Source: an uncultured virus (IMG/VR IMGVR_UViG_3300025368_000001)
Taxonomy: Duplodnaviria > Heunggongvirae > Uroviricota > Caudoviricetes
Direction: 5' to 3' (one strand)
Length of the DNA: 64,000 bases
IMG/VR virus record: IMGVR_UViG_3300025368_000001
Under the pieces are notes generated by a model. That model did no database searches. It had not been told where the DNA came from and saw nothing but the letters and a program-made list of their open reading frames with translations. Positions within the stretch are counted from its first letter, which is position 1. Each line of letters begins with the position of its first letter. The position numbers were made by a program, and so were the translations under genes. Below, piece after piece: positions 1 to 64,000 of this stretch.

Positions 1-1239
1 AATACAGCAAATATATTATTAAGAGTAAAGTATACAGATACAGCTACGATGTTAACTGCTTATCAATCAGCAATACTTTCAAGGGTAAAATATACTGATA
101 CGTCATCTATGCTTGCTGCTTATGCAAGTTCATTAAATGGAAAAGTAAAGTTTACCGATACGGCTAGTATGCTTACAGCTTATCAAACAGCTTTGAATAA
201 TAGAATAAAATATTCTGATAGTACTAAGTATATCACCCCTACTTATTTTAATGCTAATAAAGGGATTAGTTTATCTGCCATCTCAGCCACTACCCCTATG
301 ACATTTAACACTTCGACAGGAGTTATTGCGATTGGGCAGTCAACTACTAGCACAAATGGGTATTTGAGTAGTACAGATTGGAATAGGTTTGATGGGAAGC
401 TAAATATATCAGATACACTTACGATGTTAAATAATAGAATATCAGCTATTACTTTAAATAGTAGCGGTGTGATACATAATAGTCCTATTAATTTCGTAAG
501 AAGTGGAGGCGGATGGGTAGGGTCGATGTCATTAGTAACACAATCTGCTTATAAAGTCTTTTGGAATAATACAAATGCTTCTGCAACACCTAATTGGTAT
601 TCATTAGACAGTAACGCATTTGGAGGGAATTTTGCGGGACAGGTTAGAAATACTTTTTCCGCCACCCGTAACGTTTCCACAGGCTCAATCTTTACCTACA
701 ATAGTAGTGCAGGAGTGTATAATTTAGATACGACTAAATATCAACAGCCATTAGTAAGCGGAACGAATATTAAGACAGTTAATAGCAATAGTTTATTGGG
801 TAGTGGTGATGTTTCAGTTGGCACAGTTACTAGCGTTGCAACAGGCTTCGGATTAACAGGGGGAACGATTACTACAACAGGAACACTAAAAGTAGATAGT
901 GCGGCAGTACCTACTGTTACACAAACTTTCAGCCCTATTATTACCCTTACAGACGGCGCAACGATTACTTGGGACGCTACCTATGGCTGCAATGCTAAAG
1001 TAACACTTTCAGGGACGGGGCGAACGCTAACTATATCCAATGCAGTTGCAGGGCGAACATATCACTTAGACATCTACCAAGATGGAACGGGTAGCAGAAC
1101 AATCACCACATATACAAATTTAATCAGCCCAGCAGGGGTAATACCTGCACTAACTACAACGGCGAATGCAAGAGATGAGATATGTATGTTTTATGATGGT
1201 TCAAAATTTACAGCAATTTGGTTATTAAATGTAAAGTAA
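1..1239 (+). CDS. Tail fibre-like protein, 5' partial
   Basis: Frame is open from base 1; four 20-aa repeats (R/K)(V/I)K(Y/F)(T/S)D(T/S)xxML; S/T/G-rich shaft with GTVTSV and LVSGTNIKTVN fibre motifs; compact C-terminal LTDGATITWD...QDGTGSRTIT domain. Confidence 0.75.
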   Translation, partial: NTANILLRVKYTDTATMLTAYQSAILSRVKYTDTSSMLAAYASSLNGKVKFTDTASMLTAYQTALNNRIKYSDSTKYITPTYFNANKGISLSAISATTPMTFNTSTGVIAIGQSTTSTNGYLSSTDWNRFDGKLNISDTLTMLNNRISAITLNSSGVIHNSPINFVRSGGGWVGSMSLVTQSAYKVFWNNTNASATPNWYSLDSNAFGGNFAGQVRNTFSATRNVSTGSIFTYNSSAGVYNLDTTKYQQPLVSGTNIKTVNSNSLLGSGDVSVGTVTSVATGFGLTGGTITTTGTLKVDSAAVPTVTQTFSPIITLTDGATITWDATYGCNAKVTLSGTGRTLTISNAVAGRTYHLDIYQDGTGSRTITTYTNLISPAGVIPALTTTANARDEICMFYDGSKFTAIWLLNVK

Positions 1240-1973
1240 TGAGAGTATTAGTTTTCATATTGTTATTAATTGGCACGGCTAGCGCACAGCCTATGCGCTT
1301 CTTTACGGGAGCAATGGGGCAATATTCGCCTATTGTTAAAAATGGATTAGTTTGTTGGCTTGATGGTGGTAATTCAGTATCAGCAAACGGGGTGTCTAAT
1401 ACATGGCTTGACTTAAGTGGTAATAGTAATAATATATCATTATCTGGCAATACATTTAGCACATCTTATAACGGCTATTTTAGTTTTTCAAGTGCAAATA
1501 ATAGCTTAACTCTTAGTGGTAGTGGGTTATATCAAAACATAGCTACATTAATGGTGTGGCTATATTATACAACCTCACAGTATAGCCAAGTTATATATTT
1601 AGGAAATGCGGCAATTGCAGGGGTAGGTATTATTATTAATAATGGTTCTGGCGCAAGCGGTAATAAAGCTACGGTATTATTTGGGGGTAAAAGTTATAGT
1701 GCCGCAGGCTCAGTAACATTAACAGCTAACACATGGTATTGCCTAGCATTAAGTATAGCCAACACTCCGTTATGCTCATTTTATTCAAATACTACTTTAG
1801 TAGGCTCAACAACAACAGTACCTAATGGGGCAGGGGTTTATAGTACACAAATGGCTATGGCATCTCAAAATTTCACAGGTGGATTAGGTCAAGCACTAAT
1901 ATATAATAGGGCGTTATCATCAACTGAAATTACTCAAAATTACAACGCCACAAAAGGCAGATACGGATATTAA
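1239..1973 (+). CDS. LamG/concanavalin A-like jellyroll protein with signal peptide (putative receptor-binding protein)
   Basis: ATG overlaps upstream TAA; MRVLVFILLLIGTASA-Q signal; IVKNGLVCWLDGG, WLDLSGNSN and IYNRALSSTEITQNYNA motifs. Confidence 0.75.
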   Translation: MRVLVFILLLIGTASAQPMRFFTGAMGQYSPIVKNGLVCWLDGGNSVSANGVSNTWLDLSGNSNNISLSGNTFSTSYNGYFSFSSANNSLTLSGSGLYQNIATLMVWLYYTTSQYSQVIYLGNAAIAGVGIIINNGSGASGNKATVLFGGKSYSAAGSVTLTANTWYCLALSIANTPLCSFYSNTTLVGSTTTVPNGAGVYSTQMAMASQNFTGGLGQALIYNRALSSTEITQNYNATKGRYGY

Positions 1974-1986
1974 ACTTATAAATATT

Positions 1987-2337
1987 ATGAAAAAATTATT
2001 GTTATCATTATTAGTATTTGGGGCATTAAGCGTTAAGGCTCAAACAATAGACACAACCGTACATGAGTATAGTGCAGCGAAGATTGTAGACTACCTACAC
2101 GGCAACGGTTGCGTACCCGAAAGTATAGATACTATTAGGTGGGTAGGCTATGACGGATATACTTACCACTCAAAAGATAGTACTTGTGAAGTTAAATATA
2201 TCCTTCGTGCTAGTGACGGGCGCAATGTTATTCGCAATACTTACAACCTTTCAGCATCACAATATATCACTTGGGACGGTTCAGATATTGGGCTTATCGC
2301 AATAATAGTATCAGCATTACATTTAACCTTTAAATAA
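1987..2337 (+). CDS. Exported protein, possible fibre-associated chaperone or accessory
   Basis: MKKLLLSLLVFGALSVKA-Q signal peptide; follows the fibre genes. Confidence 0.55.
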   Translation: MKKLLLSLLVFGALSVKAQTIDTTVHEYSAAKIVDYLHGNGCVPESIDTIRWVGYDGYTYHSKDSTCEVKYILRASDGRNVIRNTYNLSASQYITWDGSDIGLIAIIVSALHLTFK

Positions 2338-2346
2338 AAAACAACT

Positions 2347-2571
2347 ATGGAAACAGGTATCAATTGGCAAGAGGTAGCAGCATTTTTAGTGATATTAACA
2401 GGATTGATTGGGTTTTATACCGCTACTCATGTAAGGCTAAACGGTCACGATATAAAGATTAAAGCATTGGAGGATAGAGAGGAAAAGACGGATACCCGTT
2501 TCGATAAGATTATGGATAAATTGGAAAGTATTTTATTGAAACTAGAAAACAAGCAGGACAAACATAATTAA
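2347..2571 (+). CDS. Holin-like small membrane protein
   Basis: One N-terminal TM helix plus a charged coiled-coil tail, at the start of the lysis region. Confidence 0.5.
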   Translation: METGINWQEVAAFLVILTGLIGFYTATHVRLNGHDIKIKALEDREEKTDTRFDKIMDKLESILLKLENKQDKHN

Positions 2572-2652
2572 ATGATAACCGCCTTAAAGATATTGTATGT
2601 ATTGTGCAGTATGTATGTGGGCTATTTAATAATTGATAATAAAACAAAAAAG

Positions 2653-2904
2653 ATGAAAAAGTTTTTAGGAGTTATGTTTATGTTACTTGTCGCTAGTTGT
2701 GGGTTAGCAATAGCGCAAGATAGTACCGCAGTTAATGTAGTTAAAGATTTACTACCTACAATCGAAGGTAAATTTACTTTCATTCCTTATGTATTAGGGG
2801 CATTGTTTGCAGTTAGTGAAGCACTTAGTTTTATCCCTTCTGTAAAGGCTAACGGTGTATTTCAGTTAGTATTTGGCTGGTTGAAAGCGGTACAAGGAAA
2901 ATAA
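2653..2904 (+). CDS. Holin-like membrane protein
   Basis: Probable start MKKFLGV; hydrophobic segment with ALFAVSEALSFIPSVKANGVFQL motif typical of small phage membrane proteins. Confidence 0.55.
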   Translation: MKKFLGVMFMLLVASCGLAIAQDSTAVNVVKDLLPTIEGKFTFIPYVLGALFAVSEALSFIPSVKANGVFQLVFGWLKAVQGK

Positions 2905-3056
2905 ATAGTAGTGGGTATGCCTCTCAAGTTGCTGACGGATAGAATCCCGATGACTTAGATGCACACTTTACCCACTCATGCCATTGTGGCTATACTGCCA
3001 TAATTAAAGCAAGCGTAACAGTTAGGCTTGTCGTGTGTGTACACATTCGGTAACAG

Positions 3057-3089
3057 CCCTCAATACCACTGGGTGTTGAGGGTACTTTT
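3057..3089 (+). terminator. Stem-loop, possible intrinsic terminator or processing hairpin
   Basis: CCCTCAATACC-ACTG-GGTGTTGAGGG followed by TACTTTT. Confidence 0.5.
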
Positions 3090-3102
3090 AAAACACTTAC
3101 AA

Positions 3103-3609
3103 ATGAAAAACTTCAAATTAGCCGTATTAGTAGCAGTCGTTTTATCTTTGCTTTATAGTTGCATGACAGACAGTAAGGCCTTACAAACAGTACTCACTAA
3201 AAAGCCGCTATTCGATACGGTCGGGAAAGTTTACACACAGTTGCATCCGTGTGACCCTATATCAATAGTACACCACAGCGATACAAGTTATTTACACGAT
3301 ACTTCGATTGTTACTTGCCACGATACTATTGGCAATTATATTCACGATACAACTACTATTACCCACACTAATACTATTCACATTCACGATAAAGATACGA
3401 TAGTAGACAACCAACAGATTAAAATACTCGAATCGCAAATTGAGAATAAGAATAAGCAAATAGCCGCACTTAATCAAGCGGTAACAGATAGCCGATTACA
3501 AGCAGCATCGAACGAAAAGGATGCTAGTAAGTGGGAGTTATACTTCTGGCTACTGATTGCAGCGATAGTAATTGCGTTGGTATTGTATATAATTAAACCT
3601 AGATTATGA
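3103..3609 (+). CDS. Putative unimolecular spanin
   Basis: Lipoprotein signal MKNFKLAVLVAVVLSLLYS-C, then coiled coil and C-terminal TM helix; lysis context. Confidence 0.65.
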   Translation: MKNFKLAVLVAVVLSLLYSCMTDSKALQTVLTKKPLFDTVGKVYTQLHPCDPISIVHHSDTSYLHDTSIVTCHDTIGNYIHDTTTITHTNTIHIHDKDTIVDNQQIKILESQIENKNKQIAALNQAVTDSRLQAASNEKDASKWELYFWLLIAAIVIALVLYIIKPRL

Positions 3610-3842
3610 GTAAAAAAGAAGCATACACAATAACGGGAGAACAATTAGATAGAATAAAATACTTTAAATCAATGTTTGAAATTAATGCACAAGAAATAAA
3701 AGATTTATGTTCTACTGAAAAATCAGACATTGAATATGGATTTGCTTTAGGTAGTGTTTATACGCATCTTAGAAAACATTATTTTGATATGGATGAACTT
3801 GTAGATGATATAATAATTAATAACTTAACTACTAAATCCTAA
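3606..3842 (+). CDS. Hypothetical protein
   Basis: 78-aa ORF with ATGA overlap. Confidence 0.6.
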   Translation: MSKKEAYTITGEQLDRIKYFKSMFEINAQEIKDLCSTEKSDIEYGFALGSVYTHLRKHYFDMDELVDDIIINNLTTKS

Positions 3843-3973
3843 GTTATGAATGAATACACAATAGTACAAAGTACAGGATTACCAATAACTGTTTTAGCAG
3901 TATCAATAATAGATGCAGTTAAAATAGCCGATAATGCAAATTCTGTTTATTCAACTTATATAGTTTACCAATA

Positions 3974-4270
3974 ATGACACTAAAACAACGCTACGAATCA
4001 ATCGCAACAGCATACTTAAATAAATTCATTAAGAAGCAGGACATAGATTTTGATGGATCGGTAAGTGATGATATTGGGGGCATTGCTTCTTTTTGTTGTC
4101 AGTACTTCTTTAGCCTTGACGATATACGCTACGATATAGATAATGAGTGTGAAGTAGGCTTAATACTTAGATGGCAAGAAGATGGAGTAGACCACCACAT
4201 GAAAGGAAATAGAGATACAATTAACTATCATTCATATCACAAGGGATTGAGGTATGAAGATTTAAAATAA
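3974..4270 (+). CDS. Hypothetical phage protein
   Basis: 98-aa ORF in operon. Confidence 0.65.
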   Translation: MTLKQRYESIATAYLNKFIKKQDIDFDGSVSDDIGGIASFCCQYFFSLDDIRYDIDNECEVGLILRWQEDGVDHHMKGNRDTINYHSYHKGLRYEDLK

Positions 4271-4274
4271 AGTT

Positions 4275-4736
4275 ATGAGACAAGTAAATAAACAAACGAT
4301 AGAATTAATAAAGCACTTCGAGGGGTTTTTCCCTAATGCCTACCACGATAGTATTGACCCGACCTCGATAGACACTATTGGCTATGGTTCAACAACTTAC
4401 CCCAATGGAACTAAAGTAAAAGTAGGTGACAAGACAATAACAGAGGCGCAAGCAATTGAATATTTAACCTTCGAGGTAAACCAAAAAGCGGTTGCCGTTA
4501 GTCATTTAGTTACCCCACAATTAACAGATAATCAGTTTGGGGCTTTGGTATCATTTGCATACAATTTAGGTGAGGGTAACCTATCCTCATCAACTCTATT
4601 AAAGAAAGTAAACGCTAACCCTAAAGACCCTGCTATTCAGCTTGAATTTGATAAATGGATATATTCTAACCACTTACCCGTTAAAGGTCTAGAAACACGC
4701 CGCAGAGCCGAATGGCAACTATATAACACAATATGA
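4275..4736 (+). CDS. Endolysin, GH24 phage lysozyme
   Basis: IKHFEG, TIGYGST, QFGALVSFAYNLG and GLETRRRAE motifs. Confidence 0.93.
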   Translation: MRQVNKQTIELIKHFEGFFPNAYHDSIDPTSIDTIGYGSTTYPNGTKVKVGDKTITEAQAIEYLTFEVNQKAVAVSHLVTPQLTDNQFGALVSFAYNLGEGNLSSSTLLKKVNANPKDPAIQLEFDKWIYSNHLPVKGLETRRRAEWQLYNTI

Positions 4737-4870
4737 TAATAGCCTACACCTTACTATTTTTATTCACTCTCATAGTTTCGTTTCTATGGGCTAACCTTAT
4801 TGATAATGCCCACCCCACCAATTAAATTCGAGCCGTTAAGGTTCATAAATACTTTACCTAAAAAGAAGAT

Positions 4871-6043
4871 ATGCCTAACACCGAAGAAAAAGAAGTTAAA
4901 ACAAAGGGGCAACAGATAAAGGAGTATTATCTGGCTAATCAATCGGAAGGCTACGATAGTATCGCCGAAAGGTTTAAAAGTACTAAGGCTTTTATAGCCA
5001 AGTGTATTAGCGAACTTCGCAAAGAGGGTAAACTACCTAAGTTAGAAGAAGGGTATAGGCAAAAGAAAACGATTGAAGAAAAGCACGTTGCACTTGCAGA
5101 GGAATGCGAAAATAGCGGTATTCCGTTTGACAGCGTTAAACATGGATGGTACAAAGGAGAACACTTTAGTTTGTTCTTTAATAAGCAAGTAACGTGGGAG
5201 GATTTAAAAGAAGAAATAGTTAACGAAGTTAAGCAATATGCACCCAAATACCCTAATATACTTTACCCACAATACGAAGATGCACATCTATTAGTTATAG
5301 ACCCTGCTGATATTCACATAAACAAACTATGTAGTGCCTTTGAAACGGGGGATGAGTACAATATAGAAATAGCAGTTACAAGGGTTAAAGAGGGGATAAT
5401 GTCGCTATTAAATAAGGTGCGCTTTTATAATGTAGATAAAGTACTTTTAATAATTGGTAATGATATTCTACACACGGATAACCCACAAAGCACGACAACA
5501 GCAGGGACTAGACAAGATACTCAAGTTATGTGGTATGATGCTTTTATGATAGCTAAGAAATTGATTATTTGGGTAATAGAAACACTTTCAACTATCGCAC
5601 CTACGCAAGTCGATTACAACCCGTCTAATCACGATTATATGACGGGTTTTCTTTTGGCACAAACTTTAGAGGCATGGTTTTCAAAGTGCGAACATATTAC
5701 TTTTAATGTAGGGATGGCTCACAGAAAGTATTTTGTTTACGGACAAAACCTTATTGGAAGCACTCACGGGGACGGCGCAAAAGAAACTGATTTAGCGTTA
5801 CTGATGGCACACGAAGCAGGTGAAAATTGGTATAAATGCAAACATCGTTATTACTATACTCATCATATTCACCACAAAAAAAGCAAGGATTATATGAGTG
5901 TTACCGTTGAAAGTATGCGAAGCCCAAGCGGGGCGGATAGTTGGCACGCTCGCAATGCTTTTCAATATGCACCCAAAGCAATAGATTGTTTTTTACATCA
6001 TCCTACACAAGGACAGATAGGAAGATTCACCCATTTATTTTAA
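4871..6043 (+). CDS. Calcineurin-like metallophosphoesterase with N-terminal HTH-like region
   Basis: ADIH, GNDILH, SNHD, HGD and HHIHH metal-binding motifs. Confidence 0.8.
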   Translation: MPNTEEKEVKTKGQQIKEYYLANQSEGYDSIAERFKSTKAFIAKCISELRKEGKLPKLEEGYRQKKTIEEKHVALAEECENSGIPFDSVKHGWYKGEHFSLFFNKQVTWEDLKEEIVNEVKQYAPKYPNILYPQYEDAHLLVIDPADIHINKLCSAFETGDEYNIEIAVTRVKEGIMSLLNKVRFYNVDKVLLIIGNDILHTDNPQSTTTAGTRQDTQVMWYDAFMIAKKLIIWVIETLSTIAPTQVDYNPSNHDYMTGFLLAQTLEAWFSKCEHITFNVGMAHRKYFVYGQNLIGSTHGDGAKETDLALLMAHEAGENWYKCKHRYYYTHHIHHKKSKDYMSVTVESMRSPSGADSWHARNAFQYAPKAIDCFLHHPTQGQIGRFTHLF

Positions 6044-6047
6044 CATT

Positions 6048-6230
6048 ATGACCCCAATAGAAAAAAGACTACTAGAATGTAATATAGCCCCAACAGAGCC
6101 GCTAATTAACTTGCTAAAGAATATGATGGCAATTGGCTACGCAACCGCTTGTATGGGCATCTCTACCACCACACTAGAAGATTTGCAGCGTGATTGGTTT
6201 AGCGAAGAAAAGAAGAAAGTTAGTAACTGA
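6048..6230 (+). CDS. Hypothetical protein, paralog of the next gene
   Basis: MTPIEKRL..PT..LI.L.K..M..GY.TA pattern shared with 6244..6453. Confidence 0.6.
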   Translation: MTPIEKRLLECNIAPTEPLINLLKNMMAIGYATACMGISTTTLEDLQRDWFSEEKKKVSN

Positions 6231-6243
6231 AACAAATACAACT

Positions 6244-6453
6244 ATGACTAAAGCAGAAAAGCGATTAAAAAAGATAGGTTATAATCCTACGTTTATGCTT
6301 ATTGAATTAATGAAGGAGTGCATGGAATTAGGTTACGATACGGCTATTAAAATGTCACGAATAAGAAAGGATAGTTTGATTAAGCAATGGTTTGAGGATG
6401 ACCTTAAAAAGATAGCAAAAGAACGTGCAGAGAATTATATGAATTTGCCGTAA
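6244..6453 (+). CDS. Hypothetical protein, paralog of the previous gene
   Basis: MTKAEKRL..PT..LIELMKECMELGYDTA. Confidence 0.6.
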   Translation: MTKAEKRLKKIGYNPTFMLIELMKECMELGYDTAIKMSRIRKDSLIKQWFEDDLKKIAKERAENYMNLP

Positions 6454-6590
6454 TATCACCCAATAATAGTAATTTTGATAATGTATTAACAAAATTACTA
6501 TCAAAATTGATAATTAAATGGTTACTATTCGGAAAATATCCGAGATGCTTATTAAAATATGGCAAGTAAAATGCGCAGAATAGTCGACAT

Positions 6591-6624
6591 AAAAAAGCCC
6601 CTGTTAAAAAACAGAGGACTTTTT
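6591..6624. terminator. Bidirectional intrinsic terminator
   Basis: A6 tract, GCCCCTGTT/AACAGAGGAC stem, T5 tract. Confidence 0.7.
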
Positions 6625-6756
6625 GCGGCTTGATAAGACCAAACGGGTAAAACCAAGTCGGCTTAAATAAAAGACTTGACCAGTAAGCTGTTCTAATGGT
6701 AAGCTGCCAAGTACTGTTGGGGCAAATATAATCATTTATAAACTATCTTTGTGATT

Positions 6757-7563
6757 ATGAAAAAACTATTTAAAGACGGAGAAGCAGAAAGAGTAACCGT
6801 ACGAGTAAACAAGGTAATAAAATTAAAAGCAATTATAGGCAAAGTGTTTAAGCATACGCCTAAGTCGTTGGTTCTGTTTACCATCTTGGTGGCATCAACG
6901 TTATGGTCGTGGGGGCAACACACGATAGAAATTAAGCATAAATACTATACGGTGCAATTTGATACGGCATTTTGTCAAGGGATACTTAACCACTACACAC
7001 AAACTATTGCGCATCATAATAGCCCTAAATTAAAGCGTGAAGGTAGTTTATTAACCGAGTTCCATAAAGACCAGTTAATACCCTCTAAATGGCAAACGGT
7101 AAGTAAGTCCGACTATGCGAACTACAATAAGAAATACAAGGGAGATAAACATAATACTGTTGACATCGGGCATATAATCCCATACCAATCTATGTCTTTC
7201 GATAGTATAGCAGCAGAGGAAACTATGATGTTTTCTACTAATACAGCCTTTCAAATATCGTGGTTCAATGAGCAACAATGGAAGAATATAGAGGCGATAG
7301 TGTTTGATAGTATTGGCAGTAAGTATGATTGTGAAGTTTACACTGGGGTATTAATCAGCACTTCACACCCACATAAGTACAACCAAGTTTATATAGCGGA
7401 TTATTATTTTAAAATAGTCAAATTCGACCACTTAACTTTGGCGTGGTTAGGGTTAAATAGTCCTACCAATACAAGCACTAAGCCAAGCGATGCAGCTATT
7501 TCTATTGATAAACTAAAAGCTATTATCTTACAGTATTATCCTCAAATTAAACTGCCTTTTTAA
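6757..7563 (+). CDS. DNA/RNA non-specific endonuclease (NucA-like), probably exported
   Basis: DIGH and FNEQQW motifs; hydrophobic SLVLFTILVASTLWSWG-Q segment; start codon uncertain. Confidence 0.75.
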   Translation: MKKLFKDGEAERVTVRVNKVIKLKAIIGKVFKHTPKSLVLFTILVASTLWSWGQHTIEIKHKYYTVQFDTAFCQGILNHYTQTIAHHNSPKLKREGSLLTEFHKDQLIPSKWQTVSKSDYANYNKKYKGDKHNTVDIGHIIPYQSMSFDSIAAEETMMFSTNTAFQISWFNEQQWKNIEAIVFDSIGSKYDCEVYTGVLISTSHPHKYNQVYIADYYFKIVKFDHLTLAWLGLNSPTNTSTKPSDAAISIDKLKAIILQYYPQIKLPF

Positions 7564-7617
7564 TACTTTCCCCCTTATTTATAAAAAAACATACCAAATA
7601 AGAAGGTTTAAAACTGC

Positions 7618-7821
7618 TTAATTAATCAATTCAAACATCACACATCCTGCATCATTTGCGCCTATCTTCTTTAGCCCCGTAGCTGTATTATTAGCCCTTT
7701 GTTTAGCGCAATACTTTAGTTTATTAGTGTGCCTATGTGTAACAATGTGGATGCAGTTTTTACACCGTGTATTAGGCTTACTAATAGTTTTTCCTATATC
7801 GAATAAGTTTTGTTGTGTCAT
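7618..7821 (-). CDS. Small Cys-rich hypothetical protein
   Basis: CKNC...YC...C pattern; probable start MTQQNLF. Confidence 0.55.
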   Translation of the reverse strand: MTQQNLFDIGKTISKPNTRCKNCIHIVTHRHTNKLKYCAKQRANNTATGLKKIGANDAGCVMFELIN

Positions 7822-7945
7822 AATTATTAATTTTATTCTATTATACTCCCTAATACCACAACCCCCACTACCAACATCCACCAATTATTTAACCGTCCTG
7901 CAAAGTAGATAAGTGTGCAGCCGAGTGTGAATTTAAGAAGCTGTT

Positions 7946-8161
7946 TCATACCTGTACTAATTTTCGATTAATAATATCAATTTCGTATTTGTTGCCACAT
8001 CCACACTTATAAGGACTATGCCTATTAGCGTTACTCATGACATCATCTGGGCAATTTTCTAGCGTGTAAGTGCTTAATAAGCACTCACCGCCCTTAGATT
8101 GAAAATACATATCTTCTTTACATTTAGGGCAAATGACCCTTATTTCATCGTAGCATCCCAT
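7946..8161 (-). CDS. Zn-ribbon hypothetical protein
   Basis: MGCYD..CPKC..FQSK..C motif. Confidence 0.65.
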   Translation of the reverse strand: MGCYDEIRVICPKCKEDMYFQSKGGECLLSTYTLENCPDDVMSNANRHSPYKCGCGNKYEIDIINRKLVQV

Positions 8162-8163
8162 AA

Positions 8164-8451
8164 TTAATTTGTTTTATAAGTTTGAGTGTAGTATTGTTCA
8201 GCTTGTTCTAAAAATCTTTTATCTAACATTCTCATTTGATGGCTTTCACAATTACCATTATATCCTACTGCCGAAAGATACGCATCTAATATCTGTTTCT
8301 TTTCTTGTTCTAAAGCATCAAAAGCAAAAGATAAAGCTGCATTTAATCCTATGCGATAGTCCCCCGTTCTATTAGTTCCTAACTTATTGTGGGCGGATAG
8401 TTCTATCTGTTGTTCTATACGTTCTATTAATTCTTGTATTGCGCTTTTCAT
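8164..8451 (-). CDS. Hypothetical phage protein
   Basis: EKKQILDAY...AEQYY motif typical of Bacteroidota phage small proteins. Confidence 0.7.
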   Translation of the reverse strand: MKSAIQELIERIEQQIELSAHNKLGTNRTGDYRIGLNAALSFAFDALEQEKKQILDAYLSAVGYNGNCESHQMRMLDKRFLEQAEQYYTQTYKTN

Positions 8452-8597
8452 AATTCTTTATTTTTAAACAAACCATTGTAAATAACTTTCGTCCATCATT
8501 AATTTTTTGATAGATTCTAGCGTTTCATCGTCATTATCCCTGCCATGTAGCCAACGTTCTAGCAAGGATTCTATTTGTGAAAGTGTTTCTTGTGGGG

Positions 8598-8936
8598 TCA
8601 TTTTACATTTGTTTTAAGTGTTTCAAAATAAAATACGATAGGCTTAACATTTTCTTCGATATGCCCGTATCTTTTTGCTATTCGATAAATAGTATTAGTA
8701 TCGTTTAGCCTTCTCACAAGTTCCCCTAATTCTATTCTAAACTGTTCGACACTATGAGTGTTTTTATAATTATTACAAGAAGCGCAAGATGCAAGTAAGT
8801 TAGATATATCATTAACTCCTTCGCCCTTAAAGTTACGTTTTGGTATAATATGGTCAACTTGAAATTTATTTAATTCACACCCACAATAGGCACATTTGCC
8901 ATTAGTTTTAGCTAGTACCTTTTTTCTATCTATCAT
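8598..8936 (-). CDS. HNH endonuclease
   Basis: CAYCG, VDHIIP and NLLASCASCNNYK motifs. Confidence 0.9.
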   Translation of the reverse strand: MIDRKKVLAKTNGKCAYCGCELNKFQVDHIIPKRNFKGEGVNDISNLLASCASCNNYKNTHSVEQFRIELGELVRRLNDTNTIYRIAKRYGHIEENVKPIVFYFETLKTNVK

Positions 8937-9163
8937 TACATTTGTTTTAAGTGTTCGAGGATTAATTCAAGTTTACGCATATCTGTTAATCCGCTATTAC
9001 CCATTCTATACAAATCACTTCGTGCATAATTCATACACGCCTCTACTTCTGTAATAGCGCATTGGATGGAAGTATCTTCTATATGTTCAACTTGTACCTT
9101 ATTTAACGATAAAAGTATTGTATACTTCTCTAATATCGCTTCCGCTTGTTGTTGTGGTGTCAT
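8936..9163 (-). CDS. Hypothetical protein
   Basis: Translationally coupled ORF. Confidence 0.65.
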   Translation of the reverse strand: MTPQQQAEAILEKYTILLSLNKVQVEHIEDTSIQCAITEVEACMNYARSDLYRMGNSGLTDMRKLELILEHLKQM

Positions 9164-9360
9164 ATAATCGTATTTGTATGTGGTAAATAAAGTCTGAATT
9201 TAATTTTGCAAGGGGTATAATCATTTAACTTGTAATGCTTCCAAACTTTCTTTCTTTCTGCATAAGTCCAATGCCTACCCTTCACTACTCGTTTGAGGCG
9301 TTTTCGAAGCCTTATACACTTTAGCCCGTCTTTAAATATTTTTCTCCATTTTGTTTGCAT
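9160..9360 (-). CDS. Basic hypothetical protein
   Basis: Translationally coupled ORF. Confidence 0.5.
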   Translation of the reverse strand: MQTKWRKIFKDGLKCIRLRKRLKRVVKGRHWTYAERKKVWKHYKLNDYTPCKIKFRLYLPHTNTII

Positions 9361-9362
9361 TG

Positions 9363-9710
9363 TTAGTTAATTTTAAATCTTAAAATAGTTACTATTTCTC
9401 TCATTGAAAAGTCGGGGTAAATTTCATCCATAGCTTTTATTAACCCACCAAAATATCTTGCTGAGATATTATAATTATCTATACAATCTTTATCTGTTAA
9501 ATCATCAAACTTATAATGATTTTGTGAAACTATTGTAGCAATGCAGGTGGGGTCAACTCTAATAGGAGTATCAACTAACTTATAATTATCTTTAGTCCAA
9601 ATAACTATAGGTTTTGTTTTGTCAAAAATCCTTGCCCCTCTAAGGCATACTGAATAAACTTGCTCACTATTAAAAGTGATGTCGTCTTTAAATGTTAGTA
9701 GATTTTTCAT
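9363..9710 (-). CDS. Hypothetical protein, possible ASCH/PUA-like fold
   Basis: Ends in YPDF...VTILRF; weak resemblance only. Confidence 0.55.
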   Translation of the reverse strand: MKNLLTFKDDITFNSEQVYSVCLRGARIFDKTKPIVIWTKDNYKLVDTPIRVDPTCIATIVSQNHYKFDDLTDKDCIDNYNISARYFGGLIKAMDEIYPDFSMREIVTILRFKIN

Positions 9711-10122
9711 TGTTTTCTTTTTTTAATTCGTTGCCTAATTTCCATATTCCACAGTTTTGTTTTGGATACAGTTCTGGATTATGTGTTACATAATAAAGAG
9801 GTTGCTTATAAAATTCAGGCTTCCAACTTTCTGTAATATCCATAATAGTACCTTCATCTGTAACATCACCAATTTTAAATACTACTGTTTGCATTGTTTG
9901 ATTGTTTGAATTATGATGATTATTAAATGCTTTCATAGCATCCTCAAGTTTAGAATATCTACCTACTAAAAAGTCTTTTTGTCCAAAAATAGCTTGACCT
10001 CTTACCGTATATAAAGGAACAGTAGGATGATTATTAAAGGTTATACTTTTACCAAAACCTTCATAACTTGTTATAATAACTTCTTCGTTATCATTAACTG
10101 TGTGATGTCCCATTATTATCAT
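9688..10122 (-). CDS. Hypothetical protein
   Basis: 144-aa ORF in operon. Confidence 0.6.
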   Translation of the reverse strand: MIIMGHHTVNDNEEVIITSYEGFGKSITFNNHPTVPLYTVRGQAIFGQKDFLVGRYSKLEDAMKAFNNHHNSNNQTMQTVVFKIGDVTDEGTIMDITESWKPEFYKQPLYYVTHNPELYPKQNCGIWKLGNELKKENNEKSTNI

Positions 10123-10675
10123 TTGATTCTTTTAATTGATTAATAAATTGTATGCAGTTGTATAGGGCTGTTAGGGTTTCGAGGGGAATACCTTTAATAA
10201 TACTAATCATAACATTAGATTTTATTCTGCCATAAGGAACGCCCTTTTTATAATCAAATATCTTTTCTTCCCTCACCTTTTCCCAAACTTCGTGAAGCCT
10301 GTTCCAATCTAAAAATGATTCTACGTTACCGTAACAAATAAATTCTCTAAATTCATTACGCCATTGAATCCCTTCAAAAGCTGGGTATTTTATCCATCCC
10401 ATATACTTTGCCACTACTTCTTTCATTTCAGCGATTGTGGGGTTTTGGTTTTCCTCATTGTTTATAATTTTAATGTGACCCTTACCTTCATTCAAGGAGT
10501 AAGGAATATCTTTACAAGAATGATTATCATCGCATACTAATTTACCATAAAAATCACCATCACTATCTACTGATACAATTAGATCATATCCCCATTCAGA
10601 TTTTAAAGTGTCTCCTACATATATAGCAATGTTATTGTCATCTTTAAGGTTTGTGGGGGTTAATTCTGTTTGCAT
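10094..10675 (-). CDS. Hypothetical protein with YopX-like N-terminus
   Basis: TNLKDDNNIAIYVGD resembles the YopX TGLKDKNGKEIYEGD motif. Confidence 0.6.
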   Translation of the reverse strand: MQTELTPTNLKDDNNIAIYVGDTLKSEWGYDLIVSVDSDGDFYGKLVCDDNHSCKDIPYSLNEGKGHIKIINNEENQNPTIAEMKEVVAKYMGWIKYPAFEGIQWRNEFREFICYGNVESFLDWNRLHEVWEKVREEKIFDYKKGVPYGRIKSNVMISIIKGIPLETLTALYNCIQFINQLKESNDNNGTSHS

Positions 10676-10723
10676 AATGCGTATGTTTTTTTAGTTATTA
10701 AATACGGGTTAATACTACAATCT

Positions 10724-10954
10724 CTAGGGTCTTTCATTGATTAATTTTTTAGCGTTATTTAATACTGTTTCAACTTCATCAAATGTTTGTGGAAAGTTGC
10801 GTCTATAATTTTCTATTATATTTATCAACTCTCTATGACTTTCAGCAAGTGGGGTGTAGTAATCTTTCAGAATAGTATCAACATAATATTCTGATAGCCT
10901 TATAAAGCCACAATCATCATATAATACTTTCTCTTTAATTTCTTTAATGTTCAT
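10724..10954 (-). CDS. Hypothetical protein, paralog of 12196..12432
   Basis: Shared YYxPL and VETxxxNAKKLxNE motifs. Confidence 0.6.
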   Translation of the reverse strand: MNIKEIKEKVLYDDCGFIRLSEYYVDTILKDYYTPLAESHRELINIIENYRRNFPQTFDEVETVLNNAKKLINERP

Positions 10955-11117
10955 TTTTTAACAATTTTATTTCTTTCCTTAAATAACTCTTATGCTTATC
11001 ATCTTTCGGGTTCTGCATCATTCGCTGATAGCGTTCTAGTTGCAGTTGCTTTAACTCCTTATCGGTTGGCAGCCTATCACGTTGTGCGATAAAGGCGTAG
11101 ATTGATTCTTTATTCAT
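10944..11117 (-). CDS. Hypothetical protein
   Basis: Probable start MNKESIY; coupled ORF. Confidence 0.55.
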   Translation of the reverse strand: MNKESIYAFIAQRDRLPTDKELKQLQLERYQRMMQNPKDDKHKSYLRKEIKLLKNEH

Positions 11118-11391
11118 TGCCACAAATATTTTTGTCAATATGGTCGTAATGGTTTTCTAAATACTTATCTATTACTTCATTTTCTTTATCGGTATAAAAC
11201 CCTCTTTCCCATTCTATTCCTTCGCATCCTCTTACAGTTACTATTGTTGATAGGTATTTGATACCCCAGTACTCCCCTGCATCTTCACCACGTTCCATAT
11301 CAATCGGTTCGCCAAAAAATTCTACATTTTTGTAATAAAATTCATAAGGGTTAACTATAAATTCGATTTCTTCAGTATATGTATGTATCAT
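11110..11391 (-). CDS. Acidic hypothetical protein
   Basis: 93-aa ORF. Confidence 0.6.
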   Translation of the reverse strand: MIHTYTEEIEFIVNPYEFYYKNVEFFGEPIDMERGEDAGEYWGIKYLSTIVTVRGCEGIEWERGFYTDKENEVIDKYLENHYDHIDKNICGNE

Positions 11392-11429
11392 AATTATTGC
11401 AGTTTATAGGATGCTGCACCCCTTTTTAA

Positions 11430-11672
11430 TTAAAATGTTAATGTGATGTCTATTTTTACATCATTGTAAACCGAAGTGCAGCTGAACCATTTCTCTTTTG
11501 GTAAATACTTAATATCAAAGTTAAATTCTGTTTCGCTAATAAATGCTAAAGTTTCACCTTTGCAATGTCCTTGCAATTTCACTTGATTATGCACATTAAT
11601 ACCAACGGCGTAGAATCTATCTAAACCTAATTTTTCTTGTAGGTAATTTAATACCTCTAATTCTTTTTTCAT
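11430..11672 (-). CDS. Hypothetical protein
   Basis: 80-aa ORF. Confidence 0.65.
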   Translation of the reverse strand: MKKELEVLNYLQEKLGLDRFYAVGINVHNQVKLQGHCKGETLAFISETEFNFDIKYLPKEKWFSCTSVYNDVKIDITLTF

Positions 11673-11678
11673 TTTTTT

Positions 11679-12209
11679 CTATTTTTTAGTTATTAAATAC
11701 GGGTTAATCTCACACTTTCTAGGGTCAATCGCTTCTAAATTCGGAAACAAATTTATTCGCCTTGAAAAGAGGTATTGGAAAAGGGCTAGTTGAAAGGTTG
11801 ATTGATACAAATTGCCATTAATTGTTTTATAAAATGACTGATATGTAGGCGAATATCTAAATAATATTTCTTTATTATCACTATTTAACCATACTAATAT
11901 ATCTCTTACAAAATCATAATCCTCTCCCTTATACGTCCCCTCTATCTTCGCCAATTCCACTAAAGGTATCTCATCTACTCCCTCGTGGTTGATTGTTTCT
12001 GTGAGGCAATAAAGAGGGTAGAGGTAGGGAACGGTATCATCTGAACACCAACCTTTATAATCAAAACTCTCTCCATCATATTCACACACTATTAAGTCGA
12101 ATAGTATTTTTTGAGGTTGGTAACCTACTAAAACACCTTTAACTTTATTATCAAATTCCACTACCACCCCACTATCCAAATAGTGTATTAGTTCTTTATT
12201 CTGTTTCAT
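11679..12209 (-). CDS. Hypothetical phage protein
   Basis: 176-aa ORF with PYLYPL..LT motif. Confidence 0.7.
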   Translation of the reverse strand: MKQNKELIHYLDSGVVVEFDNKVKGVLVGYQPQKILFDLIVCEYDGESFDYKGWCSDDTVPYLYPLYCLTETINHEGVDEIPLVELAKIEGTYKGEDYDFVRDILVWLNSDNKEILFRYSPTYQSFYKTINGNLYQSTFQLALFQYLFSRRINLFPNLEAIDPRKCEINPYLITKK

Positions 12210-12432
12210 TTGTTAATTTTTTAGCGTTTAAAATAATTGTTTCTACTCTTGCCCAATGTTTATCATGCTGCTTACTATCCTTTAGCTTTTCTATTGCTGA
12301 AATTAGCGGATAGTAGTAATTGTTTAAGACGTGATTTGCGCCTTCTACAAAATCATCAAATGCGTGTTCTTGATAATCGGTGTCTAACTTTTGGGAGTGT
12401 GCCGTAGCGGCTTGCTTAATTTGCTCTTTCAT
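12196..12432 (-). CDS. Hypothetical protein
   Basis: 78-aa ORF. Confidence 0.6.
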   Translation of the reverse strand: MKEQIKQAATAHSQKLDTDYQEHAFDDFVEGANHVLNNYYYPLISAIEKLKDSKQHDKHWARVETIILNAKKLTNETE

Positions 12433-12452
12433 TTTTTAACTGTTTAGCGTTA

Positions 12453-12746
12453 TTAATTAAACCCTTTGCTTAATCCGAAAATAGGATCCAACAACGTAGC
12501 GTTCTCCCAAGAGAAATACTCGGTAACAATAACACCTGGAACACTAAATACTCGTTGTTTCTTCGGAAGATTAAACTCCTTTATTAGTTGATACATCGTT
12601 GTGTACGATACGCCTATATGTCTGCATATTGCGCCAAGTGTCATTTTTGCGTTATTTTCTATATAGAACTTCTTGTGGTCTTCAGTCATAACGAATTTGT
12701 TGTCTCTACCTGCCGGCATTTTAGCCAGATTAATTACTTTAGCCAT
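12453..12746 (-). CDS. HTH DNA-binding protein
   Basis: MTLGAICRHIGVSYTTMYQLI helix-turn-helix. Confidence 0.65.
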   Translation of the reverse strand: MAKVINLAKMPAGRDNKFVMTEDHKKFYIENNAKMTLGAICRHIGVSYTTMYQLIKEFNLPKKQRVFSVPGVIVTEYFSWENATLLDPIFGLSKGFN

Positions 12747-12776
12747 TTGTTTGCGTTTTTTGTGATTAAATTATTA

Positions 12777-12980
12777 TTACTCCATTTTACTTTCTAGTAC
12801 TAAATAACTCACTATTTCTTTTTTGCCGTTACGGTATTCATTCAGATGTTCTAAAATTAGCTCTCCTTCCTGTATTCTAGCGGCTTTTAATAGTTCATTG
12901 GAACATTCCTCTGCATTGCCAATTATCGGGGCTAGAATCGCCTCTTTTCGATATTTTCCAAATTGTGTGATAAGTCTCAT
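12777..12980 (-). CDS. Hypothetical protein
   Basis: Probable start MRLITQ. Confidence 0.5.
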   Translation of the reverse strand: MRLITQFGKYRKEAILAPIIGNAEECSNELLKAARIQEGELILEHLNEYRNGKKEIVSYLVLESKME

Positions 12981-12990
12981 ATTGTTTATT

Positions 12991-14922
12991 TTAAAAAGGT
13001 TTTTCTTCGAGGTTGTTAAAATCGTCTTTAAAAGCATCTTTATTCGTCCAATGATGCGATTCTATTGGCTTGAAATTGCCATAGGGATGTTTCCTATCCT
13101 CGTCTTTGATTATGGAAGGGGCGTTTGTGTCGGCAGTATCAATAGAGCTGTATTGCCTTGTTAATGGATCAAACTTGAAATGCCTTGTGCCAACTCTTCC
13201 AAGCCAAGAATATTTTACCTTTTGGATGTGAACATCGACAATCCCGGTATCAAAATTTCTGTAAACTGTTATCCCATTATGTGTTTTTTGTCCAAACTCG
13301 GCAGCGCCTTTACAGTTAGTAAGTGTTGGCACTAAATATTTACCATCTACTCCTTTTGCCATCTTTGTAGGGTGAACTACTAAAAACCCGTGAAGATTAT
13401 ACTTGCGCAAGAAAGAGGTTATCTGAGATAATACTTTGCTAGTGTAAGCATCGGTAGTCATTCCGGAAGGTGTATTGTGTTCGATACAGTTCCAAGGTGA
13501 AATAACTAAAGCGTTGATGCCATATCGCTCTACCATTTGTTTTGCCTTATCTAGAATACTATCTATCGTTGTATCGAATGTATCGACATTTAGAATTTTA
13601 ATATATTCATCTACAAACGACATCGACTTATTAAACTCAGTCTGATTCATTCTGTGTTCTGGGTTCTTTCTGAAATCGTACGACTTACAAGCATACTTTT
13701 CCATAAACTTAGATGCGGTTATATCAGGCGTTTCCTCGAATTGACATATCATCGTTTTCCAATGATTTATTTTTGCTAATCCTGTACAGAAAGCATTTAA
13801 GAACTCGTCTTTCCCGTGACCGTGTATGCCAGTTACAATAGTTAATTGCTGAGATATTATGGTTAAAAAAGCATCTGTGTCACCAATATCATCTAGCATA
13901 CCACTTTTAGCACCTTTTGGGTATCCGTTTTGGTAGTAGTACAGTAACTTATCGGCCATACTCTCAATAGTACTTTCGCCTTCTAGCGGATATAACCTTG
14001 CATTAGTAATTAAATCTTTTACTGCTTGTTTGCCGTATTTAACAAGAACATCGTTCGCATCTTTACAGCCATCGGGGTAATTAACGATATAGCATCTCTC
14101 TTTCCCTAACCTTCTACTTAATTCTTCGCAAAGCCTTCTTCCTGGCTCGTCACTATCGGTTGCTATGTATATTTTTTTCTTCCCATCGAAGTATTGCCAA
14201 TTATTATCTAGGTATTCCAATTTTAAGTTACCAACTCCAGCACCGTTAGGTACACTTACTACAAAATACTCACCAGCTTCGTAAAAAGACATACAATCTG
14301 CTTCGCCTTCCGTTATTATAGCCTCTTCTACGCCCTCAATCGCATCAATGTTATAGAATACCAACTTTGCATCTTTGGCGAGCTTAAAATCCTTGTCTTT
14401 GCCACGAAATTTAATATTTACAAGTTTGTCTTGTTCGTAGTAATTGAAGCAAATCGCTTTTATCTCTTTTTTTGCTTTAGGCATCCACTCTACTGATTCA
14501 GTCACTCTAAACCTGAGTAGCGTGTTATTACTAATCTTTCTATGATTCTCAAAATAGTCGATGGTTGTTTTTGATAACTTCTCTAATCTTTCAGCAGGTA
14601 AAATGTAAGTTTTTTTACTTTCTTCGGTGGCGTCATTTACTACTTCGATGTTATACTTTTCAGCAAGAAGTTTTATCGCATCTATGTACTTCACCCTTTG
14701 AGTTTCCATCACAAACTTTATAGCATCACCGCTTACACCGCATCCAAAGCATTTGTAAAAGTTTTTTGAAGGACTAACTTTGAATGATCCGGACTTCTCA
14801 TTATGAAAAGGGCATAATCCAACGTAATCGCTACCTTCTTTTTTCAGCTTTACAGATTCTCCTATTAGTGATACTATCTCAGCAGCCGACTTTACTTGTT
14901 CTATCGTAGTTTGTGAAATCAT
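12991..14922 (-). CDS. DNA primase-helicase (CHC2 zinc finger + TOPRIM + SF4 helicase, T7 gp4/Twinkle-like)
   Basis: CPFH..CFGC, ITEGEAD, DSDEPG, CKDAND, Walker A-like GIHGHGKD, VHPTK. Confidence 0.9.
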   Translation of the reverse strand: MISQTTIEQVKSAAEIVSLIGESVKLKKEGSDYVGLCPFHNEKSGSFKVSPSKNFYKCFGCGVSGDAIKFVMETQRVKYIDAIKLLAEKYNIEVVNDATEESKKTYILPAERLEKLSKTTIDYFENHRKISNNTLLRFRVTESVEWMPKAKKEIKAICFNYYEQDKLVNIKFRGKDKDFKLAKDAKLVFYNIDAIEGVEEAIITEGEADCMSFYEAGEYFVVSVPNGAGVGNLKLEYLDNNWQYFDGKKKIYIATDSDEPGRRLCEELSRRLGKERCYIVNYPDGCKDANDVLVKYGKQAVKDLITNARLYPLEGESTIESMADKLLYYYQNGYPKGAKSGMLDDIGDTDAFLTIISQQLTIVTGIHGHGKDEFLNAFCTGLAKINHWKTMICQFEETPDITASKFMEKYACKSYDFRKNPEHRMNQTEFNKSMSFVDEYIKILNVDTFDTTIDSILDKAKQMVERYGINALVISPWNCIEHNTPSGMTTDAYTSKVLSQITSFLRKYNLHGFLVVHPTKMAKGVDGKYLVPTLTNCKGAAEFGQKTHNGITVYRNFDTGIVDVHIQKVKYSWLGRVGTRHFKFDPLTRQYSSIDTADTNAPSIIKDEDRKHPYGNFKPIESHHWTNKDAFKDDFNNLEEKPF

Positions 14923-15590
14923 AATACAAGATTTGGGTCGTACACATGGCCATTAGGCAAAACAACTATATCCTTCTTTTGGAATTGTGGTGTAGGTTGA
15001 TGTTTAGGGGAGTTGTAATTTGCTACCCAAGCATTAATCAATGACCCTGATTTATTTGGTGCCATTTCTGGGTATCTTACCGTAAACTTCCTTGCTTCTC
15101 TATCAACAACTTCTTCATCCCAATTAGAGCATCGCTTGAAGAGCATCTTTACTTCACGCAATTTATTTTCGTAGAAATCTGTTGTTGCTGTCTCTTTTAC
15201 AACAACATTATTTATATCAGTATCAGTAACAGTATCAGTATCAGTAACAGTAACAGTATCAATAGGGTTATTAGGTTTTAACCCAGAAACCTCTTGGTTA
15301 TTTAGGTTTTCTTTAGGTTTATCTAGGTTTTTTGAAGTAGGTCTACCACCAAGTCTGCCATTTTGTACGGATGTTTCCCTTCTTTTGTCGTAATCCTGTA
15401 TATTCCTAGTTAAGTTAGGCTCTATTAGTTTCCAAACTAATTTAACCGATAGGTTATTTAGGATTATTAAATCTTCTTTGTCACTATGGAAGTAAAATAA
15501 ATTCCTGAATATAATTGCTTGGTCTGTATCGGAAAGTTCTTTGATAGCCTCAACCCATTCCGTCCTAATAATGAAAGTGTCCTTTGCCAT
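14919..15590 (-). CDS. Phage replication initiator (DUF6291-like N-terminus)
   Basis: KDTFII...NGRLGGRP followed by DTVTVTDTDT low-complexity linker; lies directly upstream of the helicase. Confidence 0.7.
   Translation of the reverse strand: MAKDTFIIRTEWVEAIKELSDTDQAIIFRNLFYFHSDKEDLIILNNLSVKLVWKLIEPNLTRNIQDYDKRRETSVQNGRLGGRPTSKNLDKPKENLNNQEVSGLKPNNPIDTVTVTDTDTVTDTDINNVVVKETATTDFYENKLREVKMLFKRCSNWDEEVVDREARKFTVRYPEMAPNKSGSLINAWVANYNSPKHQPTPQFQKKDIVVLPNGHVYDPNLVL
15263..15345. repeat. Putative replication origin iterons inside the initiator gene
   Basis: TAGGTTT at 15272, 15303, 15314 and 15324 plus variants; position like the lambda O origin. Confidence 0.6.
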
Positions 15591-15602
15591 AACTAAATAT
15601 TT

Positions 15603-15821
15603 TTACTGAGCTAACCAGTCTAATTTGTACTGAGATTCTTGTTTTGGATTCACCACGCTAATGAGTTCCTTTTCGATGTTATTCATTATGGCAAAATCCC
15701 TTTTATCTTTGGTTTTTAATGCTTTGCGTTTCGAGTTTAAATAAGAGGTTAGTTTGTCTAATAGCCACTTATTTTGCGCTAAAAGCTGTTGATATTCAAA
15801 TTCTAGTTGCTCTTGTGACAT
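15603..15821 (-). CDS. Hypothetical coiled-coil protein
   Basis: Probable start MSQEQLEF, just after the leader terminator. Confidence 0.6.
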   Translation of the reverse strand: MSQEQLEFEYQQLLAQNKWLLDKLTSYLNSKRKALKTKDKRDFAIMNNIEKELISVVNPKQESQYKLDWLAQ

Positions 15822-15828
15822 AACCAGA

Positions 15829-15962
15829 AATAAAAAGCCCTTAACGGTTCGTGCGGCAACACTCCCCGTTAAGGGCGAAAGGTTAAAATATATGTACAAT
15901 CTATCGTGCAGTTGCCGCTACACAATAATTTTTTAAAATTTGTAAGAACTCCGACAAATATA
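15829..15962 (-). promoter_or_regulatory. Promoter plus attenuator-like leader RNA of the replication operon
   Basis: TATATTTG -7 box at 15955-15962; 11-bp stem GCCCTTAACGG/CCGTTAAGGGC with U tract; loop GTTGCCGC is complementary to upstream GCGGCAAC. Confidence 0.65.
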
Positions 15963-16058
15963 CAAACAAAATACAAATGATATACAAATGAATGTGTGTA
16001 ATTGTGAAAACTATTTGTACTTAATGTTTGCGGTGACATTCCATCTAATTAAATAAGT

Positions 16059-16154
16059 TTAACTGATTGATAGTTGATTGCTGTAAAATGCTTCGCAATC
16101 AGTCCATTTAAGCCTGTTACCGCCTAAACACGCATATAAATTCAATACTTTCAT
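16059..16154 (-). pseudogene. N-terminal remnant of a C5 cytosine DNA methyltransferase
   Basis: MKVLNLYACLGGNRLKW (motif I-like), stop after 31 aa. Confidence 0.65.
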
Positions 16155-16157
16155 CCC

Positions 16158-16436
16158 CTAAAATATTAATTGTTGTCCTAAAACCTTATCCGGTGCTTTT
16201 TTAGCCCTTGTTTTACTCTGAGTGGTATCTTTAATCGCAACCTCTGTCTTTTCTGCTATTACGGGCTTCTCTTGGCTTATTTCGTCCTTTAAAACTGAGA
16301 ACCCGTCTTTCTATTCAAGAAGTCTGACTATTAGTACCGTAACCTTATCTGATATTATCACCACTTCATCGCCGGCGTTACCGTAAATATGTGACGGCTT
16401 ACACTTGCTTCTAATATCAGTTTTGAGGTAGGGCAT
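16158..16436 (-). pseudogene. Hypothetical gene with one in-frame TAG
   Basis: 93-codon frame MPYLKTD...GQQLIF fills the gap between neighbours; internal TAG at 16311-16313. Confidence 0.55.
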
Positions 16437-17239
16437 TAATCTGAAATAATTGTTTCTTCAAACTCCACATCTTGAACTAATACAGGTCTTTCAATAAGCA
16501 TTTTACCTGCTGCTTTAACCCGTTCAGCGAGAAAGTCTTTGTCTTGTTGGGGAATCTCAAACCTTATGATATTCAGGTTCTTGTAATAGCCACCATCAAC
16601 TAGGTAAGGAAGTTCAGATATTGCACCTTTTGATACCCAATACAAGGAAGGTTCTTCTTCGGCCATTAGCTTAATCTCTTGAAGTTCGGATAGATACGGC
16701 ATATACACGATAAGCTCGGCGTATTTACAGTCTGAGATACAAGCGTTGGAGACTAATTGCCAGTAATAGGTGTCACCGTCCGAATGCTGTTCACGGATAA
16801 TATCCATTACGTCATTTCCGGATAGTTCTTCGTTGTAAAGCGGATCAACCAACTGACAGAAAGAAAGTAAAGTGATGGGGCATTTAAAGTCTACCACCGT
16901 ATCGCCGTCCTTACCTCTTTTGATAGCATCTTTTGAACCACTCCAATAATCGAACTGAGGATGCACTTCTGTATCTTTGGTAGAAGCCTCGTATTCAAAC
17001 CCGATAAGATTAATCACTCTTTGTTCAAGTAGCTTCCCCCACACTAAAGCCTTGGCGTTACTCTCAGCTTCTATTGCTCTACCTAATAACCTTTCGTAGT
17101 TTTTGTTCCGGATGTATGTGTTAGCCGGTGCGCCGAATATTGCGCCTTCTTTTGCAGCCTTTGCGGTGGGATTACTCATTAATGCTGCTATTTTACTCGA
17201 TGTGAAATTCCCGTTACGTTGATGTGAATTGAATATCAT
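16436..17239 (-). CDS. YqaJ/lambda-exonuclease-like recombination nuclease
   Basis: RNGNFTSS, WGKLLE, SGSKD, DFKCP and YYWQL motifs. Confidence 0.8.
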   Translation of the reverse strand: MIFNSHQRNGNFTSSKIAALMSNPTAKAAKEGAIFGAPANTYIRNKNYERLLGRAIEAESNAKALVWGKLLEQRVINLIGFEYEASTKDTEVHPQFDYWSGSKDAIKRGKDGDTVVDFKCPITLLSFCQLVDPLYNEELSGNDVMDIIREQHSDGDTYYWQLVSNACISDCKYAELIVYMPYLSELQEIKLMAEEEPSLYWVSKGAISELPYLVDGGYYKNLNIIRFEIPQQDKDFLAERVKAAGKMLIERPVLVQDVEFEETIISD

Positions 17240-17242
17240 AGT

Positions 17243-18076
17243 TTATAATTTTTGAAGGTAATCGTGTAGTTTTTGGTATGACTGCGCCTCTTTGTTTTCT
17301 ACTATCCTAGTGGCGTTTTCTACTAGGTTCTCAGGGATTGAATCTTTCTTTAAATCGTACAGCTCTTTCAAATCTTCATAAGAAACACCTTTTGGCGTAG
17401 AGGATACAGTTTCATAGGTTGCAAATCCACTTTCTGTTGCCTCTCCTTCTGGAATCGGATTGCCGCTGATTTTATCATAGAGCCATTTGTAAGCCTTTCG
17501 TGTTGCTTTCCCGAGTACAGCATCTATCCCCATACCCTTGTTAGCCCTGATCTGAATAGTAAGTTGATGTTGGCCAATGGCTTCGCCCTCTTTCCAATTA
17601 AGCGTTACCGGGACATTGACATTGGTAGCGGCATTATAGTTAGGTAAATCTTCCTTAATTAATCCGAAAGAAACATCGTACTTTAATCCTGACCAATTAT
17701 CAAGAAGGTATTTTAAGCCTTCCTTGGTGGCGTACATATTCCCTCCGATTATGTTCCATTGATTACCGGTTGTTTCTAAGCCGTACAATGTCGCTTCTAC
17801 TAAGCAATCTTTTACAATAGATTCCGGATACCCATCACCTTTTGTCCCATCCTGCTTTTTATCCTTATCGGTTTTAAATCCTAGCCTGTTACCTTGAAGT
17901 TGCATTATTGGTGCCATATACTCCTTGGTTAAGGCTAGTTTGAGTTCTTCTATGGCAGAAGCTACTACGAACGCTTTTTGGAAGCCTATAACGTTCTTTT
18001 GGCCTATTACCTTTGATGTGATGGCATTAAGTTTAATCGCCATTTCTTTACCTTGTGTTGCAAGTTCTGTACTCAT
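17243..18076 (-). CDS. Putative single-strand annealing recombinase
   Basis: 277 aa, directly upstream of the exonuclease (Red-like pairing); family not recognised. Confidence 0.5.
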   Translation of the reverse strand: MSTELATQGKEMAIKLNAITSKVIGQKNVIGFQKAFVVASAIEELKLALTKEYMAPIMQLQGNRLGFKTDKDKKQDGTKGDGYPESIVKDCLVEATLYGLETTGNQWNIIGGNMYATKEGLKYLLDNWSGLKYDVSFGLIKEDLPNYNAATNVNVPVTLNWKEGEAIGQHQLTIQIRANKGMGIDAVLGKATRKAYKWLYDKISGNPIPEGEATESGFATYETVSSTPKGVSYEDLKELYDLKKDSIPENLVENATRIVENKEAQSYQKLHDYLQKL

Positions 18077-18096
18077 AATTTATTTTTACTTTGTGA

Positions 18097-18354
18097 TTAA
18101 ATGTGTGCTTGTTTGCGGCTAACGAGTTGCCAATTAATAGAATCCACTATGCTTATGAATACCCCTGCTTCTTGTAGCAGCTTTGTTATGTCGCATTTAA
18201 CGGTGATATAAGGGCTTGCTCTTTCATAAAGTACGATTGATATATCGTCATAGCTTTGAGGTTCTTCGCCAGGATTACACTCGGCAGAAACTATCAATCT
18301 TTGCTGTGTGATATTATCCTCTTTAACCTCTATTACCTTACTAACTATTGCCAT
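18097..18354 (-). CDS. Hypothetical protein
   Basis: Probable start MAIVSKV. Confidence 0.5.
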   Translation of the reverse strand: MAIVSKVIEVKEDNITQQRLIVSAECNPGEEPQSYDDISIVLYERASPYITVKCDITKLLQEAGVFISIVDSINWQLVSRKQAHI

Positions 18355-18442
18355 AACTGTTATTTTCTGCCTACAATACAAATGACTAAAACCAAAGTAG
18401 CCATAGCCATTATCTTGTAAATGCGTTTGTAATCTTGTTTTC

Positions 18443-18709
18443 TCATGCTTTAACCTTCTTAGTTCTGATAGCCCATTTTTTACCGTCTTTGCCTTCAACG
18501 TATTTACCGGTCTTATCTATCATCCTAGTAATCGTTACGGTCTTTTCGTGGCCTAGAAAATCCATTACCTCGAAGCCATCATTAAATGGTAGTGCTTTCA
18601 ATGCTCGTTCTTTTAGATCATTAATATCCATATCATAAAGCATAAGAGGAACATCTCTTTTAGTTGGCATATTTGGGTATTTGTATCGCCTTTTCTTTTC
18701 GTTTGTCAT
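18443..18709 (-). CDS. Basic hypothetical protein
   Basis: 88-aa ORF. Confidence 0.6.
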   Translation of the reverse strand: MTNEKKRRYKYPNMPTKRDVPLMLYDMDINDLKERALKALPFNDGFEVMDFLGHEKTVTITRMIDKTGKYVEGKDGKKWAIRTKKVKA

Positions 18710-18726
18710 AAAATAATCAAGTTTTT

Positions 18727-18758
18727 AAAAAGTGGAGGAAGTAGAAACCCCCTCCGTG
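18727..18758 (-). terminator. Intrinsic terminator
   Basis: GGAGGGG-GTTTCTAC-TTCCTCC followed by ACTTTTT on the minus strand. Confidence 0.6.
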
Positions 18759-18876
18759 TTATATGTCCTACTAAAGAATCTTTAATCTTTTTTATGGCGA
18801 ATCGCTATTAATCCGATTAGGCACGATATACAGCAGTAAACAGCCGCTATCAGTATAAATCCAACTACTCTTTCCA

Positions 18877-19185
18877 TTAGCTTTGTTTTGATTTGTCTAA
18901 ATGAAGGGTGGTGCCATTAAGTAAAGCCTCTACATCATCTAAAGCCATTGGCTGGTATATTCTCAACTCCCCAACTGCTACCACATTGTTTGATGGCTCT
19001 GGTAAGACAGCAGCAATTACTTCGCCTAATGTTTGGATAAAAGCTGAACGAGGGTGTGCGGTAAGCTTATCTTTATCAGCCCAACCGGCACTATGTATTA
19101 CTTCGTCACGGTAAGCGTTAAAATTGGCATTTAGCTTATCCATTAAGCCCTTTATCTTCTCTATCTCTTGAATGTCTTGCTGCAT
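18877..19185 (-). CDS. Hypothetical protein
   Basis: 102-aa ORF. Confidence 0.6.
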   Translation of the reverse strand: MQQDIQEIEKIKGLMDKLNANFNAYRDEVIHSAGWADKDKLTAHPRSAFIQTLGEVIAAVLPEPSNNVVAVGELRIYQPMALDDVEALLNGTTLHLDKSKQS

Positions 19186-19292
19186 ACTAAAAACTATTAT
19201 CGTTGTTATCTAATTGAACTGAATCGTATTTAATGAATAAGTAGTCTAATACTGTAATCACTATCATGATGGCAAGTGTGTAAAGCATATCG

Positions 19293-19478
19293 TTATTTGT
19301 TTAATTGAGCAATTTGTGTTTTAAGATAATTGACCCTGTTTTCGTTTGGACACTTTTTGTCCAATTCCTCTTTAAGCCTTTCAGGTAGATCTGACACTAG
19401 CCATCTGTATAAGTGCTTTAGTGAATACTGCCTGTCGCTATTCCTCAAAGGATGGAAGTTTACGAATGTGTTTGTCAT
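19293..19478 (-). CDS. Hypothetical protein
   Basis: 61-aa ORF. Confidence 0.55.
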   Translation of the reverse strand: MTNTFVNFHPLRNSDRQYSLKHLYRWLVSDLPERLKEELDKKCPNENRVNYLKTQIAQLNK

Positions 19479-19607
19479 TGTGTATAGCTTTAATTACTGA
19501 ATCAATTTTTCTATGTTTCTCGGTTTCGTTAAGCATCATTTGGGCTTGCATTAAATCCTCTACCGGATTGTAAGGAAGAATAACTGTAACGTGGTCTGTT
19601 TGAATTA

Positions 19608-19862
19608 TCATAAACCGATTAATTTAGACTTGTAGTAAAAGACTTCTTCAAAGTCGTTTTTGATAAAATGTTCGCCTAATCTGTACGTCTTATTTGACCT
19701 CCTGTTCTGCATTGTTTTCACATCTTTGCCTACTAACTTAGCAGCATCTTTCTCGTTGATAAAATCGCTTGCGATAGCCTTCTCATTACTCTGCTTCTCA
19801 ATGTTTCTAAGCGACTTCATAATGTTGTCCAGAAAGCCTTTTGGTACTGTAACGTGTTCCAT
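19608..19862 (-). CDS. Excisionase-like winged-HTH protein
   Basis: FINEKDAAKLVGKDVKTMQNRRS, MerR/Xis-type HTH. Confidence 0.65.
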   Translation of the reverse strand: MEHVTVPKGFLDNIMKSLRNIEKQSNEKAIASDFINEKDAAKLVGKDVKTMQNRRSNKTYRLGEHFIKNDFEEVFYYKSKLIGL

Positions 19863-20153
19863 CTATTTGCCTATTTTCTTTACCAACGCCTTTTGTCTCT
19901 TTCTGATAATAGGAGATAAAATCTCGTACAGTTTAGTAGCAGCTTCGATATTACCTATCTTGTTGTTGAAGTACCTAGAAATAAGTGCAACTGAAACAAC
20001 ATTTTCGCCGTGAACATTGGCACCAAGGTTCAATACTTTACCTAATTCTATCTGAGCCAGCTTCCTATCTTCTGAGGTAACGTGCTCGGCTAGTTCGTGC
20101 AACTTTTTACCGATTTGTTCCTTTAAAATATCTTTACTTAAAATCTTTGCCAT
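19863..20153 (-). CDS. Putative Cro/CII-like DNA-binding protein
   Basis: Among the first genes divergent from the repressor; VSVALISRYF helix. Confidence 0.5.
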   Translation of the reverse strand: MAKILSKDILKEQIGKKLHELAEHVTSEDRKLAQIELGKVLNLGANVHGENVVSVALISRYFNNKIGNIEAATKLYEILSPIIRKRQKALVKKIGK

Positions 20154-20206
20154 TTTGTTATTGCTTTGTTATACCTTTGTGTTTTGTATGTAAAAAGTAA
20201 TAGGGT

Positions 20207-20386
20207 TTAATTAGTATCAGGAAGGGTGTAAACAGTCGTTTGTTTGATGTCGTGCAAGACTTCATCGAGAATGTTTTCTACCTCTTTTATTGGCAGTCCT
20301 TCAACGTGGCGTTTTATTTCGTTTTTGCGTTCTGCCATTATTTGCTTAGAGAGGTCGCTACTAATTATGCTATCATTTTTGTTCAT
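20207..20386 (-). CDS. Small hypothetical protein (59 aa, not in ORF track)
   Basis: MNKNDSIISS...LPDTN reading frame. Confidence 0.5.
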   Translation of the reverse strand: MNKNDSIISSDLSKQIMAERKNEIKRHVEGLPIKEVENILDEVLHDIKQTTVYTLPDTN

Positions 20387-20523
20387 ACCTAAAAGCGTTA
20401 TTTGTGTGTTGCTTTATTGCTTTGACAGTGTAAAAATAGGACAATAAGTACAAAAAGTACAAGTTTGAAAGAAATATAGAAATTGTATAATTATTTACGA
20501 TTTATTTAAATAATATCTAACAA

Positions 20524-21234
20524 ATGGCAGTTGATATTGAAAAATATCTAAGGGTTTTAAAGAGTAGGGGCATCACTAAAGGAGATGTTGCTGCCGCTTT
20601 GAGCATAACTCCTTCATATTTATCAAAAATTATCAGTAACGAAAAGCCACTGACTGATACTATACTTAAAAACCTTACAGCAGAATTTGGCAGCTATGAA
20701 GAAGTGGTAGACAAAACCCCTCCTGAGCCATACTACCGAAAAAGACTTGAATTAAAAAACACCGAAAATCCTCGAACCGTGAAATTGTATAACTCTAGTG
20801 TGGCAGCCACGCCGAAAGCCGGAAACGGAATGGCAGTTACAAACAAAACAGACTATGTAAACATCTATGACGTATTGGGTAAATGTGACTTCGCTTTGCC
20901 TGTAAGTGGGAATAGTATGATGCCTAATTATCCACCTTCTAGTGTGGTCGGAATGGTAAAGAAAACAGATTGTAAAATAAGACCAGGAGAAGTCTATGTA
21001 GTGGAAACGGCTGACGAGGCTGTACTGAAAAGACTATACTACAAAGAAGATGATAGTAACAGCGAAATACTTGTTCTGATCTCAGATAACACTATGGTAA
21101 TTGATAGCGGTGCCAGAAAAGGGATGTTAGCCTATCCGCCTTATGAATTACACATAAAAGATATAATAGGGCTGTATAGCGTCACCGGAAGCGCAAAGAT
21201 TATGTTGTATGGTAAAAGGATGATTGAATTATAA
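20524..21234 (+). CDS. CI-like repressor (XRE HTH + S24 peptidase)
   Basis: ITKGDVAAALSITPSYLSKII; VSGNSMMP (catalytic Ser); VLKRL (catalytic Lys); LISDN. Confidence 0.9.
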   Translation: MAVDIEKYLRVLKSRGITKGDVAAALSITPSYLSKIISNEKPLTDTILKNLTAEFGSYEEVVDKTPPEPYYRKRLELKNTENPRTVKLYNSSVAATPKAGNGMAVTNKTDYVNIYDVLGKCDFALPVSGNSMMPNYPPSSVVGMVKKTDCKIRPGEVYVVETADEAVLKRLYYKEDDSNSEILVLISDNTMVIDSGARKGMLAYPPYELHIKDIIGLYSVTGSAKIMLYGKRMIEL

Positions 21235-21243
21235 ACTATCAAT

Positions 21244-21489
21244 ATGAAAAAGAAACTTACTTACGGCGTATGCGCAATCATTCTGCTACTCGTTCTGACA
21301 AACCCCACCATGAGGGATTTTAAGGAGAATCAGGGTATAGTAAATGATGTTATGACATATACTACTCAAACGAATAAAGAATCGAATTTCTTGCTGTTTA
21401 GCGTGTTCGCAACAAATCATTATTTGAACAACCACGATGTAAGAGTAAAATATATCGGCATCTTAAAAAACTTTTGGAAAATAAACTAA
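21244..21489 (+). CDS. Membrane-anchored protein (DUF4359-like); immunity-region accessory
   Basis: N-terminal TM plus TNP, NFLLFSVF and YIGILKNF motifs. Confidence 0.6.
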   Translation: MKKKLTYGVCAIILLLVLTNPTMRDFKENQGIVNDVMTYTTQTNKESNFLLFSVFATNHYLNNHDVRVKYIGILKNFWKIN

Positions 21490-21494
21490 ATATT

Positions 21495-21791
21495 ATGACA
21501 CAACCATTCGGCGAACTACTTAAAAAGTACAGAGAAAACAACGGTTTAACTCAGATAGATTTAGCTGAGAAGCTGGGCGTTACGCAACAAAGTATTGTGT
21601 ATCTAGAGAATAGGGATTACGTTAAACCTTCAACCAAAAAGGATATTGAAGAAAAGATTGGCTTTAATCTCGATTCATTGCTTCCGGGTAACAGCGCTTT
21701 TAAAGATGCAAAATACTATCAGAAACAAGCGATAATTTACAAAGAAATGCACGACCATTGTACAAAGATGGCTAAACTGTTGGGAGGGTAG
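21495..21791 (+). CDS. XRE-family HTH regulator
   Basis: GLTQIDLAEKLGVTQQSIVYLE. Confidence 0.85.
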   Translation: MTQPFGELLKKYRENNGLTQIDLAEKLGVTQQSIVYLENRDYVKPSTKKDIEEKIGFNLDSLLPGNSAFKDAKYYQKQAIIYKEMHDHCTKMAKLLGG

Positions 21792-22220
21792 CTATGCAAG
21801 TTTACCCTCTCTCCTTAATTGAGTGTATCTCTCTTGCAATTTTTTATCTCTAGCCGTTAGTTTACTTTTTCTTACTATTCTTTCCATACGGGTTTCAACT
21901 TTCTTTTTAGGTTTATTGGGGTTCTTCTTTTTTCTAGTACGTCTTTTATTGGGCAATATCGGGGCGTACTTTATTTTATCGCTACCAATATTATGTTCTT
22001 TTTGGTGACAAGGACGGCAAAGCGTTATTAAATGCTTATCGGGGCTTTCCCACGCCATTTTACCTTTTATATATTTTTTGTGGTGGATTTGTAGCCTTGT
22101 TTTATTCCCACATTTTTTGCAAGTGTAATTATCCCTCTCTAGTATTTGTAATCTCCTAGCTTTCCATTCAGGAGTTAGTAATTGTTCTTTATAGGTTAAA
22201 CCTTTTTTTACTTCTGTCAT
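21792..22220 (-). CDS. HNH endonuclease with basic C-terminus
   Basis: ERDNYTCKKCG, LQIHH and LITLCRPCH motifs; encoded on the minus strand (track label is wrong); TACTTTTG promoter at 22228-22235 implies a near-leaderless mRNA. Confidence 0.85.
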   Translation of the reverse strand: MTEVKKGLTYKEQLLTPEWKARRLQILERDNYTCKKCGNKTRLQIHHKKYIKGKMAWESPDKHLITLCRPCHQKEHNIGSDKIKYAPILPNKRRTRKKKNPNKPKKKVETRMERIVRKSKLTARDKKLQERYTQLRREGKLA

Positions 22221-22280
22221 AGCATAACAAAAGTACAAGTAAAAACAAATAAAAAACAATCTTTTGGCTGTATTTTCTTT

Positions 22281-23402
22281 TTAATTCAATCTATCCATAA
22301 TCTTTTTACTCAAATCAATATTGCTTATCTTGGCGTATATTCTAGCCGTCTGAGGCGTATCCCCCAACATTTCTGCAACTTCATCTACCGTAAACCCTTT
22401 TGACATCATCATCATTGCAAATGAATGTCGGGCGGTATGGAATTTCACATTCTTGTTAATCCCTGCCAGCTTTGCAATCGCTTTAACGTGTTCCCGAACC
22501 TTTTGTTCCGATTCAGTCATTTTATTCTTGGATACATATTCGAGTATTGGCACTAACTTGTTGTAAATAGGGATAGAAACGATTTTGCCGTTTTTTTTAG
22601 CCTGTAAAGTAACTTGGTTATCCATTACCCTTTTACTTACATCGAACGTCAAACAATCGCTTATCCTATACCCTAAGTAGCAAGATAGCAAGAAGTAATA
22701 CCCTGCGTTTCTCATTTCGGGAATATTAACCCCGGCTACTACCTTCTCGAAGTTTGCCACCTCTTCTTCAGTAAGATAGTCCGGCATCGTCCTTTCAGAT
22801 TTAGGGTTGATGTATTTTCTGAACGGATCATCTTTGATATAATCCTTTTTCATAGCATGGTTTATAATAGCCTTTAGGAGTGCCATATTCCCCTTTAAAG
22901 TGTTCCGAACTATTCCTGTATCCATTAAGTATCTTTCAAAGGAAATTACCCACTTATAATCAATTTCTGCAAGCCTGGTCCTATCGTCATAATCCTTTAC
23001 TTTGTCGGACATAACTTTATAATGTTTTAGCCGTCCTTCTGATAACTTCCCTGTAAGCTCTTGAATTAAGTCCTCAATGAAGTTTGTTAGTAGTCCAGAT
23101 GAAGTGTCTATACTATCGCCGGAAACAATTTTCTTTAGTATCTTCTCGGTGATAGGTATATCCTTTCGCATACACTCTAAAATATTACTTTCGATATTGT
23201 TTGCAATCGACTTTATGATGGCGTTTAACTTCACCTTTTCTTTATGCCAAACTACATTCCCGTTCTTGAAATTATCGGTAGGGAGTTTGATGCCAGTGGC
23301 CTTGTACGCCTTTAGTTTGTTGTTAATTACCTGAATTGAAATGCCGTGACAGCCGTTTTTGTCGGCATAACCCATTAGAATAGGCTTGACTGAATATCCC
23401 AT
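22281..23402 (-). CDS. int: Tyrosine integrase (Arm-DNA-binding + SAM-like + catalytic domains)
   Basis: GYRISD, K, HTARHSFA, LGD and IYAK catalytic motifs; Bacteroidota-type N-terminus. Confidence 0.95.
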   Translation of the reverse strand: MGYSVKPILMGYADKNGCHGISIQVINNKLKAYKATGIKLPTDNFKNGNVVWHKEKVKLNAIIKSIANNIESNILECMRKDIPITEKILKKIVSGDSIDTSSGLLTNFIEDLIQELTGKLSEGRLKHYKVMSDKVKDYDDRTRLAEIDYKWVISFERYLMDTGIVRNTLKGNMALLKAIINHAMKKDYIKDDPFRKYINPKSERTMPDYLTEEEVANFEKVVAGVNIPEMRNAGYYFLLSCYLGYRISDCLTFDVSKRVMDNQVTLQAKKNGKIVSIPIYNKLVPILEYVSKNKMTESEQKVREHVKAIAKLAGINKNVKFHTARHSFAMMMMSKGFTVDEVAEMLGDTPQTARIYAKISNIDLSKKIMDRLN

Positions 23403-23413
23403 AATGTAGCGTT

Positions 23414-23695
23414 TTACAGAACAAAAATATAGAATTATAGAACTATTACAGAATTATTTTATAAATATTAGGGAAGATTTGGGAAGATTTAGGATAATGG
23501 CTGAACGAGTAAAAGTATGCAAATTTGAAAAATACAGCTATAAACCATTGAAAATCAGCGTATTTGGCATAAAAAAAGCAGCTTTTGAGGGCTGCTTAAT
23601 TTTATTCTATGTGATCCGGATTGGATTCGCATCTTGTGCTTATTTTAACCTAAATTATAGAACTTTTTCCCGTTGTAGACTATTTATAGAACTTT
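23414..23695. other. attP site: core at 23611-23629 matches a tRNA 3' end, flanked by integrase arm-type repeats
   Basis: Minus strand CGAATCCAATCCGGATCAC = T-loop/T-stem plus acceptor strand (tRNA beginning GATCCGG, probably Arg); TTAYAGAAY repeats at 23414, 23435, 23446, 23655 and 23684. Confidence 0.85.
23571..23597 (-). terminator. Terminator following the tRNA 3' replacement segment
   Basis: AAGCAGC/GCTGCTT stem with U tract on the minus strand, just downstream of the att core. Confidence 0.7.
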
Positions 23696-23706
23696 ATTGA
23701 GAAAGG

Positions 23707-24036
23707 TTATATCCTGTAATTTTTATAATAAACCTGCCCCTTTTCAATCTGCTGTTTCAGGTAAAAATCTGCCATACGGTGCAGTTCGATGTCAATATCT
23801 TCACGGTAGATTTTATCGTTGGACATAGTGCTATCAAACGACACTACTACATTGTATCCTTCAACCTGTACTGTTTGAGGAAACCGTTGCATATAGTTTA
23901 CCACCTCTTCTGATCCGTTCTTATTCGTTCGCCACTTGTAAACCCTGGCCACCATGAAAGGAGGTCGCTTTGTGTTCACTATATAGTTACTTTTATCATC
24001 GCCCTGAGCTTGTATAAAATAGTGTTCTTGTATCAT
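23707..24036 (-). CDS. Hypothetical protein
   Basis: 109-aa ORF. Confidence 0.65.
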   Translation of the reverse strand: MIQEHYFIQAQGDDKSNYIVNTKRPPFMVARVYKWRTNKNGSEEVVNYMQRFPQTVQVEGYNVVVSFDSTMSNDKIYREDIDIELHRMADFYLKQQIEKGQVYYKNYRI

Positions 24037-24168
24037 TTGCTTAATTTGCTTTTATGATGTAATATTATTTCTTTTCTTTTTGCAAGGCTATCGTACCTCT
24101 TTTGATACGCCAAAAATATCTTATATGGCTAATTTCTGGCTAGTTTCTTTCTTACGCTGCGCATTTCC

Positions 24169-24636
24169 CTATCTACCCCCAATACTATCAATTTGCCAAA
24201 AGACGGTTGCGCTATCCCAATGTTTTGAAGTACCTATGAAATACTTGCTTATCAGTCCGCTTGTAACATCTTCGCCAAACAACCCAATTAGGAACGTAAC
24301 AAAGTGGTTTGCTTCATATCCTTTGAGGCTACTTTTAAACACATCCTTTGAGATATAAGAAACGGGGTTAGCTGGTGCAATTGGTTTGGGCTTGCTGTAC
24401 TGTTTCGGCTGTGGTGTATCAAATGAAATATTGTTATCGGTAAAATATTGCTTGGGTGTGTAATGATAACCGCAATTGCTCTCACGGTTGCACCTACCGA
24501 CATTGGGGGCAACGTGTAAGCCTGTTTCCTTATCAATGTATAGGGAAAGGGTTCTATCCCTATGGTTGCAACTTGGGCAACGGTAACGGGTGTTTATTCC
24601 CTTGTATGGCTCTAATATGTATCTATGTTCGTTCAT
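24169..24636 (-). pseudogene. Truncated DUF6371-like (zinc-ribbon, primase-associated) gene of a Bacteroidota integrative element
   Basis: YILEPYKG..CPSC..VGRCNRESNCGYHYTP..FWQID, then a stop where homologs, as recalled, continue. Confidence 0.7.
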
Positions 24637-24658
24637 TTTAAAAAAGTATTTTTTGCAA

Positions 24659-24740
24659 TGTCCTTTGTCTTTATTGTCCTTTCTGTCTTTATTGTCTTAT
24701 TTACCCAAAAGGACAAAAGGACAAAAAGGACTTAGGACAA
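24659..24740. repeat. Inverted iteron array, putative origin of the captured element
   Basis: Five TGTC(C/T)T copies facing four AGGAC copies around TTTACCCAAA. Confidence 0.7.
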
Positions 24741-24899
24741 TTAGTTTTTTACACTTTTTGAATATTGCCCGTGAGCTATCTTTTTAAAGAAATTCTTATC
24801 GTTCAAAAAGCGTTGGGTAGCCTTAGGTAAAAGATAGCCGGAATAGGCGAAGGAAGAGGGGAGTAGGGGATTGAGACACGAAATTAACTTTTAAGTGAA

Positions 24900-25112
24900 T
24901 TAATTACTTTGTTTATTACTATCAATCCCTTTAGCCCAACCCAATAGAAACATATTCAAATATTCATAAGATAGTGGGGGGCTTACACTTATCCCTCTGC
25001 TATTTACTGCAATATAATTTTTAATTTTCTTTCTTTTATCCTCGAAGTGGTATTCCTTAATTGTTATCCCTCTGTTATTGGCTGCGTTCTGCAATGCTTG
25101 TAGCTCGTTCAT
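24900..25112 (-). CDS. Hypothetical early protein
   Basis: 70-aa ORF. Confidence 0.6.
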   Translation of the reverse strand: MNELQALQNAANNRGITIKEYHFEDKRKKIKNYIAVNSRGISVSPPLSYEYLNMFLLGWAKGIDSNKQSN

Positions 25113-25123
25113 TTTACTTTGTT

Positions 25124-25348
25124 TTAATTTTTTAAAATTGGGTTAATTGTATTGTAAAGGCTTTCGAATAGATTGTCATCGCTGCCGAAAACCTCGTTTT
25201 TTAGAAATATAAAACCGTTGTTACCCTTGAACACTTTACTGTCATTTTCGGCATACCAACTTTTAATTGCATCGCCTAAACGGATGGACCTTATAGTGTC
25301 GGTACAGTTCATTATATCTTTCCACAATTTTTTTCTTTTGTTTTTCAT
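25124..25348 (-). CDS. Hypothetical early protein
   Basis: 74-aa ORF. Confidence 0.55.
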   Translation of the reverse strand: MKNKRKKLWKDIMNCTDTIRSIRLGDAIKSWYAENDSKVFKGNNGFIFLKNEVFGSDDNLFESLYNTINPILKN

Positions 25349-25360
25349 CTTGCTAATTTT

Positions 25361-25702
25361 TTAAAATAATGAATACTGTTGAAAATGCGCCTGTAATAAA
25401 TTACTGACGTTTGATAATGTGTATTTACTGAACGGTACCTCTTCGCCTACTATTTGCCGCACAATTTCTTTCGTGAGGTCTTTGTTACCTATGAAGCTGG
25501 ACACCGATAAATCAAACTGTAAACGGTTGTTATTAAATTCTGATCTTAACCGTCCGATTGTTTCCGATGCCTTTACTTTAAGGCTCATATCCTGCCTTAA
25601 TTTGCGAAGTTGACTAACTGACTGTATGAACATTTTATTTTGCATAATTGCCATTTTTATTGTAAAAAACCTATATTTGTCCTCTAATTTCACGAAAAGC
25701 AT
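25361..25702 (-). CDS. Hypothetical early protein (start uncertain)
   Basis: 113-aa ORF. Confidence 0.5.
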   Translation of the reverse strand: MLFVKLEDKYRFFTIKMAIMQNKMFIQSVSQLRKLRQDMSLKVKASETIGRLRSEFNNNRLQFDLSVSSFIGNKDLTKEIVRQIVGEEVPFSKYTLSNVSNLLQAHFQQYSLF

Positions 25703-25764
25703 ATAAGCCGTTTACCGCTTTGCTTTTCAATTGTGATTTGCTTTCAGTGGGGATAGGGTTAAAC

Positions 25765-26553
25765 CTATCCCTTTATTTTTGCGTTAATAATTCTAAACAC
25801 TTTCCAAAAATCGCTTTCAATCTTTTCTTTACCGTTTCGATTAATTAGGGCTACAAAAGCTTTGCTTTGGGCTTGACTTTTCTCAAGTCCAGGAAGCACT
25901 CTAGCTTCTTTCGCTTCTTCGATAAAGGTGTCGTCTATTACTATCGTTTCTGCTTCTGTAATCACTTTCGCCTCAACGTTTAATTTGGCTTGCCTTCTCA
26001 GCTCTTCTTCTATTATTACCTGTTCTCTTGCCTTAGCTTCGCACTTTTCTTTGTAGTTGATGTATCTTTCGATAACTTCAAAGGGCTTCCCCCTGCTGTC
26101 TGCTAATTCTTGTATGGCTTCTTTTCTCGTATCGAAGAAGATAGGGGCATTCCAATTTTTATTTTGGATATAGTACTCAAAATGCTCGTAAAGGTCTATT
26201 TCTGCGTATTCTTCAGTTGGATGGCTTGTTAGTTTTCGGGGATTATTGCCGCCTGTTCCCCACGTCCAAACTTCCCACATAGTCTTTACGTTACTCATGA
26301 TAGTATCTTGGTTTAATCCCTTTCTTTGGCAATAAAAGAAAGCCTCATCCTCGTTATCAAAATCCACCCCCTCTACTAAATAATTATTGCACTCGACCTC
26401 TCTGATATGTATCCTAGGCTCTACACCTCTGGGGCTTGTCGTTTCATCGCCACCATAGTCTCGTAAGTAGTCACGATATACTACTTCTTCAATACTCATA
26501 TCGCTAGTGTTAGCGATGTAACCTTTTTCGTTTAATCTTTCAATTGTTAACAT
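25765..26553 (-). CDS. Hypothetical early protein
   Basis: 262-aa ORF. Confidence 0.7.
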   Translation of the reverse strand: MLTIERLNEKGYIANTSDMSIEEVVYRDYLRDYGGDETTSPRGVEPRIHIREVECNNYLVEGVDFDNEDEAFFYCQRKGLNQDTIMSNVKTMWEVWTWGTGGNNPRKLTSHPTEEYAEIDLYEHFEYYIQNKNWNAPIFFDTRKEAIQELADSRGKPFEVIERYINYKEKCEAKAREQVIIEEELRRQAKLNVEAKVITEAETIVIDDTFIEEAKEARVLPGLEKSQAQSKAFVALINRNGKEKIESDFWKVFRIINAKIKG

Positions 26554-26630
26554 AATAATTTGCCTTTTGGTCGGAACGCTTGCCGTTTTTTAAAAATGAA
26601 TAATAAAATTAAGGGTTTTGGCTTTTACGC

Positions 26631-26819
26631 TTAAATCGCACAATTTCTCAAGAAGTCTTTAGCTAGTGTGAGCTGTGCTTTAATGTCCTCTAGGGTAAAT
26701 TTACTTCCCAAAATCTTTGCGTATTTCTTTGGGCTTTTTACTACTTTCTCGAGGTTTTCTACCGTCTGCCTGTTCACTTCAATTTGAGAAGCTAGAAGGC
26801 TGTTTACTGTGTGTTTCAT
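26631..26819 (-). CDS. Hypothetical early protein
   Basis: 62-aa ORF. Confidence 0.55.
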   Translation of the reverse strand: MKHTVNSLLASQIEVNRQTVENLEKVVKSPKKYAKILGSKFTLEDIKAQLTLAKDFLRNCAI

Positions 26820-26844
26820 GTTGTGTTGTTTATTGAGTGAATGA

Positions 26845-27654
26845 TTATCTTTTGCTATTGAGAAAACCTTCTAGGGTATCGTAATAGTCTGCCTCGTCAC
26901 CCCAAACTGTATCTCTATGTAATTTCTGAAACTCGGCGGTTAACTCTTTTGCTAGGTCATAAAGCCCACCTTTCCCCCACTTGTGATTGTGGTTGTAGGC
27001 TAGAGTCCCATCGAAATCTTTCGTTTCTGTAATCCATTCGACAACATCAAAATGTGTTTCTAAGTAGTCGGTTGAAGGCTGTTTATTTTCCGCTACATCT
27101 TGCGAATTATATCTCATTGCCTCGTCAGCTTGTTGGAGGTAGGCTAATATCTCAGCCCCTACTCTTTCCGCTTCGTCCTCGTCCTCCCATTCAGTCCAAT
27201 AATTATCGTCCTCGTTCTCCTCTCTTAATCCTTCATAATCCCATCCATCCTCGGCTATACAACCCTCGCTACAATAAAAATCAATCCCGTTAATCACATA
27301 GCCTTCTGTAATTGTCTTTAGGCAGCAATGGCAATAGTGTTTGCCTTCTTCTTCCTTCTCCCTTATCTGCTCCTGCCTTACTAGATGCGGAATAGTCCCC
27401 TCAATTTTGCTTTCTAGCTTCCATAAAAATTCGCAAGCAAAGGTGCCGTCCTCTGTAGCTGCTGTAATCTCATCCATTAACCTATCCAACTGCAAAGCCT
27501 CGTCATAGGTAAATACTAGCTTATTTGTTTCAGTATTGATAATATCGTGAGCACTGTCCTCCGGATGATAACTCTCGCCGTTCTTGTGTAGTTCTGTCAA
27601 AAATGCTTTTGCCTCTTCGATTGTGTTTATTGAGGTCGGTAATGTTGTAATCAT
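26845..27654 (-). CDS. Highly acidic multi-module early protein
   Basis: YHPEDSAHD module, CHCC..YCS..C zinc module and a D/E-rich stretch. Confidence 0.7.
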   Translation of the reverse strand: MITTLPTSINTIEEAKAFLTELHKNGESYHPEDSAHDIINTETNKLVFTYDEALQLDRLMDEITAATEDGTFACEFLWKLESKIEGTIPHLVRQEQIREKEEEGKHYCHCCLKTITEGYVINGIDFYCSEGCIAEDGWDYEGLREENEDDNYWTEWEDEDEAERVGAEILAYLQQADEAMRYNSQDVAENKQPSTDYLETHFDVVEWITETKDFDGTLAYNHNHKWGKGGLYDLAKELTAEFQKLHRDTVWGDEADYYDTLEGFLNSKR

Positions 27655-27664
27655 TAAAGTTAAT

Positions 27665-28129
27665 TTAATCGTTTAGTAAAATTGTTTTAATCTCGTTGTA
27701 AACTTTTTCGGCTATTGTTATATCTTCCCAATCCCTAAAATTAGAATTTGTTGTCTCTTCATATAGTGTTGGGTATGAAATAAAAGTTATCACGCTTGCC
27801 CCGTAAAAGTGGCTTTGTGAGGGTGTGTCAATATAAGCGCAAACCCTCCACTCATAAGAACAATTTCTGATATAACACTGCAACAATAAGACTACATTAT
27901 TAGATATCGTTTCCTTGTATGTGTACCTTTCGTAGTAACTATCAAAAGAAATAGTTCCTGTGCCTAACTTTTCGAAGGCTTCTTTTATTGTCTCTAATCG
28001 AATTTTTTGCCCCAATGAATTATCGTGCTTAAAAAATAAATCTTTCAGTTTAGAAAATTGCTCTTTTTTATAGTCTGTGGTGGGGTGCGGGGCTACATTA
28101 TTTGCGGTGTAGATAGTCGTTGCAATCAT
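27665..28129 (-). CDS. Hypothetical early protein
   Basis: 154-aa ORF. Confidence 0.65.
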   Translation of the reverse strand: MIATTIYTANNVAPHPTTDYKKEQFSKLKDLFFKHDNSLGQKIRLETIKEAFEKLGTGTISFDSYYERYTYKETISNNVVLLLQCYIRNCSYEWRVCAYIDTPSQSHFYGASVITFISYPTLYEETTNSNFRDWEDITIAEKVYNEIKTILLND

Positions 28130-28159
28130 TGTACTAAGTTTTAAAATTTGATTAATTAA

Positions 28160-28519
28160 TTATCTTTTATCGTATCCTGCAACGTGCCACCATTTAACGC
28201 TGTTACTTGCACAAGTACCGTGAATATTTGCGCCACTGCTGCACCCTGCAAACATTATAGCCATAGCTGCCAATACTATTAAAAGTATCGTTTTTATTGC
28301 TTCAGTATCCTTTTTTATTCTTGTCGGTATTTTGCGAAGATTGTAAGGGATGGCATCTAAACCCCATTCAAAACTAAAACCAATTGCCTTACATTCTGCT
28401 TGCATTTGCGTTAATTGTTCGTAGTTTATATCTTCGCCATATTCGCTAGAATAATAGTCTAAAATTGCCTGTAAATTAATTGGCAATGTTTCCTGTACTT
28501 CGAATAAATCTACTGTCAT
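28160..28519 (-). CDS. Hypothetical early protein with C-terminal hydrophobic/lipobox-like segment
   Basis: DLFE..LP..GFSFEWGLDAIPYNLR followed by ILLIVLAAMAIMFAGC. Confidence 0.6.
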   Translation of the reverse strand: MTVDLFEVQETLPINLQAILDYYSSEYGEDINYEQLTQMQAECKAIGFSFEWGLDAIPYNLRKIPTRIKKDTEAIKTILLIVLAAMAIMFAGCSSGANIHGTCASNSVKWWHVAGYDKR

Positions 28520-28599
28520 AACTTTTGCATCTTTAAGGCTGCCGCCTGTTGTTTTATGTTAAAAAATAGGCAGTTTTGAAGCTCTGCCAACTTAAGATG

Positions 28600-28989
28600 C
28601 TAGTTAATTTCTTGCAGTTCTTCAATCTCGTTATCGTCCCAAATTCTTTGCACCCCCGCATATTCTTTTAAAACCGCCTTGTAAGTCTTAAATGCTTTGC
28701 GGCTGTCCTCGTCATAGCCAAACTCGCTGCAAAAGTTCTCAAACGTTCCAACCTCATACTTAGTCAAGCAGGCTAAAACATCATAGGGAGTAGGTTCTAT
28801 CCCGTTATTTGCGATACTTTGCCCAAACTTAAACGAGAAACTTTTTTTACCTCGCTGTAGCCTAATTTGGTAAATGTCCCGACACTGTTTATCATCTTCA
28901 AAATAGAAGTCGTGTTCTAGATAAGAACAACTAAACTGAACGCCCGTTTTCTTTAAAAAATTTACTGCCCGTGATTGATATTCTGACAT
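28600..28989 (-). CDS. Hypothetical early protein
   Basis: PTPYDVLACL..FENFCSEFGYDEDSRKA motif typical of phage early genes. Confidence 0.75.
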   Translation of the reverse strand: MSEYQSRAVNFLKKTGVQFSCSYLEHDFYFEDDKQCRDIYQIRLQRGKKSFSFKFGQSIANNGIEPTPYDVLACLTKYEVGTFENFCSEFGYDEDSRKAFKTYKAVLKEYAGVQRIWDDNEIEELQEIN

Positions 28990-29032
28990 AATATTTCGCA
29001 AGTCTTTTATACAGTGCTGCCTCTGCTTTAAT

Positions 29033-29088
29033 GGTTAAGACGGGTATTTTTCAACCCGTTTCGAATATTAAATTCTCGTCAGTTAACC
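29033..29088 (-). ncRNA. Type I hammerhead ribozyme
   Basis: GGUUAA CUGACGA GAAU-UUAAU-AUUC GAAA CGGGU-UGAAAAAU-ACCCG UC UUAACC: complete catalytic core, three perfect stems and GUC cleavage triplet. Confidence 0.92.
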
Positions 29089-29453
29089 TATTCTTCATTT
29101 TCATCAACCAGCACAACATCAAAGCAGCGTGGGCAGTCTAAAATATAATCCGCAATACTTGACAAGTCAACATATTCAACGGGATTATTAAAACTTTCAA
29201 CGTTACCATAGCCGTTTAACTTAACGTAATCATCTGATAAGTTATAAGTCCCGTAACAAACAGAACGGATAGCATCTATTTTAGTGTCAAAACGAACATT
29301 AAAAAAATCTTCATTATTTTGGAAAATAATACCATCGAAATCATTAGAAAGTTCGCAATAAATATCGTTTGCTTGCACCAATTCACTAGCGGTTAAATTT
29401 TCTAAGTACTCAATAACTGCTTCTTTTGTGTTTAAAATTTCTGTATGTATCAT
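29088..29453 (-). CDS. Acidic hypothetical early protein
   Basis: Probable start MIHTEIL; GTYNLSDDYVKLNGYGNVES motif. Confidence 0.7.
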   Translation of the reverse strand: MIHTEILNTKEAVIEYLENLTASELVQANDIYCELSNDFDGIIFQNNEDFFNVRFDTKIDAIRSVCYGTYNLSDDYVKLNGYGNVESFNNPVEYVDLSSIADYILDCPRCFDVVLVDENEE

Positions 29454-29530
29454 TTTATTATGCGTGTTGATTTCTTGCCGCCGCAAGGGGTTAAATGTTA
29501 TAAATATTGTCATTCTTTCGTTAAGACGGT

Positions 29531-29564
29531 GTAAAAGTAGGGAAAGCATTTTAAATAAAACAAA
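29531..29564 (-). promoter_or_regulatory. Putative early promoter
   Basis: TTTG -33 box and TACTTTTA -7-like box 21 bp apart, upstream of the early operon. Confidence 0.5.
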
Positions 29565-29744
29565 TAAATCTTTGTAATCTTCAAAAAAATAGAAAACATT
29601 TAATAAAATAGCACATTCATTAAATAAAATCTAATAAAACGCCGTCAAACTGAATGGAATAAACCGACAATTTGAAAAGCAGATGACGAAAACAACTGGA
29701 TAAAAACAGATAAAAAACAGATGAACGGAAACCAGGAAAAGGCT

Positions 29745-30113
29745 TTATTTATCGTGTCGGGTTCTGCGGAGTTGTGCTTCGAATTGTTGCAGGATGTGCA
29801 CGCCTTCCGGAGTGATAGACCAAAGAAACTGAACCTTATTAAGTGGCTGTAATATTTTGTCTCTTTTTTCAACATACCCAAAAATCTCTAACTTGCTGAG
29901 ATAGTCTTTAACATATTCGTGATAAAAGCCATAGCCCCAAAAATTAAGAACCTTTAAAATTCTTTGTGTTGGCTTATCTGCACCTGAATGATTAACAGCG
30001 GAAAGGACATTGATAAGTGTGAGGTTTAATCTAGGTTTATTTATTTGCGACTTGTTTAAAATCTTAATTGAACGGTTTACAGTATTTATTTTATGTAAAT
30101 TCTGCAATCTCAT
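29745..30113 (-). CDS. Winged-helix-like protein
   Basis: YLSKLEIFGYVEK..WSITPEG, MarR-like pattern. Confidence 0.55.
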   Translation of the reverse strand: MRLQNLHKINTVNRSIKILNKSQINKPRLNLTLINVLSAVNHSGADKPTQRILKVLNFWGYGFYHEYVKDYLSKLEIFGYVEKRDKILQPLNKVQFLWSITPEGVHILQQFEAQLRRTRHDK

Positions 30114-31106
30114 TTGTTTTAAATTTTTGTCACTTTGAAAGAAGTAGAAGGTATTTATTTGCGTATAGTGTGAGAGGTTACCTCGCAAATGTACCTGCAC
30201 GAAACAGAAACGGGGCAAATTTCGAAGATAACCCAAAAGTAAGGGAATTATACCTAAAATGAATTAAACGGTCTAGAATCGCCTTGAAATAAGAATTACT
30301 GTTTTTAGTGTTTTTTGCCATGATCTGAAAGTTATTAATAAAGTTCTGTAATAGTTCTGTAATTTCCCGTAAAAATATCCTAACTGCTTAATTATCAATG
30401 ATTTATGTATAACGGTGCGAATTGTAGCACAATTATTTGCTTTTGATGGTAGGCTTTTGGTGCTGTGTCCTGCTGTGGAGTAGCCCCAAAATCTGAATTT
30501 GCCAAAAGTGTAGGCACTCGATTGATTGTTTGCCGTTTCCCCTTCGCCGCACCCACCCGCCCGAATTAGACGTTACCCCATTCCCCAACCCCCACAAAAA
30601 ATAATAATCTCAACATCAACCACTTAAAATATCTCTTTGGAATCATTAAAAGAACTGATGCAAAGTTATAGGGTAAAATTAGATACAGACAAATATTTGT
30701 TTAGTCCGTATAATTTGCAACGATGATGCAAAAATAGTATGATACTTTTTAGGTATTAAAGATGTTGTTGATGATACCTTTTGAGTATGAATAAATGCAA
30801 CTATGTTGCAAAAATATGTTGTTGTTGTAAATGTCGGCTGATTTTAGTACTTGAAAATCTATACTTGTCACTGGTGACAACAATAGAATTGCTAAAAATT
30901 CCTCTGAAACTCAATGTGGGTAAGGCTTTCAGAGGATTGAAAAGCGTTTTAAAAAATGTATATTATATATATATATCGAAAATATTTTCTCAATTTTGGC
31001 TTGAAACCCATACTGGGCTTATCATATGATAGAAATAATTAATTAGCATTGGTGACAAGTTTAGCAAAATATGCAATAATTGCACGTTTGTTGAATTATT
31101 TAATAT

Positions 31107-31136
31107 TTTGACAAGTATAGATTTGTATTATCTTTG
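31107..31136 (+). promoter_or_regulatory. Bacteroidota sigma-ABfr-type promoter
   Basis: TTTG-18 bp-TATCTTTG upstream of the plus-strand operon. Confidence 0.6.
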
Positions 31137-31161
31137 TAATCCACAAACAAAAAGAGATAAT

Positions 31162-31455
31162 ATGTTACATGAAGAAAGTATGTTAAAAGCGAAAAAACCT
31201 TCAGCTTTATTGGTTGATATTAGGAATCAGTTTGAGAAAAAGATAGTTGCTCAGCTTGTGTTGATTTCCGCTATTCGTATGAAGATTGAAGCGATAAAAC
31301 CGTTTGAGCCTATACCTGTTGATAATGGTATTTCTTGCCTTCATCGCAATCCTGATACAGGTGTTGTTACTGACCTGCAATTAGCATTGCGACAGTTGGA
31401 TGTTAATTATACCGAGTTGAACATTATCCTGGAACATTTGAGTACGATTGTGTAG
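31162..31455 (+). CDS. Hypothetical protein
   Basis: Probable start MLHEES. Confidence 0.6.
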   Translation: MLHEESMLKAKKPSALLVDIRNQFEKKIVAQLVLISAIRMKIEAIKPFEPIPVDNGISCLHRNPDTGVVTDLQLALRQLDVNYTELNIILEHLSTIV

Positions 31456-31497
31456 TTAATTCTTCCCTATTTCTGTTAAAATGACAAATGAAAGTTT

Positions 31498-31728
31498 ATG
31501 GATATGGCATTCTGCTTATTTCTGTTTTTTACTATAATTTATTTAGCAAGTTGTTTCTTGTTAATCAATTGGATAAATGAGAATCCGGATGCTGTTGATT
31601 TTATAAGAATGGAATTGTCTGAATATGAAGATGATAAAGTTTGCCTTGTGATTCGGATTTTCCCTTACATCCCACTTTTGAATACTTACCTTGTATTGGA
31701 TTACATTTTATTCAGAAATAAATTATAA
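31498..31728 (+). CDS. Small membrane protein
   Basis: Two hydrophobic segments. Confidence 0.55.
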   Translation: MDMAFCLFLFFTIIYLASCFLLINWINENPDAVDFIRMELSEYEDDKVCLVIRIFPYIPLLNTYLVLDYILFRNKL

Positions 31729-31734
31729 CTATTT

Positions 31735-32067
31735 ATGACACACAAATTCAGTGAAGCGTTTGTAAATTATGTTGGACAGTTTTTGTATGCTGATTCTAAA
31801 GAAGGATGGTGTATGGAAATGTTAAATAGGTTTTCAGGCGAAGTCTTTGAGGACGATTCGTTGATTGAGGATTTAAGAGGGTTGGAGAGACGTCAGATAC
31901 CCATCTCACCCGATGCCGCATTTATGAAACCGTTAACTACAAATTTACAAAGAGTAGACGTACGGCCAAGTTCTTGGGGTATAGGTAGTGTTAGTTACGA
32001 AAAAGTTTACAAGCAGTTGCATATAAACAACATCCGCACAAAATACAAACAGTTTATCAAAAAGTAA
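31735..32067 (+). CDS. Hypothetical protein
   Basis: 110-aa ORF. Confidence 0.6.
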   Translation: MTHKFSEAFVNYVGQFLYADSKEGWCMEMLNRFSGEVFEDDSLIEDLRGLERRQIPISPDAAFMKPLTTNLQRVDVRPSSWGIGSVSYEKVYKQLHINNIRTKYKQFIKK

Positions 32068-32070
32068 CCT

Positions 32071-32262
32071 ATGGAAATGCAAATAACTTTTCAGTTACCG
32101 AATGGGTATAAGCATATTATTGAGCATTGGAATGTAATTGCGCTTCCGAATATTGGCGATGAAGTTGTTTTGAGTATTGATAGTAAAGATTGCGTTTATA
32201 AGGTTTCTTCTAGGCATTGGAGAGGTGATAAGCCAGAAAGGGTAACAATTAAGGTAAAGTAA
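32071..32262 (+). CDS. Hypothetical protein
   Basis: LPNIGDEV..YKVSSRHW motif. Confidence 0.6.
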   Translation: MEMQITFQLPNGYKHIIEHWNVIALPNIGDEVVLSIDSKDCVYKVSSRHWRGDKPERVTIKVK

Positions 32263-32263
32263 T

Positions 32264-32503
32264 ATGGAGATATACAACAACTTTTCACCTTTAGACAAGA
32301 GGTTTATGGGGCGTAATTACTCTGTTATGTTCGGATTGTTTTGCGTTCATGTTGGGCATTATATAGGGTGGTTGCGATTGTTTGGCTATGGTATTGCGTG
32401 GAAGAATACTGAGTATCATCCATATCTGTTCTCTGAGAGGTTTGGTTATACAAAGACATTGAAGATTGGTGATTGGAGTTTTAAAATTTTAAAAAAGAAG
32501 TGA
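32264..32503 (+). CDS. Hypothetical protein
   Basis: WLRLFGYG..LFSERFGY motif. Confidence 0.6.
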   Translation: MEIYNNFSPLDKRFMGRNYSVMFGLFCVHVGHYIGWLRLFGYGIAWKNTEYHPYLFSERFGYTKTLKIGDWSFKILKKK

Positions 32504-33036
32504 TGAGAGTATTTATTGGGATTGATGTTGGCAAACAAGGTGGGATTGTTTTGATTAAGGATAATGGTGTTATCGAGACTTTTAAAACGCCATTGGTAGC
32601 CAACGAAATTGATTTGAATGAGATTATGTCGATGATTGGATCATATAGTGATGTGATTGTAGGCATTGAGAATGTGGCAAACATATTTGGTTCATCTAGT
32701 AAGAGTAACTTCCAATTTGGCAGGGCTTTAGGGTTAATAGAAGGGCTTATTACAGGCATTGGGCTTCCATTTGTTAAGGTGCATTCTAAGGTGTGGCAAA
32801 AACTAGCTTTTGAGGGTATTCCCGTTGTTTATAAACCAGGTAAAGTTAAAGTTAATAAGAAAACGGGCGTATCAGAGGAAACAAAGAAAGTTGATACTAA
32901 GGCTATGGCTTTACTCGCTGCTAAGAGACTGTATCCTAAAGTTAATTTATTGGCTACTGAGCGTTCTAAAATCCCACATGATGGCATTGTTGATAGTTTG
33001 CTTATTGCGCATTACTTAAAACAAACTAATAAATAA
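32503..33036 (+). CDS. RuvC-like Holliday junction resolvase
   Basis: IGIDVGKQGG, IENV, FGRALG, WQK and DGIVDSLLIA motifs. Confidence 0.85.
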   Translation: MRVFIGIDVGKQGGIVLIKDNGVIETFKTPLVANEIDLNEIMSMIGSYSDVIVGIENVANIFGSSSKSNFQFGRALGLIEGLITGIGLPFVKVHSKVWQKLAFEGIPVVYKPGKVKVNKKTGVSEETKKVDTKAMALLAAKRLYPKVNLLATERSKIPHDGIVDSLLIAHYLKQTNK

Positions 33037-33593
33037 TGGGTAGACGTCCTGTTACACCTCGAACATTTAATCCAGCTAAGATGGGGAGTAATCCTTTTCT
33101 GAGGGATTATACTTTGAAAGTGATGGAAATGAATGTGAGTAAGGAGTTAAGTTCTGTTAAAAGAAGCGAAGGGATTATTACGGATATAACTGCCACGGGG
33201 AATATCAATAACAGGTATTACATCGAGACTACGCCGTATGCCAGGTTGTATAAGGTACCGGCGCATCTGAAAGAGTTGGTTCAGTGTACAGGCGCTACGT
33301 TGAAGTTGCTGATATGGATAATGATTAAAGTCGAAGTTGGCAGCGATTATATCGTGGTTGATATTGAAGATTTTAAGAGACGTGCTTCTTGTAGCCATAG
33401 TAGTTATTGCAGAGCGGTTGCGGAATTAACGGGGTTGTATTTCATTATGAGGCAGAAACAGCCGAATGTCTTTTGGATTAATCCTTCTTACTTCTTTTCC
33501 GGCAATGCAATTACTAAGTATGCTGATAATATGCAGGTGGTAGCGGTCAATGTAGAGGATTTGAAGAAGAAATATACTGATGAATTAAAATAG
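33036..33593 (+). CDS. RepL-like winged-helix protein
   Basis: SYCRAVAEL..FWINPSYFFSG motif. Confidence 0.6.
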   Translation: MGRRPVTPRTFNPAKMGSNPFLRDYTLKVMEMNVSKELSSVKRSEGIITDITATGNINNRYYIETTPYARLYKVPAHLKELVQCTGATLKLLIWIMIKVEVGSDYIVVDIEDFKRRASCSHSSYCRAVAELTGLYFIMRQKQPNVFWINPSYFFSGNAITKYADNMQVVAVNVEDLKKKYTDELK

Positions 33594-33598
33594 GGGGT

Positions 33599-33844
33599 AT
33601 GATTGAACTACCGATATTTTGGCAAGGAGAAACGTTAAATCAGTTGGAAGATTTAGGCGTTGAAATAGAACGTGATTTAACTGATACTGAGTGTCGTACA
33701 GTAGCTTTTTTTAAAGTAGATAATGTACAGACCTATGAAGAAGATGGAATCGAATACAGTATCGTTAATTCAGGCGGAAAGGAATTTATCTGTAAGTATA
33801 ACTATGAGACAACCAAGGATTTAGTGATTAAAAATTTAAAATAG
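33599..33844 (+). CDS. Hypothetical protein
   Basis: 81-aa ORF. Confidence 0.65.
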   Translation: MIELPIFWQGETLNQLEDLGVEIERDLTDTECRTVAFFKVDNVQTYEEDGIEYSIVNSGGKEFICKYNYETTKDLVIKNLK

Positions 33845-33850
33845 CAAACA

Positions 33851-34243
33851 ATGATTAAACTATCAGCAATTGGACATCTAGGTAAAGATGCAACTACAAA
33901 CACAGTAAATAGTAAGACGGTGATTAATTTCTCACTTGCTCATTCAGAGAAGTACAAAAACGCACAAGGCGAACAGGTTGATAAATCTATATGGGTAGAA
34001 TGCGCTTATTGGCAAGATAAAACAAGTATTGTTCCGTATTTGAAAAAAGGCACGTTGGTATATGTTGAAGGTCAACCCGAAGCTCAGAGTTATCAAAAGA
34101 ATGATGGTAGTACTGGAGTAAAATTAGTATGCCGTGTTTCTAATGTTCAGTTGTTAGGCAGTAAGGATAGTGATAGTGGTAATGCTAGTGCGCCACAACA
34201 AGCGAGTGAACCTTCTAAATTGATAGATGATACTCCTTTTTGA
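33851..34243 (+). CDS. ssb: Single-stranded DNA-binding protein
   Basis: IGHLGKDA, YLKKGTLVYVEG and acidic DDTPF tail. Confidence 0.93.
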   Translation: MIKLSAIGHLGKDATTNTVNSKTVINFSLAHSEKYKNAQGEQVDKSIWVECAYWQDKTSIVPYLKKGTLVYVEGQPEAQSYQKNDGSTGVKLVCRVSNVQLLGSKDSDSGNASAPQQASEPSKLIDDTPF

Positions 34244-34260
34244 TATTAAATCGGATTATT

Positions 34261-34629
34261 ATGAAAAGTAACATTATCTCCGCAATCCACCATTTACGAA
34301 TGGCAAAAGAACACTTTCAGGACTTGCAACGTGAAATGCCTGATAGCCTTGGAGAAAAGATGGGTAAGAAGTATGAAAGTAAAGTCGATTGGATTTATAC
34401 TGATTTTATTACTAACCATTTGTTTCCAAAAGAAGTTAGAGAAGGTTGTCGTAACGAATGGGAAAGCGATGTGTTTGCTGTACCGGCTATCACGGATAAG
34501 ATTGCTTTGTTAGATCCAAACTTTAGGGATTTATTAGAAAGTGTTATTGATGCTAAGTTGGCAGGTGAGGAAATAAGCATTATTGATAAACCATTAAAAA
34601 AAGAATATGAAACAGTTGAACAGCATTAA
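34261..34629 (+). CDS. Hypothetical protein
   Basis: Probable start MKSNII. Confidence 0.65.
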   Translation: MKSNIISAIHHLRMAKEHFQDLQREMPDSLGEKMGKKYESKVDWIYTDFITNHLFPKEVREGCRNEWESDVFAVPAITDKIALLDPNFRDLLESVIDAKLAGEEISIIDKPLKKEYETVEQH

Positions 34630-34915
34630 GCAGTTTACAGTAAAGTTATTCCGAAAGGTATTTAAGCCTAAAGAAAAGGTTGAAGAAACTTTTTACAGAC
34701 TGAAACAGGATAGCGGCCAATCTTGCTATGAGTTAAACCTGCACACTAAGGTATTGAAGTTTGCGAGTTTTGAAAGTTTTAAAGTTGATGGCATAGTAAA
34801 GAAGCGGTTAAAGGTGAATGCTAATTGTATTTATTGTATTGCTATCAATGAGAAAAACGCTATCCGTAAATTCAGGCAACAGGTATCAGCAATGTTAAAC
34901 AACAAAAAACAATAA
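34607..34915 (+). CDS. Hypothetical protein
   Basis: YCIAINEKNAIRKF motif. Confidence 0.6.
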   Translation: MKQLNSIKQFTVKLFRKVFKPKEKVEETFYRLKQDSGQSCYELNLHTKVLKFASFESFKVDGIVKKRLKVNANCIYCIAINEKNAIRKFRQQVSAMLNNKKQ

Positions 34916-34917
34916 TT

Positions 34918-35193
34918 ATGAGTGATTTTTTTTACAAGCCTTTGCACGAAAAGGTATTAGTACTTCCTAAAGAAAGGGATACAAAAACAAGTGGCGGCAT
35001 TATTAAAGTTGCTGACGATGCCAACATCCCGGATTATGGGGTGGTAGTAGCTGTGTCTGATTTAGTAGACTACATAAAGTTGGGGGATACTGTTATGTAT
35101 GAGCACGGTGCGGGCAAGCCCATTGTGCTGCAAGATAAAAAGTATGTGTTGTTAGATTGCAGTCAACATGGAAGTGTATTAGGGATAGTTTAA
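34918..35193 (+). CDS. groES: Co-chaperonin GroES-like protein
   Basis: KPLHEKVLV..KTSGGII..GVVVAV..IKLGDTV. Confidence 0.85.
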   Translation: MSDFFYKPLHEKVLVLPKERDTKTSGGIIKVADDANIPDYGVVVAVSDLVDYIKLGDTVMYEHGAGKPIVLQDKKYVLLDCSQHGSVLGIV

Positions 35194-35582
35194 TACCCCA
35201 ACTCACTAAGTTTAATCATTGGTTTTTTATTATAAGTCAGATTGATAGCATTAAGTATCAGTCTGGCTTTTGTCATTATACGCTTAGGCAACTCTGACCC
35301 TTCTGCAAACGCATCATTCTTTTCGGCAGCATCTTCCCATTCGTACGCTTTCTTGAAGGTGTTCAGGTGGCGGGTGTATGCAACACGCTCGATGCCGATG
35401 TGCTTTCTGATTTCGTTGTCGGTAAAACCATTCATGTGCGCCACACCTGCAAAAACGACCATGCCGATTGTCGTCTCGGTGTTGGTGCTGCCAGAGGCGT
35501 TTACCACATTCCATTGCCTGCCAGGTGCTTTGTCCCACAAGAATTGCGGGCGTGTCAGTTCTTCAAGTTGCTGTAGTGTCAT
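35190..35582 (-). CDS. Putative DNA-binding protein (HTH-like)
   Basis: GFTDNEIRKHIGI helix; transcribed divergently from the tail operon. Confidence 0.55.
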   Translation of the reverse strand: MTLQQLEELTRPQFLWDKAPGRQWNVVNASGSTNTETTIGMVVFAGVAHMNGFTDNEIRKHIGIERVAYTRHLNTFKKAYEWEDAAEKNDAFAEGSELPKRIMTKARLILNAINLTYNKKPMIKLSELGY

Positions 35583-35842
35583 TTGCTTTTATTATGTTTT
35601 TGTAATGGTGACAATCCTTCTTCACGCAAAGCCCTCAACGTAAGATGTTCCTCCACCCCGAACGTCCTGAAAAGTTTGCCCCAATCGTATGTGTAGACCA
35701 AGGCATCGCCTACTTTATGTGAACCCACTTGGAAACGGAGGCAAAAAGTCGGTTGCGTATCAAGCAAAAACCTCCTTATCTCGTCCAAATTAAACGACTT
35801 ACGGTGGATACAAATAGTATTTGAGGCAAAATTAACCCTCAT
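35579..35842 (-). CDS. Hypothetical protein
   Basis: 87-aa ORF with TAAATTTG promoter at 35859-35866. Confidence 0.55.
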   Translation of the reverse strand: MRVNFASNTICIHRKSFNLDEIRRFLLDTQPTFCLRFQVGSHKVGDALVYTYDWGKLFRTFGVEEHLTLRALREEGLSPLQKHNKSK

Positions 35843-35932
35843 TGTTGTTATGTTTCAGCAAATTTACAAGTATATGTTTGTATTTGGGTTAATTTTACAA
35901 ATATTTCGTTTGTAAGCTGCCACTTTTGTGCT

Positions 35933-36802
35933 ATGGTTACTACGAACTCGATATTTGTTACGGTAGATAAGGCATTAAATGATGAAATTGTTACCAATGG
36001 TGGCATAAAGTTTTATATAGACCCAACATATAACCCTGAGTGGAACGTATCTGTAACGGGGAAAGTAGCGGCTATACCGAAATACATAAAAGGCTCAAAC
36101 TCAGCCAAGTTGGCAAGATTGAAAGAGGGAGATGAAGTCGCATTTGATTACTCGGTAATCAGCGAAATGAAGTTTAATGAAAACCCTGAACTATACCAAG
36201 AAACTTTAGATGTACCGGGAAGTTTAAAAAGATTTGAGAACTCTAAAGGTAAAATGATTTCAATATTTTGCTATGATGGGGCTATTTCTAAAAGATGGGG
36301 TTGCTCGCTATACGATAAAAATAGCCGTACTATAATTGATGGAAGGGACAATATCAACGAATCAGAGAAAGACAGATGGCTTGCACAATTTCACTTTGGT
36401 GGCGTGCAGGATTTTAGATTTAAGAACTTACTAGAAATAGAAAGTAAAAAATCAGGTACCGAAATACAAACCGATGATTATTGGAATGTTAGTATGGATA
36501 ATATTCTTGCTATTAAAAAAGGTGATGACGTAGTATCTGTTTCTAACTATGTTATTGCTACTCCTTTAATGGTAGATGCTACTTCATCTTATAACTTTCA
36601 GAATGGCGTTATGCTGCCTCCAATGAGTGTATGCTTTGAATTAACAGACAGGGCTGAGGTTGCATCCGATTATCCTGAACTGGGATTAAAAAAAGGCGAT
36701 ATAGCTTCTACTGAAGAAATGTATATATGCAGATATGATTTGTGGGGTAAAAAGTATTTCCTAATCAATAAAAACAGGATACTAGGCACATGGCACAAAT
36801 AA
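35933..36802 (+). CDS. Protein with GroES-like domains
   Basis: TNGGIKFYID..TGKVAAIP..LKEGDEVAF and a second GLKKGDIA module. Confidence 0.6.
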   Translation: MVTTNSIFVTVDKALNDEIVTNGGIKFYIDPTYNPEWNVSVTGKVAAIPKYIKGSNSAKLARLKEGDEVAFDYSVISEMKFNENPELYQETLDVPGSLKRFENSKGKMISIFCYDGAISKRWGCSLYDKNSRTIIDGRDNINESEKDRWLAQFHFGGVQDFRFKNLLEIESKKSGTEIQTDDYWNVSMDNILAIKKGDDVVSVSNYVIATPLMVDATSSYNFQNGVMLPPMSVCFELTDRAEVASDYPELGLKKGDIASTEEMYICRYDLWGKKYFLINKNRILGTWHK

Positions 36803-37476
36803 ACGAGATACATGATTTTATTCACCTTATCGAAAGAAAGGAACGGGGCGGGTTCACATCCGATGCCGAGATAGATATGTACCTCGACAGGGCGCAAATG
36901 GAGTGCTTTACGGAGTACTTTAAGCAATACGGGAATACGCAGATTGTACATGATGCACTTACTATCTTCAAGGTGACATGGGCGTTTAGCTATGTAGACT
37001 GCCCCAATGGCTTGTTGAACTACCCAGACGGGTACACACACCTTTTAGGGTTATCAGTTATAGGCTACGACAATGCCACATCGGCACAGACTTTCAATGA
37101 GGTAAGGTACATGAATGAAAATCAGTTGGCTAATGCTGTAAAAAGCGCATTACGCAAACCAACTGTTACTGCCCCTATTGGAGTCGATAAAGGTTCAAGC
37201 GATGCCAATGGTAACTATGAGATTTACACTCAGATATACCCGAAAGTGCCGTATGCGGGCGAGATGATTTATCTAAGGAGACCTGCAAAGCCTAAGTATG
37301 GCTTTACGCAAAGCGGAAGAACGATTACTTATGATCCAACAACAAGTGTTCAGTTAGAATGGACGAATACTTATGTGTCGAAGATTATTGGCAGGGCGAT
37401 GATGTACTTAGGATTGAATATGGATGAAAAGGATTTTATCGAATTTGGTGCAATGGAAGCAAATAAAATACAGTAA
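36790..37476 (+). CDS. Tail ring/adaptor protein (crAss-like)
   Basis: EIDMYLDRAQ, YLRRPAKPKYGF and YDPTTSVQLE motifs; position in tail module. Confidence 0.7.
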   Translation: MAQINEIHDFIHLIERKERGGFTSDAEIDMYLDRAQMECFTEYFKQYGNTQIVHDALTIFKVTWAFSYVDCPNGLLNYPDGYTHLLGLSVIGYDNATSAQTFNEVRYMNENQLANAVKSALRKPTVTAPIGVDKGSSDANGNYEIYTQIYPKVPYAGEMIYLRRPAKPKYGFTQSGRTITYDPTTSVQLEWTNTYVSKIIGRAMMYLGLNMDEKDFIEFGAMEANKIQ

Positions 37477-37886
37477 TGCCTACAAGTAAAAGGAAATTAG
37501 CGGAACAAGTGCTTTATCGTCTTTACGGCGGTGTGAATACATCATCTTCACCTGTACAGATTGAGGATGTGTATGAAGCGATTAATCAGAAGATAAATGC
37601 TTTGATTAAGGCGGAAGTGTTTTCTGTTACTCTGGCTAGTGGCGATACAATACCGGAAGGGTTAATGACCGCTACTTACGAAAATATTCCTGTTGTACCG
37701 TATGGTAAAAGAAGCAAAGCTATTTTACCTGCCATGCCTGTAAGATTACCTCGTAATATGGGTGTGTTTGAGATATGGAATGATACAATTTCTGATGGGT
37801 TTGACACAGAAATGCCTGTTAATTACTTGCTTACTGAAGATAGAATTGATATTACAACAGAAGATGGGAAAATTATAACAACATAA
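37476..37886 (+). CDS. Tail protein, N-terminal part, with C-terminal LLTED..ITTEDG extension
   Basis: LPAMPVRLPRNMGV motif; see finding on the split gene. Confidence 0.65.
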   Translation: MPTSKRKLAEQVLYRLYGGVNTSSSPVQIEDVYEAINQKINALIKAEVFSVTLASGDTIPEGLMTATYENIPVVPYGKRSKAILPAMPVRLPRNMGVFEIWNDTISDGFDTEMPVNYLLTEDRIDITTEDGKIITT

Positions 37887-37895
37887 AATTAAAAG

Positions 37896-39842
37896 ATGAA
37901 AAAAGGGTTATTTGTTTTGATGGCTTTATGCCTAAGTTTTTATGGTAAATCGCAGATTGCTATTTCTGCTTTACCAACTTATACCGGCAGTGTTAATGGG
38001 GGCTATGTACCTATTGTAATTGGAGGTGTTACTAAAAAAGTAGATGGTAGTAAACTAGGTCAGGTTACTGATTCTTTAAGAATACCATATTTAAGTAAAA
38101 ATAATGTTTTTACAGGAGTAAATACTTTTCCGGCAATAGTTTTAGCAAGCGGTGGTAGTGATACAGTTGCAACTAAATCGTACGCTAGAAGTATAACAGA
38201 AGGTAAATTAATAGATAGTACTAGGATACCATACCTTACAAAAAACAACGCTTTTACGGGTAATAATACATTTCCCAATATAAACGTAAGTAACAATAAC
38301 GATGCAAGTGGGTTATCAATAAATGGAGATATTACTACAATAGGAGATATTAACAATAATGATGCAGGAACTACCCTATCAATAGACGGGCATTATAATA
38401 CATTGACAATAAATGGTCTTTGGGGGTTTACTAGCGGGCAATCAGTATCATCAATATCTACCGATACCGCAATGACAAGTAATTCAAATGCAATATTACC
38501 TACTCAAAAAGCAGTAAAGTCGTATGTTTTGAATCATCAGGGAAGTGGTGGCGGAAGTGGTTACCAAACTACTGCGAATTTGTCTAATGACGGCACAATG
38601 GCTGCAAATTCAGTAACTTTGTATCCTTCCCAGCAAGCTACCAAAACCTATGCAGATGGGTTAGTAGTAGGTTTATTAAATGATAGAGGTAATTATAATG
38701 CTAGTGGCAATGTTTACCCGTCAACTGGCGGAAGTGGTACGTCAGGCGCAATTAAAAAGGGGGATTTATGGTATATAAGTACAGCAGGTACTTTAGGGGG
38801 CGTATCGGTAGTTGTAGGTTCTTCTATTAGAGCTTTAACAGATGCGCCGGGGCAAACTTCAGCTAATTGGAATGTATTGAATGTTGGATTAGGATATACG
38901 CCCGAAAATTCAGCTAATAAATCAAATTTATTAGCAAGTGATAGTTCTAGCACAGTTAAATATCCAACAGTTCAATCAGTAGGAAGATATGCACAAGCGT
39001 TAAGTAATTTATCGAATAATCTAACTACTGATAGTGCATCCACGACAAAGTACCCTAGTGTACAAGCTATTACAAGATTTGTAAAAGCGAATAGTGGAGT
39101 AATTCCTTTAGTCTCTTACCAATTATCTGTTACAGGTACTAATTATTCAAATTCTAATCTAATCCCTACAAATTTTACTCAGATATACGGTAGTGGTAAT
39201 TCAGTAAAATTGCCTAATAACCCACCAAGTGGTACACAGATATATATAGCTTCTGCGATAGATTGTAATATATATTCTTTTGATAATTCAACTAATATTA
39301 TTTATGGGACGTATCAAAGTCAACAATCATTAAAAAGTGGCAATTATTATCTTTTTACTTTTATAGATAATGATTTTGGTTGGAAAATGCAACTTATTGA
39401 TGATAATACAATTCAATTAAACGCAAATTTATCGAATAATATAATAGCAGATAGTGCGAGTACTACCAAATATCCTAGTGTAAATGCAGTAAAGAATTAT
39501 GTCCAAGCAAATTCTTCGTCATTACCATATACAGAGTATGCTTGTTTAATAACGCAAGTTAGTACGTCAGCCCCCGTATTAACAGTATTGAATAATAATA
39601 CAGGCGGCACTTTTACAGCAACAAGGCTATCTTCTGGCTTATACAGTATAACATTTAGCGGTATATCCACTAGCACATCTAAAATGTTACCGATTATATC
39701 TTGCAATAATGCGTCAGGATTAATTGTGAGTGCATATAGTTATACATCAACAATAGTTCGTATTAAGTCTTTAAATTTAAGCGGAATTCCTTCAGACGAC
39801 ACGTTAACCAATACTCCTTTTTTCTTGCGCATTTACCCTTAA
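37896..39842 (+). CDS. Tail fibre-like protein with signal peptide
   Basis: Signal MKKGLFVLMALCLSFYGKS-Q; ISALP..VPIV..TKKV anchor; repeats RIPYL.KNN.FTG.NTFP (x2) and N.SN....DS.ST.KYP (x3). Confidence 0.75.
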   Translation: MKKGLFVLMALCLSFYGKSQIAISALPTYTGSVNGGYVPIVIGGVTKKVDGSKLGQVTDSLRIPYLSKNNVFTGVNTFPAIVLASGGSDTVATKSYARSITEGKLIDSTRIPYLTKNNAFTGNNTFPNINVSNNNDASGLSINGDITTIGDINNNDAGTTLSIDGHYNTLTINGLWGFTSGQSVSSISTDTAMTSNSNAILPTQKAVKSYVLNHQGSGGGSGYQTTANLSNDGTMAANSVTLYPSQQATKTYADGLVVGLLNDRGNYNASGNVYPSTGGSGTSGAIKKGDLWYISTAGTLGGVSVVVGSSIRALTDAPGQTSANWNVLNVGLGYTPENSANKSNLLASDSSSTVKYPTVQSVGRYAQALSNLSNNLTTDSASTTKYPSVQAITRFVKANSGVIPLVSYQLSVTGTNYSNSNLIPTNFTQIYGSGNSVKLPNNPPSGTQIYIASAIDCNIYSFDNSTNIIYGTYQSQQSLKSGNYYLFTFIDNDFGWKMQLIDDNTIQLNANLSNNIIADSASTTKYPSVNAVKNYVQANSSSLPYTEYACLITQVSTSAPVLTVLNNNTGGTFTATRLSSGLYSITFSGISTSTSKMLPIISCNNASGLIVSAYSYTSTIVRIKSLNLSGIPSDDTLTNTPFFLRIYP

Positions 39843-39854
39843 TAAATAAAAACA

Positions 39855-40190
39855 ATGAGTTCACCACTATTTATACCACTACAAGGAGGGCAAATAAACC
39901 TGATAGAAGGACAAAAAGTCTTGTCTAGTCTGTTAGGTCATATCGGTTATGAAGTAAGGGGTAGTGAGGTTGTATTCAACACAGATATTACGATTGATGG
40001 CATTAATACAGTCAATATGCGATTGGTAATTTCTGATATTGGTCAATATGGCGAGTACGATACATTACCGATAAGCTCAGATATGGAAATGCAGGTGGTT
40101 GAGGATTTGATTAAGCAGTTTGCGCCTTCACCGGAAGCGGACAAAGCGAGCGATAATTTTTCTAACGGGCAAAAACAAGGAGGTAACTAA
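39855..40190 (+). CDS. Tail protein, probable C-terminal part
   Basis: FIPLQGGQ..GYEVRG..LPISSDMEMQVV pattern. Confidence 0.6.
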   Translation: MSSPLFIPLQGGQINLIEGQKVLSSLLGHIGYEVRGSEVVFNTDITIDGINTVNMRLVISDIGQYGEYDTLPISSDMEMQVVEDLIKQFAPSPEADKASDNFSNGQKQGGN

Positions 40191-40960
40191 TGACATATAC
40201 AACCCTTGACAGTATTGTAAGAAAGTTTCTGATAGACAATGGTTATCCGATTCATTGGTATATGCAGACGTTGTCTAATTCCGTTGAGATTTTGCGTGAG
40301 TTGAATTTCGATGTGCTTAAAAACGTGAACACCACCACACTTACAATCAATAGCTATCACGCCGCAGACTTACCCGATGATTATGTAGACTTCACAAAAG
40401 TTGGCGTTATGGTTGGACAGTTTGTTCGTCCGTTGGTTCAGAGGGAAAGCATCAACCGGATGCGTAATGTAGTTAATAACGAGTATGTAGATTTTCCTAG
40501 CGGCAACAGCGGTGAAGGGGTTTATTACCCTAACGGCAGTCCGGGCTTTGGCTTTTATTGGGGAACGAATATTTGGGATACTTGGGGCGAAAATACAGGT
40601 AGGCAGTATGGTATAGGTGCAGGCGACCAAACAGATACTTACAAAGTAATACCCGAAAGAAATCAGATACAATTCAATCAAAACTTCAAAGTTGGTTCGC
40701 AGGTCGTATTGGAGTATATCAGTGATGGAACGAGTTGCGATACGGCCACTATGGTCGACCCGTATGCACAGGCTTGTATCAAGGCTTATTGCTTATGGAA
40801 AATGGCAGAACAGAACAGAACTAAATCACTAGTCGAAAGACAGATGCTTAAAAGCGAGTACGACTTACAATACAGGCGTTTAAGAGCAAGAAAAAGCGGT
40901 TTGACTGTTGATGATATTAAACGAATTTTTGAAAAATCTTACACTTCATCACCTAAGTAA
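40190..40960 (+). CDS. Tail ring/tubular protein
   Basis: LPDDYVDFTKVG and VVLEYISDG motifs. Confidence 0.75.
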   Translation: MTYTTLDSIVRKFLIDNGYPIHWYMQTLSNSVEILRELNFDVLKNVNTTTLTINSYHAADLPDDYVDFTKVGVMVGQFVRPLVQRESINRMRNVVNNEYVDFPSGNSGEGVYYPNGSPGFGFYWGTNIWDTWGENTGRQYGIGAGDQTDTYKVIPERNQIQFNQNFKVGSQVVLEYISDGTSCDTATMVDPYAQACIKAYCLWKMAEQNRTKSLVERQMLKSEYDLQYRRLRARKSGLTVDDIKRIFEKSYTSSPK

Positions 40961-43900
40961 TGATAAATCAGAAGAAGATATTTACGGGCGGAATGGACAG
41001 CGACACAGACCCACGATTCATAGGCGAACACGACTATCTGAATATGGAGAACTGCCGTGTTGGTGTAAGTGCGAACGGTAAAACTACCCGTATTGAAAAT
41101 ATGCCTGGAACCATACAGATTACAAATACCAATCTGCCCACAACAGGAAGTAACACCTGCATTGGAACGGCAGTTGATGAAGAAAGAAGAAGGTTAGTAT
41201 ATTTTATCTATAACAGTGCAGGCTACAACCGTATTTTCTTGTACGACACGATTGCCGCCACGGTTTCGGTCTTGTTGAAAGAAAGCGATGTAACAGGGGG
41301 TTTAGGCTTTCAGCTATCTAATTGTATCGACAGAAATGCAAAAATTATTGACAATCTTCTTTATTGGACTGATAATGCAGGTGATGTTTGGAGTATTAAT
41401 ATACAGGCGGCGTTAAATATGCAAGCAGGTACAGGTACACCAATTTATTCTTCGCCTATTAATGCTGACCTATTAAAGGTAATTAAAAAAGCCCCAGCAT
41501 ACCCACCTGCAATACTAAAGTCATACGATAGCGGCTTTGTAGGCAATTTTATTTACAACGAAGGGTTTAAGTTTTGTTGGAGGTTTACATATATAGATAA
41601 CGAAGTATCGGTACTAAGCCCTTACAGTTTGTTGGCACCAATGAACAGCGCAAATGACAACTTCAATAATATCGCTGTAACACTGCCTACTACTCAAACG
41701 ATATGGCAGACAGTTCAGACAGTTGATTTGGTTGTTATTTACTCTAGCAGTAATGTTTACTACATTATTAAGACTTGGGATAAAGCTATTGCTGCTGATG
41801 CTACGGCTATTGCCAATCATAATAGCGGAACACCATTAACTTATGCTTTCTATAACAATCAGATAGGTGAGGCTTTAGATAGTGCATACGCATCGAAATA
41901 CTTCGAAGTAATACCAAACAATGCTAAGACATTAGAACTAGCTAGAAACAGGGCTTTTTTAGGCAATGGCACTTATGGGTATAATACGCCGAAGCAAACA
42001 TCGTTAAGTTTAAGTTTAAGTAATGTAAGCCTAGTTAACCTATCAAGTGTTCCTGTAACAAGAATACATACTGCTGTTAAAAATGCTGGTGGTACACAAT
42101 ACACGATATTTTTTGATGTTTTACATATTGTAAACGATACTGTTGGGGGGATGCCTACCGGATATTATGCTTTTACATATCAATCGCATAATTGGGCTTA
42201 TATTATTTCAGAAACCTCTGGATTAGATAGTAGAGGTGTGCCTATTGTTGGAGACCAGAATTTTATAGATTTTGTTTATGCCGGATCAGACATTCAGAGT
42301 ATTCCGGGTACTTACTTGCAGATTTATACAGATAGTACATGGTATGTTGATACAACTTATTCTATCACAACTAATGATAAAACCCCTATTACATTACAAG
42401 GCGTCCCTGCTTTTTATAATAACAAAACATTATTTGCACATAACGAATCAACTTATGACGCATCTGTAACCTTTTATGATAAATATCAAAGAAAATGCGG
42501 GAATAGCCCAATAAAAAGCATATATGTGCCTGATGCAATATATAGTTATCCGTTTACTAATTTGTATGCGCAAGTTAATTGGTCATTAAGTAATACAAAT
42601 GCTTTATCTGAGATACCGAATTGGGCATACTATTACTCTGTTAATGTATCTAAAAACCTAACTAAATCATTCTTTTTTCAAGGGTATTCTAGGAGGCAAG
42701 TATTTTATTCAGTAGATGCAACAACTGGTGCTTATGTTTTTAATACTACTGATATAAAAGGCGTTACCTATGGGACAGACAAAAAAGGAATTGCTTTTGA
42801 TATATCTGATATGATTAGCTTTGGTATAGGATATACTTTTAATGAAGGTGATTTATTAAAATACGGGACGTCTTATACTGGCAGTATCACTTCTTGGAGT
42901 GGAGATAACCCTCTTAGGGTTGTGGGGCAAAGCGGTAATTGGGTTTTATGTGAATTAAGAAATATCTATTTAGGTACAACTGGCTCTCCTGTCACCTATG
43001 ACCTTAAAATGTTTGAGATTTATACTCCTTATAAGGCAAGTGCGAATGAACCTATTTACGAAGAAGCTAATATTTACCCTATAACAAATGCAGACACAGA
43101 TACTAGGGTATATAGCACATTATCCGGCAAATTACAGGGGGATACATACATTATAAATAGGATTGGTAATATATCAACTGCCATTTCGACTGGATTAACA
43201 TATTTTGCTTTTCAATTCCCTTTTAAAGCAATGTCACCCGTAGATTCTTATTGGCAACATTGGTACACAGATGCAGGTCGTTCAAATTACATTGATAAAA
43301 TTGGTCAAAAATATTTACCAAACCGAATATCCTTCTCTAATACTTATCTAGCAGGAACGCTTACAAACGGGCTTTCTTCTTTTGATGCTTTGAATGTGGC
43401 AGATACCTATATCGAAGATGGCGCAATACAAAAGTTGCAACTAGCAAATAAGCAGAAGCAGGAGGATGGTGCCGTATTACTAGCGATATGTTTAGGGGGT
43501 ACTATCAGTATTTACCTTGGCGAAACACAACTTGTCAGCCAAACGGGTAATGCCTTCTTAGGTCAATCAAACGGTGTGATAGGTACAATGAACGACTTGA
43601 AAGGAAGTTTCGGTACAGAAAACCCTGAAAGCGTGTTCACATACCTTGGTGAAGTCTATTGGGTAGATAACTACAATGGGGTGATGGTTCAGTATAGCAC
43701 TAACGGTTTATTCCCCATTAGTAGCTATAAAATGGCATCATATTTCTTAAAGGCTTTAAAAGAGTATTTGAATACCGGAACCCGAATAGCCGCAGCGTTT
43801 GATCCAACTAATAAAGAAGCATTATTTGTTATGCCTGCAATAGATGATGTAAGCATAAATTTACCTAGTTATTCAGGCGATGTTCCAGATGGGGCGACAA

Positions 43901-44484
43901 CTATACAAAATAGGTTTAGTCCTTTTGATGGAAATAATAAAACGTTAGCGTTCAGACCTGCTGAAAATAAATGGAGTAGCGCTTATGAGTTTGCGCCGGA
44001 ATGGATGGAATCAGTTGATGTTACACTATACGGTTTCCAAAACGGGCAACTATGGAAACACAATGCCGATACAAGCAATTACAACAAGTTCTATGGTGTT
44101 AACAAGGCTCAGAGAATAATGTTCGCTGTAAACGATAATCCGTTTGATATAAAGGATATGCTTACAATAGCAATAGAGGGTAAGCAATCACCTTCTTACG
44201 CATTTATATACACGACATATCCTAACGAACAAATAACCGATTTGATTGGCTCGGATTTCGTTTTAAAAGAAGGCATTTACTACGCAAGTATTCTTCGTGA
44301 TAGGTTAAGCCCTAATGCCGGTAGCAGTAACCCCGATGTATGTTTATTGCAAGGAGACCCAATTAAATCTGCAACACCGTTCATTTGGGTTGAATTTCAA
44401 GTATTTGATAAAATGCTAGAAGTAAACTTTGTAGATGCAGGATATGCTGTAAGTAGAGGACACAATACTATTTTAAAAAAGTAA
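40960..44484 (+). CDS. Tail muzzle/stabilization protein (P22 gp10-like, crAss-like)
   Basis: FTGGMDSDTD..YLNMENCR; LYWTDN; GTENPESV; KEGIYYA motifs. Confidence 0.8.
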   Translation: MINQKKIFTGGMDSDTDPRFIGEHDYLNMENCRVGVSANGKTTRIENMPGTIQITNTNLPTTGSNTCIGTAVDEERRRLVYFIYNSAGYNRIFLYDTIAATVSVLLKESDVTGGLGFQLSNCIDRNAKIIDNLLYWTDNAGDVWSINIQAALNMQAGTGTPIYSSPINADLLKVIKKAPAYPPAILKSYDSGFVGNFIYNEGFKFCWRFTYIDNEVSVLSPYSLLAPMNSANDNFNNIAVTLPTTQTIWQTVQTVDLVVIYSSSNVYYIIKTWDKAIAADATAIANHNSGTPLTYAFYNNQIGEALDSAYASKYFEVIPNNAKTLELARNRAFLGNGTYGYNTPKQTSLSLSLSNVSLVNLSSVPVTRIHTAVKNAGGTQYTIFFDVLHIVNDTVGGMPTGYYAFTYQSHNWAYIISETSGLDSRGVPIVGDQNFIDFVYAGSDIQSIPGTYLQIYTDSTWYVDTTYSITTNDKTPITLQGVPAFYNNKTLFAHNESTYDASVTFYDKYQRKCGNSPIKSIYVPDAIYSYPFTNLYAQVNWSLSNTNALSEIPNWAYYYSVNVSKNLTKSFFFQGYSRRQVFYSVDATTGAYVFNTTDIKGVTYGTDKKGIAFDISDMISFGIGYTFNEGDLLKYGTSYTGSITSWSGDNPLRVVGQSGNWVLCELRNIYLGTTGSPVTYDLKMFEIYTPYKASANEPIYEEANIYPITNADTDTRVYSTLSGKLQGDTYIINRIGNISTAISTGLTYFAFQFPFKAMSPVDSYWQHWYTDAGRSNYIDKIGQKYLPNRISFSNTYLAGTLTNGLSSFDALNVADTYIEDGAIQKLQLANKQKQEDGAVLLAICLGGTISIYLGETQLVSQTGNAFLGQSNGVIGTMNDLKGSFGTENPESVFTYLGEVYWVDNYNGVMVQYSTNGLFPISSYKMASYFLKALKEYLNTGTRIAAAFDPTNKEALFVMPAIDDVSINLPSYSGDVPDGATTIQNRFSPFDGNNKTLAFRPAENKWSSAYEFAPEWMESVDVTLYGFQNGQLWKHNADTSNYNKFYGVNKAQRIMFAVNDNPFDIKDMLTIAIEGKQSPSYAFIYTTYPNEQITDLIGSDFVLKEGIYYASILRDRLSPNAGSSNPDVCLLQGDPIKSATPFIWVEFQVFDKMLEVNFVDAGYAVSRGHNTILKK

Positions 44485-44494
44485 AACATAGGTT

Positions 44495-45160
44495 ATGGCA
44501 GGAATAGGCGGATTATTAGGAGGTGTTGCAGGATTTGCACTAGGCGGACCGCTTGGGGCATCACTTGGCGCAGGGTTAGGTAGCGGGATTGAACAAATTT
44601 CCGATTCTAATAAAATAAACCCACAGTATCACCCTTATCAGATTAGCGATTACGCAAAACAACGTTTAGGATTAGCGCAGCAGTTATACAATGGTCGTAT
44701 GGCAGGTGCAGCTAATCAAGAACAAAATATTGCCAACAACCAGGCTAATACAATGGCACAGGCTGCTAGAGGTGCTAGTAATGGTGCGCAGTTGCTTTCA
44801 TTAGGCGGTGCAGCACAAGGTCAATCAAATAAGGCTTATGCTGATTTAGGTGTTCAAGAAGCTCAGAATAAAATGCAACAAGCTCAGAACCTTAATGGTG
44901 CCTTAGATAATATGTCGCAAGAGGAGTATAAGGTATATCAAGACCAACTCAATCAATATCAACTACAGCAACAACAAAAAGCAGGATTGACCAGCGCAGG
45001 TTTAACCAATGGCATCAACGCTTTACAAGGGCTTTATAGTGCGAATAAAATGGGTGATTTTAGGGGAAGTACACTTGGCGGATTACTTGGCGGTGGAAAA
45101 TATAGAAAAGCAATTGCTTATGATGGAGGACAAGACCCTACATATACAGGTGATTATTAA
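44495..45160 (+). CDS. Ejection/pilot protein
   Basis: Gly-rich hydrophobic N-terminus and Q/A/N-rich coiled coil; follows the muzzle gene. Confidence 0.65.
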   Translation: MAGIGGLLGGVAGFALGGPLGASLGAGLGSGIEQISDSNKINPQYHPYQISDYAKQRLGLAQQLYNGRMAGAANQEQNIANNQANTMAQAARGASNGAQLLSLGGAAQGQSNKAYADLGVQEAQNKMQQAQNLNGALDNMSQEEYKVYQDQLNQYQLQQQQKAGLTSAGLTNGINALQGLYSANKMGDFRGSTLGGLLGGGKYRKAIAYDGGQDPTYTGDY

Positions 45161-45174
45161 AAACTTAATTAATT

Positions 45175-47064
45175 ATGGCAGCTTTCGGTAGTAATAATGC
45201 GGATATGGCGGTTGTGCTTCCTAGTTATGGGATGTCACCCGCACAGGCGGATATGTTTCAGGCGCAAATGGCAGCAAAACAGCCAAAAGTAAAGCCGTAT
45301 CAAACACCTGCTATACCATTAACGCCTAATAAGTACAATGATAATACCGTTCAAAATATCTATAATGATTACCTAGCTAAAAAAGCAAAGGAGTATCAAG
45401 ATTGGGCTGTAACCAACAGGGCATCTGAGGCAGATTTGAAGAACCATATTTTGGCAGATAATGATTTTAAAGACAGAGTTTCAAATTTCGATAATTTAGA
45501 TAAAATGTATTCTGCTTTACCTACTCAGTCTAAAGTATTGCAGCAAACTTATGGTACTGATAACAATCTACCATTTTTGAATAAAGCTATTGAGAACTTT
45601 CATAACACATTTTTTGATAAAGATGCAACAGGTAAACCTATTGCACCTAAACCTTCATCTCAGGTAGACCCTACAACATTTAATCCATTTAATGGAACTG
45701 AGACAGACGATTTCCTTCAAAATAGCTTTAATAATAGAAATAAAGCAATTGATGCCCACTTAAAATCATTGCCAGCTTCAGACATTACAAAAGATTACGA
45801 GGTTAGGGATAAAGCTGGTAATGTAACAAAGAAAAATTTCAATGCTAAGACCAATGCGTTTATGAATGTGAATTATGATGAAAATGGCAGACCTATGGGA
45901 TTAGCCGTTCCATCATCACAAGTTGAGTTGCCTAATGCGCAAGATGTAGCACCCGTTGATAATACTCAGTCAAATAGTCCTTTAAGCAGCAATTTCTTAG
46001 CAAATAATTTGCAGTATCAGCAAATACCTCAAAAGCAGACTTTACAAGTTGTGCCTCCTGAGTTACATCAAACTATTGCAACAGACCCTAAAATGAGATT
46101 TGATTTGCTTCAACTAGCTAAAGAAAAGCAAGCTGAACTGCAAAAGCAATATCCAACAGCAGACCCATCTTTATTGCATGCAAATGTTTTACATGATTAC
46201 ATTTCAGGTAATAATAAAATGGATGATAATGGCCAGATAACATCAAACGGATTGATGTCTACAATGTATAAGACAAATGATGCGCAAAAAGCACCAATTA
46301 CTAAAAATAATTTCACTATTAATCTAGGGGAAGGCGGTAAAAATCCTCAACCTTTTGCTAGTCCTAATAGCCTGACTAATCTTTTGACACATCCTACTTA
46401 TGCGGTAACGAATAAGGATAAAGAAGATCCTAACAACTCTTCAATACAACAGGCATTTAATCACTTCGCTGTAATGAATGCTGCTTCAAAAGATAAAGGC
46501 GAAGCACTAATCCCTGTACCATTAATTGTAAATACAAGGGATTTATCCCCTAAAACAAACAGTCTTATTTCTAAAAGTATAGATAAGTTTAACGACTTAA
46601 CCATGCACGATAGAAAGCCAGAGGATAACGAGCTAATTGCCAAGGTTAAAAGTGGAGATACAAATGCAGCCGCAGATCTTTATGCGCAATTAATGACTAG
46701 GCACAACAAAGCAAATGGTATTGATGAAGTGTTTACTGCAAATGATGTGAAAGAAGCGGTACCTGTTCTTAGAACATTTAATGCACCTAAAACTGACGAG
46801 AAAGGTGAGATTATTTATGACCCTTCAACTAAAAAGCCTATTACAGTTCAGAAAACAGCATTCTTACTTCCAGGTTCTAATGAGTTTAGAAATGCTGCTC
46901 AGGATAGGATTAACGATGTTCAAAGCGAAAAGGATAATCAGTTGATGCACACTTTGAATGCTGATATTGTTAAGCCAAGGGTAGTTAAGCCAGTTTCAGC
47001 ACCCGTACAAAAACAAGCATTAGCACAACCAAAAGTTACACTTAAAAAAGGAATACTAGACTAA
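45175..47064 (+). CDS. Internal virion/ejection protein
   Basis: 629 aa, no Cys; position among ejection genes. Confidence 0.55.
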   Translation: MAAFGSNNADMAVVLPSYGMSPAQADMFQAQMAAKQPKVKPYQTPAIPLTPNKYNDNTVQNIYNDYLAKKAKEYQDWAVTNRASEADLKNHILADNDFKDRVSNFDNLDKMYSALPTQSKVLQQTYGTDNNLPFLNKAIENFHNTFFDKDATGKPIAPKPSSQVDPTTFNPFNGTETDDFLQNSFNNRNKAIDAHLKSLPASDITKDYEVRDKAGNVTKKNFNAKTNAFMNVNYDENGRPMGLAVPSSQVELPNAQDVAPVDNTQSNSPLSSNFLANNLQYQQIPQKQTLQVVPPELHQTIATDPKMRFDLLQLAKEKQAELQKQYPTADPSLLHANVLHDYISGNNKMDDNGQITSNGLMSTMYKTNDAQKAPITKNNFTINLGEGGKNPQPFASPNSLTNLLTHPTYAVTNKDKEDPNNSSIQQAFNHFAVMNAASKDKGEALIPVPLIVNTRDLSPKTNSLISKSIDKFNDLTMHDRKPEDNELIAKVKSGDTNAAADLYAQLMTRHNKANGIDEVFTANDVKEAVPVLRTFNAPKTDEKGEIIYDPSTKKPITVQKTAFLLPGSNEFRNAAQDRINDVQSEKDNQLMHTLNADIVKPRVVKPVSAPVQKQALAQPKVTLKKGILD

Positions 47065-50000
47065 TGGCAGAAGATACTAACATACCACAAGAGGCTGTAC
47101 AAGATGCACCTCAACCTATTGATAATCTAGGTAAGTTATACAGTGTAGTTCATGAAGCAGGTTTATTTACTAAGCCTATTAATGAATTTAGGCAGAAGTA
47201 TAGTGAACCTAGTTCTATTGACAAGTTGTATAATGTTGTAAATGAAGCAGGTTATTTTACTAAGTCAAAGGATGATTTTTATCAAAAATACTATCCTGAC
47301 TTAAAAAAAAAAGACGTTTCGCAACCTTCTTCAGTTGGTGGCGGTCAAAGTTCCCAATTACCATTACCTGCACAATTACCTTCGGGCGTTCCTCAAACTC
47401 CTGATGAAGTATTAAAAGCAGGGCTTAGTGGGAATGGGGTACAACCTGTAAATGCGCCACAAGCGGTAGAACAGGCAGCGCAACAACAACCTTTAATTAA
47501 ACCCGTTGTAAACAATGGACAACACTTCCTTCAAGGGATAGGTCAAGCTATTACTCAGCCTGTAAACCCTAATGCGCACGGAGTTAAACCCGCTAAAAGT
47601 GAAGCCCCTAGTATAGAGGATGCTATAAATAATACCGTTGAGAATAATATCAGGCAAAGACGTGGTGTTTATGACAGTACACTTCCTGCTATTACCAAGG
47701 ACGAAATAAATAAGGAAAAAGAAACGGTTATAAATGCCTATAAAAACGGTGATTTAGTCCCTCAGAAAGAAGGGGATAGGTCAGTATTAAAAAGAACGGG
47801 TACTGTTGCAGAAAACTTTTTAAACGGGCTTAATCAGGCATACCTTAATAATCAAAAAGCAGCTTTGTTGACCAATGCTTCCAAAGAAGATGCGATAGAC
47901 TTTTTAAATAGGGATGCTAAGGGACAAGTTAAGGCTTTTGAGTTAGGGGAAAACGATAAGGTTGCGCCTAATGGAATGGCTGATGAAGCTGCAAAATATG
48001 TAGGTGAACAAGCAAATGCTTTATTAAAAGGAACTATTGGTGCAATGGCAGGTGCGGCTACTCCATTTACAGGTGGTGGCAGTTTTGGTATGTTTGCATC
48101 CACGGCTAATGAAATGGCTAACCAAGGGTATGCAGATGCACTTGCAAAGAACTATTATGCTATAAAACAGCAACATCCTGAGCTAGATGATAGTGATGCG
48201 TATGACCAAGCTAAAAAATCGGCATTAGTTGGTGCCGCTATCAACTTAGGTACAAGTGCTTTGTTGTCACACGAAGTTGCCCCAAAAATACCAACCCCAA
48301 CAGTAGAAGTTAATGGCGTAATTGATGGGATAAAACAATCTTTGACACACGCTGTAACATCTTCACCAAAAGTGATAGGTTCTTTTGCAGGTGGTTCTGT
48401 ATTGAACGATTTAACTTCAAAAGTAGTAGGTAACGATGTATCTACAAAAGAGATATTAGATAATGCAGGTGAGGCTGCCAAAAATGGTGCTGTAATGCAC
48501 TTTGGTATGTGGGCTTTAACTGAACCTGCTAAAATACCTTCATATATAAGACCTCAGATTGAAAACGTTGTTGCTTCTGCACCAAGGGAAGAAGTTAAGA
48601 AAGTGTATCAAGATGCGGAAGATGCAGGTCAGTTACCACAAGGTACTACTGATAATGTTATAAATACACTAACAGCATTCGATAAACAGAAAGCGATACT
48701 TGCACCATTTGCTATTTCAGAGGAAAAGAAAGCGGCTATTGCAGGAAAGTTAGTGCAGAAAGAAGCGTTGAAAACTCAATTAAAAGAATTATCTAGTCAC
48801 GAAAATGCGTTCCCTGATAAAATACAAGAAATCAAGCAACAGATTGAAGGTATAGATAGCGATATAGCAGAAATGTATAAGGCTAAAGATGTGTTCTCTA
48901 AAGAGAAAGATAGCCTTACAGGTGACAGCCCAAAAACAGACATTTCTTCACCTCAAAATAGCGACAATGGCGAAATCAACGAAGCCGATGCCAAAACCCA
49001 AGCCGAAGAAGGGCAGCAAGGGGTATTAAGCGATCAGGCGCAAACGGGCAATGAAGGATTAAAAGATACATTAGGTAAAAATGTTAAGGCTAATTCATTG
49101 CCAATAGATATATATAATGCAGTTGATAATGAAATTATATCTCACGACAAAATTGTAGGTGGTAGTGATGGGATTGAAATTAAGGTTAATAAAATTAACT
49201 ATGATGAAAATGAGATACCTCGTTATATTGAAGGGGTAGTAACGTTTAGATTTAAAGGTGACAAATTTGATACAGCGAAAAAAGTAGTAATTCCTATTGA
49301 TGAATCTAAATTAACAAGTGAAGTATCTGTACCTAAAGAAGAAGTATCTGCACCTGTTTTGGAAGAAACTACTATTGAAAAACAACCTCCTTCTGAGCCT
49401 GTACAAGAGGAACAACCTGTTGAAAAGAAGTTCACCGAAAGTGAGGATATTAACAGGATATATAATGAGTTGAAGGATAATTACGGAGAAAAAGATGGTG
49501 CAAAATATTATCAAGCAGCAATAAGATTAGTAAATCCTAATGAAAATACTATTGTAGATATACACAGAGGCGGCGTAGTCGTAAAAGAAGGAGATAGGTA
49601 TATACTAAAACCTTTCTATGATACTGATGGCAGTTCTAAGAATATAAAAATACTAAAAAATGGTAATGATGTTACGGATATATATGGTAAAAAAGAAGAA
49701 CAGCCGCAAGTAAGCACCAAGTCGGCACCAAGTGAGGATGGCAATACCAATGACATAACCACAGTTAGGCATCTAGCAGATTTAGAAGCAGAACAACGAC
49801 AAGGGTTATTATCAGGTGCCGTATTCTCTTCTTTAGAAAAGGGCGATAAATTTAAAGTAGGCGGAGTTGAATATACTGTTGAAGGCAAAACAAAGCCTAC
49901 TACAAAATCTTATGTAGACAAAAACGGCAAAACAGTTGAATATAAGAGTTCGTCTATAAAGATTAAAGGTACAGATGGCAAGCCTATTACAGCAGAGTTT

Positions 50001-53000
50001 AGAGAATACGAAAACGGTTCCGGAAGTTGGATGGGTAGAGGTCAGACAAGAGACTCAGATAGATGGGGGCAATTAAGCAGAAATATTGAAGGGGATATAT
50101 CTGTCGACCTTTTAAATGAAAATAATCCATTCCACGATAAGTCTGATAGTTTTAAGTTAGCGCAAAAGAATATTGACAAGATAAACGAATTGACTAATAA
50201 GGAACAACCACAAGAAGAGCCAAAATCTGAAACTAAAGCGCAAATAGGGAAAAATGTTGAGGTCAAGCATTTAGATGCTACATACCGAATAGCCTCATTA
50301 CGAGATACAGACCCCATGTATAAACAAGGTTTTAGGTACGAGGTAACAATATATTACCCCGAATCTTTGGGGGAAAATGGGAATTATTCAGATGGAAACT
50401 TATATAAAGAAGTCCCTACTGAGCAGCAAATTACAAAAGATATAACCTCTACTATTAATTATGAACTTGAACAGTTAAATGAAAAAGACTATTTATCTGG
50501 TAGAGAAGAAAAAATAAAAGAAGCCCTTAAATCAGTTAAGGAATCATTAGATGGGAATACTAAAGAACCCTCCACCTCAAAAGGTAGCGACATTTCAAAA
50601 GATGATTTTAAAAACCATATTTTAGATGTAGTTGCCAATGTAAAAGATAATCACTTCACGCACAGAATAACCGTTGAAGGATTAAATCAAGCAGGTATCG
50701 AACAAGCGGTAAGAAATATTAGAGAAGGAAAGAATACTGCTGCTGCTAGGAAACTTCTTGCTGCCATTGATGATATGTACGAGAATAAGTACGTTCCAAT
50801 GAATACCTCAGCAGGTGGTTTATCTGATAGAATAGGTATCCCATTTGATGAATATTTCGATGCTACTCCGCAAGACCTAAGCGATGCTTTTAACCTTATC
50901 AAAACAGTTCCAGAAGAAAGTTTAGATAAGGCAGCAGAAATTATGACCAAAGAGGGCATAAATTCGCAAAATATTAATTCACCCGAAATTAAAAATCTCT
51001 TTTATGAGTTCGATAGCGACTACACCCCCGATGACTACAACGCAATCAAGCAAAAATTATCAGAAAGCGTTGATAATAGCGAAAATGATAAACAAGGCAA
51101 AGAAGAACGGAACAGTACCACCGTTGAACAGCCAAAGTCGGAATCTGCCTCACCTTCCCAAACCACCGAAGGAGAAACTACCACACGAGGCACTACCGAA
51201 GGAAAGGCTACCGAAGATGCCAAAAGTGAATCCGACAAACAACGTACAGCAACCGTCGACACAGGAACTGAAACCGGCAAGGGAACGGGCGATGGGAAGC
51301 AGTCAGGACAGTCCGGACGTGAATCCGTAGAGAAAGCAGGTGAGGTTAAAGAAAAGTTTTATAAGGCTGCTGAAAAAATCCGTAAGGGAAAAATTGATGA
51401 TGATATTTTAATGAGTGGTATTCCATTTGCAAAAGAAGTATGGAATGGCGCAGTTGATGTGTTTGCAAATACCATTGAATTAACAGGAGATGCAGCACAA
51501 GCGTTGTCTAACGCTTTAGACCATATCCGTGAATCAGACTGGTATAAAGGTTTAGCCACTAACGAACAAAGAGAACGGGCTGAAAGTAGATTTAAAAAAG
51601 ACTATGAAGAAGTAGATGTCGAAAATTTGGTTAGTGGTGGCGGTGGAAATACTATCGGCGTAAACCACGCTTCGCTTAATGATTTAGCAGAAAGATTAGG
51701 ATTACCACCAATAGAAAGGGGAACTATATTAACTCCAGAGCAATATGCTGATAGGGGTAGGGCTTTATTAAATGCAGGGGCAGACCCGTACAATCTTGAC
51801 GAATATAAGGGAGAAATAGAAGATAAGATTTCTATTGCCAGAGCGCACGAGGAGATACTTGCCAAAAAAGCCGATGCTATCAAGGATAAGAATAGCCAAG
51901 AGTATAAAGATGCTGCAAAGGAACTTTATAACTACTCTAAAGATGTTGTAAAGCCATTAGGAACAAAGTTTGCTGCAATAGGTACATCATTACAAGGTGT
52001 TAGAAACATTGACACAGATAGCTTCACTTCTGTTAGTCGTCAAGTGCAAGATAATAGCGGTAGCGACTTAACCCCTAAGCAAACCGCAGATATTGAAAAG
52101 CTAACTAACACAATCAAAGACTTAAAAACAAGGCTAGAGCAAGCCGAAAATAGGTTTAATGATGCGGCAGATGCTGTACATAACAATCCTGATACTGTTG
52201 ATAATGCCAAAGCGTTAAAAGATGCTGAGGATAAATTCAATAACCTACAAAAAGAACACGATGCAATAAAAGCTGAACTTGAAAAGCTAAAAGAGCAAAA
52301 TAACAAGCCAAAAGAAAATACCCCTGCTAAGGGTAAATTTGAGGAAAGAAAGGAAATAAGGAAGGAACTTGTAGAAAAGATTGATAAGAGATTGAAAGAC
52401 AAATTTCAGTCTGTAAGGGATAAATTGAAAGCTCAAAGAAGTCAATTTAATGCCAATCCTATTCCATTGGATATTGTACCTGATTTAGTTCATATCGCAA
52501 AAGATTTAGTTGCTAAGGGTGTGATAAAAGCTGCCGACATAGTTGATACTATTTATCACGAATTAAAAGAAGATTTAGGCGATGCAACTGCAAGAGATTT
52601 AAGGGATGCTATTAGTCAATATGGCAAAATAACTAAACCTAGTGAAGATCCAAACGACAAAGCATTCGCAGAAGCTAAGGCTACTATGCGTTTATTATCT
52701 GCTATTGAAGATGCAAATAACGGTACACCCCCATTAAAAAGTGGTTTTCAAAGACCAGAACCTTCTCCGGATTTAAGAGATTTGCGTAAACAACTTAACG
52801 ATGCTATTAAGAAAAATCAGATAAATGCTATTGATGGCGAAAAGCACATGAAGTCTTTGCTTGATGCCGCTAAAAAACGTATGCAAAATGCTATTGATGA
52901 TTTAACTAGGGCTATTGATAATAATGAAAAGCTTCCTAAGCGTGAAAGTGGTATCAAATATGATGAGGAAGCCAATAAGTTAAGAGAAAAGCGAAAAGAG

Positions 53001-54749
53001 CTTAGAAGCCAATACGATAAAATGTTCGGTACTGATAAAGAACTTACGCCGGAAGAAAAAGAACAGCGTAGGTTTAATCAGTTGCAAGCACAATTAGAGG
53101 ATTTACAAAATGGCGTAGTTAAAAATAAAAGTACAGACAAGATTACATCTGATAGGATAGAAGAATTGAAAGCTCAAATAGCTAAGATAAAAGGAGATAA
53201 TACTTTAAAATCCCTACAAGCCCAATTTGCAGACAAGCAGGATAATAAATTTACGCCTCAGCAAGCAAAAGATATTTGGAACTATATGAAAGAAAACTAC
53301 CTTAATAAAGGGGTAAAATATGTAGATGCCATAAAACTTGTTGGGAATGATTTAGGGCTATCTTTTAATCAAGTTAGTCACGCTATTGTAACTCCTAAAC
53401 TAAAACCTATTATGGATGCAGTTTGGAAAAATAGAAGCGATTTGGCAAAACATAGGGCTGCTACTCAAAGGTATATTAGTGAACAACAACAGAACCCGGC
53501 ATTAAAGGCATTTAAGAAAATTACCAATGGTATAAGAGAGGCTGCTGTGTTTGGTCACGGTGGGGTATTTGTAGGCACTCACGCAGGTATGACGATGTTT
53601 GACAATCCGACAAGAGCAATACATACCATAAAAGCTTTTTTCAATGCGTATAAGTTAGCGTATGGTAAAACTGCAACCTATGAAAAAATGATGACTGAAC
53701 TTAAAAATGAAGATAACTATGTGATGGCGCAAAGGGCGGGGCTTAAAAACAATCCTGACCAAATAAATTCAGATAGCGAAATTCATAAGCCAATGTTTGG
53801 CAGACTTTCAGAATCAGGCGTAAGAGGGTTTAATTCTATTAAAATACTAAGACAAGCACTATTCGATGCGCATTGGAATAACTTATCTGCCGCAGATAAA
53901 GCGGTAGTAGGTAAAGATGGAATTTCATTAGCAGCTAAAGAAATAGCTAGAGAAATAAATCTTGCTACTGGTGCCACAACAGTTAAACTTCCTGAAGTAG
54001 TTAACGATGTGACATTTGCAGGTGGCATGGAAGCAGCTAGATGGCAAAAGCTATTACAAAACCCTGTATTAGCAGCTAACTCTGCATATAAAATACTCCT
54101 TAATCCAAGTAAAGCCACTGTTGCAGATAAAGTGTTTTTAAAAGTATGGGCTAGTAGGGTCGGATGGCAGTTAGGATTATATGCAGCAGCATTGGGCGTA
54201 AATGCAGCTATTCAAAGTCAAAAAAATCCAAATAATAAAGTAAACTTTACTGATTGGAAAAAATCAGATTGGTTGAAATATAAGTTTGGTGATAAAACAG
54301 TAGCAGATGTTACTTCAGGAATGCTTTCTCCTATACATTTATTGGCTATGTTACAACAAGCAGGGAGTAGTACAAGAAAAGAAAGACATGGCGATACTGA
54401 GGCACAGGCTTATGGAAATACAATGTTCCATTATGTGAGAGGTAAATTAGCTCCTGGATATTCTTTAATGACAGACTTAGCGACCAAACATGACTTTATG
54501 GGCAATACGCTTCCTTTTTATAGCGAAAATCCTGATAACAAGTTTAGTCACAAATTGACTTATCCTGAATATTTATGGAGTAAAGCTCCATTGCCTGTTG
54601 CAGAAGCAGCAAAGATTACTTATGAAAGCGCACACGATAATGGAGTAGATGATAAAACATTCAAAAATTTTTGGAAAGGCGCAGGATATGGTGCGTTAAG
54701 TGGTACAACAGGATTTAAGGTTTATGAAAATAATAACCATACTAAATAA
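47064..54749 (+). CDS. Giant internal virion/DNA-ejection protein
   Basis: 2561 aa; hydrophobic GA-rich segments, coiled coils and a C-terminal KLAP..TDL..DFMG LPD-like region; no RNAP catalytic motif seen. Confidence 0.7.
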   Translation: MAEDTNIPQEAVQDAPQPIDNLGKLYSVVHEAGLFTKPINEFRQKYSEPSSIDKLYNVVNEAGYFTKSKDDFYQKYYPDLKKKDVSQPSSVGGGQSSQLPLPAQLPSGVPQTPDEVLKAGLSGNGVQPVNAPQAVEQAAQQQPLIKPVVNNGQHFLQGIGQAITQPVNPNAHGVKPAKSEAPSIEDAINNTVENNIRQRRGVYDSTLPAITKDEINKEKETVINAYKNGDLVPQKEGDRSVLKRTGTVAENFLNGLNQAYLNNQKAALLTNASKEDAIDFLNRDAKGQVKAFELGENDKVAPNGMADEAAKYVGEQANALLKGTIGAMAGAATPFTGGGSFGMFASTANEMANQGYADALAKNYYAIKQQHPELDDSDAYDQAKKSALVGAAINLGTSALLSHEVAPKIPTPTVEVNGVIDGIKQSLTHAVTSSPKVIGSFAGGSVLNDLTSKVVGNDVSTKEILDNAGEAAKNGAVMHFGMWALTEPAKIPSYIRPQIENVVASAPREEVKKVYQDAEDAGQLPQGTTDNVINTLTAFDKQKAILAPFAISEEKKAAIAGKLVQKEALKTQLKELSSHENAFPDKIQEIKQQIEGIDSDIAEMYKAKDVFSKEKDSLTGDSPKTDISSPQNSDNGEINEADAKTQAEEGQQGVLSDQAQTGNEGLKDTLGKNVKANSLPIDIYNAVDNEIISHDKIVGGSDGIEIKVNKINYDENEIPRYIEGVVTFRFKGDKFDTAKKVVIPIDESKLTSEVSVPKEEVSAPVLEETTIEKQPPSEPVQEEQPVEKKFTESEDINRIYNELKDNYGEKDGAKYYQAAIRLVNPNENTIVDIHRGGVVVKEGDRYILKPFYDTDGSSKNIKILKNGNDVTDIYGKKEEQPQVSTKSAPSEDGNTNDITTVRHLADLEAEQRQGLLSGAVFSSLEKGDKFKVGGVEYTVEGKTKPTTKSYVDKNGKTVEYKSSSIKIKGTDGKPITAEFREYENGSGSWMGRGQTRDSDRWGQLSRNIEGDISVDLLNENNPFHDKSDSFKLAQKNIDKINELTNKEQPQEEPKSETKAQIGKNVEVKHLDATYRIASLRDTDPMYKQGFRYEVTIYYPESLGENGNYSDGNLYKEVPTEQQITKDITSTINYELEQLNEKDYLSGREEKIKEALKSVKESLDGNTKEPSTSKGSDISKDDFKNHILDVVANVKDNHFTHRITVEGLNQAGIEQAVRNIREGKNTAAARKLLAAIDDMYENKYVPMNTSAGGLSDRIGIPFDEYFDATPQDLSDAFNLIKTVPEESLDKAAEIMTKEGINSQNINSPEIKNLFYEFDSDYTPDDYNAIKQKLSESVDNSENDKQGKEERNSTTVEQPKSESASPSQTTEGETTTRGTTEGKATEDAKSESDKQRTATVDTGTETGKGTGDGKQSGQSGRESVEKAGEVKEKFYKAAEKIRKGKIDDDILMSGIPFAKEVWNGAVDVFANTIELTGDAAQALSNALDHIRESDWYKGLATNEQRERAESRFKKDYEEVDVENLVSGGGGNTIGVNHASLNDLAERLGLPPIERGTILTPEQYADRGRALLNAGADPYNLDEYKGEIEDKISIARAHEEILAKKADAIKDKNSQEYKDAAKELYNYSKDVVKPLGTKFAAIGTSLQGVRNIDTDSFTSVSRQVQDNSGSDLTPKQTADIEKLTNTIKDLKTRLEQAENRFNDAADAVHNNPDTVDNAKALKDAEDKFNNLQKEHDAIKAELEKLKEQNNKPKENTPAKGKFEERKEIRKELVEKIDKRLKDKFQSVRDKLKAQRSQFNANPIPLDIVPDLVHIAKDLVAKGVIKAADIVDTIYHELKEDLGDATARDLRDAISQYGKITKPSEDPNDKAFAEAKATMRLLSAIEDANNGTPPLKSGFQRPEPSPDLRDLRKQLNDAIKKNQINAIDGEKHMKSLLDAAKKRMQNAIDDLTRAIDNNEKLPKRESGIKYDEEANKLREKRKELRSQYDKMFGTDKELTPEEKEQRRFNQLQAQLEDLQNGVVKNKSTDKITSDRIEELKAQIAKIKGDNTLKSLQAQFADKQDNKFTPQQAKDIWNYMKENYLNKGVKYVDAIKLVGNDLGLSFNQVSHAIVTPKLKPIMDAVWKNRSDLAKHRAATQRYISEQQQNPALKAFKKITNGIREAAVFGHGGVFVGTHAGMTMFDNPTRAIHTIKAFFNAYKLAYGKTATYEKMMTELKNEDNYVMAQRAGLKNNPDQINSDSEIHKPMFGRLSESGVRGFNSIKILRQALFDAHWNNLSAADKAVVGKDGISLAAKEIAREINLATGATTVKLPEVVNDVTFAGGMEAARWQKLLQNPVLAANSAYKILLNPSKATVADKVFLKVWASRVGWQLGLYAAALGVNAAIQSQKNPNNKVNFTDWKKSDWLKYKFGDKTVADVTSGMLSPIHLLAMLQQAGSSTRKERHGDTEAQAYGNTMFHYVRGKLAPGYSLMTDLATKHDFMGNTLPFYSENPDNKFSHKLTYPEYLWSKAPLPVAEAAKITYESAHDNGVDDKTFKNFWKGAGYGALSGTTGFKVYENNNHTK

Positions 54750-54778
54750 AAAACCTCCCGTATAAAAATACAGGAGGT
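54748..54778 (-). terminator. Terminator hairpin
   Basis: ACCTCC(T/C)GTAT stem with U6 tract on the minus strand. Confidence 0.6.
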
Positions 54779-54895
54779 ACGCTATTCATTTATGAAAAAA
54801 ATCTAACCCAAAACAAAAGTAAGCCTATTTTGTAAATAACAAATGATTATTTGTATTTTACCTGTAATTTTGTTGAAACACAACAAGCAAAAATT

Positions 54896-55216
54896 ATGAA
54901 AATAGAAGATTTAGAAAAATTTATGCCCAAGGTTAATCATAACCTAGACTATGTAAAAAAGTTTATAGAAAAGCACAATGTAAAATGTTCGTATGAGGTA
55001 GAAAACGGCATTCTTCTTTTGTCTGATTCATTTGAAGATGCTACTATAAAAGAGGCTGATTTTCTAAAACTAATTTGGAATGCTGATTACAAATGCTCGT
55101 ACTACATAGATATAATGAAAGACCCTGCAATAGAAGAGCATATTATCTATTGCCATACAAACTCTGCCGAACCTGCTATTTCTGAAAAAGAAATATCAGA
55201 CCCCAAGATTAAATAA
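54896..55216 (+). CDS. Hypothetical protein
   Basis: Probable start MKIEDL; TAATTTTG promoter at 54865-54872. Confidence 0.6.
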   Translation: MKIEDLEKFMPKVNHNLDYVKKFIEKHNVKCSYEVENGILLLSDSFEDATIKEADFLKLIWNADYKCSYYIDIMKDPAIEEHIIYCHTNSAEPAISEKEISDPKIK

Positions 55217-55233
55217 TATCCAATAATTCAATA

Positions 55234-55797
55234 ATGACTTACACCGAAAAAGACTTCTCTGTATTCCCATACAATCCTCTTGTCAAAAAGGACTTGGATA
55301 AATTCATTGCGACTATTCCGGATGAATATAAAAGTCATTCGCATATACACGGGTTAATAGCCTACACAATGCTGATGTATGACCCAAAAAGCATACTGAT
55401 AGTCCGTGAAAGAGAAATAGACCAACGCAAAAGAACTGCCGCAGAATTAGCTAATCTGAAAGAAATGGAGGATTACTTCACACTATCTGATGGAACGCTA
55501 ATGTCATTGGTTATATGGTATCTGAAAACACAGGTTAAAAGCCGTGAGTTCGCAGCGATAGTAGCACTAGAATATAAGTTTTGGGAAAATATATCTGAGC
55601 TGATGTCACCGATAGTCGGAGAAAGCAACAAGGAACGCTTAGAAGCTGCTCAAAAAAAGGCTGTAATATCTCAGGAGATAGATAGTGACATCGCTAAACT
55701 AAACCGCTATTACAAGGACTTTTTCGGAGATGATGATGCTATTAGTACCCAAGTAAGGAAACAATCATTCAGACCAGAAAACTTCGCTAGAAAGTAA
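55234..55797 (+). CDS. Putative terminase small subunit
   Basis: Helical 187-aa protein directly upstream of the large subunit. Confidence 0.5.
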   Translation: MTYTEKDFSVFPYNPLVKKDLDKFIATIPDEYKSHSHIHGLIAYTMLMYDPKSILIVREREIDQRKRTAAELANLKEMEDYFTLSDGTLMSLVIWYLKTQVKSREFAAIVALEYKFWENISELMSPIVGESNKERLEAAQKKAVISQEIDSDIAKLNRYYKDFFGDDDAISTQVRKQSFRPENFARK

Positions 55798-55800
55798 TCT

Positions 55801-57849
55801 ATGTACAAAAGCATAAAAGGTGGTAGTGTAGAAAAAATTGACAACGGTGACGGCTATTTTTATAACTGCCAATTACCACCAGTAGGCTATGGTATAAACG
55901 TATGGAACGGTGAACTTGAACATATAGGCATCGTTAAAAATTCGCCACTAGAATCAAAGCAGTTTTTCACTAGAACATTACTTCCTGCTGATTGGGCTAA
56001 ACGTAGGTACAACGAAACTCAAAAACAACTGACAGACACAAACTTTTACGACAGCACACTTCTTTCTTTTGAAGAACAACAATGGAAATACAGACTTTGC
56101 GGCTATTGGTTTTATAACAACGGTACTCCGACTTATATCACGGGATTGCACTATATGTACATTAATTGGTGGAAGTTTCAAGGCAACTTTATGGATTACC
56201 GTGAGACCGATAGAAAGTTTTTCTACATTTGGAATTATTGCGAGAACGACCCGAATTGTTTAGGACTTATCAGTTTCACCAAACGTAGACAAGGTAAAAC
56301 AGCCAAAGCAGGAATAGTATTATACGAATACATTTCACGTTCTGCTAATGCTCACGGGGGCATTCAATCTAAGACCGACCAAGACGGTAAAATAGTTTTC
56401 TCAAAAGCAGTAGTACAACCATGGAAAAAACTACCCGACTTCTTCCGACCTAAACATTGGGATACAAGCGGTGGGGATACGCCTAGCGAAACACTTAAAT
56501 TCTTCAAGCCTTCACAAAGAGGTAAAAAGGCTAATCAGATAAAGTTTGATGATGAAGATGAAAATAGCTTAGAAAGTTATATCGACTACGGAACCAGGAA
56601 GATTGAACACTACGATGGACAACCATTGCATAGATACGTTTCTGACGAGTGTGGTAAGTTAAAAGATATTGATATTGTTGAAAGGCATAATACCGTAATG
56701 TTTTGTAGTGAGGAAGATGGCGTTTATGTAGGGAAACATCTGTACATAACAACGGTAGAAGAAATGGAAGCAGGAGGTGCGGCGTTCAAGAACCTCGTTA
56801 AAATGAGTGACCCCAAAGAAAAAAACAGTTTAGGTCGCACTGCAACGGGGCTTTATACTCACTTCTTACCTGCAAACAAAGCAATGTATCGCAAAGAATA
56901 CAAGCTGGATAAGTTTGGTTTCGCCGATATTGAATTTGCGAAAGAGTATGATGGCCAAAGAAGAACATCACTTAGAAACACACCTTCAGCACTTGCCTCT
57001 TATATCCGAAAAAATCCTAACAGTATCCGTGAAGCATTTTACATTGATAATAATAAGTGCCTGTATAACTCAGTAAAACTAAACGACAGACTAGACTATC
57101 TAGAATGGGCTTCTAAAGACGTGATAGTACAAGGGAATTTCAGTTGGGAGAACGGGGTTAAGGATAGTAAAGTTATATTCAAGCCTAGCAAAAACGGTAA
57201 ATTTAAAGTAGTAGGCGAATATTTAGATAAGGTGCAGTCTAATATGGTTGAGTATAACGGTAATGTATGTGTCCCTAAAAATATCAATCACATTGTTGGT
57301 TTAGATCCGTTCGACCACGATACAGTAGAAGATAACAGGCGTTCAGATGCGGCAGGGTATGTATTGAAGAAGAATGACCCTTTAGATAGTTCGCCATATA
57401 ATAAAGCATTTGTTTGCCAATATTTACACCGTCCTCCAACTGCGGCTATTATGTATGAGGATATGATACTTATGTGTGTATTCTTTGGTTGTAAGATGTT
57501 ATTTGAAAGCCAAAAGATAGGTATCAAAAGGTATTTTTGTGATAGAGGTTATGAGAAGTTCTTAATTAAACTACCAGATGCTTCTGACTATGGTATTCCT
57601 TCAACACCTGCTAATAAACAAACAATGGCAGAACTTACCGAGGACTATATCGAAAACTATATAGATAACGTTTATTTCTCCGAACTAATTAATGATTGGC
57701 TATTGTTCGATTTAAAGAATACGCAAAAGTATGATGCTGCTATGGGTGCCGGCTATGCCTTAATAGGTGATATGCACACATTGGTAAAGAAAAAGACTAG
57801 CGAAATGACCGATATTACAAGTTTTTTCCGTCAAAATTCTGTTTATTAA
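55801..57849 (+). CDS. terL: Terminase large subunit (crAss-like)
   Basis: YITGLHYMY, KRRQGKT (Walker A), SDECGK (Walker B), GLDPFD nuclease and KYDAAM motifs. Confidence 0.92.
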   Translation: MYKSIKGGSVEKIDNGDGYFYNCQLPPVGYGINVWNGELEHIGIVKNSPLESKQFFTRTLLPADWAKRRYNETQKQLTDTNFYDSTLLSFEEQQWKYRLCGYWFYNNGTPTYITGLHYMYINWWKFQGNFMDYRETDRKFFYIWNYCENDPNCLGLISFTKRRQGKTAKAGIVLYEYISRSANAHGGIQSKTDQDGKIVFSKAVVQPWKKLPDFFRPKHWDTSGGDTPSETLKFFKPSQRGKKANQIKFDDEDENSLESYIDYGTRKIEHYDGQPLHRYVSDECGKLKDIDIVERHNTVMFCSEEDGVYVGKHLYITTVEEMEAGGAAFKNLVKMSDPKEKNSLGRTATGLYTHFLPANKAMYRKEYKLDKFGFADIEFAKEYDGQRRTSLRNTPSALASYIRKNPNSIREAFYIDNNKCLYNSVKLNDRLDYLEWASKDVIVQGNFSWENGVKDSKVIFKPSKNGKFKVVGEYLDKVQSNMVEYNGNVCVPKNINHIVGLDPFDHDTVEDNRRSDAAGYVLKKNDPLDSSPYNKAFVCQYLHRPPTAAIMYEDMILMCVFFGCKMLFESQKIGIKRYFCDRGYEKFLIKLPDASDYGIPSTPANKQTMAELTEDYIENYIDNVYFSELINDWLLFDLKNTQKYDAAMGAGYALIGDMHTLVKKKTSEMTDITSFFRQNSVY

Positions 57850-57874
57850 AAACCCCTGCCATTGCTGACAGGGG
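57848..57874 (-). terminator. Terminator hairpin between convergent units
   Basis: CCCCTG/CAGGGG stem with U tract on the minus strand. Confidence 0.6.
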
Positions 57875-58013
57875 AAACACACAAACAACAAAAAGCAATG
57901 CAATAATAATTTGATATAGCAACACTTTATTTGTTGTTTAACCCATTAAAACTAAATGGGCTATCTAAATTAATAGACAGCCCATTTATCTTGCTTGTTT
58001 TACCTTCTCTATT

Positions 58014-58193
58014 TTACGCTTCGATATTCTTTTTTGTGCTTACATCTTCTCTGATTTCTTGCGAAACAGATTTAATTTCCTGCATAATCTTTCTCAGGCG
58101 TGTACCGGCAGCCTTGTTCTCTTTTTCGTAAAATAACTTTCCTTCTTTTTCCGCATCCTTTACAAGTGCAGATAACTTTTTGATAAAATCCAT
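58014..58193 (-). CDS. Histone H1-like Hc1-family protein (59 aa, not in ORF track)
   Basis: FYEKENKAAGTRLRKIMQEIK..QEIREDV motif. Confidence 0.8.
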   Translation of the reverse strand: MDFIKKLSALVKDAEKEGKLFYEKENKAAGTRLRKIMQEIKSVSQEIREDVSTKKNIEA

Positions 58194-58254
58194 TGTTTGT
58201 AGTTTATGCCTTGCGGCGGTTATTAAAAATGCTTGTTTGTTGATTAATCAGTAA

Positions 58255-58659
58255 CTACCCTTGCGTATTACCTTCTACTTGTGTCTCGGTTTCTGTTTTT
58301 ACCACTATCGGCTTTAAAGCGTCAACGATTGCACAGAAAAGGGTATCTTTTTTTTGTTGGAACTCAGGCAGTTCATTGTAGGGCACGATGCAAGGGTGCG
58401 TTTTTGCAACGGCATCTTTTACTTCGCCATAAACCCAACCTGCATCGATTTTCTCTTTCATCCAGGCGTTGTGCTGCGCATCTGATCCTGCATTAGGATT
58501 GTCGATTCTGAACAACACGCCGTTGATAGCGCTTTCTCTTTGCCACTGTACAGCTTTTTCCCAATCCTGTTGGGTGTCGTCACCATTTGTTTCGCAAAAT
58601 GCTTTGTTTGCTTGATGGCATACTTTGGCTATGTATGCGATTTTAACATCTACGTCCAT
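58255..58659 (-). CDS. RyR-domain protein
   Basis: HNAWMKEKIDAGWVYGEVKD..KTHPCIVPYNELP..QQKKD. Confidence 0.85.
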   Translation of the reverse strand: MDVDVKIAYIAKVCHQANKAFCETNGDDTQQDWEKAVQWQRESAINGVLFRIDNPNAGSDAQHNAWMKEKIDAGWVYGEVKDAVAKTHPCIVPYNELPEFQQKKDTLFCAIVDALKPIVVKTETETQVEGNTQG

Positions 58660-58777
58660 TGTTTGTACGTTTTAAATTATTAATAAAGACCAAAAATACA
58701 GCCTTTTATTTGTATTTGGGTTAAAATAACAAATAAAATATCTGTAATAGATAAGATTTGCTATAAATAATTAGCAA

Positions 58778-61204
58778 ATGGTAGGTACATATCCCGATCA
58801 AGAGATAGACCCCAAGTTAAAAGGTAAAGATTTTATACTGCAATACTTTAGGGCAGCGTGGGCTGATGCCGGTCAGTACCTACCAATAACTACGTTTTAT
58901 AATGGGAGAATTAAGTACAGAGAGATAAGACAGTACGGAATGGGCAAACAGCCTATTGACAAATACAAGAAAATCCTTTTGGGCGATGAGAAGATTGACA
59001 AGACTTGGTTGAACAACAATTGGAACGTTTACCCCATCATCCCTAAGTACAGGGAAATCATCATATCCAAACTGATGCAGCGGGAAATAGACATCACTGC
59101 TTATGCGGTAGATGTGCAAAGCCAAAGCGAAGAGGATGCCTATTTCGCAGGTATCCGCACCAAAATGATTATGCGCCAAGCTGCTGAACAAGCATCACCA
59201 AAACTAGCACAATCACCCGTTTTACAAAGAGCAGCAAACGAACCGGAAGATTTAGACCAACTGAATATAGAGGCGCAATTCGGATATAAGTCTAACTTTT
59301 CTATAATGGCTGAGAATGCCATAAACTTTGTATTACAATCAGGTACAGTTGATAGAGAACGTAAAAAAGTATGCGAGGCGTTGGTCGATTTCGGTGTTGC
59401 AGGATACTACTATTGGATTAACCAAGCGGGTATAGTCGAGTATAAGGCGTTGGACGTACAGACTTTGATTACCTCTTACTGTAAAGAACCCGACTTCTCA
59501 GACTTGCAACATTGGGGAGTGATAGAAGAAGTATTGGTAGCTGATTTAGCTCCATATTTTACTCAGGCAGAACTAAATACTATCTGTTCTACACATATTG
59601 GAATATTGGGCAATCCTAACACATTTGACCTTAACTCAGGTATAGGTAACTATACCCGTTTTAAATGTCAGGTATTTGTTGGGCAGTTTCTTAGTTGGAA
59701 TACAAACGTAATGGAGGATAAGGTTGATAAAAAAGGCAATCCTCGCTTTATGAAAACAGATTACTCTAAACTAGCCGAAGCGAAAGCACTTGAACCTGAT
59801 GGCACACCAAAATATACAAGTTTTAAAACTAAAGTAGTATATCAAGGCAAATGGATTATAGGTACTGAGTTTATGTATGACTACGGATTGGCTAAAAACC
59901 AAAAACGTAAAGCATCGAATTGGTGGGATACTTCACTTGATATTTGCCTATACGCCTGGAACTTTGATAGAATGGTGTTTACGGGTATTACAGAACGTTT
60001 GATACCAAGTGCCGATGATTACCAACTTACAAAAATGAGATTGGCGCATCTTAAAATGAAGCTGATACCATACCTAATTAACCTTGACTTAGATGCACTA
60101 GAAAATGTTGCGCTTAGTAAAGGCGGTAAGGGTATGGAACCTGCGGAACTGATAGACTTCATGTTGCAAAACAACGTGGTACTATACAGAAGCAAGGACG
60201 TGTCCAATGGCAACCCTAACTACAAGCCAGCCAACATAGAGGCTAGTGGTATGCTAGAGGCATTCCCGCAACTTTATAATGACTTAGCTAATACCTTACA
60301 GGAAATTCAGAATATAAGTGGATTTAATGCCCTTACGGACGGTACAAGCGTTAACCCTAAAATGTTGAACGGCGTGGCCACCATGCAGGAAGCAGGAACG
60401 AACAATGCTATGTACCTTCTAAGCGATGCCGACAAGCACCTGTTATTGGAACTATCCAATGCTATACTCCTCAAATTGCAAATTGCAGTTAAGCTAGGAA
60501 AAGTTGAAGGGTATACAAGGGCTTTAGGTACGAATGCGGTAAAAATATTCCAATTATCTCCCGAAATATCGGCGAGGGAGTTCGCCATCTTCTTAGATGA
60601 TGCGCCTACAACGATGGAAAGACAGGAGTTTATGGCTGAGTTAGCTAAGTACAATGCAGAAGGATTGATTGACCCGTCCGATTATTACACTATTAAATGG
60701 ACTAGAGACCTAAAACAAGCACAGGCTACTATTGCCTATAAGATTAAGAAGAAGATTGACCAAAAGCAACAACAAGCATTACAACAACAACAAATGAACG
60801 GTCAAATTCAAATGCAGTCTGCACAAGCGGCTGAACAGATGAAGCAGCAAACATTGTCAATCGCCCACGAATACAAGATGCAGGAGTTGAACGTGACAGG
60901 ACAATGGAATTACGCAATAGCAGAAGTAGGGGCAGCGAAAGTAGTGAATGCTGCACAAGTGGCAGGACAAGCGAAAACTATCGCAGCCACCATTGCCGCA
61001 GATGCAAAAAAGCACGGCGATATTCTGAATCATATCGACACGGGCAATGGCATAACGCCTATTAACCCCGTACAAGTACCGCCACCACCGATGCCACAGC
61101 AACAGCAACAAATGCCGATGCAGGAAGGTTCACCGCAGGAACAAGCCACCGATACAGGGGGTGAAATGCCCGATGAATCGCAAGAACAACCGCAAATGGG
61201 TTAA
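58778..61204 (+). CDS. Portal protein (crAss-like)
   Basis: 808 aa between terL and scaffold; YPIIPKY and ISGFN motifs; Q-rich C-terminal coiled coil. Confidence 0.85.
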   Translation: MVGTYPDQEIDPKLKGKDFILQYFRAAWADAGQYLPITTFYNGRIKYREIRQYGMGKQPIDKYKKILLGDEKIDKTWLNNNWNVYPIIPKYREIIISKLMQREIDITAYAVDVQSQSEEDAYFAGIRTKMIMRQAAEQASPKLAQSPVLQRAANEPEDLDQLNIEAQFGYKSNFSIMAENAINFVLQSGTVDRERKKVCEALVDFGVAGYYYWINQAGIVEYKALDVQTLITSYCKEPDFSDLQHWGVIEEVLVADLAPYFTQAELNTICSTHIGILGNPNTFDLNSGIGNYTRFKCQVFVGQFLSWNTNVMEDKVDKKGNPRFMKTDYSKLAEAKALEPDGTPKYTSFKTKVVYQGKWIIGTEFMYDYGLAKNQKRKASNWWDTSLDICLYAWNFDRMVFTGITERLIPSADDYQLTKMRLAHLKMKLIPYLINLDLDALENVALSKGGKGMEPAELIDFMLQNNVVLYRSKDVSNGNPNYKPANIEASGMLEAFPQLYNDLANTLQEIQNISGFNALTDGTSVNPKMLNGVATMQEAGTNNAMYLLSDADKHLLLELSNAILLKLQIAVKLGKVEGYTRALGTNAVKIFQLSPEISAREFAIFLDDAPTTMERQEFMAELAKYNAEGLIDPSDYYTIKWTRDLKQAQATIAYKIKKKIDQKQQQALQQQQMNGQIQMQSAQAAEQMKQQTLSIAHEYKMQELNVTGQWNYAIAEVGAAKVVNAAQVAGQAKTIAATIAADAKKHGDILNHIDTGNGITPINPVQVPPPPMPQQQQQMPMQEGSPQEQATDTGGEMPDESQEQPQMG

Positions 61205-61268
61205 ATAACAAATAAATAATTGTAGCACACAAATATTTTTGGTATAAATACAAACAAAAGCACTTTTT

Positions 61269-62384
61269 ATGGAAGGAGATACAGTAACAGTACAAGACTT
61301 TTTAAATAGACAAGCAGAGGTAGAAACCCCTGCTGCAACAGTTGTTGCTACACCTGCCGAAGGTCAACAACAAACCCCTGCCGCAGATAGTACTCAAACG
61401 CAACAAGTAGAAATACCTGCTGCTGATACTACACCTGCCGTTGAAGATATTACCAAAACATCATTTGCTGTACCGGATAGATTTAAGACCGCTACTACAC
61501 CTGATGATGGGCAACAAGCACCTGCCGCAATGGATTGGAGAGAGGCTTTGAAAGCAGTACCTAAAGAGGAGTTGCTGAAAGAATTAGGCTTTGACCCTTT
61601 TGCCGTTCAACTAAATGAGCATATCAAAAAAGGTGGTAGTGCAGAGGATTATCTGAAAGCGAAAGCAGTTGACTACACAAAAGTGCCTGATACTATTCTT
61701 GCAAAAGAAGCATTAAAAGCAGAATACCCAACACTTTCAGAGGATGATATAGAGGAAATGTACAACGATAAGTACAAACAAGATGACTTTGCTACGGACG
61801 ATGAGAAGCGTAGAGGTGCGGTGTATATGAAAGCCGATGCCGCAAAGCAAAGACAAAGACTGATAGACGAACAACAAAATTTCAAACTGCCTGAAGCACC
61901 TGCTGCTGCACAAACAAGCATTAGCGCAGAAGAGCAAGCTAAACAGGCTGCAAAATTAATCTCAGACACAATCACATATTTGAATACTAGCGACAACAAT
62001 ATTAAATCACTCAATGAAAGCAAGAGTCTTGCCGTAAGTGTAGGTGAAAATGTTGAGCCGTTTAAGTTTGAAATAGATGATCCGAGTGTAATCACCAGGG
62101 CTATTGCAGATGTATCATTTCTAAGCCAAATCCTTTCGGACGATAAAGGAGTGCTTGACACCCGAAAGGCGCAGGAAATGGTAATGTTCGCACTTAACCC
62201 TGAGAACTTTAAGAAATCAATAGTGAATTACGGAAAACAGTTGGCTTTGAGAGAAATGGTGGCTAGTGGCCAGAACGCAGGACTTCCAAAAACACCAACG
62301 GGAGACGTAAAAAATGAAACACTACAAGATGCTTTCAGAAAAGCTAGAACAGTTACACTTGGGAGTGCGCTTGGGAGAGGGTAA
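61269..62384 (+). CDS. Capsid scaffolding protein
   Basis: Acidic low-complexity N-terminus, helical; lies between portal and capsid genes. Confidence 0.7.
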   Translation: MEGDTVTVQDFLNRQAEVETPAATVVATPAEGQQQTPAADSTQTQQVEIPAADTTPAVEDITKTSFAVPDRFKTATTPDDGQQAPAAMDWREALKAVPKEELLKELGFDPFAVQLNEHIKKGGSAEDYLKAKAVDYTKVPDTILAKEALKAEYPTLSEDDIEEMYNDKYKQDDFATDDEKRRGAVYMKADAAKQRQRLIDEQQNFKLPEAPAAAQTSISAEEQAKQAAKLISDTITYLNTSDNNIKSLNESKSLAVSVGENVEPFKFEIDDPSVITRAIADVSFLSQILSDDKGVLDTRKAQEMVMFALNPENFKKSIVNYGKQLALREMVASGQNAGLPKTPTGDVKNETLQDAFRKARTVTLGSALGRG

Positions 62385-62418
62385 AACAATTTTTTAAAAC
62401 AAAGTAAAAATTTTTAAA

Positions 62419-63831
62419 ATGGCAGCTAAATTATCAAATGCTAATGAACTGTTTATATCAGGTATAGATGCGATGTATCTTACCCGTGAAATAAACAAAA
62501 ACGTGACTGACATTGCCAATGATGCGCAATTAACAGACGTACTTTTTATGCTTGACAGGAAGATTCCTACTAAGCAACCTACCTACAACACTTTCGTGAA
62601 CGAAACCGTGTTTAAGGCAATTAATACATCTGGTGCAACCATCGCTTATGGTACACAAAGTACAGATGGTAGTGGTACTACTTACAACAAAGCAACAATC
62701 ACTTTGACCGCAGGTAATGCAAACGGTATTGTGAGACCAAATGACATTGTTATCTTAACTAACAAGCAAACAGCCTTAGTTACAAGTGTAACAACAACAA
62801 CCAACCCTAACGACACAATCGTTATTGTAAGCACAACCAATACAGCATTGGGAACAGGCGCAAGCACAGGTAACGTTACCGGTAGCCTTGCAATTATATC
62901 TGATGCAAGTGGTGAAAACTCAGTAAACCCTAAAAACGTTGTTTTCGGTGCGACTAAGTATTACAACAAAGTCCAGATTTTCCGTGAGGTATCTGTAATT
63001 ACTGACGTTGCAAATGCAAGTGCATTGGAAGTACAATATGAAGGACAAGCGAAGTTTGTTATTAAAGACCATTTAGAAAAAATGATTCTTTTGAACGGAC
63101 ACATCAACGCTCAAATGATTGGTGGTGAAATGAGTGCTACTTCATTTACAGATGCTACTGTATTCCAAGCTGACCCTACAACTGATACTCTAGGTAATGG
63201 TGGTGGAAACTTCCAAACAACTAGAGGGTTAGATAGCTACATTTCTAGCTATGGTGTTGCTACCGCAGTTGCTTCTGCTAATACTGTTGCTTTATCTGAC
63301 ATTGATAGCACTTTGGATGCACTTACTGCTAACCGTGCGCCTAAGAAATATACCGTACTTGGTAGTTCTGCTACAATCAGAGCTTTTGACAAACTATGGA
63401 AAAACTTAGGTAGTTCTGGTGTTACTTCTGCAAGACTGGTAATCAACGGTAAAGAAATAGACTTCGATGTTGAAAAAGTTTCTTACGGTGGTTATGAATT
63501 GAACTATTCAGTATTGCCAATACTAGACCAACCTACAATGTTTGCAAGTACAAACATCGTTAAGGATGCTTACTATATTCCTTTGGATAAAATGGTTAAA
63601 ATTCAAGGTGGAGGTAATGAACCTGCTATCAGAGTTAGATACTTCCCTGCTGCTACTAAATACTCTACTAACGAATTGTTTAGCGAGTATCATAGCGGTG
63701 GTGAAAACCCAATCAATCCAAATGGTTCAGCAGCAAACTGGACAGTAGGTTATAAATCTATTCAAGGACTTGAAGTTTTGGGCGCACAATTCTTTGCCCA
63801 TCAAGGTGTAGGTACTACCTCTACTAACTAA
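62419..63831 (+). CDS. Major capsid protein
   Basis: 470 aa; NKVQIFRE, TRGL and C-terminal GLEVLGA motifs; strong codon bias; followed by a terminator. Confidence 0.85.
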   Translation: MAAKLSNANELFISGIDAMYLTREINKNVTDIANDAQLTDVLFMLDRKIPTKQPTYNTFVNETVFKAINTSGATIAYGTQSTDGSGTTYNKATITLTAGNANGIVRPNDIVILTNKQTALVTSVTTTTNPNDTIVIVSTTNTALGTGASTGNVTGSLAIISDASGENSVNPKNVVFGATKYYNKVQIFREVSVITDVANASALEVQYEGQAKFVIKDHLEKMILLNGHINAQMIGGEMSATSFTDATVFQADPTTDTLGNGGGNFQTTRGLDSYISSYGVATAVASANTVALSDIDSTLDALTANRAPKKYTVLGSSATIRAFDKLWKNLGSSGVTSARLVINGKEIDFDVEKVSYGGYELNYSVLPILDQPTMFASTNIVKDAYYIPLDKMVKIQGGGNEPAIRVRYFPAATKYSTNELFSEYHSGGENPINPNGSAANWTVGYKSIQGLEVLGAQFFAHQGVGTTSTN

Positions 63832-63846
63832 GTAGTAAAGAACTAA

Positions 63847-63877
63847 AATAGGCAGGGTAGTGATACCCTGCTTATTT
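63847..63877 (+). terminator. Intrinsic terminator after the capsid gene
   Basis: AATAGGCAGGGTA-GTGA-TACCCTGCTTATTT. Confidence 0.75.
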
Positions 63878-63926
63878 CTAAATAACACACTTCACAATAA
63901 TTAGTAAACAATAAAAAAGCAAATAA

Positions 63927-64000
63927 TGAGAGTAGTAGGAAAATTTAATGATGTTTCACCGCAATTATTAGAAACAATCACGCCGTTGCAAAATGGTAAA
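63927..64000 (+). CDS. Hypothetical protein, 3' partial
   Basis: MRVVGKFNDVSPQL..., open to the window end. Confidence 0.55.

Follow-up and report, generated by a model that had tools for sequence, protein, structure and literature searches.

Organization of the locus

The window is the whole 64 kb stretch of DNA analysed, from an uncultured virus; about 3-4 kb of the phage genome lie outside it and could hold a leaderless fibre. As shown in Table 1, an integrase and a CI-like repressor are encoded in the window. The phage is temperate, and its host is a member of the Bacteroidota and probably Flavobacterium-like.

Table 1. Features of the window and the evidence for each
Feature	Coordinates	Strand	Evidence
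Second fibre, C-terminal 412 aa, start outside the window	1..1239	+	G002 homolog
LamG/concanavalin-like lectin-fold protein, 244 aa	1239..1973	+	PF13385, 37.6 bits (cut-off 27.6)
Protein of 116 aa, predicted to be exported, fold unassigned (ORF 1987)	1987..2337	+	Leader and homologs
74-aa protein, one hydrophobic helix; candidate holin or antiholin	2347..2571	+	Hydropathy
110-aa multi-helix holin-like membrane protein	2572..2904	+	Hydropathy, homolog conservation
Unimolecular-spanin-like protein	3103..3609	+	Lipoprotein leader LLYS↓C and C-terminal membrane helix
Endolysin (phage lysozyme), without leader	4275..4736	+	PF00959, 117.6 bits; phrog_7, 1.7e-41
Non-specific DNA/RNA endonuclease, predicted to be exported	6751..7563	+	PF01223, 71.3 bits (cut-off 23)
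CI-like repressor	20524-21234		
Integrase	22281-23402		
Structural (tail) module	35933..47064	+	PHROG matches, synteny, tight spacing
Tail-fibre protein, 648 aa (fibre 37896)	37896..39842	+	Leader and anchor anatomy, homologs, BFVD fold search

The tail module comprises the genes at 35933, 36790, 37476, 37896 (the fibre), 39855, 40190, 40960 (muzzle-like, 1174 aa), 44495 and 45175, of which 36790, 40190 and 40960 matched PHROG families annotated as virion structural protein. Its synteny is shared with contigs G005/L005 and L007, and the genes are tightly spaced, some of them overlapping by a single base and others 9 or 12 bases apart. The fibre gene lies 9 bases past one structural gene and 12 bases ahead of the next, and it is the only gene of the module with a leader.

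Fibre 37896 begins MKKGLFVLMALCLSFYGKS↓QIAISALP, where the arrow marks the predicted cleavage site. The leader occupies residues 1-19 (nt 37896-37952; GKS↓Q). Next come an N-terminal anchor of the ISxLP type and two D(S/T)xRIPYL..NxFTG repeats, and then a central domain that is widely conserved (about residues 225-345) and a beta-rich C-terminal domain. A BFVD fold search with the fibre model matched annotated tail-fibre proteins with E values of 3e-14 to 6e-8, among them those of Flavobacterium and Olleya phages. In the nearest complete relative, G005, a leaderless fibre that is 57% identical over 161 aa occupies the same locus; the fibre family therefore functions through the usual cytoplasmic route as well. 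No leaderless fibre-like gene was found within the 64 kb seen.

At the left end of the window, the partial fibre contains about four 20-aa repeats of the form (R/K)V/IK(Y/F)(T/S)D(T/S)..., with D-S/T built in. Its 818-aa homolog in G002, which shares 80% identity with it across residues 276-412, starts with MKKLLIILSLFISLNSFG↓Q, and for this reason we infer a leader for the partial fibre of the window as well. The ATG of the LamG protein overlaps the stop codon of the partial fibre by one base, and the protein begins MRVLVFILLLIGTASA↓QP (leader at residues 1-16, ASA↓QP), the G002 homolog having ...VANA↓QPMRFF. ORF 1987 begins MKKLLLSLLVFGALSVKA↓QT (leader at residues 1-18, VKA↓QT), and in four contigs its family always follows the large fibre. 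M1-K3, A18, Q19 and I21-D22-T23-T24 are kept in 4/4 sequences of this family; its AlphaFold model (pLDDT 54) was too poor for use. The LamG C-terminus resembles domains of large structural proteins; otherwise the LamG protein, ORF 1987 and the nuclease matched no virion-type family.

Of the lysis genes, the 74-aa candidate holin or antiholin had no match in profile searches and is 47% identical to a homolog in L037. Spanin homologs in G002, L037 and L043 share a ...G↓CM(S/T)DR lipobox. The endolysin has no leader, and lysis therefore depends on a holin.

Signal peptides of the fibre, lectin and nuclease proteins

Leaders were called with our own rule set for the n-, h- and c-regions and the -3/-1 positions, not with SignalP. 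The original prediction had named five Sec leaders, each cut before Gln, and all five quoted N-termini are present in the sequence as written. Four of the calls stood, namely those of fibre 37896, the LamG protein, ORF 1987 and the nuclease, which all combine an n-region of the MKK type with a hydrophobic core free of charges, small residues at -3/-1 and Gln at +1. The fifth, ORF 2653 (...GLAIA↓QD), is contained in ORF 2572-2904. Two homologs share the 27-residue N-terminal extension of this ORF, first hydrophobic helix included (K6, Y9, M14, G17, I21, N23 and K24 invariant in 3/3 sequences). The stretch equivalent to the apparent leader is not leader-like in either homolog, and ORF 2653 is probably not a signal peptidase I substrate; its apparent leader is probably helix 2 of the holin-like membrane protein.

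The nuclease has alternative starts. Its leader (...TLWSWG↓QH, cleavage at SWG↓QHTIE) lies 38 residues into the longest ORF, with the h-region at 39-55, and fits the canonical pattern only when translation begins at the GTG at 6844. A homolog in L043, 93.5% identical, carries a different leader, MKQLYLLFSWLLIVVNCQA↓QHTIQ, at the same junction.

Under our rule set, 9 of 91 likely genes had a leader-like N-terminus, and Gln stood at +1 in five of the nine, compared with two of 17 leader-like N-termini among the 149 other ORFs of at least 45 aa. The Gln frequency across the likely genes was 4.1%.

Within the fibre family, M1, K2, K3, G17, S19 and Q20 were invariant in 6/6 sequences, and the leader ending in ...SQ was kept in 5/5 full-length homologs (42-55% identical). 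Relative to the leaderless homolog P0107, the leader of fibre 37896 is a 17-residue insert. The same holds for both fibre anchor types, where the insert follows Met1 and ends exactly at the first residue of the anchor (for example, MKKVILLVLLGLVYFEGKSQLTDAQL aligned with M-SQLTDIQL and M-SQKTDAQL). A tree of the central domain was compatible with a single origin of the leader, and more than one origin was not required. As judged from these alignments, the leaders are real modules.

The export that had been claimed is strongly supported at the sequence level, because the leaders are conserved, are inserted at an exact domain boundary and obey the Bacteroidota Q-rule. We read fibre 37896, the partial fibre with its inferred leader, the LamG protein, ORF 1987 and the nuclease as genuine Sec/signal peptidase I substrates of a Bacteroidota host, and Sec export of the proteins with accepted leaders is very probable. 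The four accepted leaders share the tripartite structure, the small -3/-1 residues and Gln at +1 with the Q-rule substrates described in PMC5837995 and PMC10653852. Those papers deal with cellular proteins, whereas the cargo here is a phage fibre, a lectin and a nuclease. Inspection of the leaders revealed no lipobox in the exported fibre and lectin proteins, and no type IX secretion C-terminal domain was found in the exported proteins at E <= 1.

O-glycosylation sequons

The sequon was defined as D-(S/T)-(A/I/L/V/M/T), and significance was determined by composition-preserving shuffles. The counts given in the original prediction are exact for fibre 37896 (7), the partial fibre (6), ORF 1987 (3) and the spanin (4), and so are its caveats that the LamG protein has none and that the capsid protein at 62419 has three. 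Asp makes up only about 1% of the LamG protein. Fibre 37896 compares with 2.6 sequons expected (P = 0.0085) and the partial fibre with 2.2 (P = 0.012). The P values for ORF 1987, the spanin and the nuclease (3 sequons) were 0.015, 0.0125 and 0.025, respectively. All four spanin sequons are in the periplasmic part, and one of those in ORF 1987, within the invariant IDTT, lies directly past the cleavage site. Pooled, the exported set of the window had 24 sequons against 7.3 expected, a composition-corrected enrichment of 3.29-fold, while the other proteins of at least 100 aa had 54 against 41.9. In the two fibres, part of the excess lies in repeated motifs (D(S/T)xRIPYL, DSASTTKYPS and (Y/F)TDTA, twice each), so the sites are not independent.

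Enrichment in the exported sets of G002, G003, G004 and G005 was 2.78-, 3.65-, 3.14- and 3.01-fold, respectively, and the rest of each of the five proteomes, that of the window included, was at 0.77-1.43. Seven control tripeptides reached only 0-1.9, compared with about 3-fold for the sequon. Leaderless fibre homologs (n = 102) were at 1.05. Distant leader-bearing homologs (n = 12) showed no enrichment, with 26 observed against about 46 expected.

Such enrichment is the signature that a review, PMC12871550, reports for noncytoplasmic Bacteroidota proteins. In the five phages, the motif of the host's general system, as given there and in PMC8550257, is about 3-fold above composition in the exported sets and at about 1 elsewhere in the proteome; however, it is not enriched in the distant leader-bearing homologs or in Cellulophaga phage phi18:3, and the LamG protein lacks a site. 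The proposed role of host O-glycosylation has statistical support in this phage group, in the form of a specific, roughly 3-fold enrichment; such enrichment is not a general property of leader-bearing fibres. For the proteins considered here, glycosylation by the host O-glycosylation system is plausible and somewhat more likely than not.

Leader-bearing fibre genes in other phages

Leader-bearing fibre genes recur in six other phage contigs. G002, G003, G004, G005, L037 and L043 each have 3-5 consecutive fibre or lectin genes with a leader and Gln directly upstream of the lysis genes, and by our rule set Gln was at +1 in 16 of 17 leader-bearing fibre homologs. The cassette moves together with the lysis genes among otherwise dissimilar phages. 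In G005 a leader-bearing cluster occurs in addition to, and apart from, the leaderless fibre of the tail module. By eye, a leader-bearing protein of 376 aa in G004 is beta-helix depolymerase-like.

Phage phi18:3 (NC_021794, Pachyviridae) has a temperate-type genome (tyrosine recombinase, repressor and two GroES-like genes). Its terminase (26% identical), portal (23% identical), gp113 and gp114 are distant homologs of 55801, 58778, 40190 and 40960 in the window. As in the window, large proteins that start with a leader and Gln, gp085, gp086 and gp087 (547, 785 and 559 aa; ...FGYS↓Q, ...GVSA↓Q and ...GLNA↓Q), are encoded directly upstream of the lysis genes. The RefSeq record annotates these three as structural, with the note "experimental MS/MS proteomics analysis"; exported proteins could also co-purify with particles. 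The proteomics reportedly comes from Holmfeldt et al. 2013, PNAS. The small leader-bearing gp044, gp095 and gp119 carry no such note. Unlike the exported set of the window, gp085-087 are sequon-poor (3 observed, 9.6 expected), and they have no BLASTP similarity (E <= 1e-3) to the leader-bearing proteins of the window or of G002-G005. The phi18:3 tail module, unlike that of the window, contains no internal fibre. No mention of the gp085-087 leaders was found in the literature searched.

Proposed maturation route and alternatives

The explanation that we favour, to which we give about an even chance, is Sec export followed by periplasmic maturation and docking at lysis. Proteins from the late structural and lysis operons would be threaded into the periplasm, and each leader would be cut before Gln, which host glutaminyl cyclase could convert to pyroglutamate. 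In the periplasm the proteins would fold and would probably be O-glycosylated at the sequons by the general system of the host, while capsids and tails would be put together in the cytoplasm. When the holin opened the inner membrane, the two compartments would mix and the nuclease would be set free; fibres would then dock on particles through the N-terminal anchor, whose first residue would be the new N-terminus. Cleavage, pyroglutamate formation and glycosylation are presumed steps, and the joining of fibres to particles at lysis is the most conjectural of all. In filamentous phages, the virion proteins pIII and pVIII likewise have Sec leaders, and they come together with the DNA-containing particle only at the inner membrane or outside it (PMC4823517). 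These phages are, however, non-lytic ssDNA phages assembled by extrusion, unlike the tailed dsDNA phage of the window.

Less probable, though a serious contender, is that the exported proteins are accessory proteins outside the virion, active in the periplasm or after release. Much like T5 Llp or free depolymerases, they might for example attach to newly made surface polysaccharide or receptor, or cleave it, and thereby stop the infected cell and its debris from capturing progeny or superinfecting phage; the nuclease would remove DNA during lysis. The outer-membrane beta-barrel Lom of lambda and the small exported lipoprotein Llp are neither fibre-like nor part of the virion, whereas the exported proteins of the window are built from fibre modules and one is encoded inside the tail operon. 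Like the proteins of the window, Lom and Llp are phage-encoded, Sec-exported and located beside receptor-binding genes; Lom, which has a leader, lies between tail-spike and fibre genes (PMC12309495). The shortage of virion-type matches, the travelling of the cassette with lysis genes, the two kinds of fibre in G005 and the depolymerase-like protein of G004 also fit accessory proteins. On the other hand, fibre 37896 takes the place that the leaderless tail-module fibre has in G005, with no other fibre in the 64 kb, its leader ends exactly where a virion-type anchor starts, the phi18:3 record notes MS/MS detection in particles for three large leader-bearing proteins, and neither a lipobox nor a type IX secretion domain is present to carry the proteins to the cell surface. 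The balance tips slightly towards fibre 37896 being built into virions.

It is improbable that the hydrophobic N-termini have no part in export, whether because they lie upstream of an inner start or because they act as an assembly element or short-lived membrane tether of a fibre assembled in the cytoplasm. The public gene call P0002 (640 aa) does begin the fibre at Met9, the nuclease has alternative starts and the ORF 2653 call was a membrane helix. However, most of the hydrophobic core would remain in a protein begun at Met9, the ATG at 37896 comes only 9 bases after the stop of the preceding gene, and M1-K2-K3 are among the six residues that are invariant at the fibre N-terminus. Gln at +1 and sequon enrichment, both properties of exported Bacteroidota proteins, would also be left unexplained. 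Least probable of all, although the phage is temperate, is the alternative in the original prediction that these are conversion proteins expressed by the prophage and displayed on the lysogen surface; this fits poorly with genes that belong to late operons (overlaps of one base, gaps of 9-13 bases) well away from the immunity region and with proteins built from tail-fibre modules that show no lipobox, type IX secretion C-terminal domain (E <= 1) or sign of a beta-barrel.

No description of this pattern of leader-bearing fibres was found in the literature searched, and we know of no tailed dsDNA phage that sends its fibres by this route. Particles of tailed phages are built in the cytoplasm. 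The fibre-like proteins of this phage combine a host secretion signal with a sugar-attachment motif at about three times the chance level, and these host-recognition proteins therefore probably mature outside the cytoplasm.

Predicted Signal Peptides and the Q-Rule

Judging from their N-termini, the fibre encoded at 37896, the LamG protein, ORF 1987 and the nuclease are very probably exported. Leaders, meaning predicted Sec/signal peptidase I signal peptides, were called not with SignalP but with our own rule set, which asked for an n-region of net positive charge, a core of nine uncharged residues averaging 1.7 or more in hydropathy, and small residues at -3/-1. Leaders of this kind were found in all four proteins, in the nuclease from GTG 6844, and Gln stood at +1 of the predicted cut in 4/4. 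This pattern, the Q-rule, is Bacteroidota-specific according to PMC5837995. Among the 91 likely genes of the window, in which Gln makes up 4.1% of residues, nine had leader-like N-termini, five of them with Gln after a compliant site; the 149 other ORFs (45 aa or longer) included 17 leader-like ones, two of them with Gln at +1.

Every N-terminus quoted in the original prediction was found in the sequence, and four of its five leader calls stood. The fifth, that of ORF 2653, did not hold. This ORF sits within ORF 2572-2904, whose 27-residue N-terminal extension with the first hydrophobic helix is conserved in homologs on two other phage contigs (L043 and L037), and the homolog stretch aligned with the supposed leader, MSKLFSVGLQDFLHGLLIAV, is not leader-like. 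ORF 2572-2904 belongs to the lysis cassette and encodes a holin-like protein with several helices. A dual start is possible there, at Met1 and Met28 (MKKF...), and a lipobox-like VAS↓C (↓, predicted cut) lies within the short form. For the nuclease, a canonical leader results only with the GTG start; in the longest ORF the leader is preceded by a 38-residue extension, which, if translated, might give a regulated or anchored form. That extension is conserved in the contig G002 (locus L003, 20819-21574) as MKKLFKDGE(A/S)ERVTVRVNKVIKLKAIIGKVFKH, and the nuclease of L043 (19892-20596) has a plain leader instead.

Two other export routes were rejected. None of the four proteins has Cys at the cleavage site, as a lipoprotein cut by signal peptidase II would, the only lipobox being that of the spanin-like protein (LYS↓C). 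As for type IX secretion cargo, eight proteins gave no NCBIfam match at E ≤ 1 to a C-terminal sorting domain of the TIGR04183/TIGR04131 type, and Pfam gave none to such a domain either.

Leaders as Modules and Their Recurrence

All five full-length homologs of the 37896 fibre (42-55% identical; contigs up to 82 kb) begin with MKK, a hydrophobic core and G(K/I)SQ, and M1, K2, K3, G17, S19 and Q20 are invariant in the six sequences. The leader is followed by one of two anchor types, ISxLP...TKK, as in the window, or TDxQL...IKNET, and each was also found leaderless. In the alignment the leader is a 17-residue insert straight after Met1 and the predicted cut coincides with the start of the anchor; MKKVILLVLLGLVYFEGKS↓QLTDAQL, for instance, aligned to MSQLTDIQL in the contig G005 and to MSQKTDAQL in the homolog P0080. 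The nuclease homolog of L043 is 93.5% identical in its mature part and carries a different leader (…VVNCQA↓QHTIQ) at the same junction. Among the 119 fibre homologs listed, the window's own excluded, 17 had a leader, with Gln at +1 in 16 of these by the rule. Independent leader gains were considered and set aside: a quick tree of the central domain, itself poorly resolved, took five changes of the leader label, but its well-supported branches force only one, so that repeated gain was not demonstrated by the tree.

Runs of three to five consecutive genes with a leader and Gln at +1 lie just upstream of the lysis genes in each of six other contigs, G002 (78.7 kb), G003 (62.7 kb), G004 (49.7 kb, complete according to CheckV), G005, L037 (69.3 kb) and L043 (72.4 kb). 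Among their products are a LamG protein, members of the ORF 1987 family and fibres of 642-879 aa. One of them, an 818-aa protein of G002 that starts MKKLLIILSLFISLNSFG↓Q, is a homolog of the partial fibre at the start of the window (80% identical, residues 276-412). As G001, the nearest record to the window, starts only 143 bases upstream, the partial fibre's N-terminus was out of reach; since the G002 homolog has a leader, the partial fibre probably has one too. The ORF 1987 family always follows the large leader-bearing fibre in four contigs (those of the window, L003, L004 and L037) and has a conserved C-terminal ...LTFK. The LamG protein was found only alongside a fibre with the window-type C-terminal domain, in the window and G002.

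The fibre, lysis and nuclease genes (window 1-7563) are common to the window, G002 and L043, with identities of 89% for the endolysin, 84-88% for ORF 3974, 93% for ORF 6190 and 61-94% for the nuclease. The structural genes of the window show weak similarity or none to those of G002 and L043. A cassette shared between phages with such dissimilar structural genes points to movement between backbones, and on these comparisons the fibre-lysis-nuclease cassette is a mobile late-gene module.

The Phage and Its Relatives

The window is almost the whole genome of a temperate tailed phage. Its main features are listed below; a primase/helicase and an SSB are also encoded, and a tRNA scan of the window gave no gene.

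Features of the window discussed in the text
Feature	Coordinates	Strand	Remarks
Partial fibre	1-1239		C-terminal 412 aa
LamG protein	1239-1973
ORF 1987	1987-2337
One-helix protein	2347		74 aa; lysis cassette
Multi-helix, holin-like protein	2572-2904		110 aa; lysis cassette
Spanin-like protein	3103		lipobox and C-terminal helix; lysis cassette
Lysozyme	4275		leaderless; lysis cassette
Nuclease	6751-7563		38-residue extension at 6751-6866
Lysogeny module	20524-23402		CI-like repressor, HTH regulator, HNH endonuclease, tyrosine integrase
CI-like repressor	20524-21234
Candidate exclusion or immunity-region membrane protein	21244-21489		candidate for prophage expression
Tyrosine integrase	22281-23402	minus
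GroES-like protein	34918-35193		91-aa Cpn10 (PF00166)
GroES-like protein	35933-36802		289 aa; residues 1-88 match GroES PHROG
Small structural protein	37476-37886		136 aa; before fibre
Fibre	37896-39842	plus	648 aa
Muzzle-like protein	40960		1174 aa; tail module
Giant protein	47064-54749		2561 aa; same position as giants of G005 (1881 aa) and phi18:3 gp123 (1935 aa)
Large terminase	55801
ORF between terminase and portal	58255-58659	minus	134 aa; opposite strand to both; looks like an inserted gene
Portal	58778
Likely capsid protein	62419		from position and homology to G005

The nearest complete relative is G005 (71.3 kb), with identities of 29-32% for the capsid protein, 33% for the portal and 34% for the terminase. 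Two genes (about 300 and 390 aa) separate the capsid gene of G005 from a leader-bearing fibre, a layout by which about 3-4 kb of the window's phage lie outside the window. The cultured Cellulophaga phage phi18:3 (Pachyviridae) is a distant relative (terminase 26%, portal 23% identical), its gp113 and gp114 corresponding to 40190 and 40960. The muzzle-like protein matched phrog_14478 at 7.7e-57, is 25% identical to gp114, and matched the crAss muzzle C-terminal domain PF25729 at 21.3 bits (E = 3.7e-4), under the cut-off of 27. The window's phage pairs its lysogeny module with a muzzle-like tail, possibly of the crAss type. A tyrosine recombinase and a repressor are encoded in phi18:3 too, and the pair of GroES-like genes also recurs there (gp080 and gp096). 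The giant protein had no Pfam or PHROG match, and a DxDGD-type motif was absent from it by regex. The ORF between terminase and portal matched phrog_5154, of unknown function, at 4e-44.

Several indirect pointers to a Bacteroidota host were found. The central fibre domain is present in two Flavobacterium genomes, 70 of 78 weak tblastn matches were to Flavobacterium or Olleya phages, the leaders obey the Q-rule, and phi18:3, a distant relative, infects Cellulophaga. Neither a host genome nor a CRISPR link turned up for the window's phage.

The Fibre as a Possible Virion Part

The fibre gene lies inside the structural module. It starts 9 bases past the stop of 37476 and ends 12 bases ahead of 39855, after which 40190 and the muzzle-like 40960 follow with one-base overlaps. 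The same gene order occurs in G005 (locus L005), where the fibre is a leaderless protein of 309 aa, 57% identical over 161 aa, and in L007 a fibre lies beside the same gene family. At its C-terminus the G005 homolog of 37476 (L005 6549-7472, 307 aa) has two additional repeats, each about 90 aa long and to the eye fibronectin-III-like, which the window's protein lacks.

A fold search of BFVD with the AlphaFold model of the fibre (mean pLDDT 59, confident only in the central and C-terminal domains) gave 25 matches at E ≤ 1e-3, with proteins annotated as tail-fibre or structural at E = 3e-14 to 6e-8, among them an uncultured Caudovirales fibre (3e-14) and proteins of Flavobacterium phage lotta8-1 (3e-8) and Olleya phage Harreka_1 (6e-8). 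Against the PDB, the sequence search gave no match at E ≤ 1 and the fold search nothing at E ≤ 1e-3; Pfam and PHROGs held no family for the fibre. The phage collection gave no match either to 36000-48000 by megablast or to the fibre by tblastn at 1e-5; at E ≤ 1, tblastn gave the 78 weak, partial matches. The fibre-like proteins of Harreka_1 and Flavobacterium phage elemoE are without a leader, and no leaderless fibre-like gene was found in the 64-kb window. Complex prediction of the fibre anchor (residues 20-100, three copies) with 37476, 39855 and 40190 gave a score of 0.45, as compared with 0.55 once an unrelated protein took the place of chain 3, and weighs neither way on binding. The structure model of ORF 1987 (pLDDT 54) was too poor for a fold search.

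In phi18:3, gp085, gp086 and gp087 have leaders with Gln at +1 and lie just before the lysis genes, and they are not homologous to the window's proteins. They are among the 12 of 123 CDS whose record carries the note 'annotation based on experimental MS/MS proteomics analysis'; no such note stands with gp044, gp095 and gp119, which are small and also leader-bearing.

The main rival reading, that the leader-bearing proteins are exported accessories which never become part of the particle, is in our view rather unlikely; it suits the LamG protein, ORF 1987 and the nuclease better than the 37896 fibre. The lysogen surface proteins offered as an alternative in the original prediction do not fit the gene layout, which is not loose or separately placed as in a lysogenic-conversion gene.

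Enrichment of O-Glycosylation Sequons

The sequon D-(S/T)-(A/I/L/V/M/T) is the O-glycosylation motif of Bacteroidota. There are seven in the fibre, six in the partial fibre, three each in ORF 1987 and the nuclease and none in the LamG protein, and the counts of the original prediction were all exact. The enrichment also held after correction for composition, with the leader-bearing (exported) set well above the other proteins of the window.

Observed and expected sequons by protein set
Protein set	Observed/expected	Ratio
Window, exported set	24/7.3 (23/7.2 without ORF 2653)	3.29
Window, other proteins of at least 100 aa	54/41.9	1.29
G002, exported set	24/8.6	2.78
G003, exported set	18/4.9	3.65
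G004, exported set	14/4.5	3.14
G005, exported set	16/5.3	3.01
G002-G005, other proteins of at least 100 aa		0.77-1.43
102 leaderless fibre homologs	351/333.4	1.05
All 17 leader-bearing fibre homologs	52/58.9	0.88
5 close leader-bearing homologs	26/about 12.5	about 2.1
12 distant leader-bearing homologs	26/about 46	about 0.56
phi18:3 gp085-087	3/9.6	about 0.3

The Poisson probability for the window's exported set was 8e-7, where several sites lie inside repeated motifs and are therefore not independent. Seven control tripeptides, with Asn, Glu or Gly for Asp, other third residues, the motif reversed, or Ala/Gly or Asn/Gln in the middle, gave 0-1.9. Most of the exported proteins of G004 and G005 share no sequence relationship with those of the window, which makes the enrichment in these two contigs largely independent evidence. 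The leaderless fibre homologs lie at expectation, so the excess is not explained by the fibre fold. In the ORF 1987 family, the sequon IDTT, two residues past the predicted cut, is invariant in four of four sequences.

A link between leader and sequon density across the whole fibre family was rejected (Mann-Whitney P = 0.86 for leader-bearing against leaderless homologs), and both the distant leader-bearing homologs and gp085-087 of phi18:3, being below expectation, speak against a general link, as does the non-independence of the window's repeated sites. A 2025 review (PMC12871550) states that noncytoplasmic Bacteroidota proteins carry the motif more often than expected by chance, that occupancy of the sites is in general almost complete, and that an engineered motif gets glycosylated. 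We consider it somewhat probable that the exported proteins of the window's phage are glycosylated.

A Proposed Two-Compartment Assembly Model

In textbook tailed phages, all virion parts are made and joined in the cytoplasm. In the model that we propose, head and tail would be assembled there, while the host-recognition set (two fibres, a lectin and a small partner) would be exported by Sec. In the periplasm this set would receive a pyroglutamate cap and a host O-glycan coat, and it would join the particle only once the holin breaches the inner membrane. For the full model, docking at the moment of holin opening included, we put the chances at even. The wider proposal, in which the whole recognition set is built in this way (Sec, pyroglutamate, O-glycan, post-holin addition) and its cassette moves as a unit between unrelated backbones of one host group, is more tentative and falls somewhat short of even. 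No description of Sec leaders on the tail fibres of tailed phages was found in the main text of open-access literature, passages of PMC6199706, PMC5723332, PMC12946066 and PMC12309495 included.

The idea is testable directly in a cultured system, phi18:3. If it is true, tailed phages would have a second assembly route with late, post-holin docking, and phage receptor-binding proteins would bear host-type glycans and a blocked N-terminus, which could alter stability, protease resistance and recognition by hosts or immune systems. Expression in the cytoplasm of E. coli for host-range work would then give the wrong product, and annotation pipelines that count a leader against membership of the virion would file such fibres wrongly. 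For their function the fibres would rely on Sec, signal peptidase I, glutaminyl cyclase and the O-glycosylation locus of the host, all of which would be new host factors in resistance screens.

Follow-up and report, generated by a model that had tools for sequence, protein, structure and literature searches.

What does a self-cleaving RNA do between two small genes of a phage? The question is raised by a 64,000-nt stretch of DNA (hereafter the window) from an uncultured virus of the Caudoviricetes (IMG/VR record IMGVR_UViG_3300025368_000001), in which the minus strand from 29088 to 29033 reads directly as a complete type I hammerhead ribozyme lying between two genes, here called gene 1 and gene 2. 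Reviews still treat what self-cleaving ribozymes do in bacteria and phages as an open question (PMC6155905, PMC6765202). Both the hammerhead class and the idea that it processes phage messages are already known, and the window's single copy adds little alone; we analysed it together with its relatives.

Anatomy and setting of the ribozyme

The original prediction had described a complete type I hammerhead on the mRNA strand that starts at the TAG of gene 1, is cleaved after GUC between 29039 and 29038, and leaves a 3' product starting 49 nt before the next ATG; each of these points agreed with our reading of the sequence (Table 1). Stem I has 6 bp (29088-29083 with 29038-29033), and its first base, 29088, is the G of the gene 1 stop codon (29090-29088). 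Stem II has 4 bp (29075-29072 with 29066-29063) and a 5-nt loop II (29071-29067), and stem III, which begins at 29058, has 5-6 bp and runs into the cleavage triplet GUC at 29041-29039 of the minus strand. All consensus core positions were matched (C3, U4, G5, A6, N7, G8 and A9; G12, A13, A14 and A15; U16 and H17), the three helices were correctly paired beside the core in agreement with covariation in relatives, and stem I is open and stems II and III are closed by loops, which is the topology of type I. Hammerhead cleavage yields 5'-OH and 2',3'-cyclic phosphate ends, and the predicted cut (29039/29038) lies 49 nt from the ATG at 28989. By sequence and structure the element is a real type I ribozyme for which cleavage is predicted, and we consider it very probable that the window copy is active.

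Table 1. Coordinates of the ribozyme and of neighbouring features in the window.
Feature	Position	Strand	Basis or remark
Type I hammerhead, whole	29033..29088	-	Sequence, fold, descriptor, covariance model
Stem I 5' arm (2.6-2.1)	29083..29088	-	Sequence and ORF end
Core C3-A9, CUGACGA, consensus	29076..29082	-	Sequence against the consensus given in PMC3088659
Stem II and loop II	29063..29075	-	Loop with family U1, A3, U5
Core G12-A15.1, GAAA	29059..29062	-	Sequence
Stem III hairpin	29041..29058	-	Sequence and fold
Predicted scissile bond after GUC (C17 = 29039)	29038..29039	-	Established hammerhead chemistry
Stem I 3' arm (1.1-1.6); would become gene 2 RNA 5' end	29033..29038	-	Sequence
A1.7, probable tertiary partner of last loop II base U29067	29032	-	Covariation in relatives
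A2.7, the A of TAG; possible partner of first loop base	29089	-	Conservation
Gene 1, 121 aa, phrog_4534 of unknown function	29088..29453	-	ORF list, PHROG match
Gene 2, 129 aa, phrog_4273 of unknown function	28600..28989	-	ORF list, PHROG match
Weak hairpin/pseudoknot candidate in gene 2 leader	28998..29026	-	Third copy of local leader motif
Gene 2 start region able to pair with core and stem II	28983..28998	-	Competing predicted fold
Candidate Bacteroidota-type promoter	29532..29564	-	TTTG at 29564, -7 box at 29539; pattern match
Terminator-like hairpin and U run after gene 2	28561..28588	-	Sequence and fold

The bare core pattern without stems was not above chance in the window (21 matches versus 11.8 expected). 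With its stems, the structure descriptor matched this site alone in the 64 kb of both strands, and dinucleotide shuffles contained an equally good site in 0/600 cases and a looser one in 4/600. A covariance model built from 80 other family copies, whose E-value calibration is rough, scored 29088-29033 at 60.1 bits (E = 2.6e-13), and the next site in the window reached 10.4 bits. Neither the descriptor nor the covariance model found a second type I copy in the window, and descriptors for type II and III hammerheads had no match there. The scan with Rfam hammerhead models that the original prediction had offered as a check came out negative: no hammerhead family of release 15 matched at the gathering score, no hammerhead model matched at E ≤ 10 in 28500-29700, and RF00163 (Hammerhead_1) gave no match on the matching record, where its threshold of 34 bits was not reached. 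Two weak Rfam matches in 28500-29700 were rejected as chance-level.

For the isolated 56-mer, the minimum-energy structure was the three-way junction (z = -2.0; 9/200 shuffles as stable). Under an energy model that leaves out tertiary contacts, the probability of stem I was 0.91 with 8-nt flanks and 0.00-0.14 in naked RNA with at least 30 nt upstream or 60 nt downstream; in longer context it also fell below 0.3 for 76 of the 136 relatives among the matches listed. The cost of the ribozyme fold was near the family's highest, 7-27% of members among the matches listed being equal or worse in longer contexts. The coding end of gene 1 (29110-29104) can pair with 29038-29032 and so displace the stem I 3' arm (probability 0.85, in one context, naked RNA).

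The ribozyme sits within a run of small minus-strand genes without assigned function. Gene 1 probably starts at ATG 29453, the longest ORF starting at 29549, and for genes 1 and 2 there was no Pfam family and Atlas scores were below 0.9. The element had been placed between the first two early genes. It does lie between two genes, but 'first' and 'early' are matters of interpretation because a further ORF (29745-30236) lies upstream of gene 1 on the same strand; no solved relative was found for ORF 29745-30113. Relatives of gene 1 occur mainly in Bacillus phages, several of them within terminal repeats, a location that fits an early gene. The candidate promoter upstream of gene 1 has one mismatch in its -7 box relative to the consensus, and the hairpin after gene 2 falls outside the terminator scanner's rule because its loop is 10 nt; together the two suggest a two-gene message. 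Counts of sigma-70 promoters (37 versus 26.3, sd 4.9, in shuffles) and of terminators (7 versus 5.4) were not used. On the plus strand, a strong hairpin with a T run (25749-25772) lies inside the minus-strand early cluster and could halt antisense transcription.

The 41 window proteins scanned include an integrase, a CI-like repressor, a primase, a terminase and a portal protein. Of 88 phage records matching the terminase, 86 were named for Flavobacterium, Cellulophaga, Tenacibaculum or Maribacter, with 24-30% identity in the rows displayed. Because of the integrase, the CI-like repressor and this terminase kinship, we infer that the source is a temperate phage of Bacteroidota. The integrase and CI-like repressor stand alongside a terminase and portal that are kin to Elemovirus, Pachyviridae and Pervagoviridae, and alongside a weak match to a crAss muzzle domain (20524-23402 and 40960-61204); the phage is apparently a temperate member of that wider group. 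Near the integrase, a minus-strand ORF (24169-24636) encodes a zinc-ribbon domain followed by the first 42 of the 150 positions of DUF6371 and looks truncated. Close relatives of gene 1 in metagenomes numbered 0 of 84 candidates, the protein at 33036 matched only a 100% identical record, and gene 2 relatives were limited to nine distant loci and the identical record, so that no close relative of the locus was found.

A phage family with a covarying, probable docking pair

The window ribozyme reads as one ordinary member of a large and uniform phage family defined by a 6-bp stem I, a 4-bp stem II and a 5-nt loop II, and its core, stem and docking positions all agree with that family. A viral scan in which the window copy's stem II was fixed returned 24 loci, one of them identical to the window. 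A second viral scan fixed A2.7, G2.6, the core and the loop pattern, and G10.1-C11.1 was the only stem pair fixed on both sides; of 150 distinct sequences among the matches listed, 142 formed complete type I ribozymes. In 140 distinct bodies from this listing, C1.6 and A1.7, which the scan had left unfixed, never varied, and the free stem pairs covaried. With the loop and 2.7 left free, 129 of the 152 matches listed were complete type I ribozymes, and the 23 excluded by stem filters included some type II/III or long-stem copies. The two viral scans overlap and are not independent, exact duplicates and nothing else having been removed. Stem covariation scored 0.825 versus 0.165 when shuffled and at most 0.103 when slid, in rows preselected for pairing. 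The genome collection yielded 61 matches, of which 46 were complete, from bacterial and archaeal assemblies of many phyla, mostly metagenomic. At least 265 distinct family copies were present in the loci examined. Among cultured phages, Flavobacterium phage elemoA 1-9C carries an intact copy with a 28-nt leader, whereas in Flavobacterium phage elemoD (L366) stem II of the copy is broken, which shows that decay of the element occurs; the pattern was absent from four of five distant cultured or sequenced terminase relatives.

The genomes examined also contained sequences beyond this pattern. In elemoD (L366:4211) and elemoA (L373), a second hammerhead-like core of different topology lies directly 5' of the first gene of the rightward cluster and overlaps a short leader. 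Nitrosopumilus chromosome assemblies (L305, L322, L338, L348 and L363) hold family-like copies, some with an imperfect stem I and, in two assemblies, two per genome. Intact copies in Daejeonella and Mucilaginibacter (L309, L346, L321, L362 and L365) are followed by structured-looking sequence with no nearby ATG and may trim non-coding RNAs. A second hammerhead-like group (L185, L245, L274, L299 and L172) has the same core spacing, loops starting with CAG and no type I closure, and probably belongs to type II or III.

Within the family, base 5 of loop II covaried with base 1.7 (U-A 104, G-A 11, A-U 9, other 5; n = 129 among the matches listed). Mutual information for this pair was 0.39 versus at most 0.08 for the other 29 pairs among the matches listed; the corresponding Fisher p of 1.5e-12 overstates the case because the sequences are related. 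The A-U cases were spread over eight stem types, and loop II base 1 was U in 128/129, base 3 was A in 122/129 and base 2.7 was A in 127/129 of the matches listed. With U29067 at loop base 5 and A29032 at 1.7, the window copy has the swapped U-A form. In the Schistosoma and sTRSV ribozymes, the last A of loop II makes a Hoogsteen contact with U1.7, and O'Rourke et al. proposed that an A(loop II)-U1.7 contact is sufficient for fast cleavage (as described in PMC11875169). We infer that the covariation marks a tertiary base pair of A-U1.7 geometry, mostly in swapped form; docking of loop II onto the outer part of stem I, as in tertiary-stabilised hammerheads, is supported by covariation. The UNmYN/RNmA contact needs a loop that begins with a purine and ends with A, and the window loop begins and ends with U; a final A was found in 10 of the 129 relatives among the matches listed. 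Also rejected as the family contact was a 5-bp pseudoknot between loop II and the tail, which the window copy could form (29071-29067 with 29032-29028) and which was possible in 1 of 140 relatives among the matches listed. Four to five Watson-Crick pairs between loop II and tail were possible in 15 of the 140, and a Perreault-type pseudoknot of at least 4 bp is not a feature of the family.

No description of the subfamily, the swapped pair or the array behaviour was found in the literature covered, which was mainly open-access; the type I alignment in Dataset S1 of Perreault et al. may list members. Within that literature, the docking signature of the subfamily and the behaviour of its arrays are possibly new. 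The notion that a U-N-A-N-U loop on an A-A-capped 6-bp stem I constitutes an undescribed minimal docking motif, taken jointly with the interchangeable stem I arms discussed below, is one that we regard as doubtful. Structural studies of hammerheads, like the design of compact ribozymes, gain a simple prediction from the swapped pair.

Placement, probable message splitting and rival explanations

The family is placed between a stop codon and the next start codon. Among the matches listed, 115 of 134 copies are followed, 6-60 nt past the cut, by the ATG of an ORF of at least 40 aa (random positions, 0.29), and the median distance from cut to ATG is 26 nt, or 27 nt in leaders with a Shine-Dalgarno-like motif and 23 nt in those without. 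Leaders of at least 49 nt occurred in 2 of 115 relatives among the matches listed, and the 49-nt leader of the window is atypically long. In 106 of 137 cases among the matches listed, the stop of an upstream ORF falls between -10 and +14 relative to C3 (control 0.081); because this overlap occurs at several different offsets, it looks like compact packing and not like a fixed coupling. At the nine loci with gene 2 relatives, type I hammerheads precede other genes and not gene 2 (2/9 loci), so that the element is not gene-specific, and the genes that flank family copies vary. In the window, too, the ribozyme is on the sense strand and is flanked by small, variable phage genes. What remains constant in the family is the predicted new 5' end of the downstream gene. 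In 16 of 138 copies among the matches listed, the post-cleavage 3' arm refolds into a 5'-terminal hairpin (shuffled tails, mean 4.6, maximum 13; swapped tails, mean 3.9, maximum 9), as expected if the predicted hairpin protects the new 5' end in a subset of the family; the window copy forms no such hairpin.

Because the family sits between a stop codon and the next ATG, its placement supports the protein-independent processing of a polycistron, which the original prediction had proposed and which is our best reading. The accompanying proposal that cleavage serves to uncouple gene 1 fared less well, the evidence favouring the 5' end of gene 2 in that the distance to the ATG is held and tracks leader type and the flanking genes vary. 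We consider it reasonably probable that an active type I hammerhead acts here as portable punctuation that splits gene 1 from gene 2 and supplies gene 2 with a 5'-OH leader. The core, the three stems and the docking bases are intact in the sequence. After transcription, once the ribosome leaves the gene 1 stop, loop II would dock beyond stem I through the pair U29067-A29032 and perhaps U29071-A29089, as suggested by covariation, and docking would lead to fast cleavage at cellular Mg2+. By established chemistry, the gene 1 RNA would then finish in a structured tail whose 3' end is a 2',3'-cyclic phosphate, and the gene 2 RNA would begin with a 5'-OH and a 49-nt leader. The downstream gene would gain a defined 5' end, free of upstream RNA and ahead of the ribosome-loading site, and with the candidate promoter (29564-29532) and hairpin (28588-28561) the cut would turn a two-gene message into two single-gene messages. 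RNase E and RNase G favour 5'-monophosphate ends (PMC3014915); a 5'-OH would be a poor substrate for enzymes of this type, so that expression of gene 2 could become independent of its neighbour.

Cutting of long phage transcripts into gene-length mRNAs was proposed in 2011 by Perreault et al., whose paper reports cleavage of tandem phage hammerheads in vitro and in vivo and inactivity of 4 of 18 consensus hammerheads in their assays (PMC3088659). The present family provides many natural replicates with a fixed layout and without Rfam annotation, and the 2011 hypothesis is directly testable because elemoA 1-9C, which is cultured with a known host (Flavobacterium sp. BAL314), has an intact copy. 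Message splitting at this locus has points against it, namely that longer naked RNA is predicted to favour other folds, that the leader is atypical, that a terminal hairpin is not formed, that a 5'-OH can also hasten decay, as for glmS in Bacillus (PMC3328962), and that inactive consensus hammerheads (the 4 of 18 above) and a decayed copy in elemoD are on record. Against misfolding, ribosomes would mask the upstream competitor and transcription would deliver the ribozyme first, but the window copy is among the worse ones.

The length of the leader has a local explanation. The leaders before the ATGs at 29453, 28989 and 28519 (29487-29462, 29026-28998 and 28547-28527, minus strand) share a GGCRGC hexamer and, 7-8 nt upstream of each ATG, a YGC; the two strands of the window together hold 35 such hexamers, so that its presence at similar spacing in three consecutive leaders is unlikely to be chance, albeit noticed after the fact. 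The leader before 29453 draws as an H-type pseudoknot of 5+3 bp (1/400 shuffles as good) and that before 28519 as one of 4+3 bp (16/400 shuffles), and the two sister copies differ by one compensatory change. The leader 29026-28998 is the weakest of the three: the pseudoknot that had been placed in the 3' product can be drawn there, but 34/400 shuffles score as well, and a strict pseudoknot descriptor accepts the first and third leaders and refuses this one. Across 1.63 Mb of strand from relatives' loci the strict descriptor gave 10 matches, and among the matches listed none lay between a family ribozyme and its ATG. With a weak pseudoknot in the window and none behind relatives' ribozymes among the matches listed, the suggestion of a combined ribozyme and pseudoknot expression module was not borne out. 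A viral scan for the leader motif returned at least 86 distinct matches, mainly chance, and no wider family; among the matches listed, four had an extended stem and a nearby ATG, two of these coming from the window itself, and the presence of the extended stem brought no improvement in loop-to-tail pairing. We conclude from these comparisons that the leader motif is a local repeat and not a conserved partner of the ribozyme, and that it explains the 49-nt length. DUF805 (RF02914) and DUF805b (RF03081), considered as identities of the leader element, had no match at those places; the matching record holds three sub-threshold RF02914 matches elsewhere and none to RF03081. Between genes 2 and 3, a long helix on the minus strand (28600-28527) surrounds the terminator-like hairpin and forms in competition with the third pseudoknot's second stem, and it could couple translation of genes 2 and 3 because its 5' strand starts at the gene 2 stop.

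Arrays of the ribozyme raise the strongest alternative. Up to seven family copies occur in one locus and many genomes have several among the matches listed; the at least 265 distinct copies formed 78 adjacent same-strand pairs in 42 arrays, 108-1117 nt apart. Among the matches listed, 56 of the 78 pairs showed full pairing between the 3' arm of the upstream copy and the 5' arm of the downstream one, compared with a mean of 16.1 and a maximum of 25 in a control with partners drawn from other arrays and matched for G+C and leader class, whereas stem II was cross-compatible in 23/78 (control mean 14.6, maximum 24). Where stem II had diverged, stem I remained compatible in 39 of 55 pairs (control 12.5), and when the two commonest arms were dropped as well in 13 of 24 (control 1.8, maximum 8); with one pair per array the stem I-compatible fraction was 0.67, all among the matches listed. 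The retained compatibility of neighbouring stem I arms suggests something beyond plain cutting. Interchangeable arms might be selected for circular, gene-sized mRNAs, in which the 5'-OH arm would dock into the cyclic-phosphate-ended core of the next copy and be re-ligated, or for cassette shuffling, in which DNA crossovers inside the ribozyme would swap early-gene cassettes and leave a working chimera, the window copy being the remnant of an array. Tertiary-stabilised hammerheads are described as ligating far faster than minimal ones (PMC6155905), which counts in favour of this reading. Ten bases of the cleavage context (29043-29034) recur on the minus strand at 29529-29520, just past the candidate promoter of gene 1, but this repeat was chosen after the fact and may be a remnant or chance. 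Set against selection are the 22 of 78 incompatible neighbours among the matches listed and the consideration that, if stem I changed more slowly than stem II once a copy had duplicated, the same pattern would arise without it. In addition, among the 18 loci that matched stem II and had a model match, 8 show one strong copy (at most 3 kb a side, often to a contig end), and Perreault et al. report that spliced or circular products were sought in phage arrays and none was found (PMC3088659). Because the window has one copy, its own unit cannot circularise, and we judge selection for interchangeable arms to be unlikely here. If true, arrays could close single early genes into exonuclease-proof circular mRNAs, since each cut yields a 5' arm that fits the next ribozyme core, or could swap cassettes.

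Somewhat less likely still is that cleavage triggers decay of the downstream RNA and so times the shut-off of gene 2. There are precedents in the attack of RNase J1 on the 5'-OH product of glmS in Bacillus (PMC3328962) and in T4, where RegB cuts and then phosphorylation by polynucleotide kinase precede decay (PMC3014915), and the window copy is cut near a start codon without a protective terminal hairpin. The family cut, however, spares the ribosome-loading region (median 26 nt before the ATG and tuned to the leader, among the matches listed), unlike that of RegB; a subset of the family does form a terminal hairpin, and no kinase family was found among the 41 window proteins scanned.

A switch specific to this copy, in which the core and stem II would pair with the gene 2 start region and gate both catalysis and translation, perhaps coupled to translation of gene 1, seems improbable to us. 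With 60 nt of downstream sequence the lowest predicted energy belongs to the competing helix and lies 4.7 kcal/mol below that of the fold constrained to form the ribozyme, a difference reached by 10% of 138 relatives among the matches listed, and a ribosome terminating on gene 1 would sit over the 5' arm and the core. But the ribozyme would be completely transcribed 35-50 nt ahead of the competitor, and no close relatives of the locus were found; a chance helix is plausible because both partners contain the same AT-rich palindrome. That the element is an inactive or neutral passenger in a mobile early-gene cassette is highly improbable: the unfavourable predicted folding in context, the decayed elemoD copy (L366) as against the intact elemoA copy and the lack of the pattern in four of five distant cultured or sequenced relatives would suit it, but a complete family match at core, stems and docking positions is improbable after long neutral drift.

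Comparison with known systems

Message splitting, our preferred reading, can be compared with several known systems. The window copy has the same catalytic class and topology as Rfam RF00163 (Hammerhead_1), although that model leaves it unmatched. In function, an engineered parallel is the RiboJ type of synthetic insulator, a hammerhead ahead of a ribosome-binding site that strips upstream RNA and leaves a 5'-OH. RiboJ stands directly after the promoter and has an added hairpin, whereas the window copy is natural and intergenic and overlaps a stop codon. The Bacillus glmS ribozyme is alike in self-cleaving upstream of a coding sequence to give a 5'-OH (predicted here), but it has another fold, needs a metabolite and triggers decay (PMC3328962); no ligand site is evident in the window copy.

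Among phage hammerheads, the HHphage element of haloviruses HF1 and HF2 is found 13 nt upstream of the start codon of an early gene, and a 5' end has been mapped close to its cut; the hammerheads described by Perreault et al. in 2011 flank single phage genes, three arrays being shown to cleave (PMC3088659). Like the window family, the latter lie between genes on the mRNA strand, have small variable genes as neighbours and often form arrays, but as described there they use a pseudoknot of at least 4 bp or the UNmYN/RNmA contact (PMC3088659), unlike the window family with its fixed geometry (6-bp stem I, 4-bp stem II, 5-nt loop II) and single covarying pair between loop II and 1.7. The Sm-alpha and sTRSV ribozymes and the construct of O'Rourke et al. 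share with the window copy the core and, probably, the meeting of the last loop II base with position 1.7 (PMC11875169). Their A-U1.7 form is found in 9 of 129 family members, and the window copy has the U-A1.7 form of 104 of 129 (among the matches listed); the family further differs from them in a 5-nt loop II with near-invariant U1 and A3 and in a stem I that opens after 6 bp at an A-A juxtaposition.
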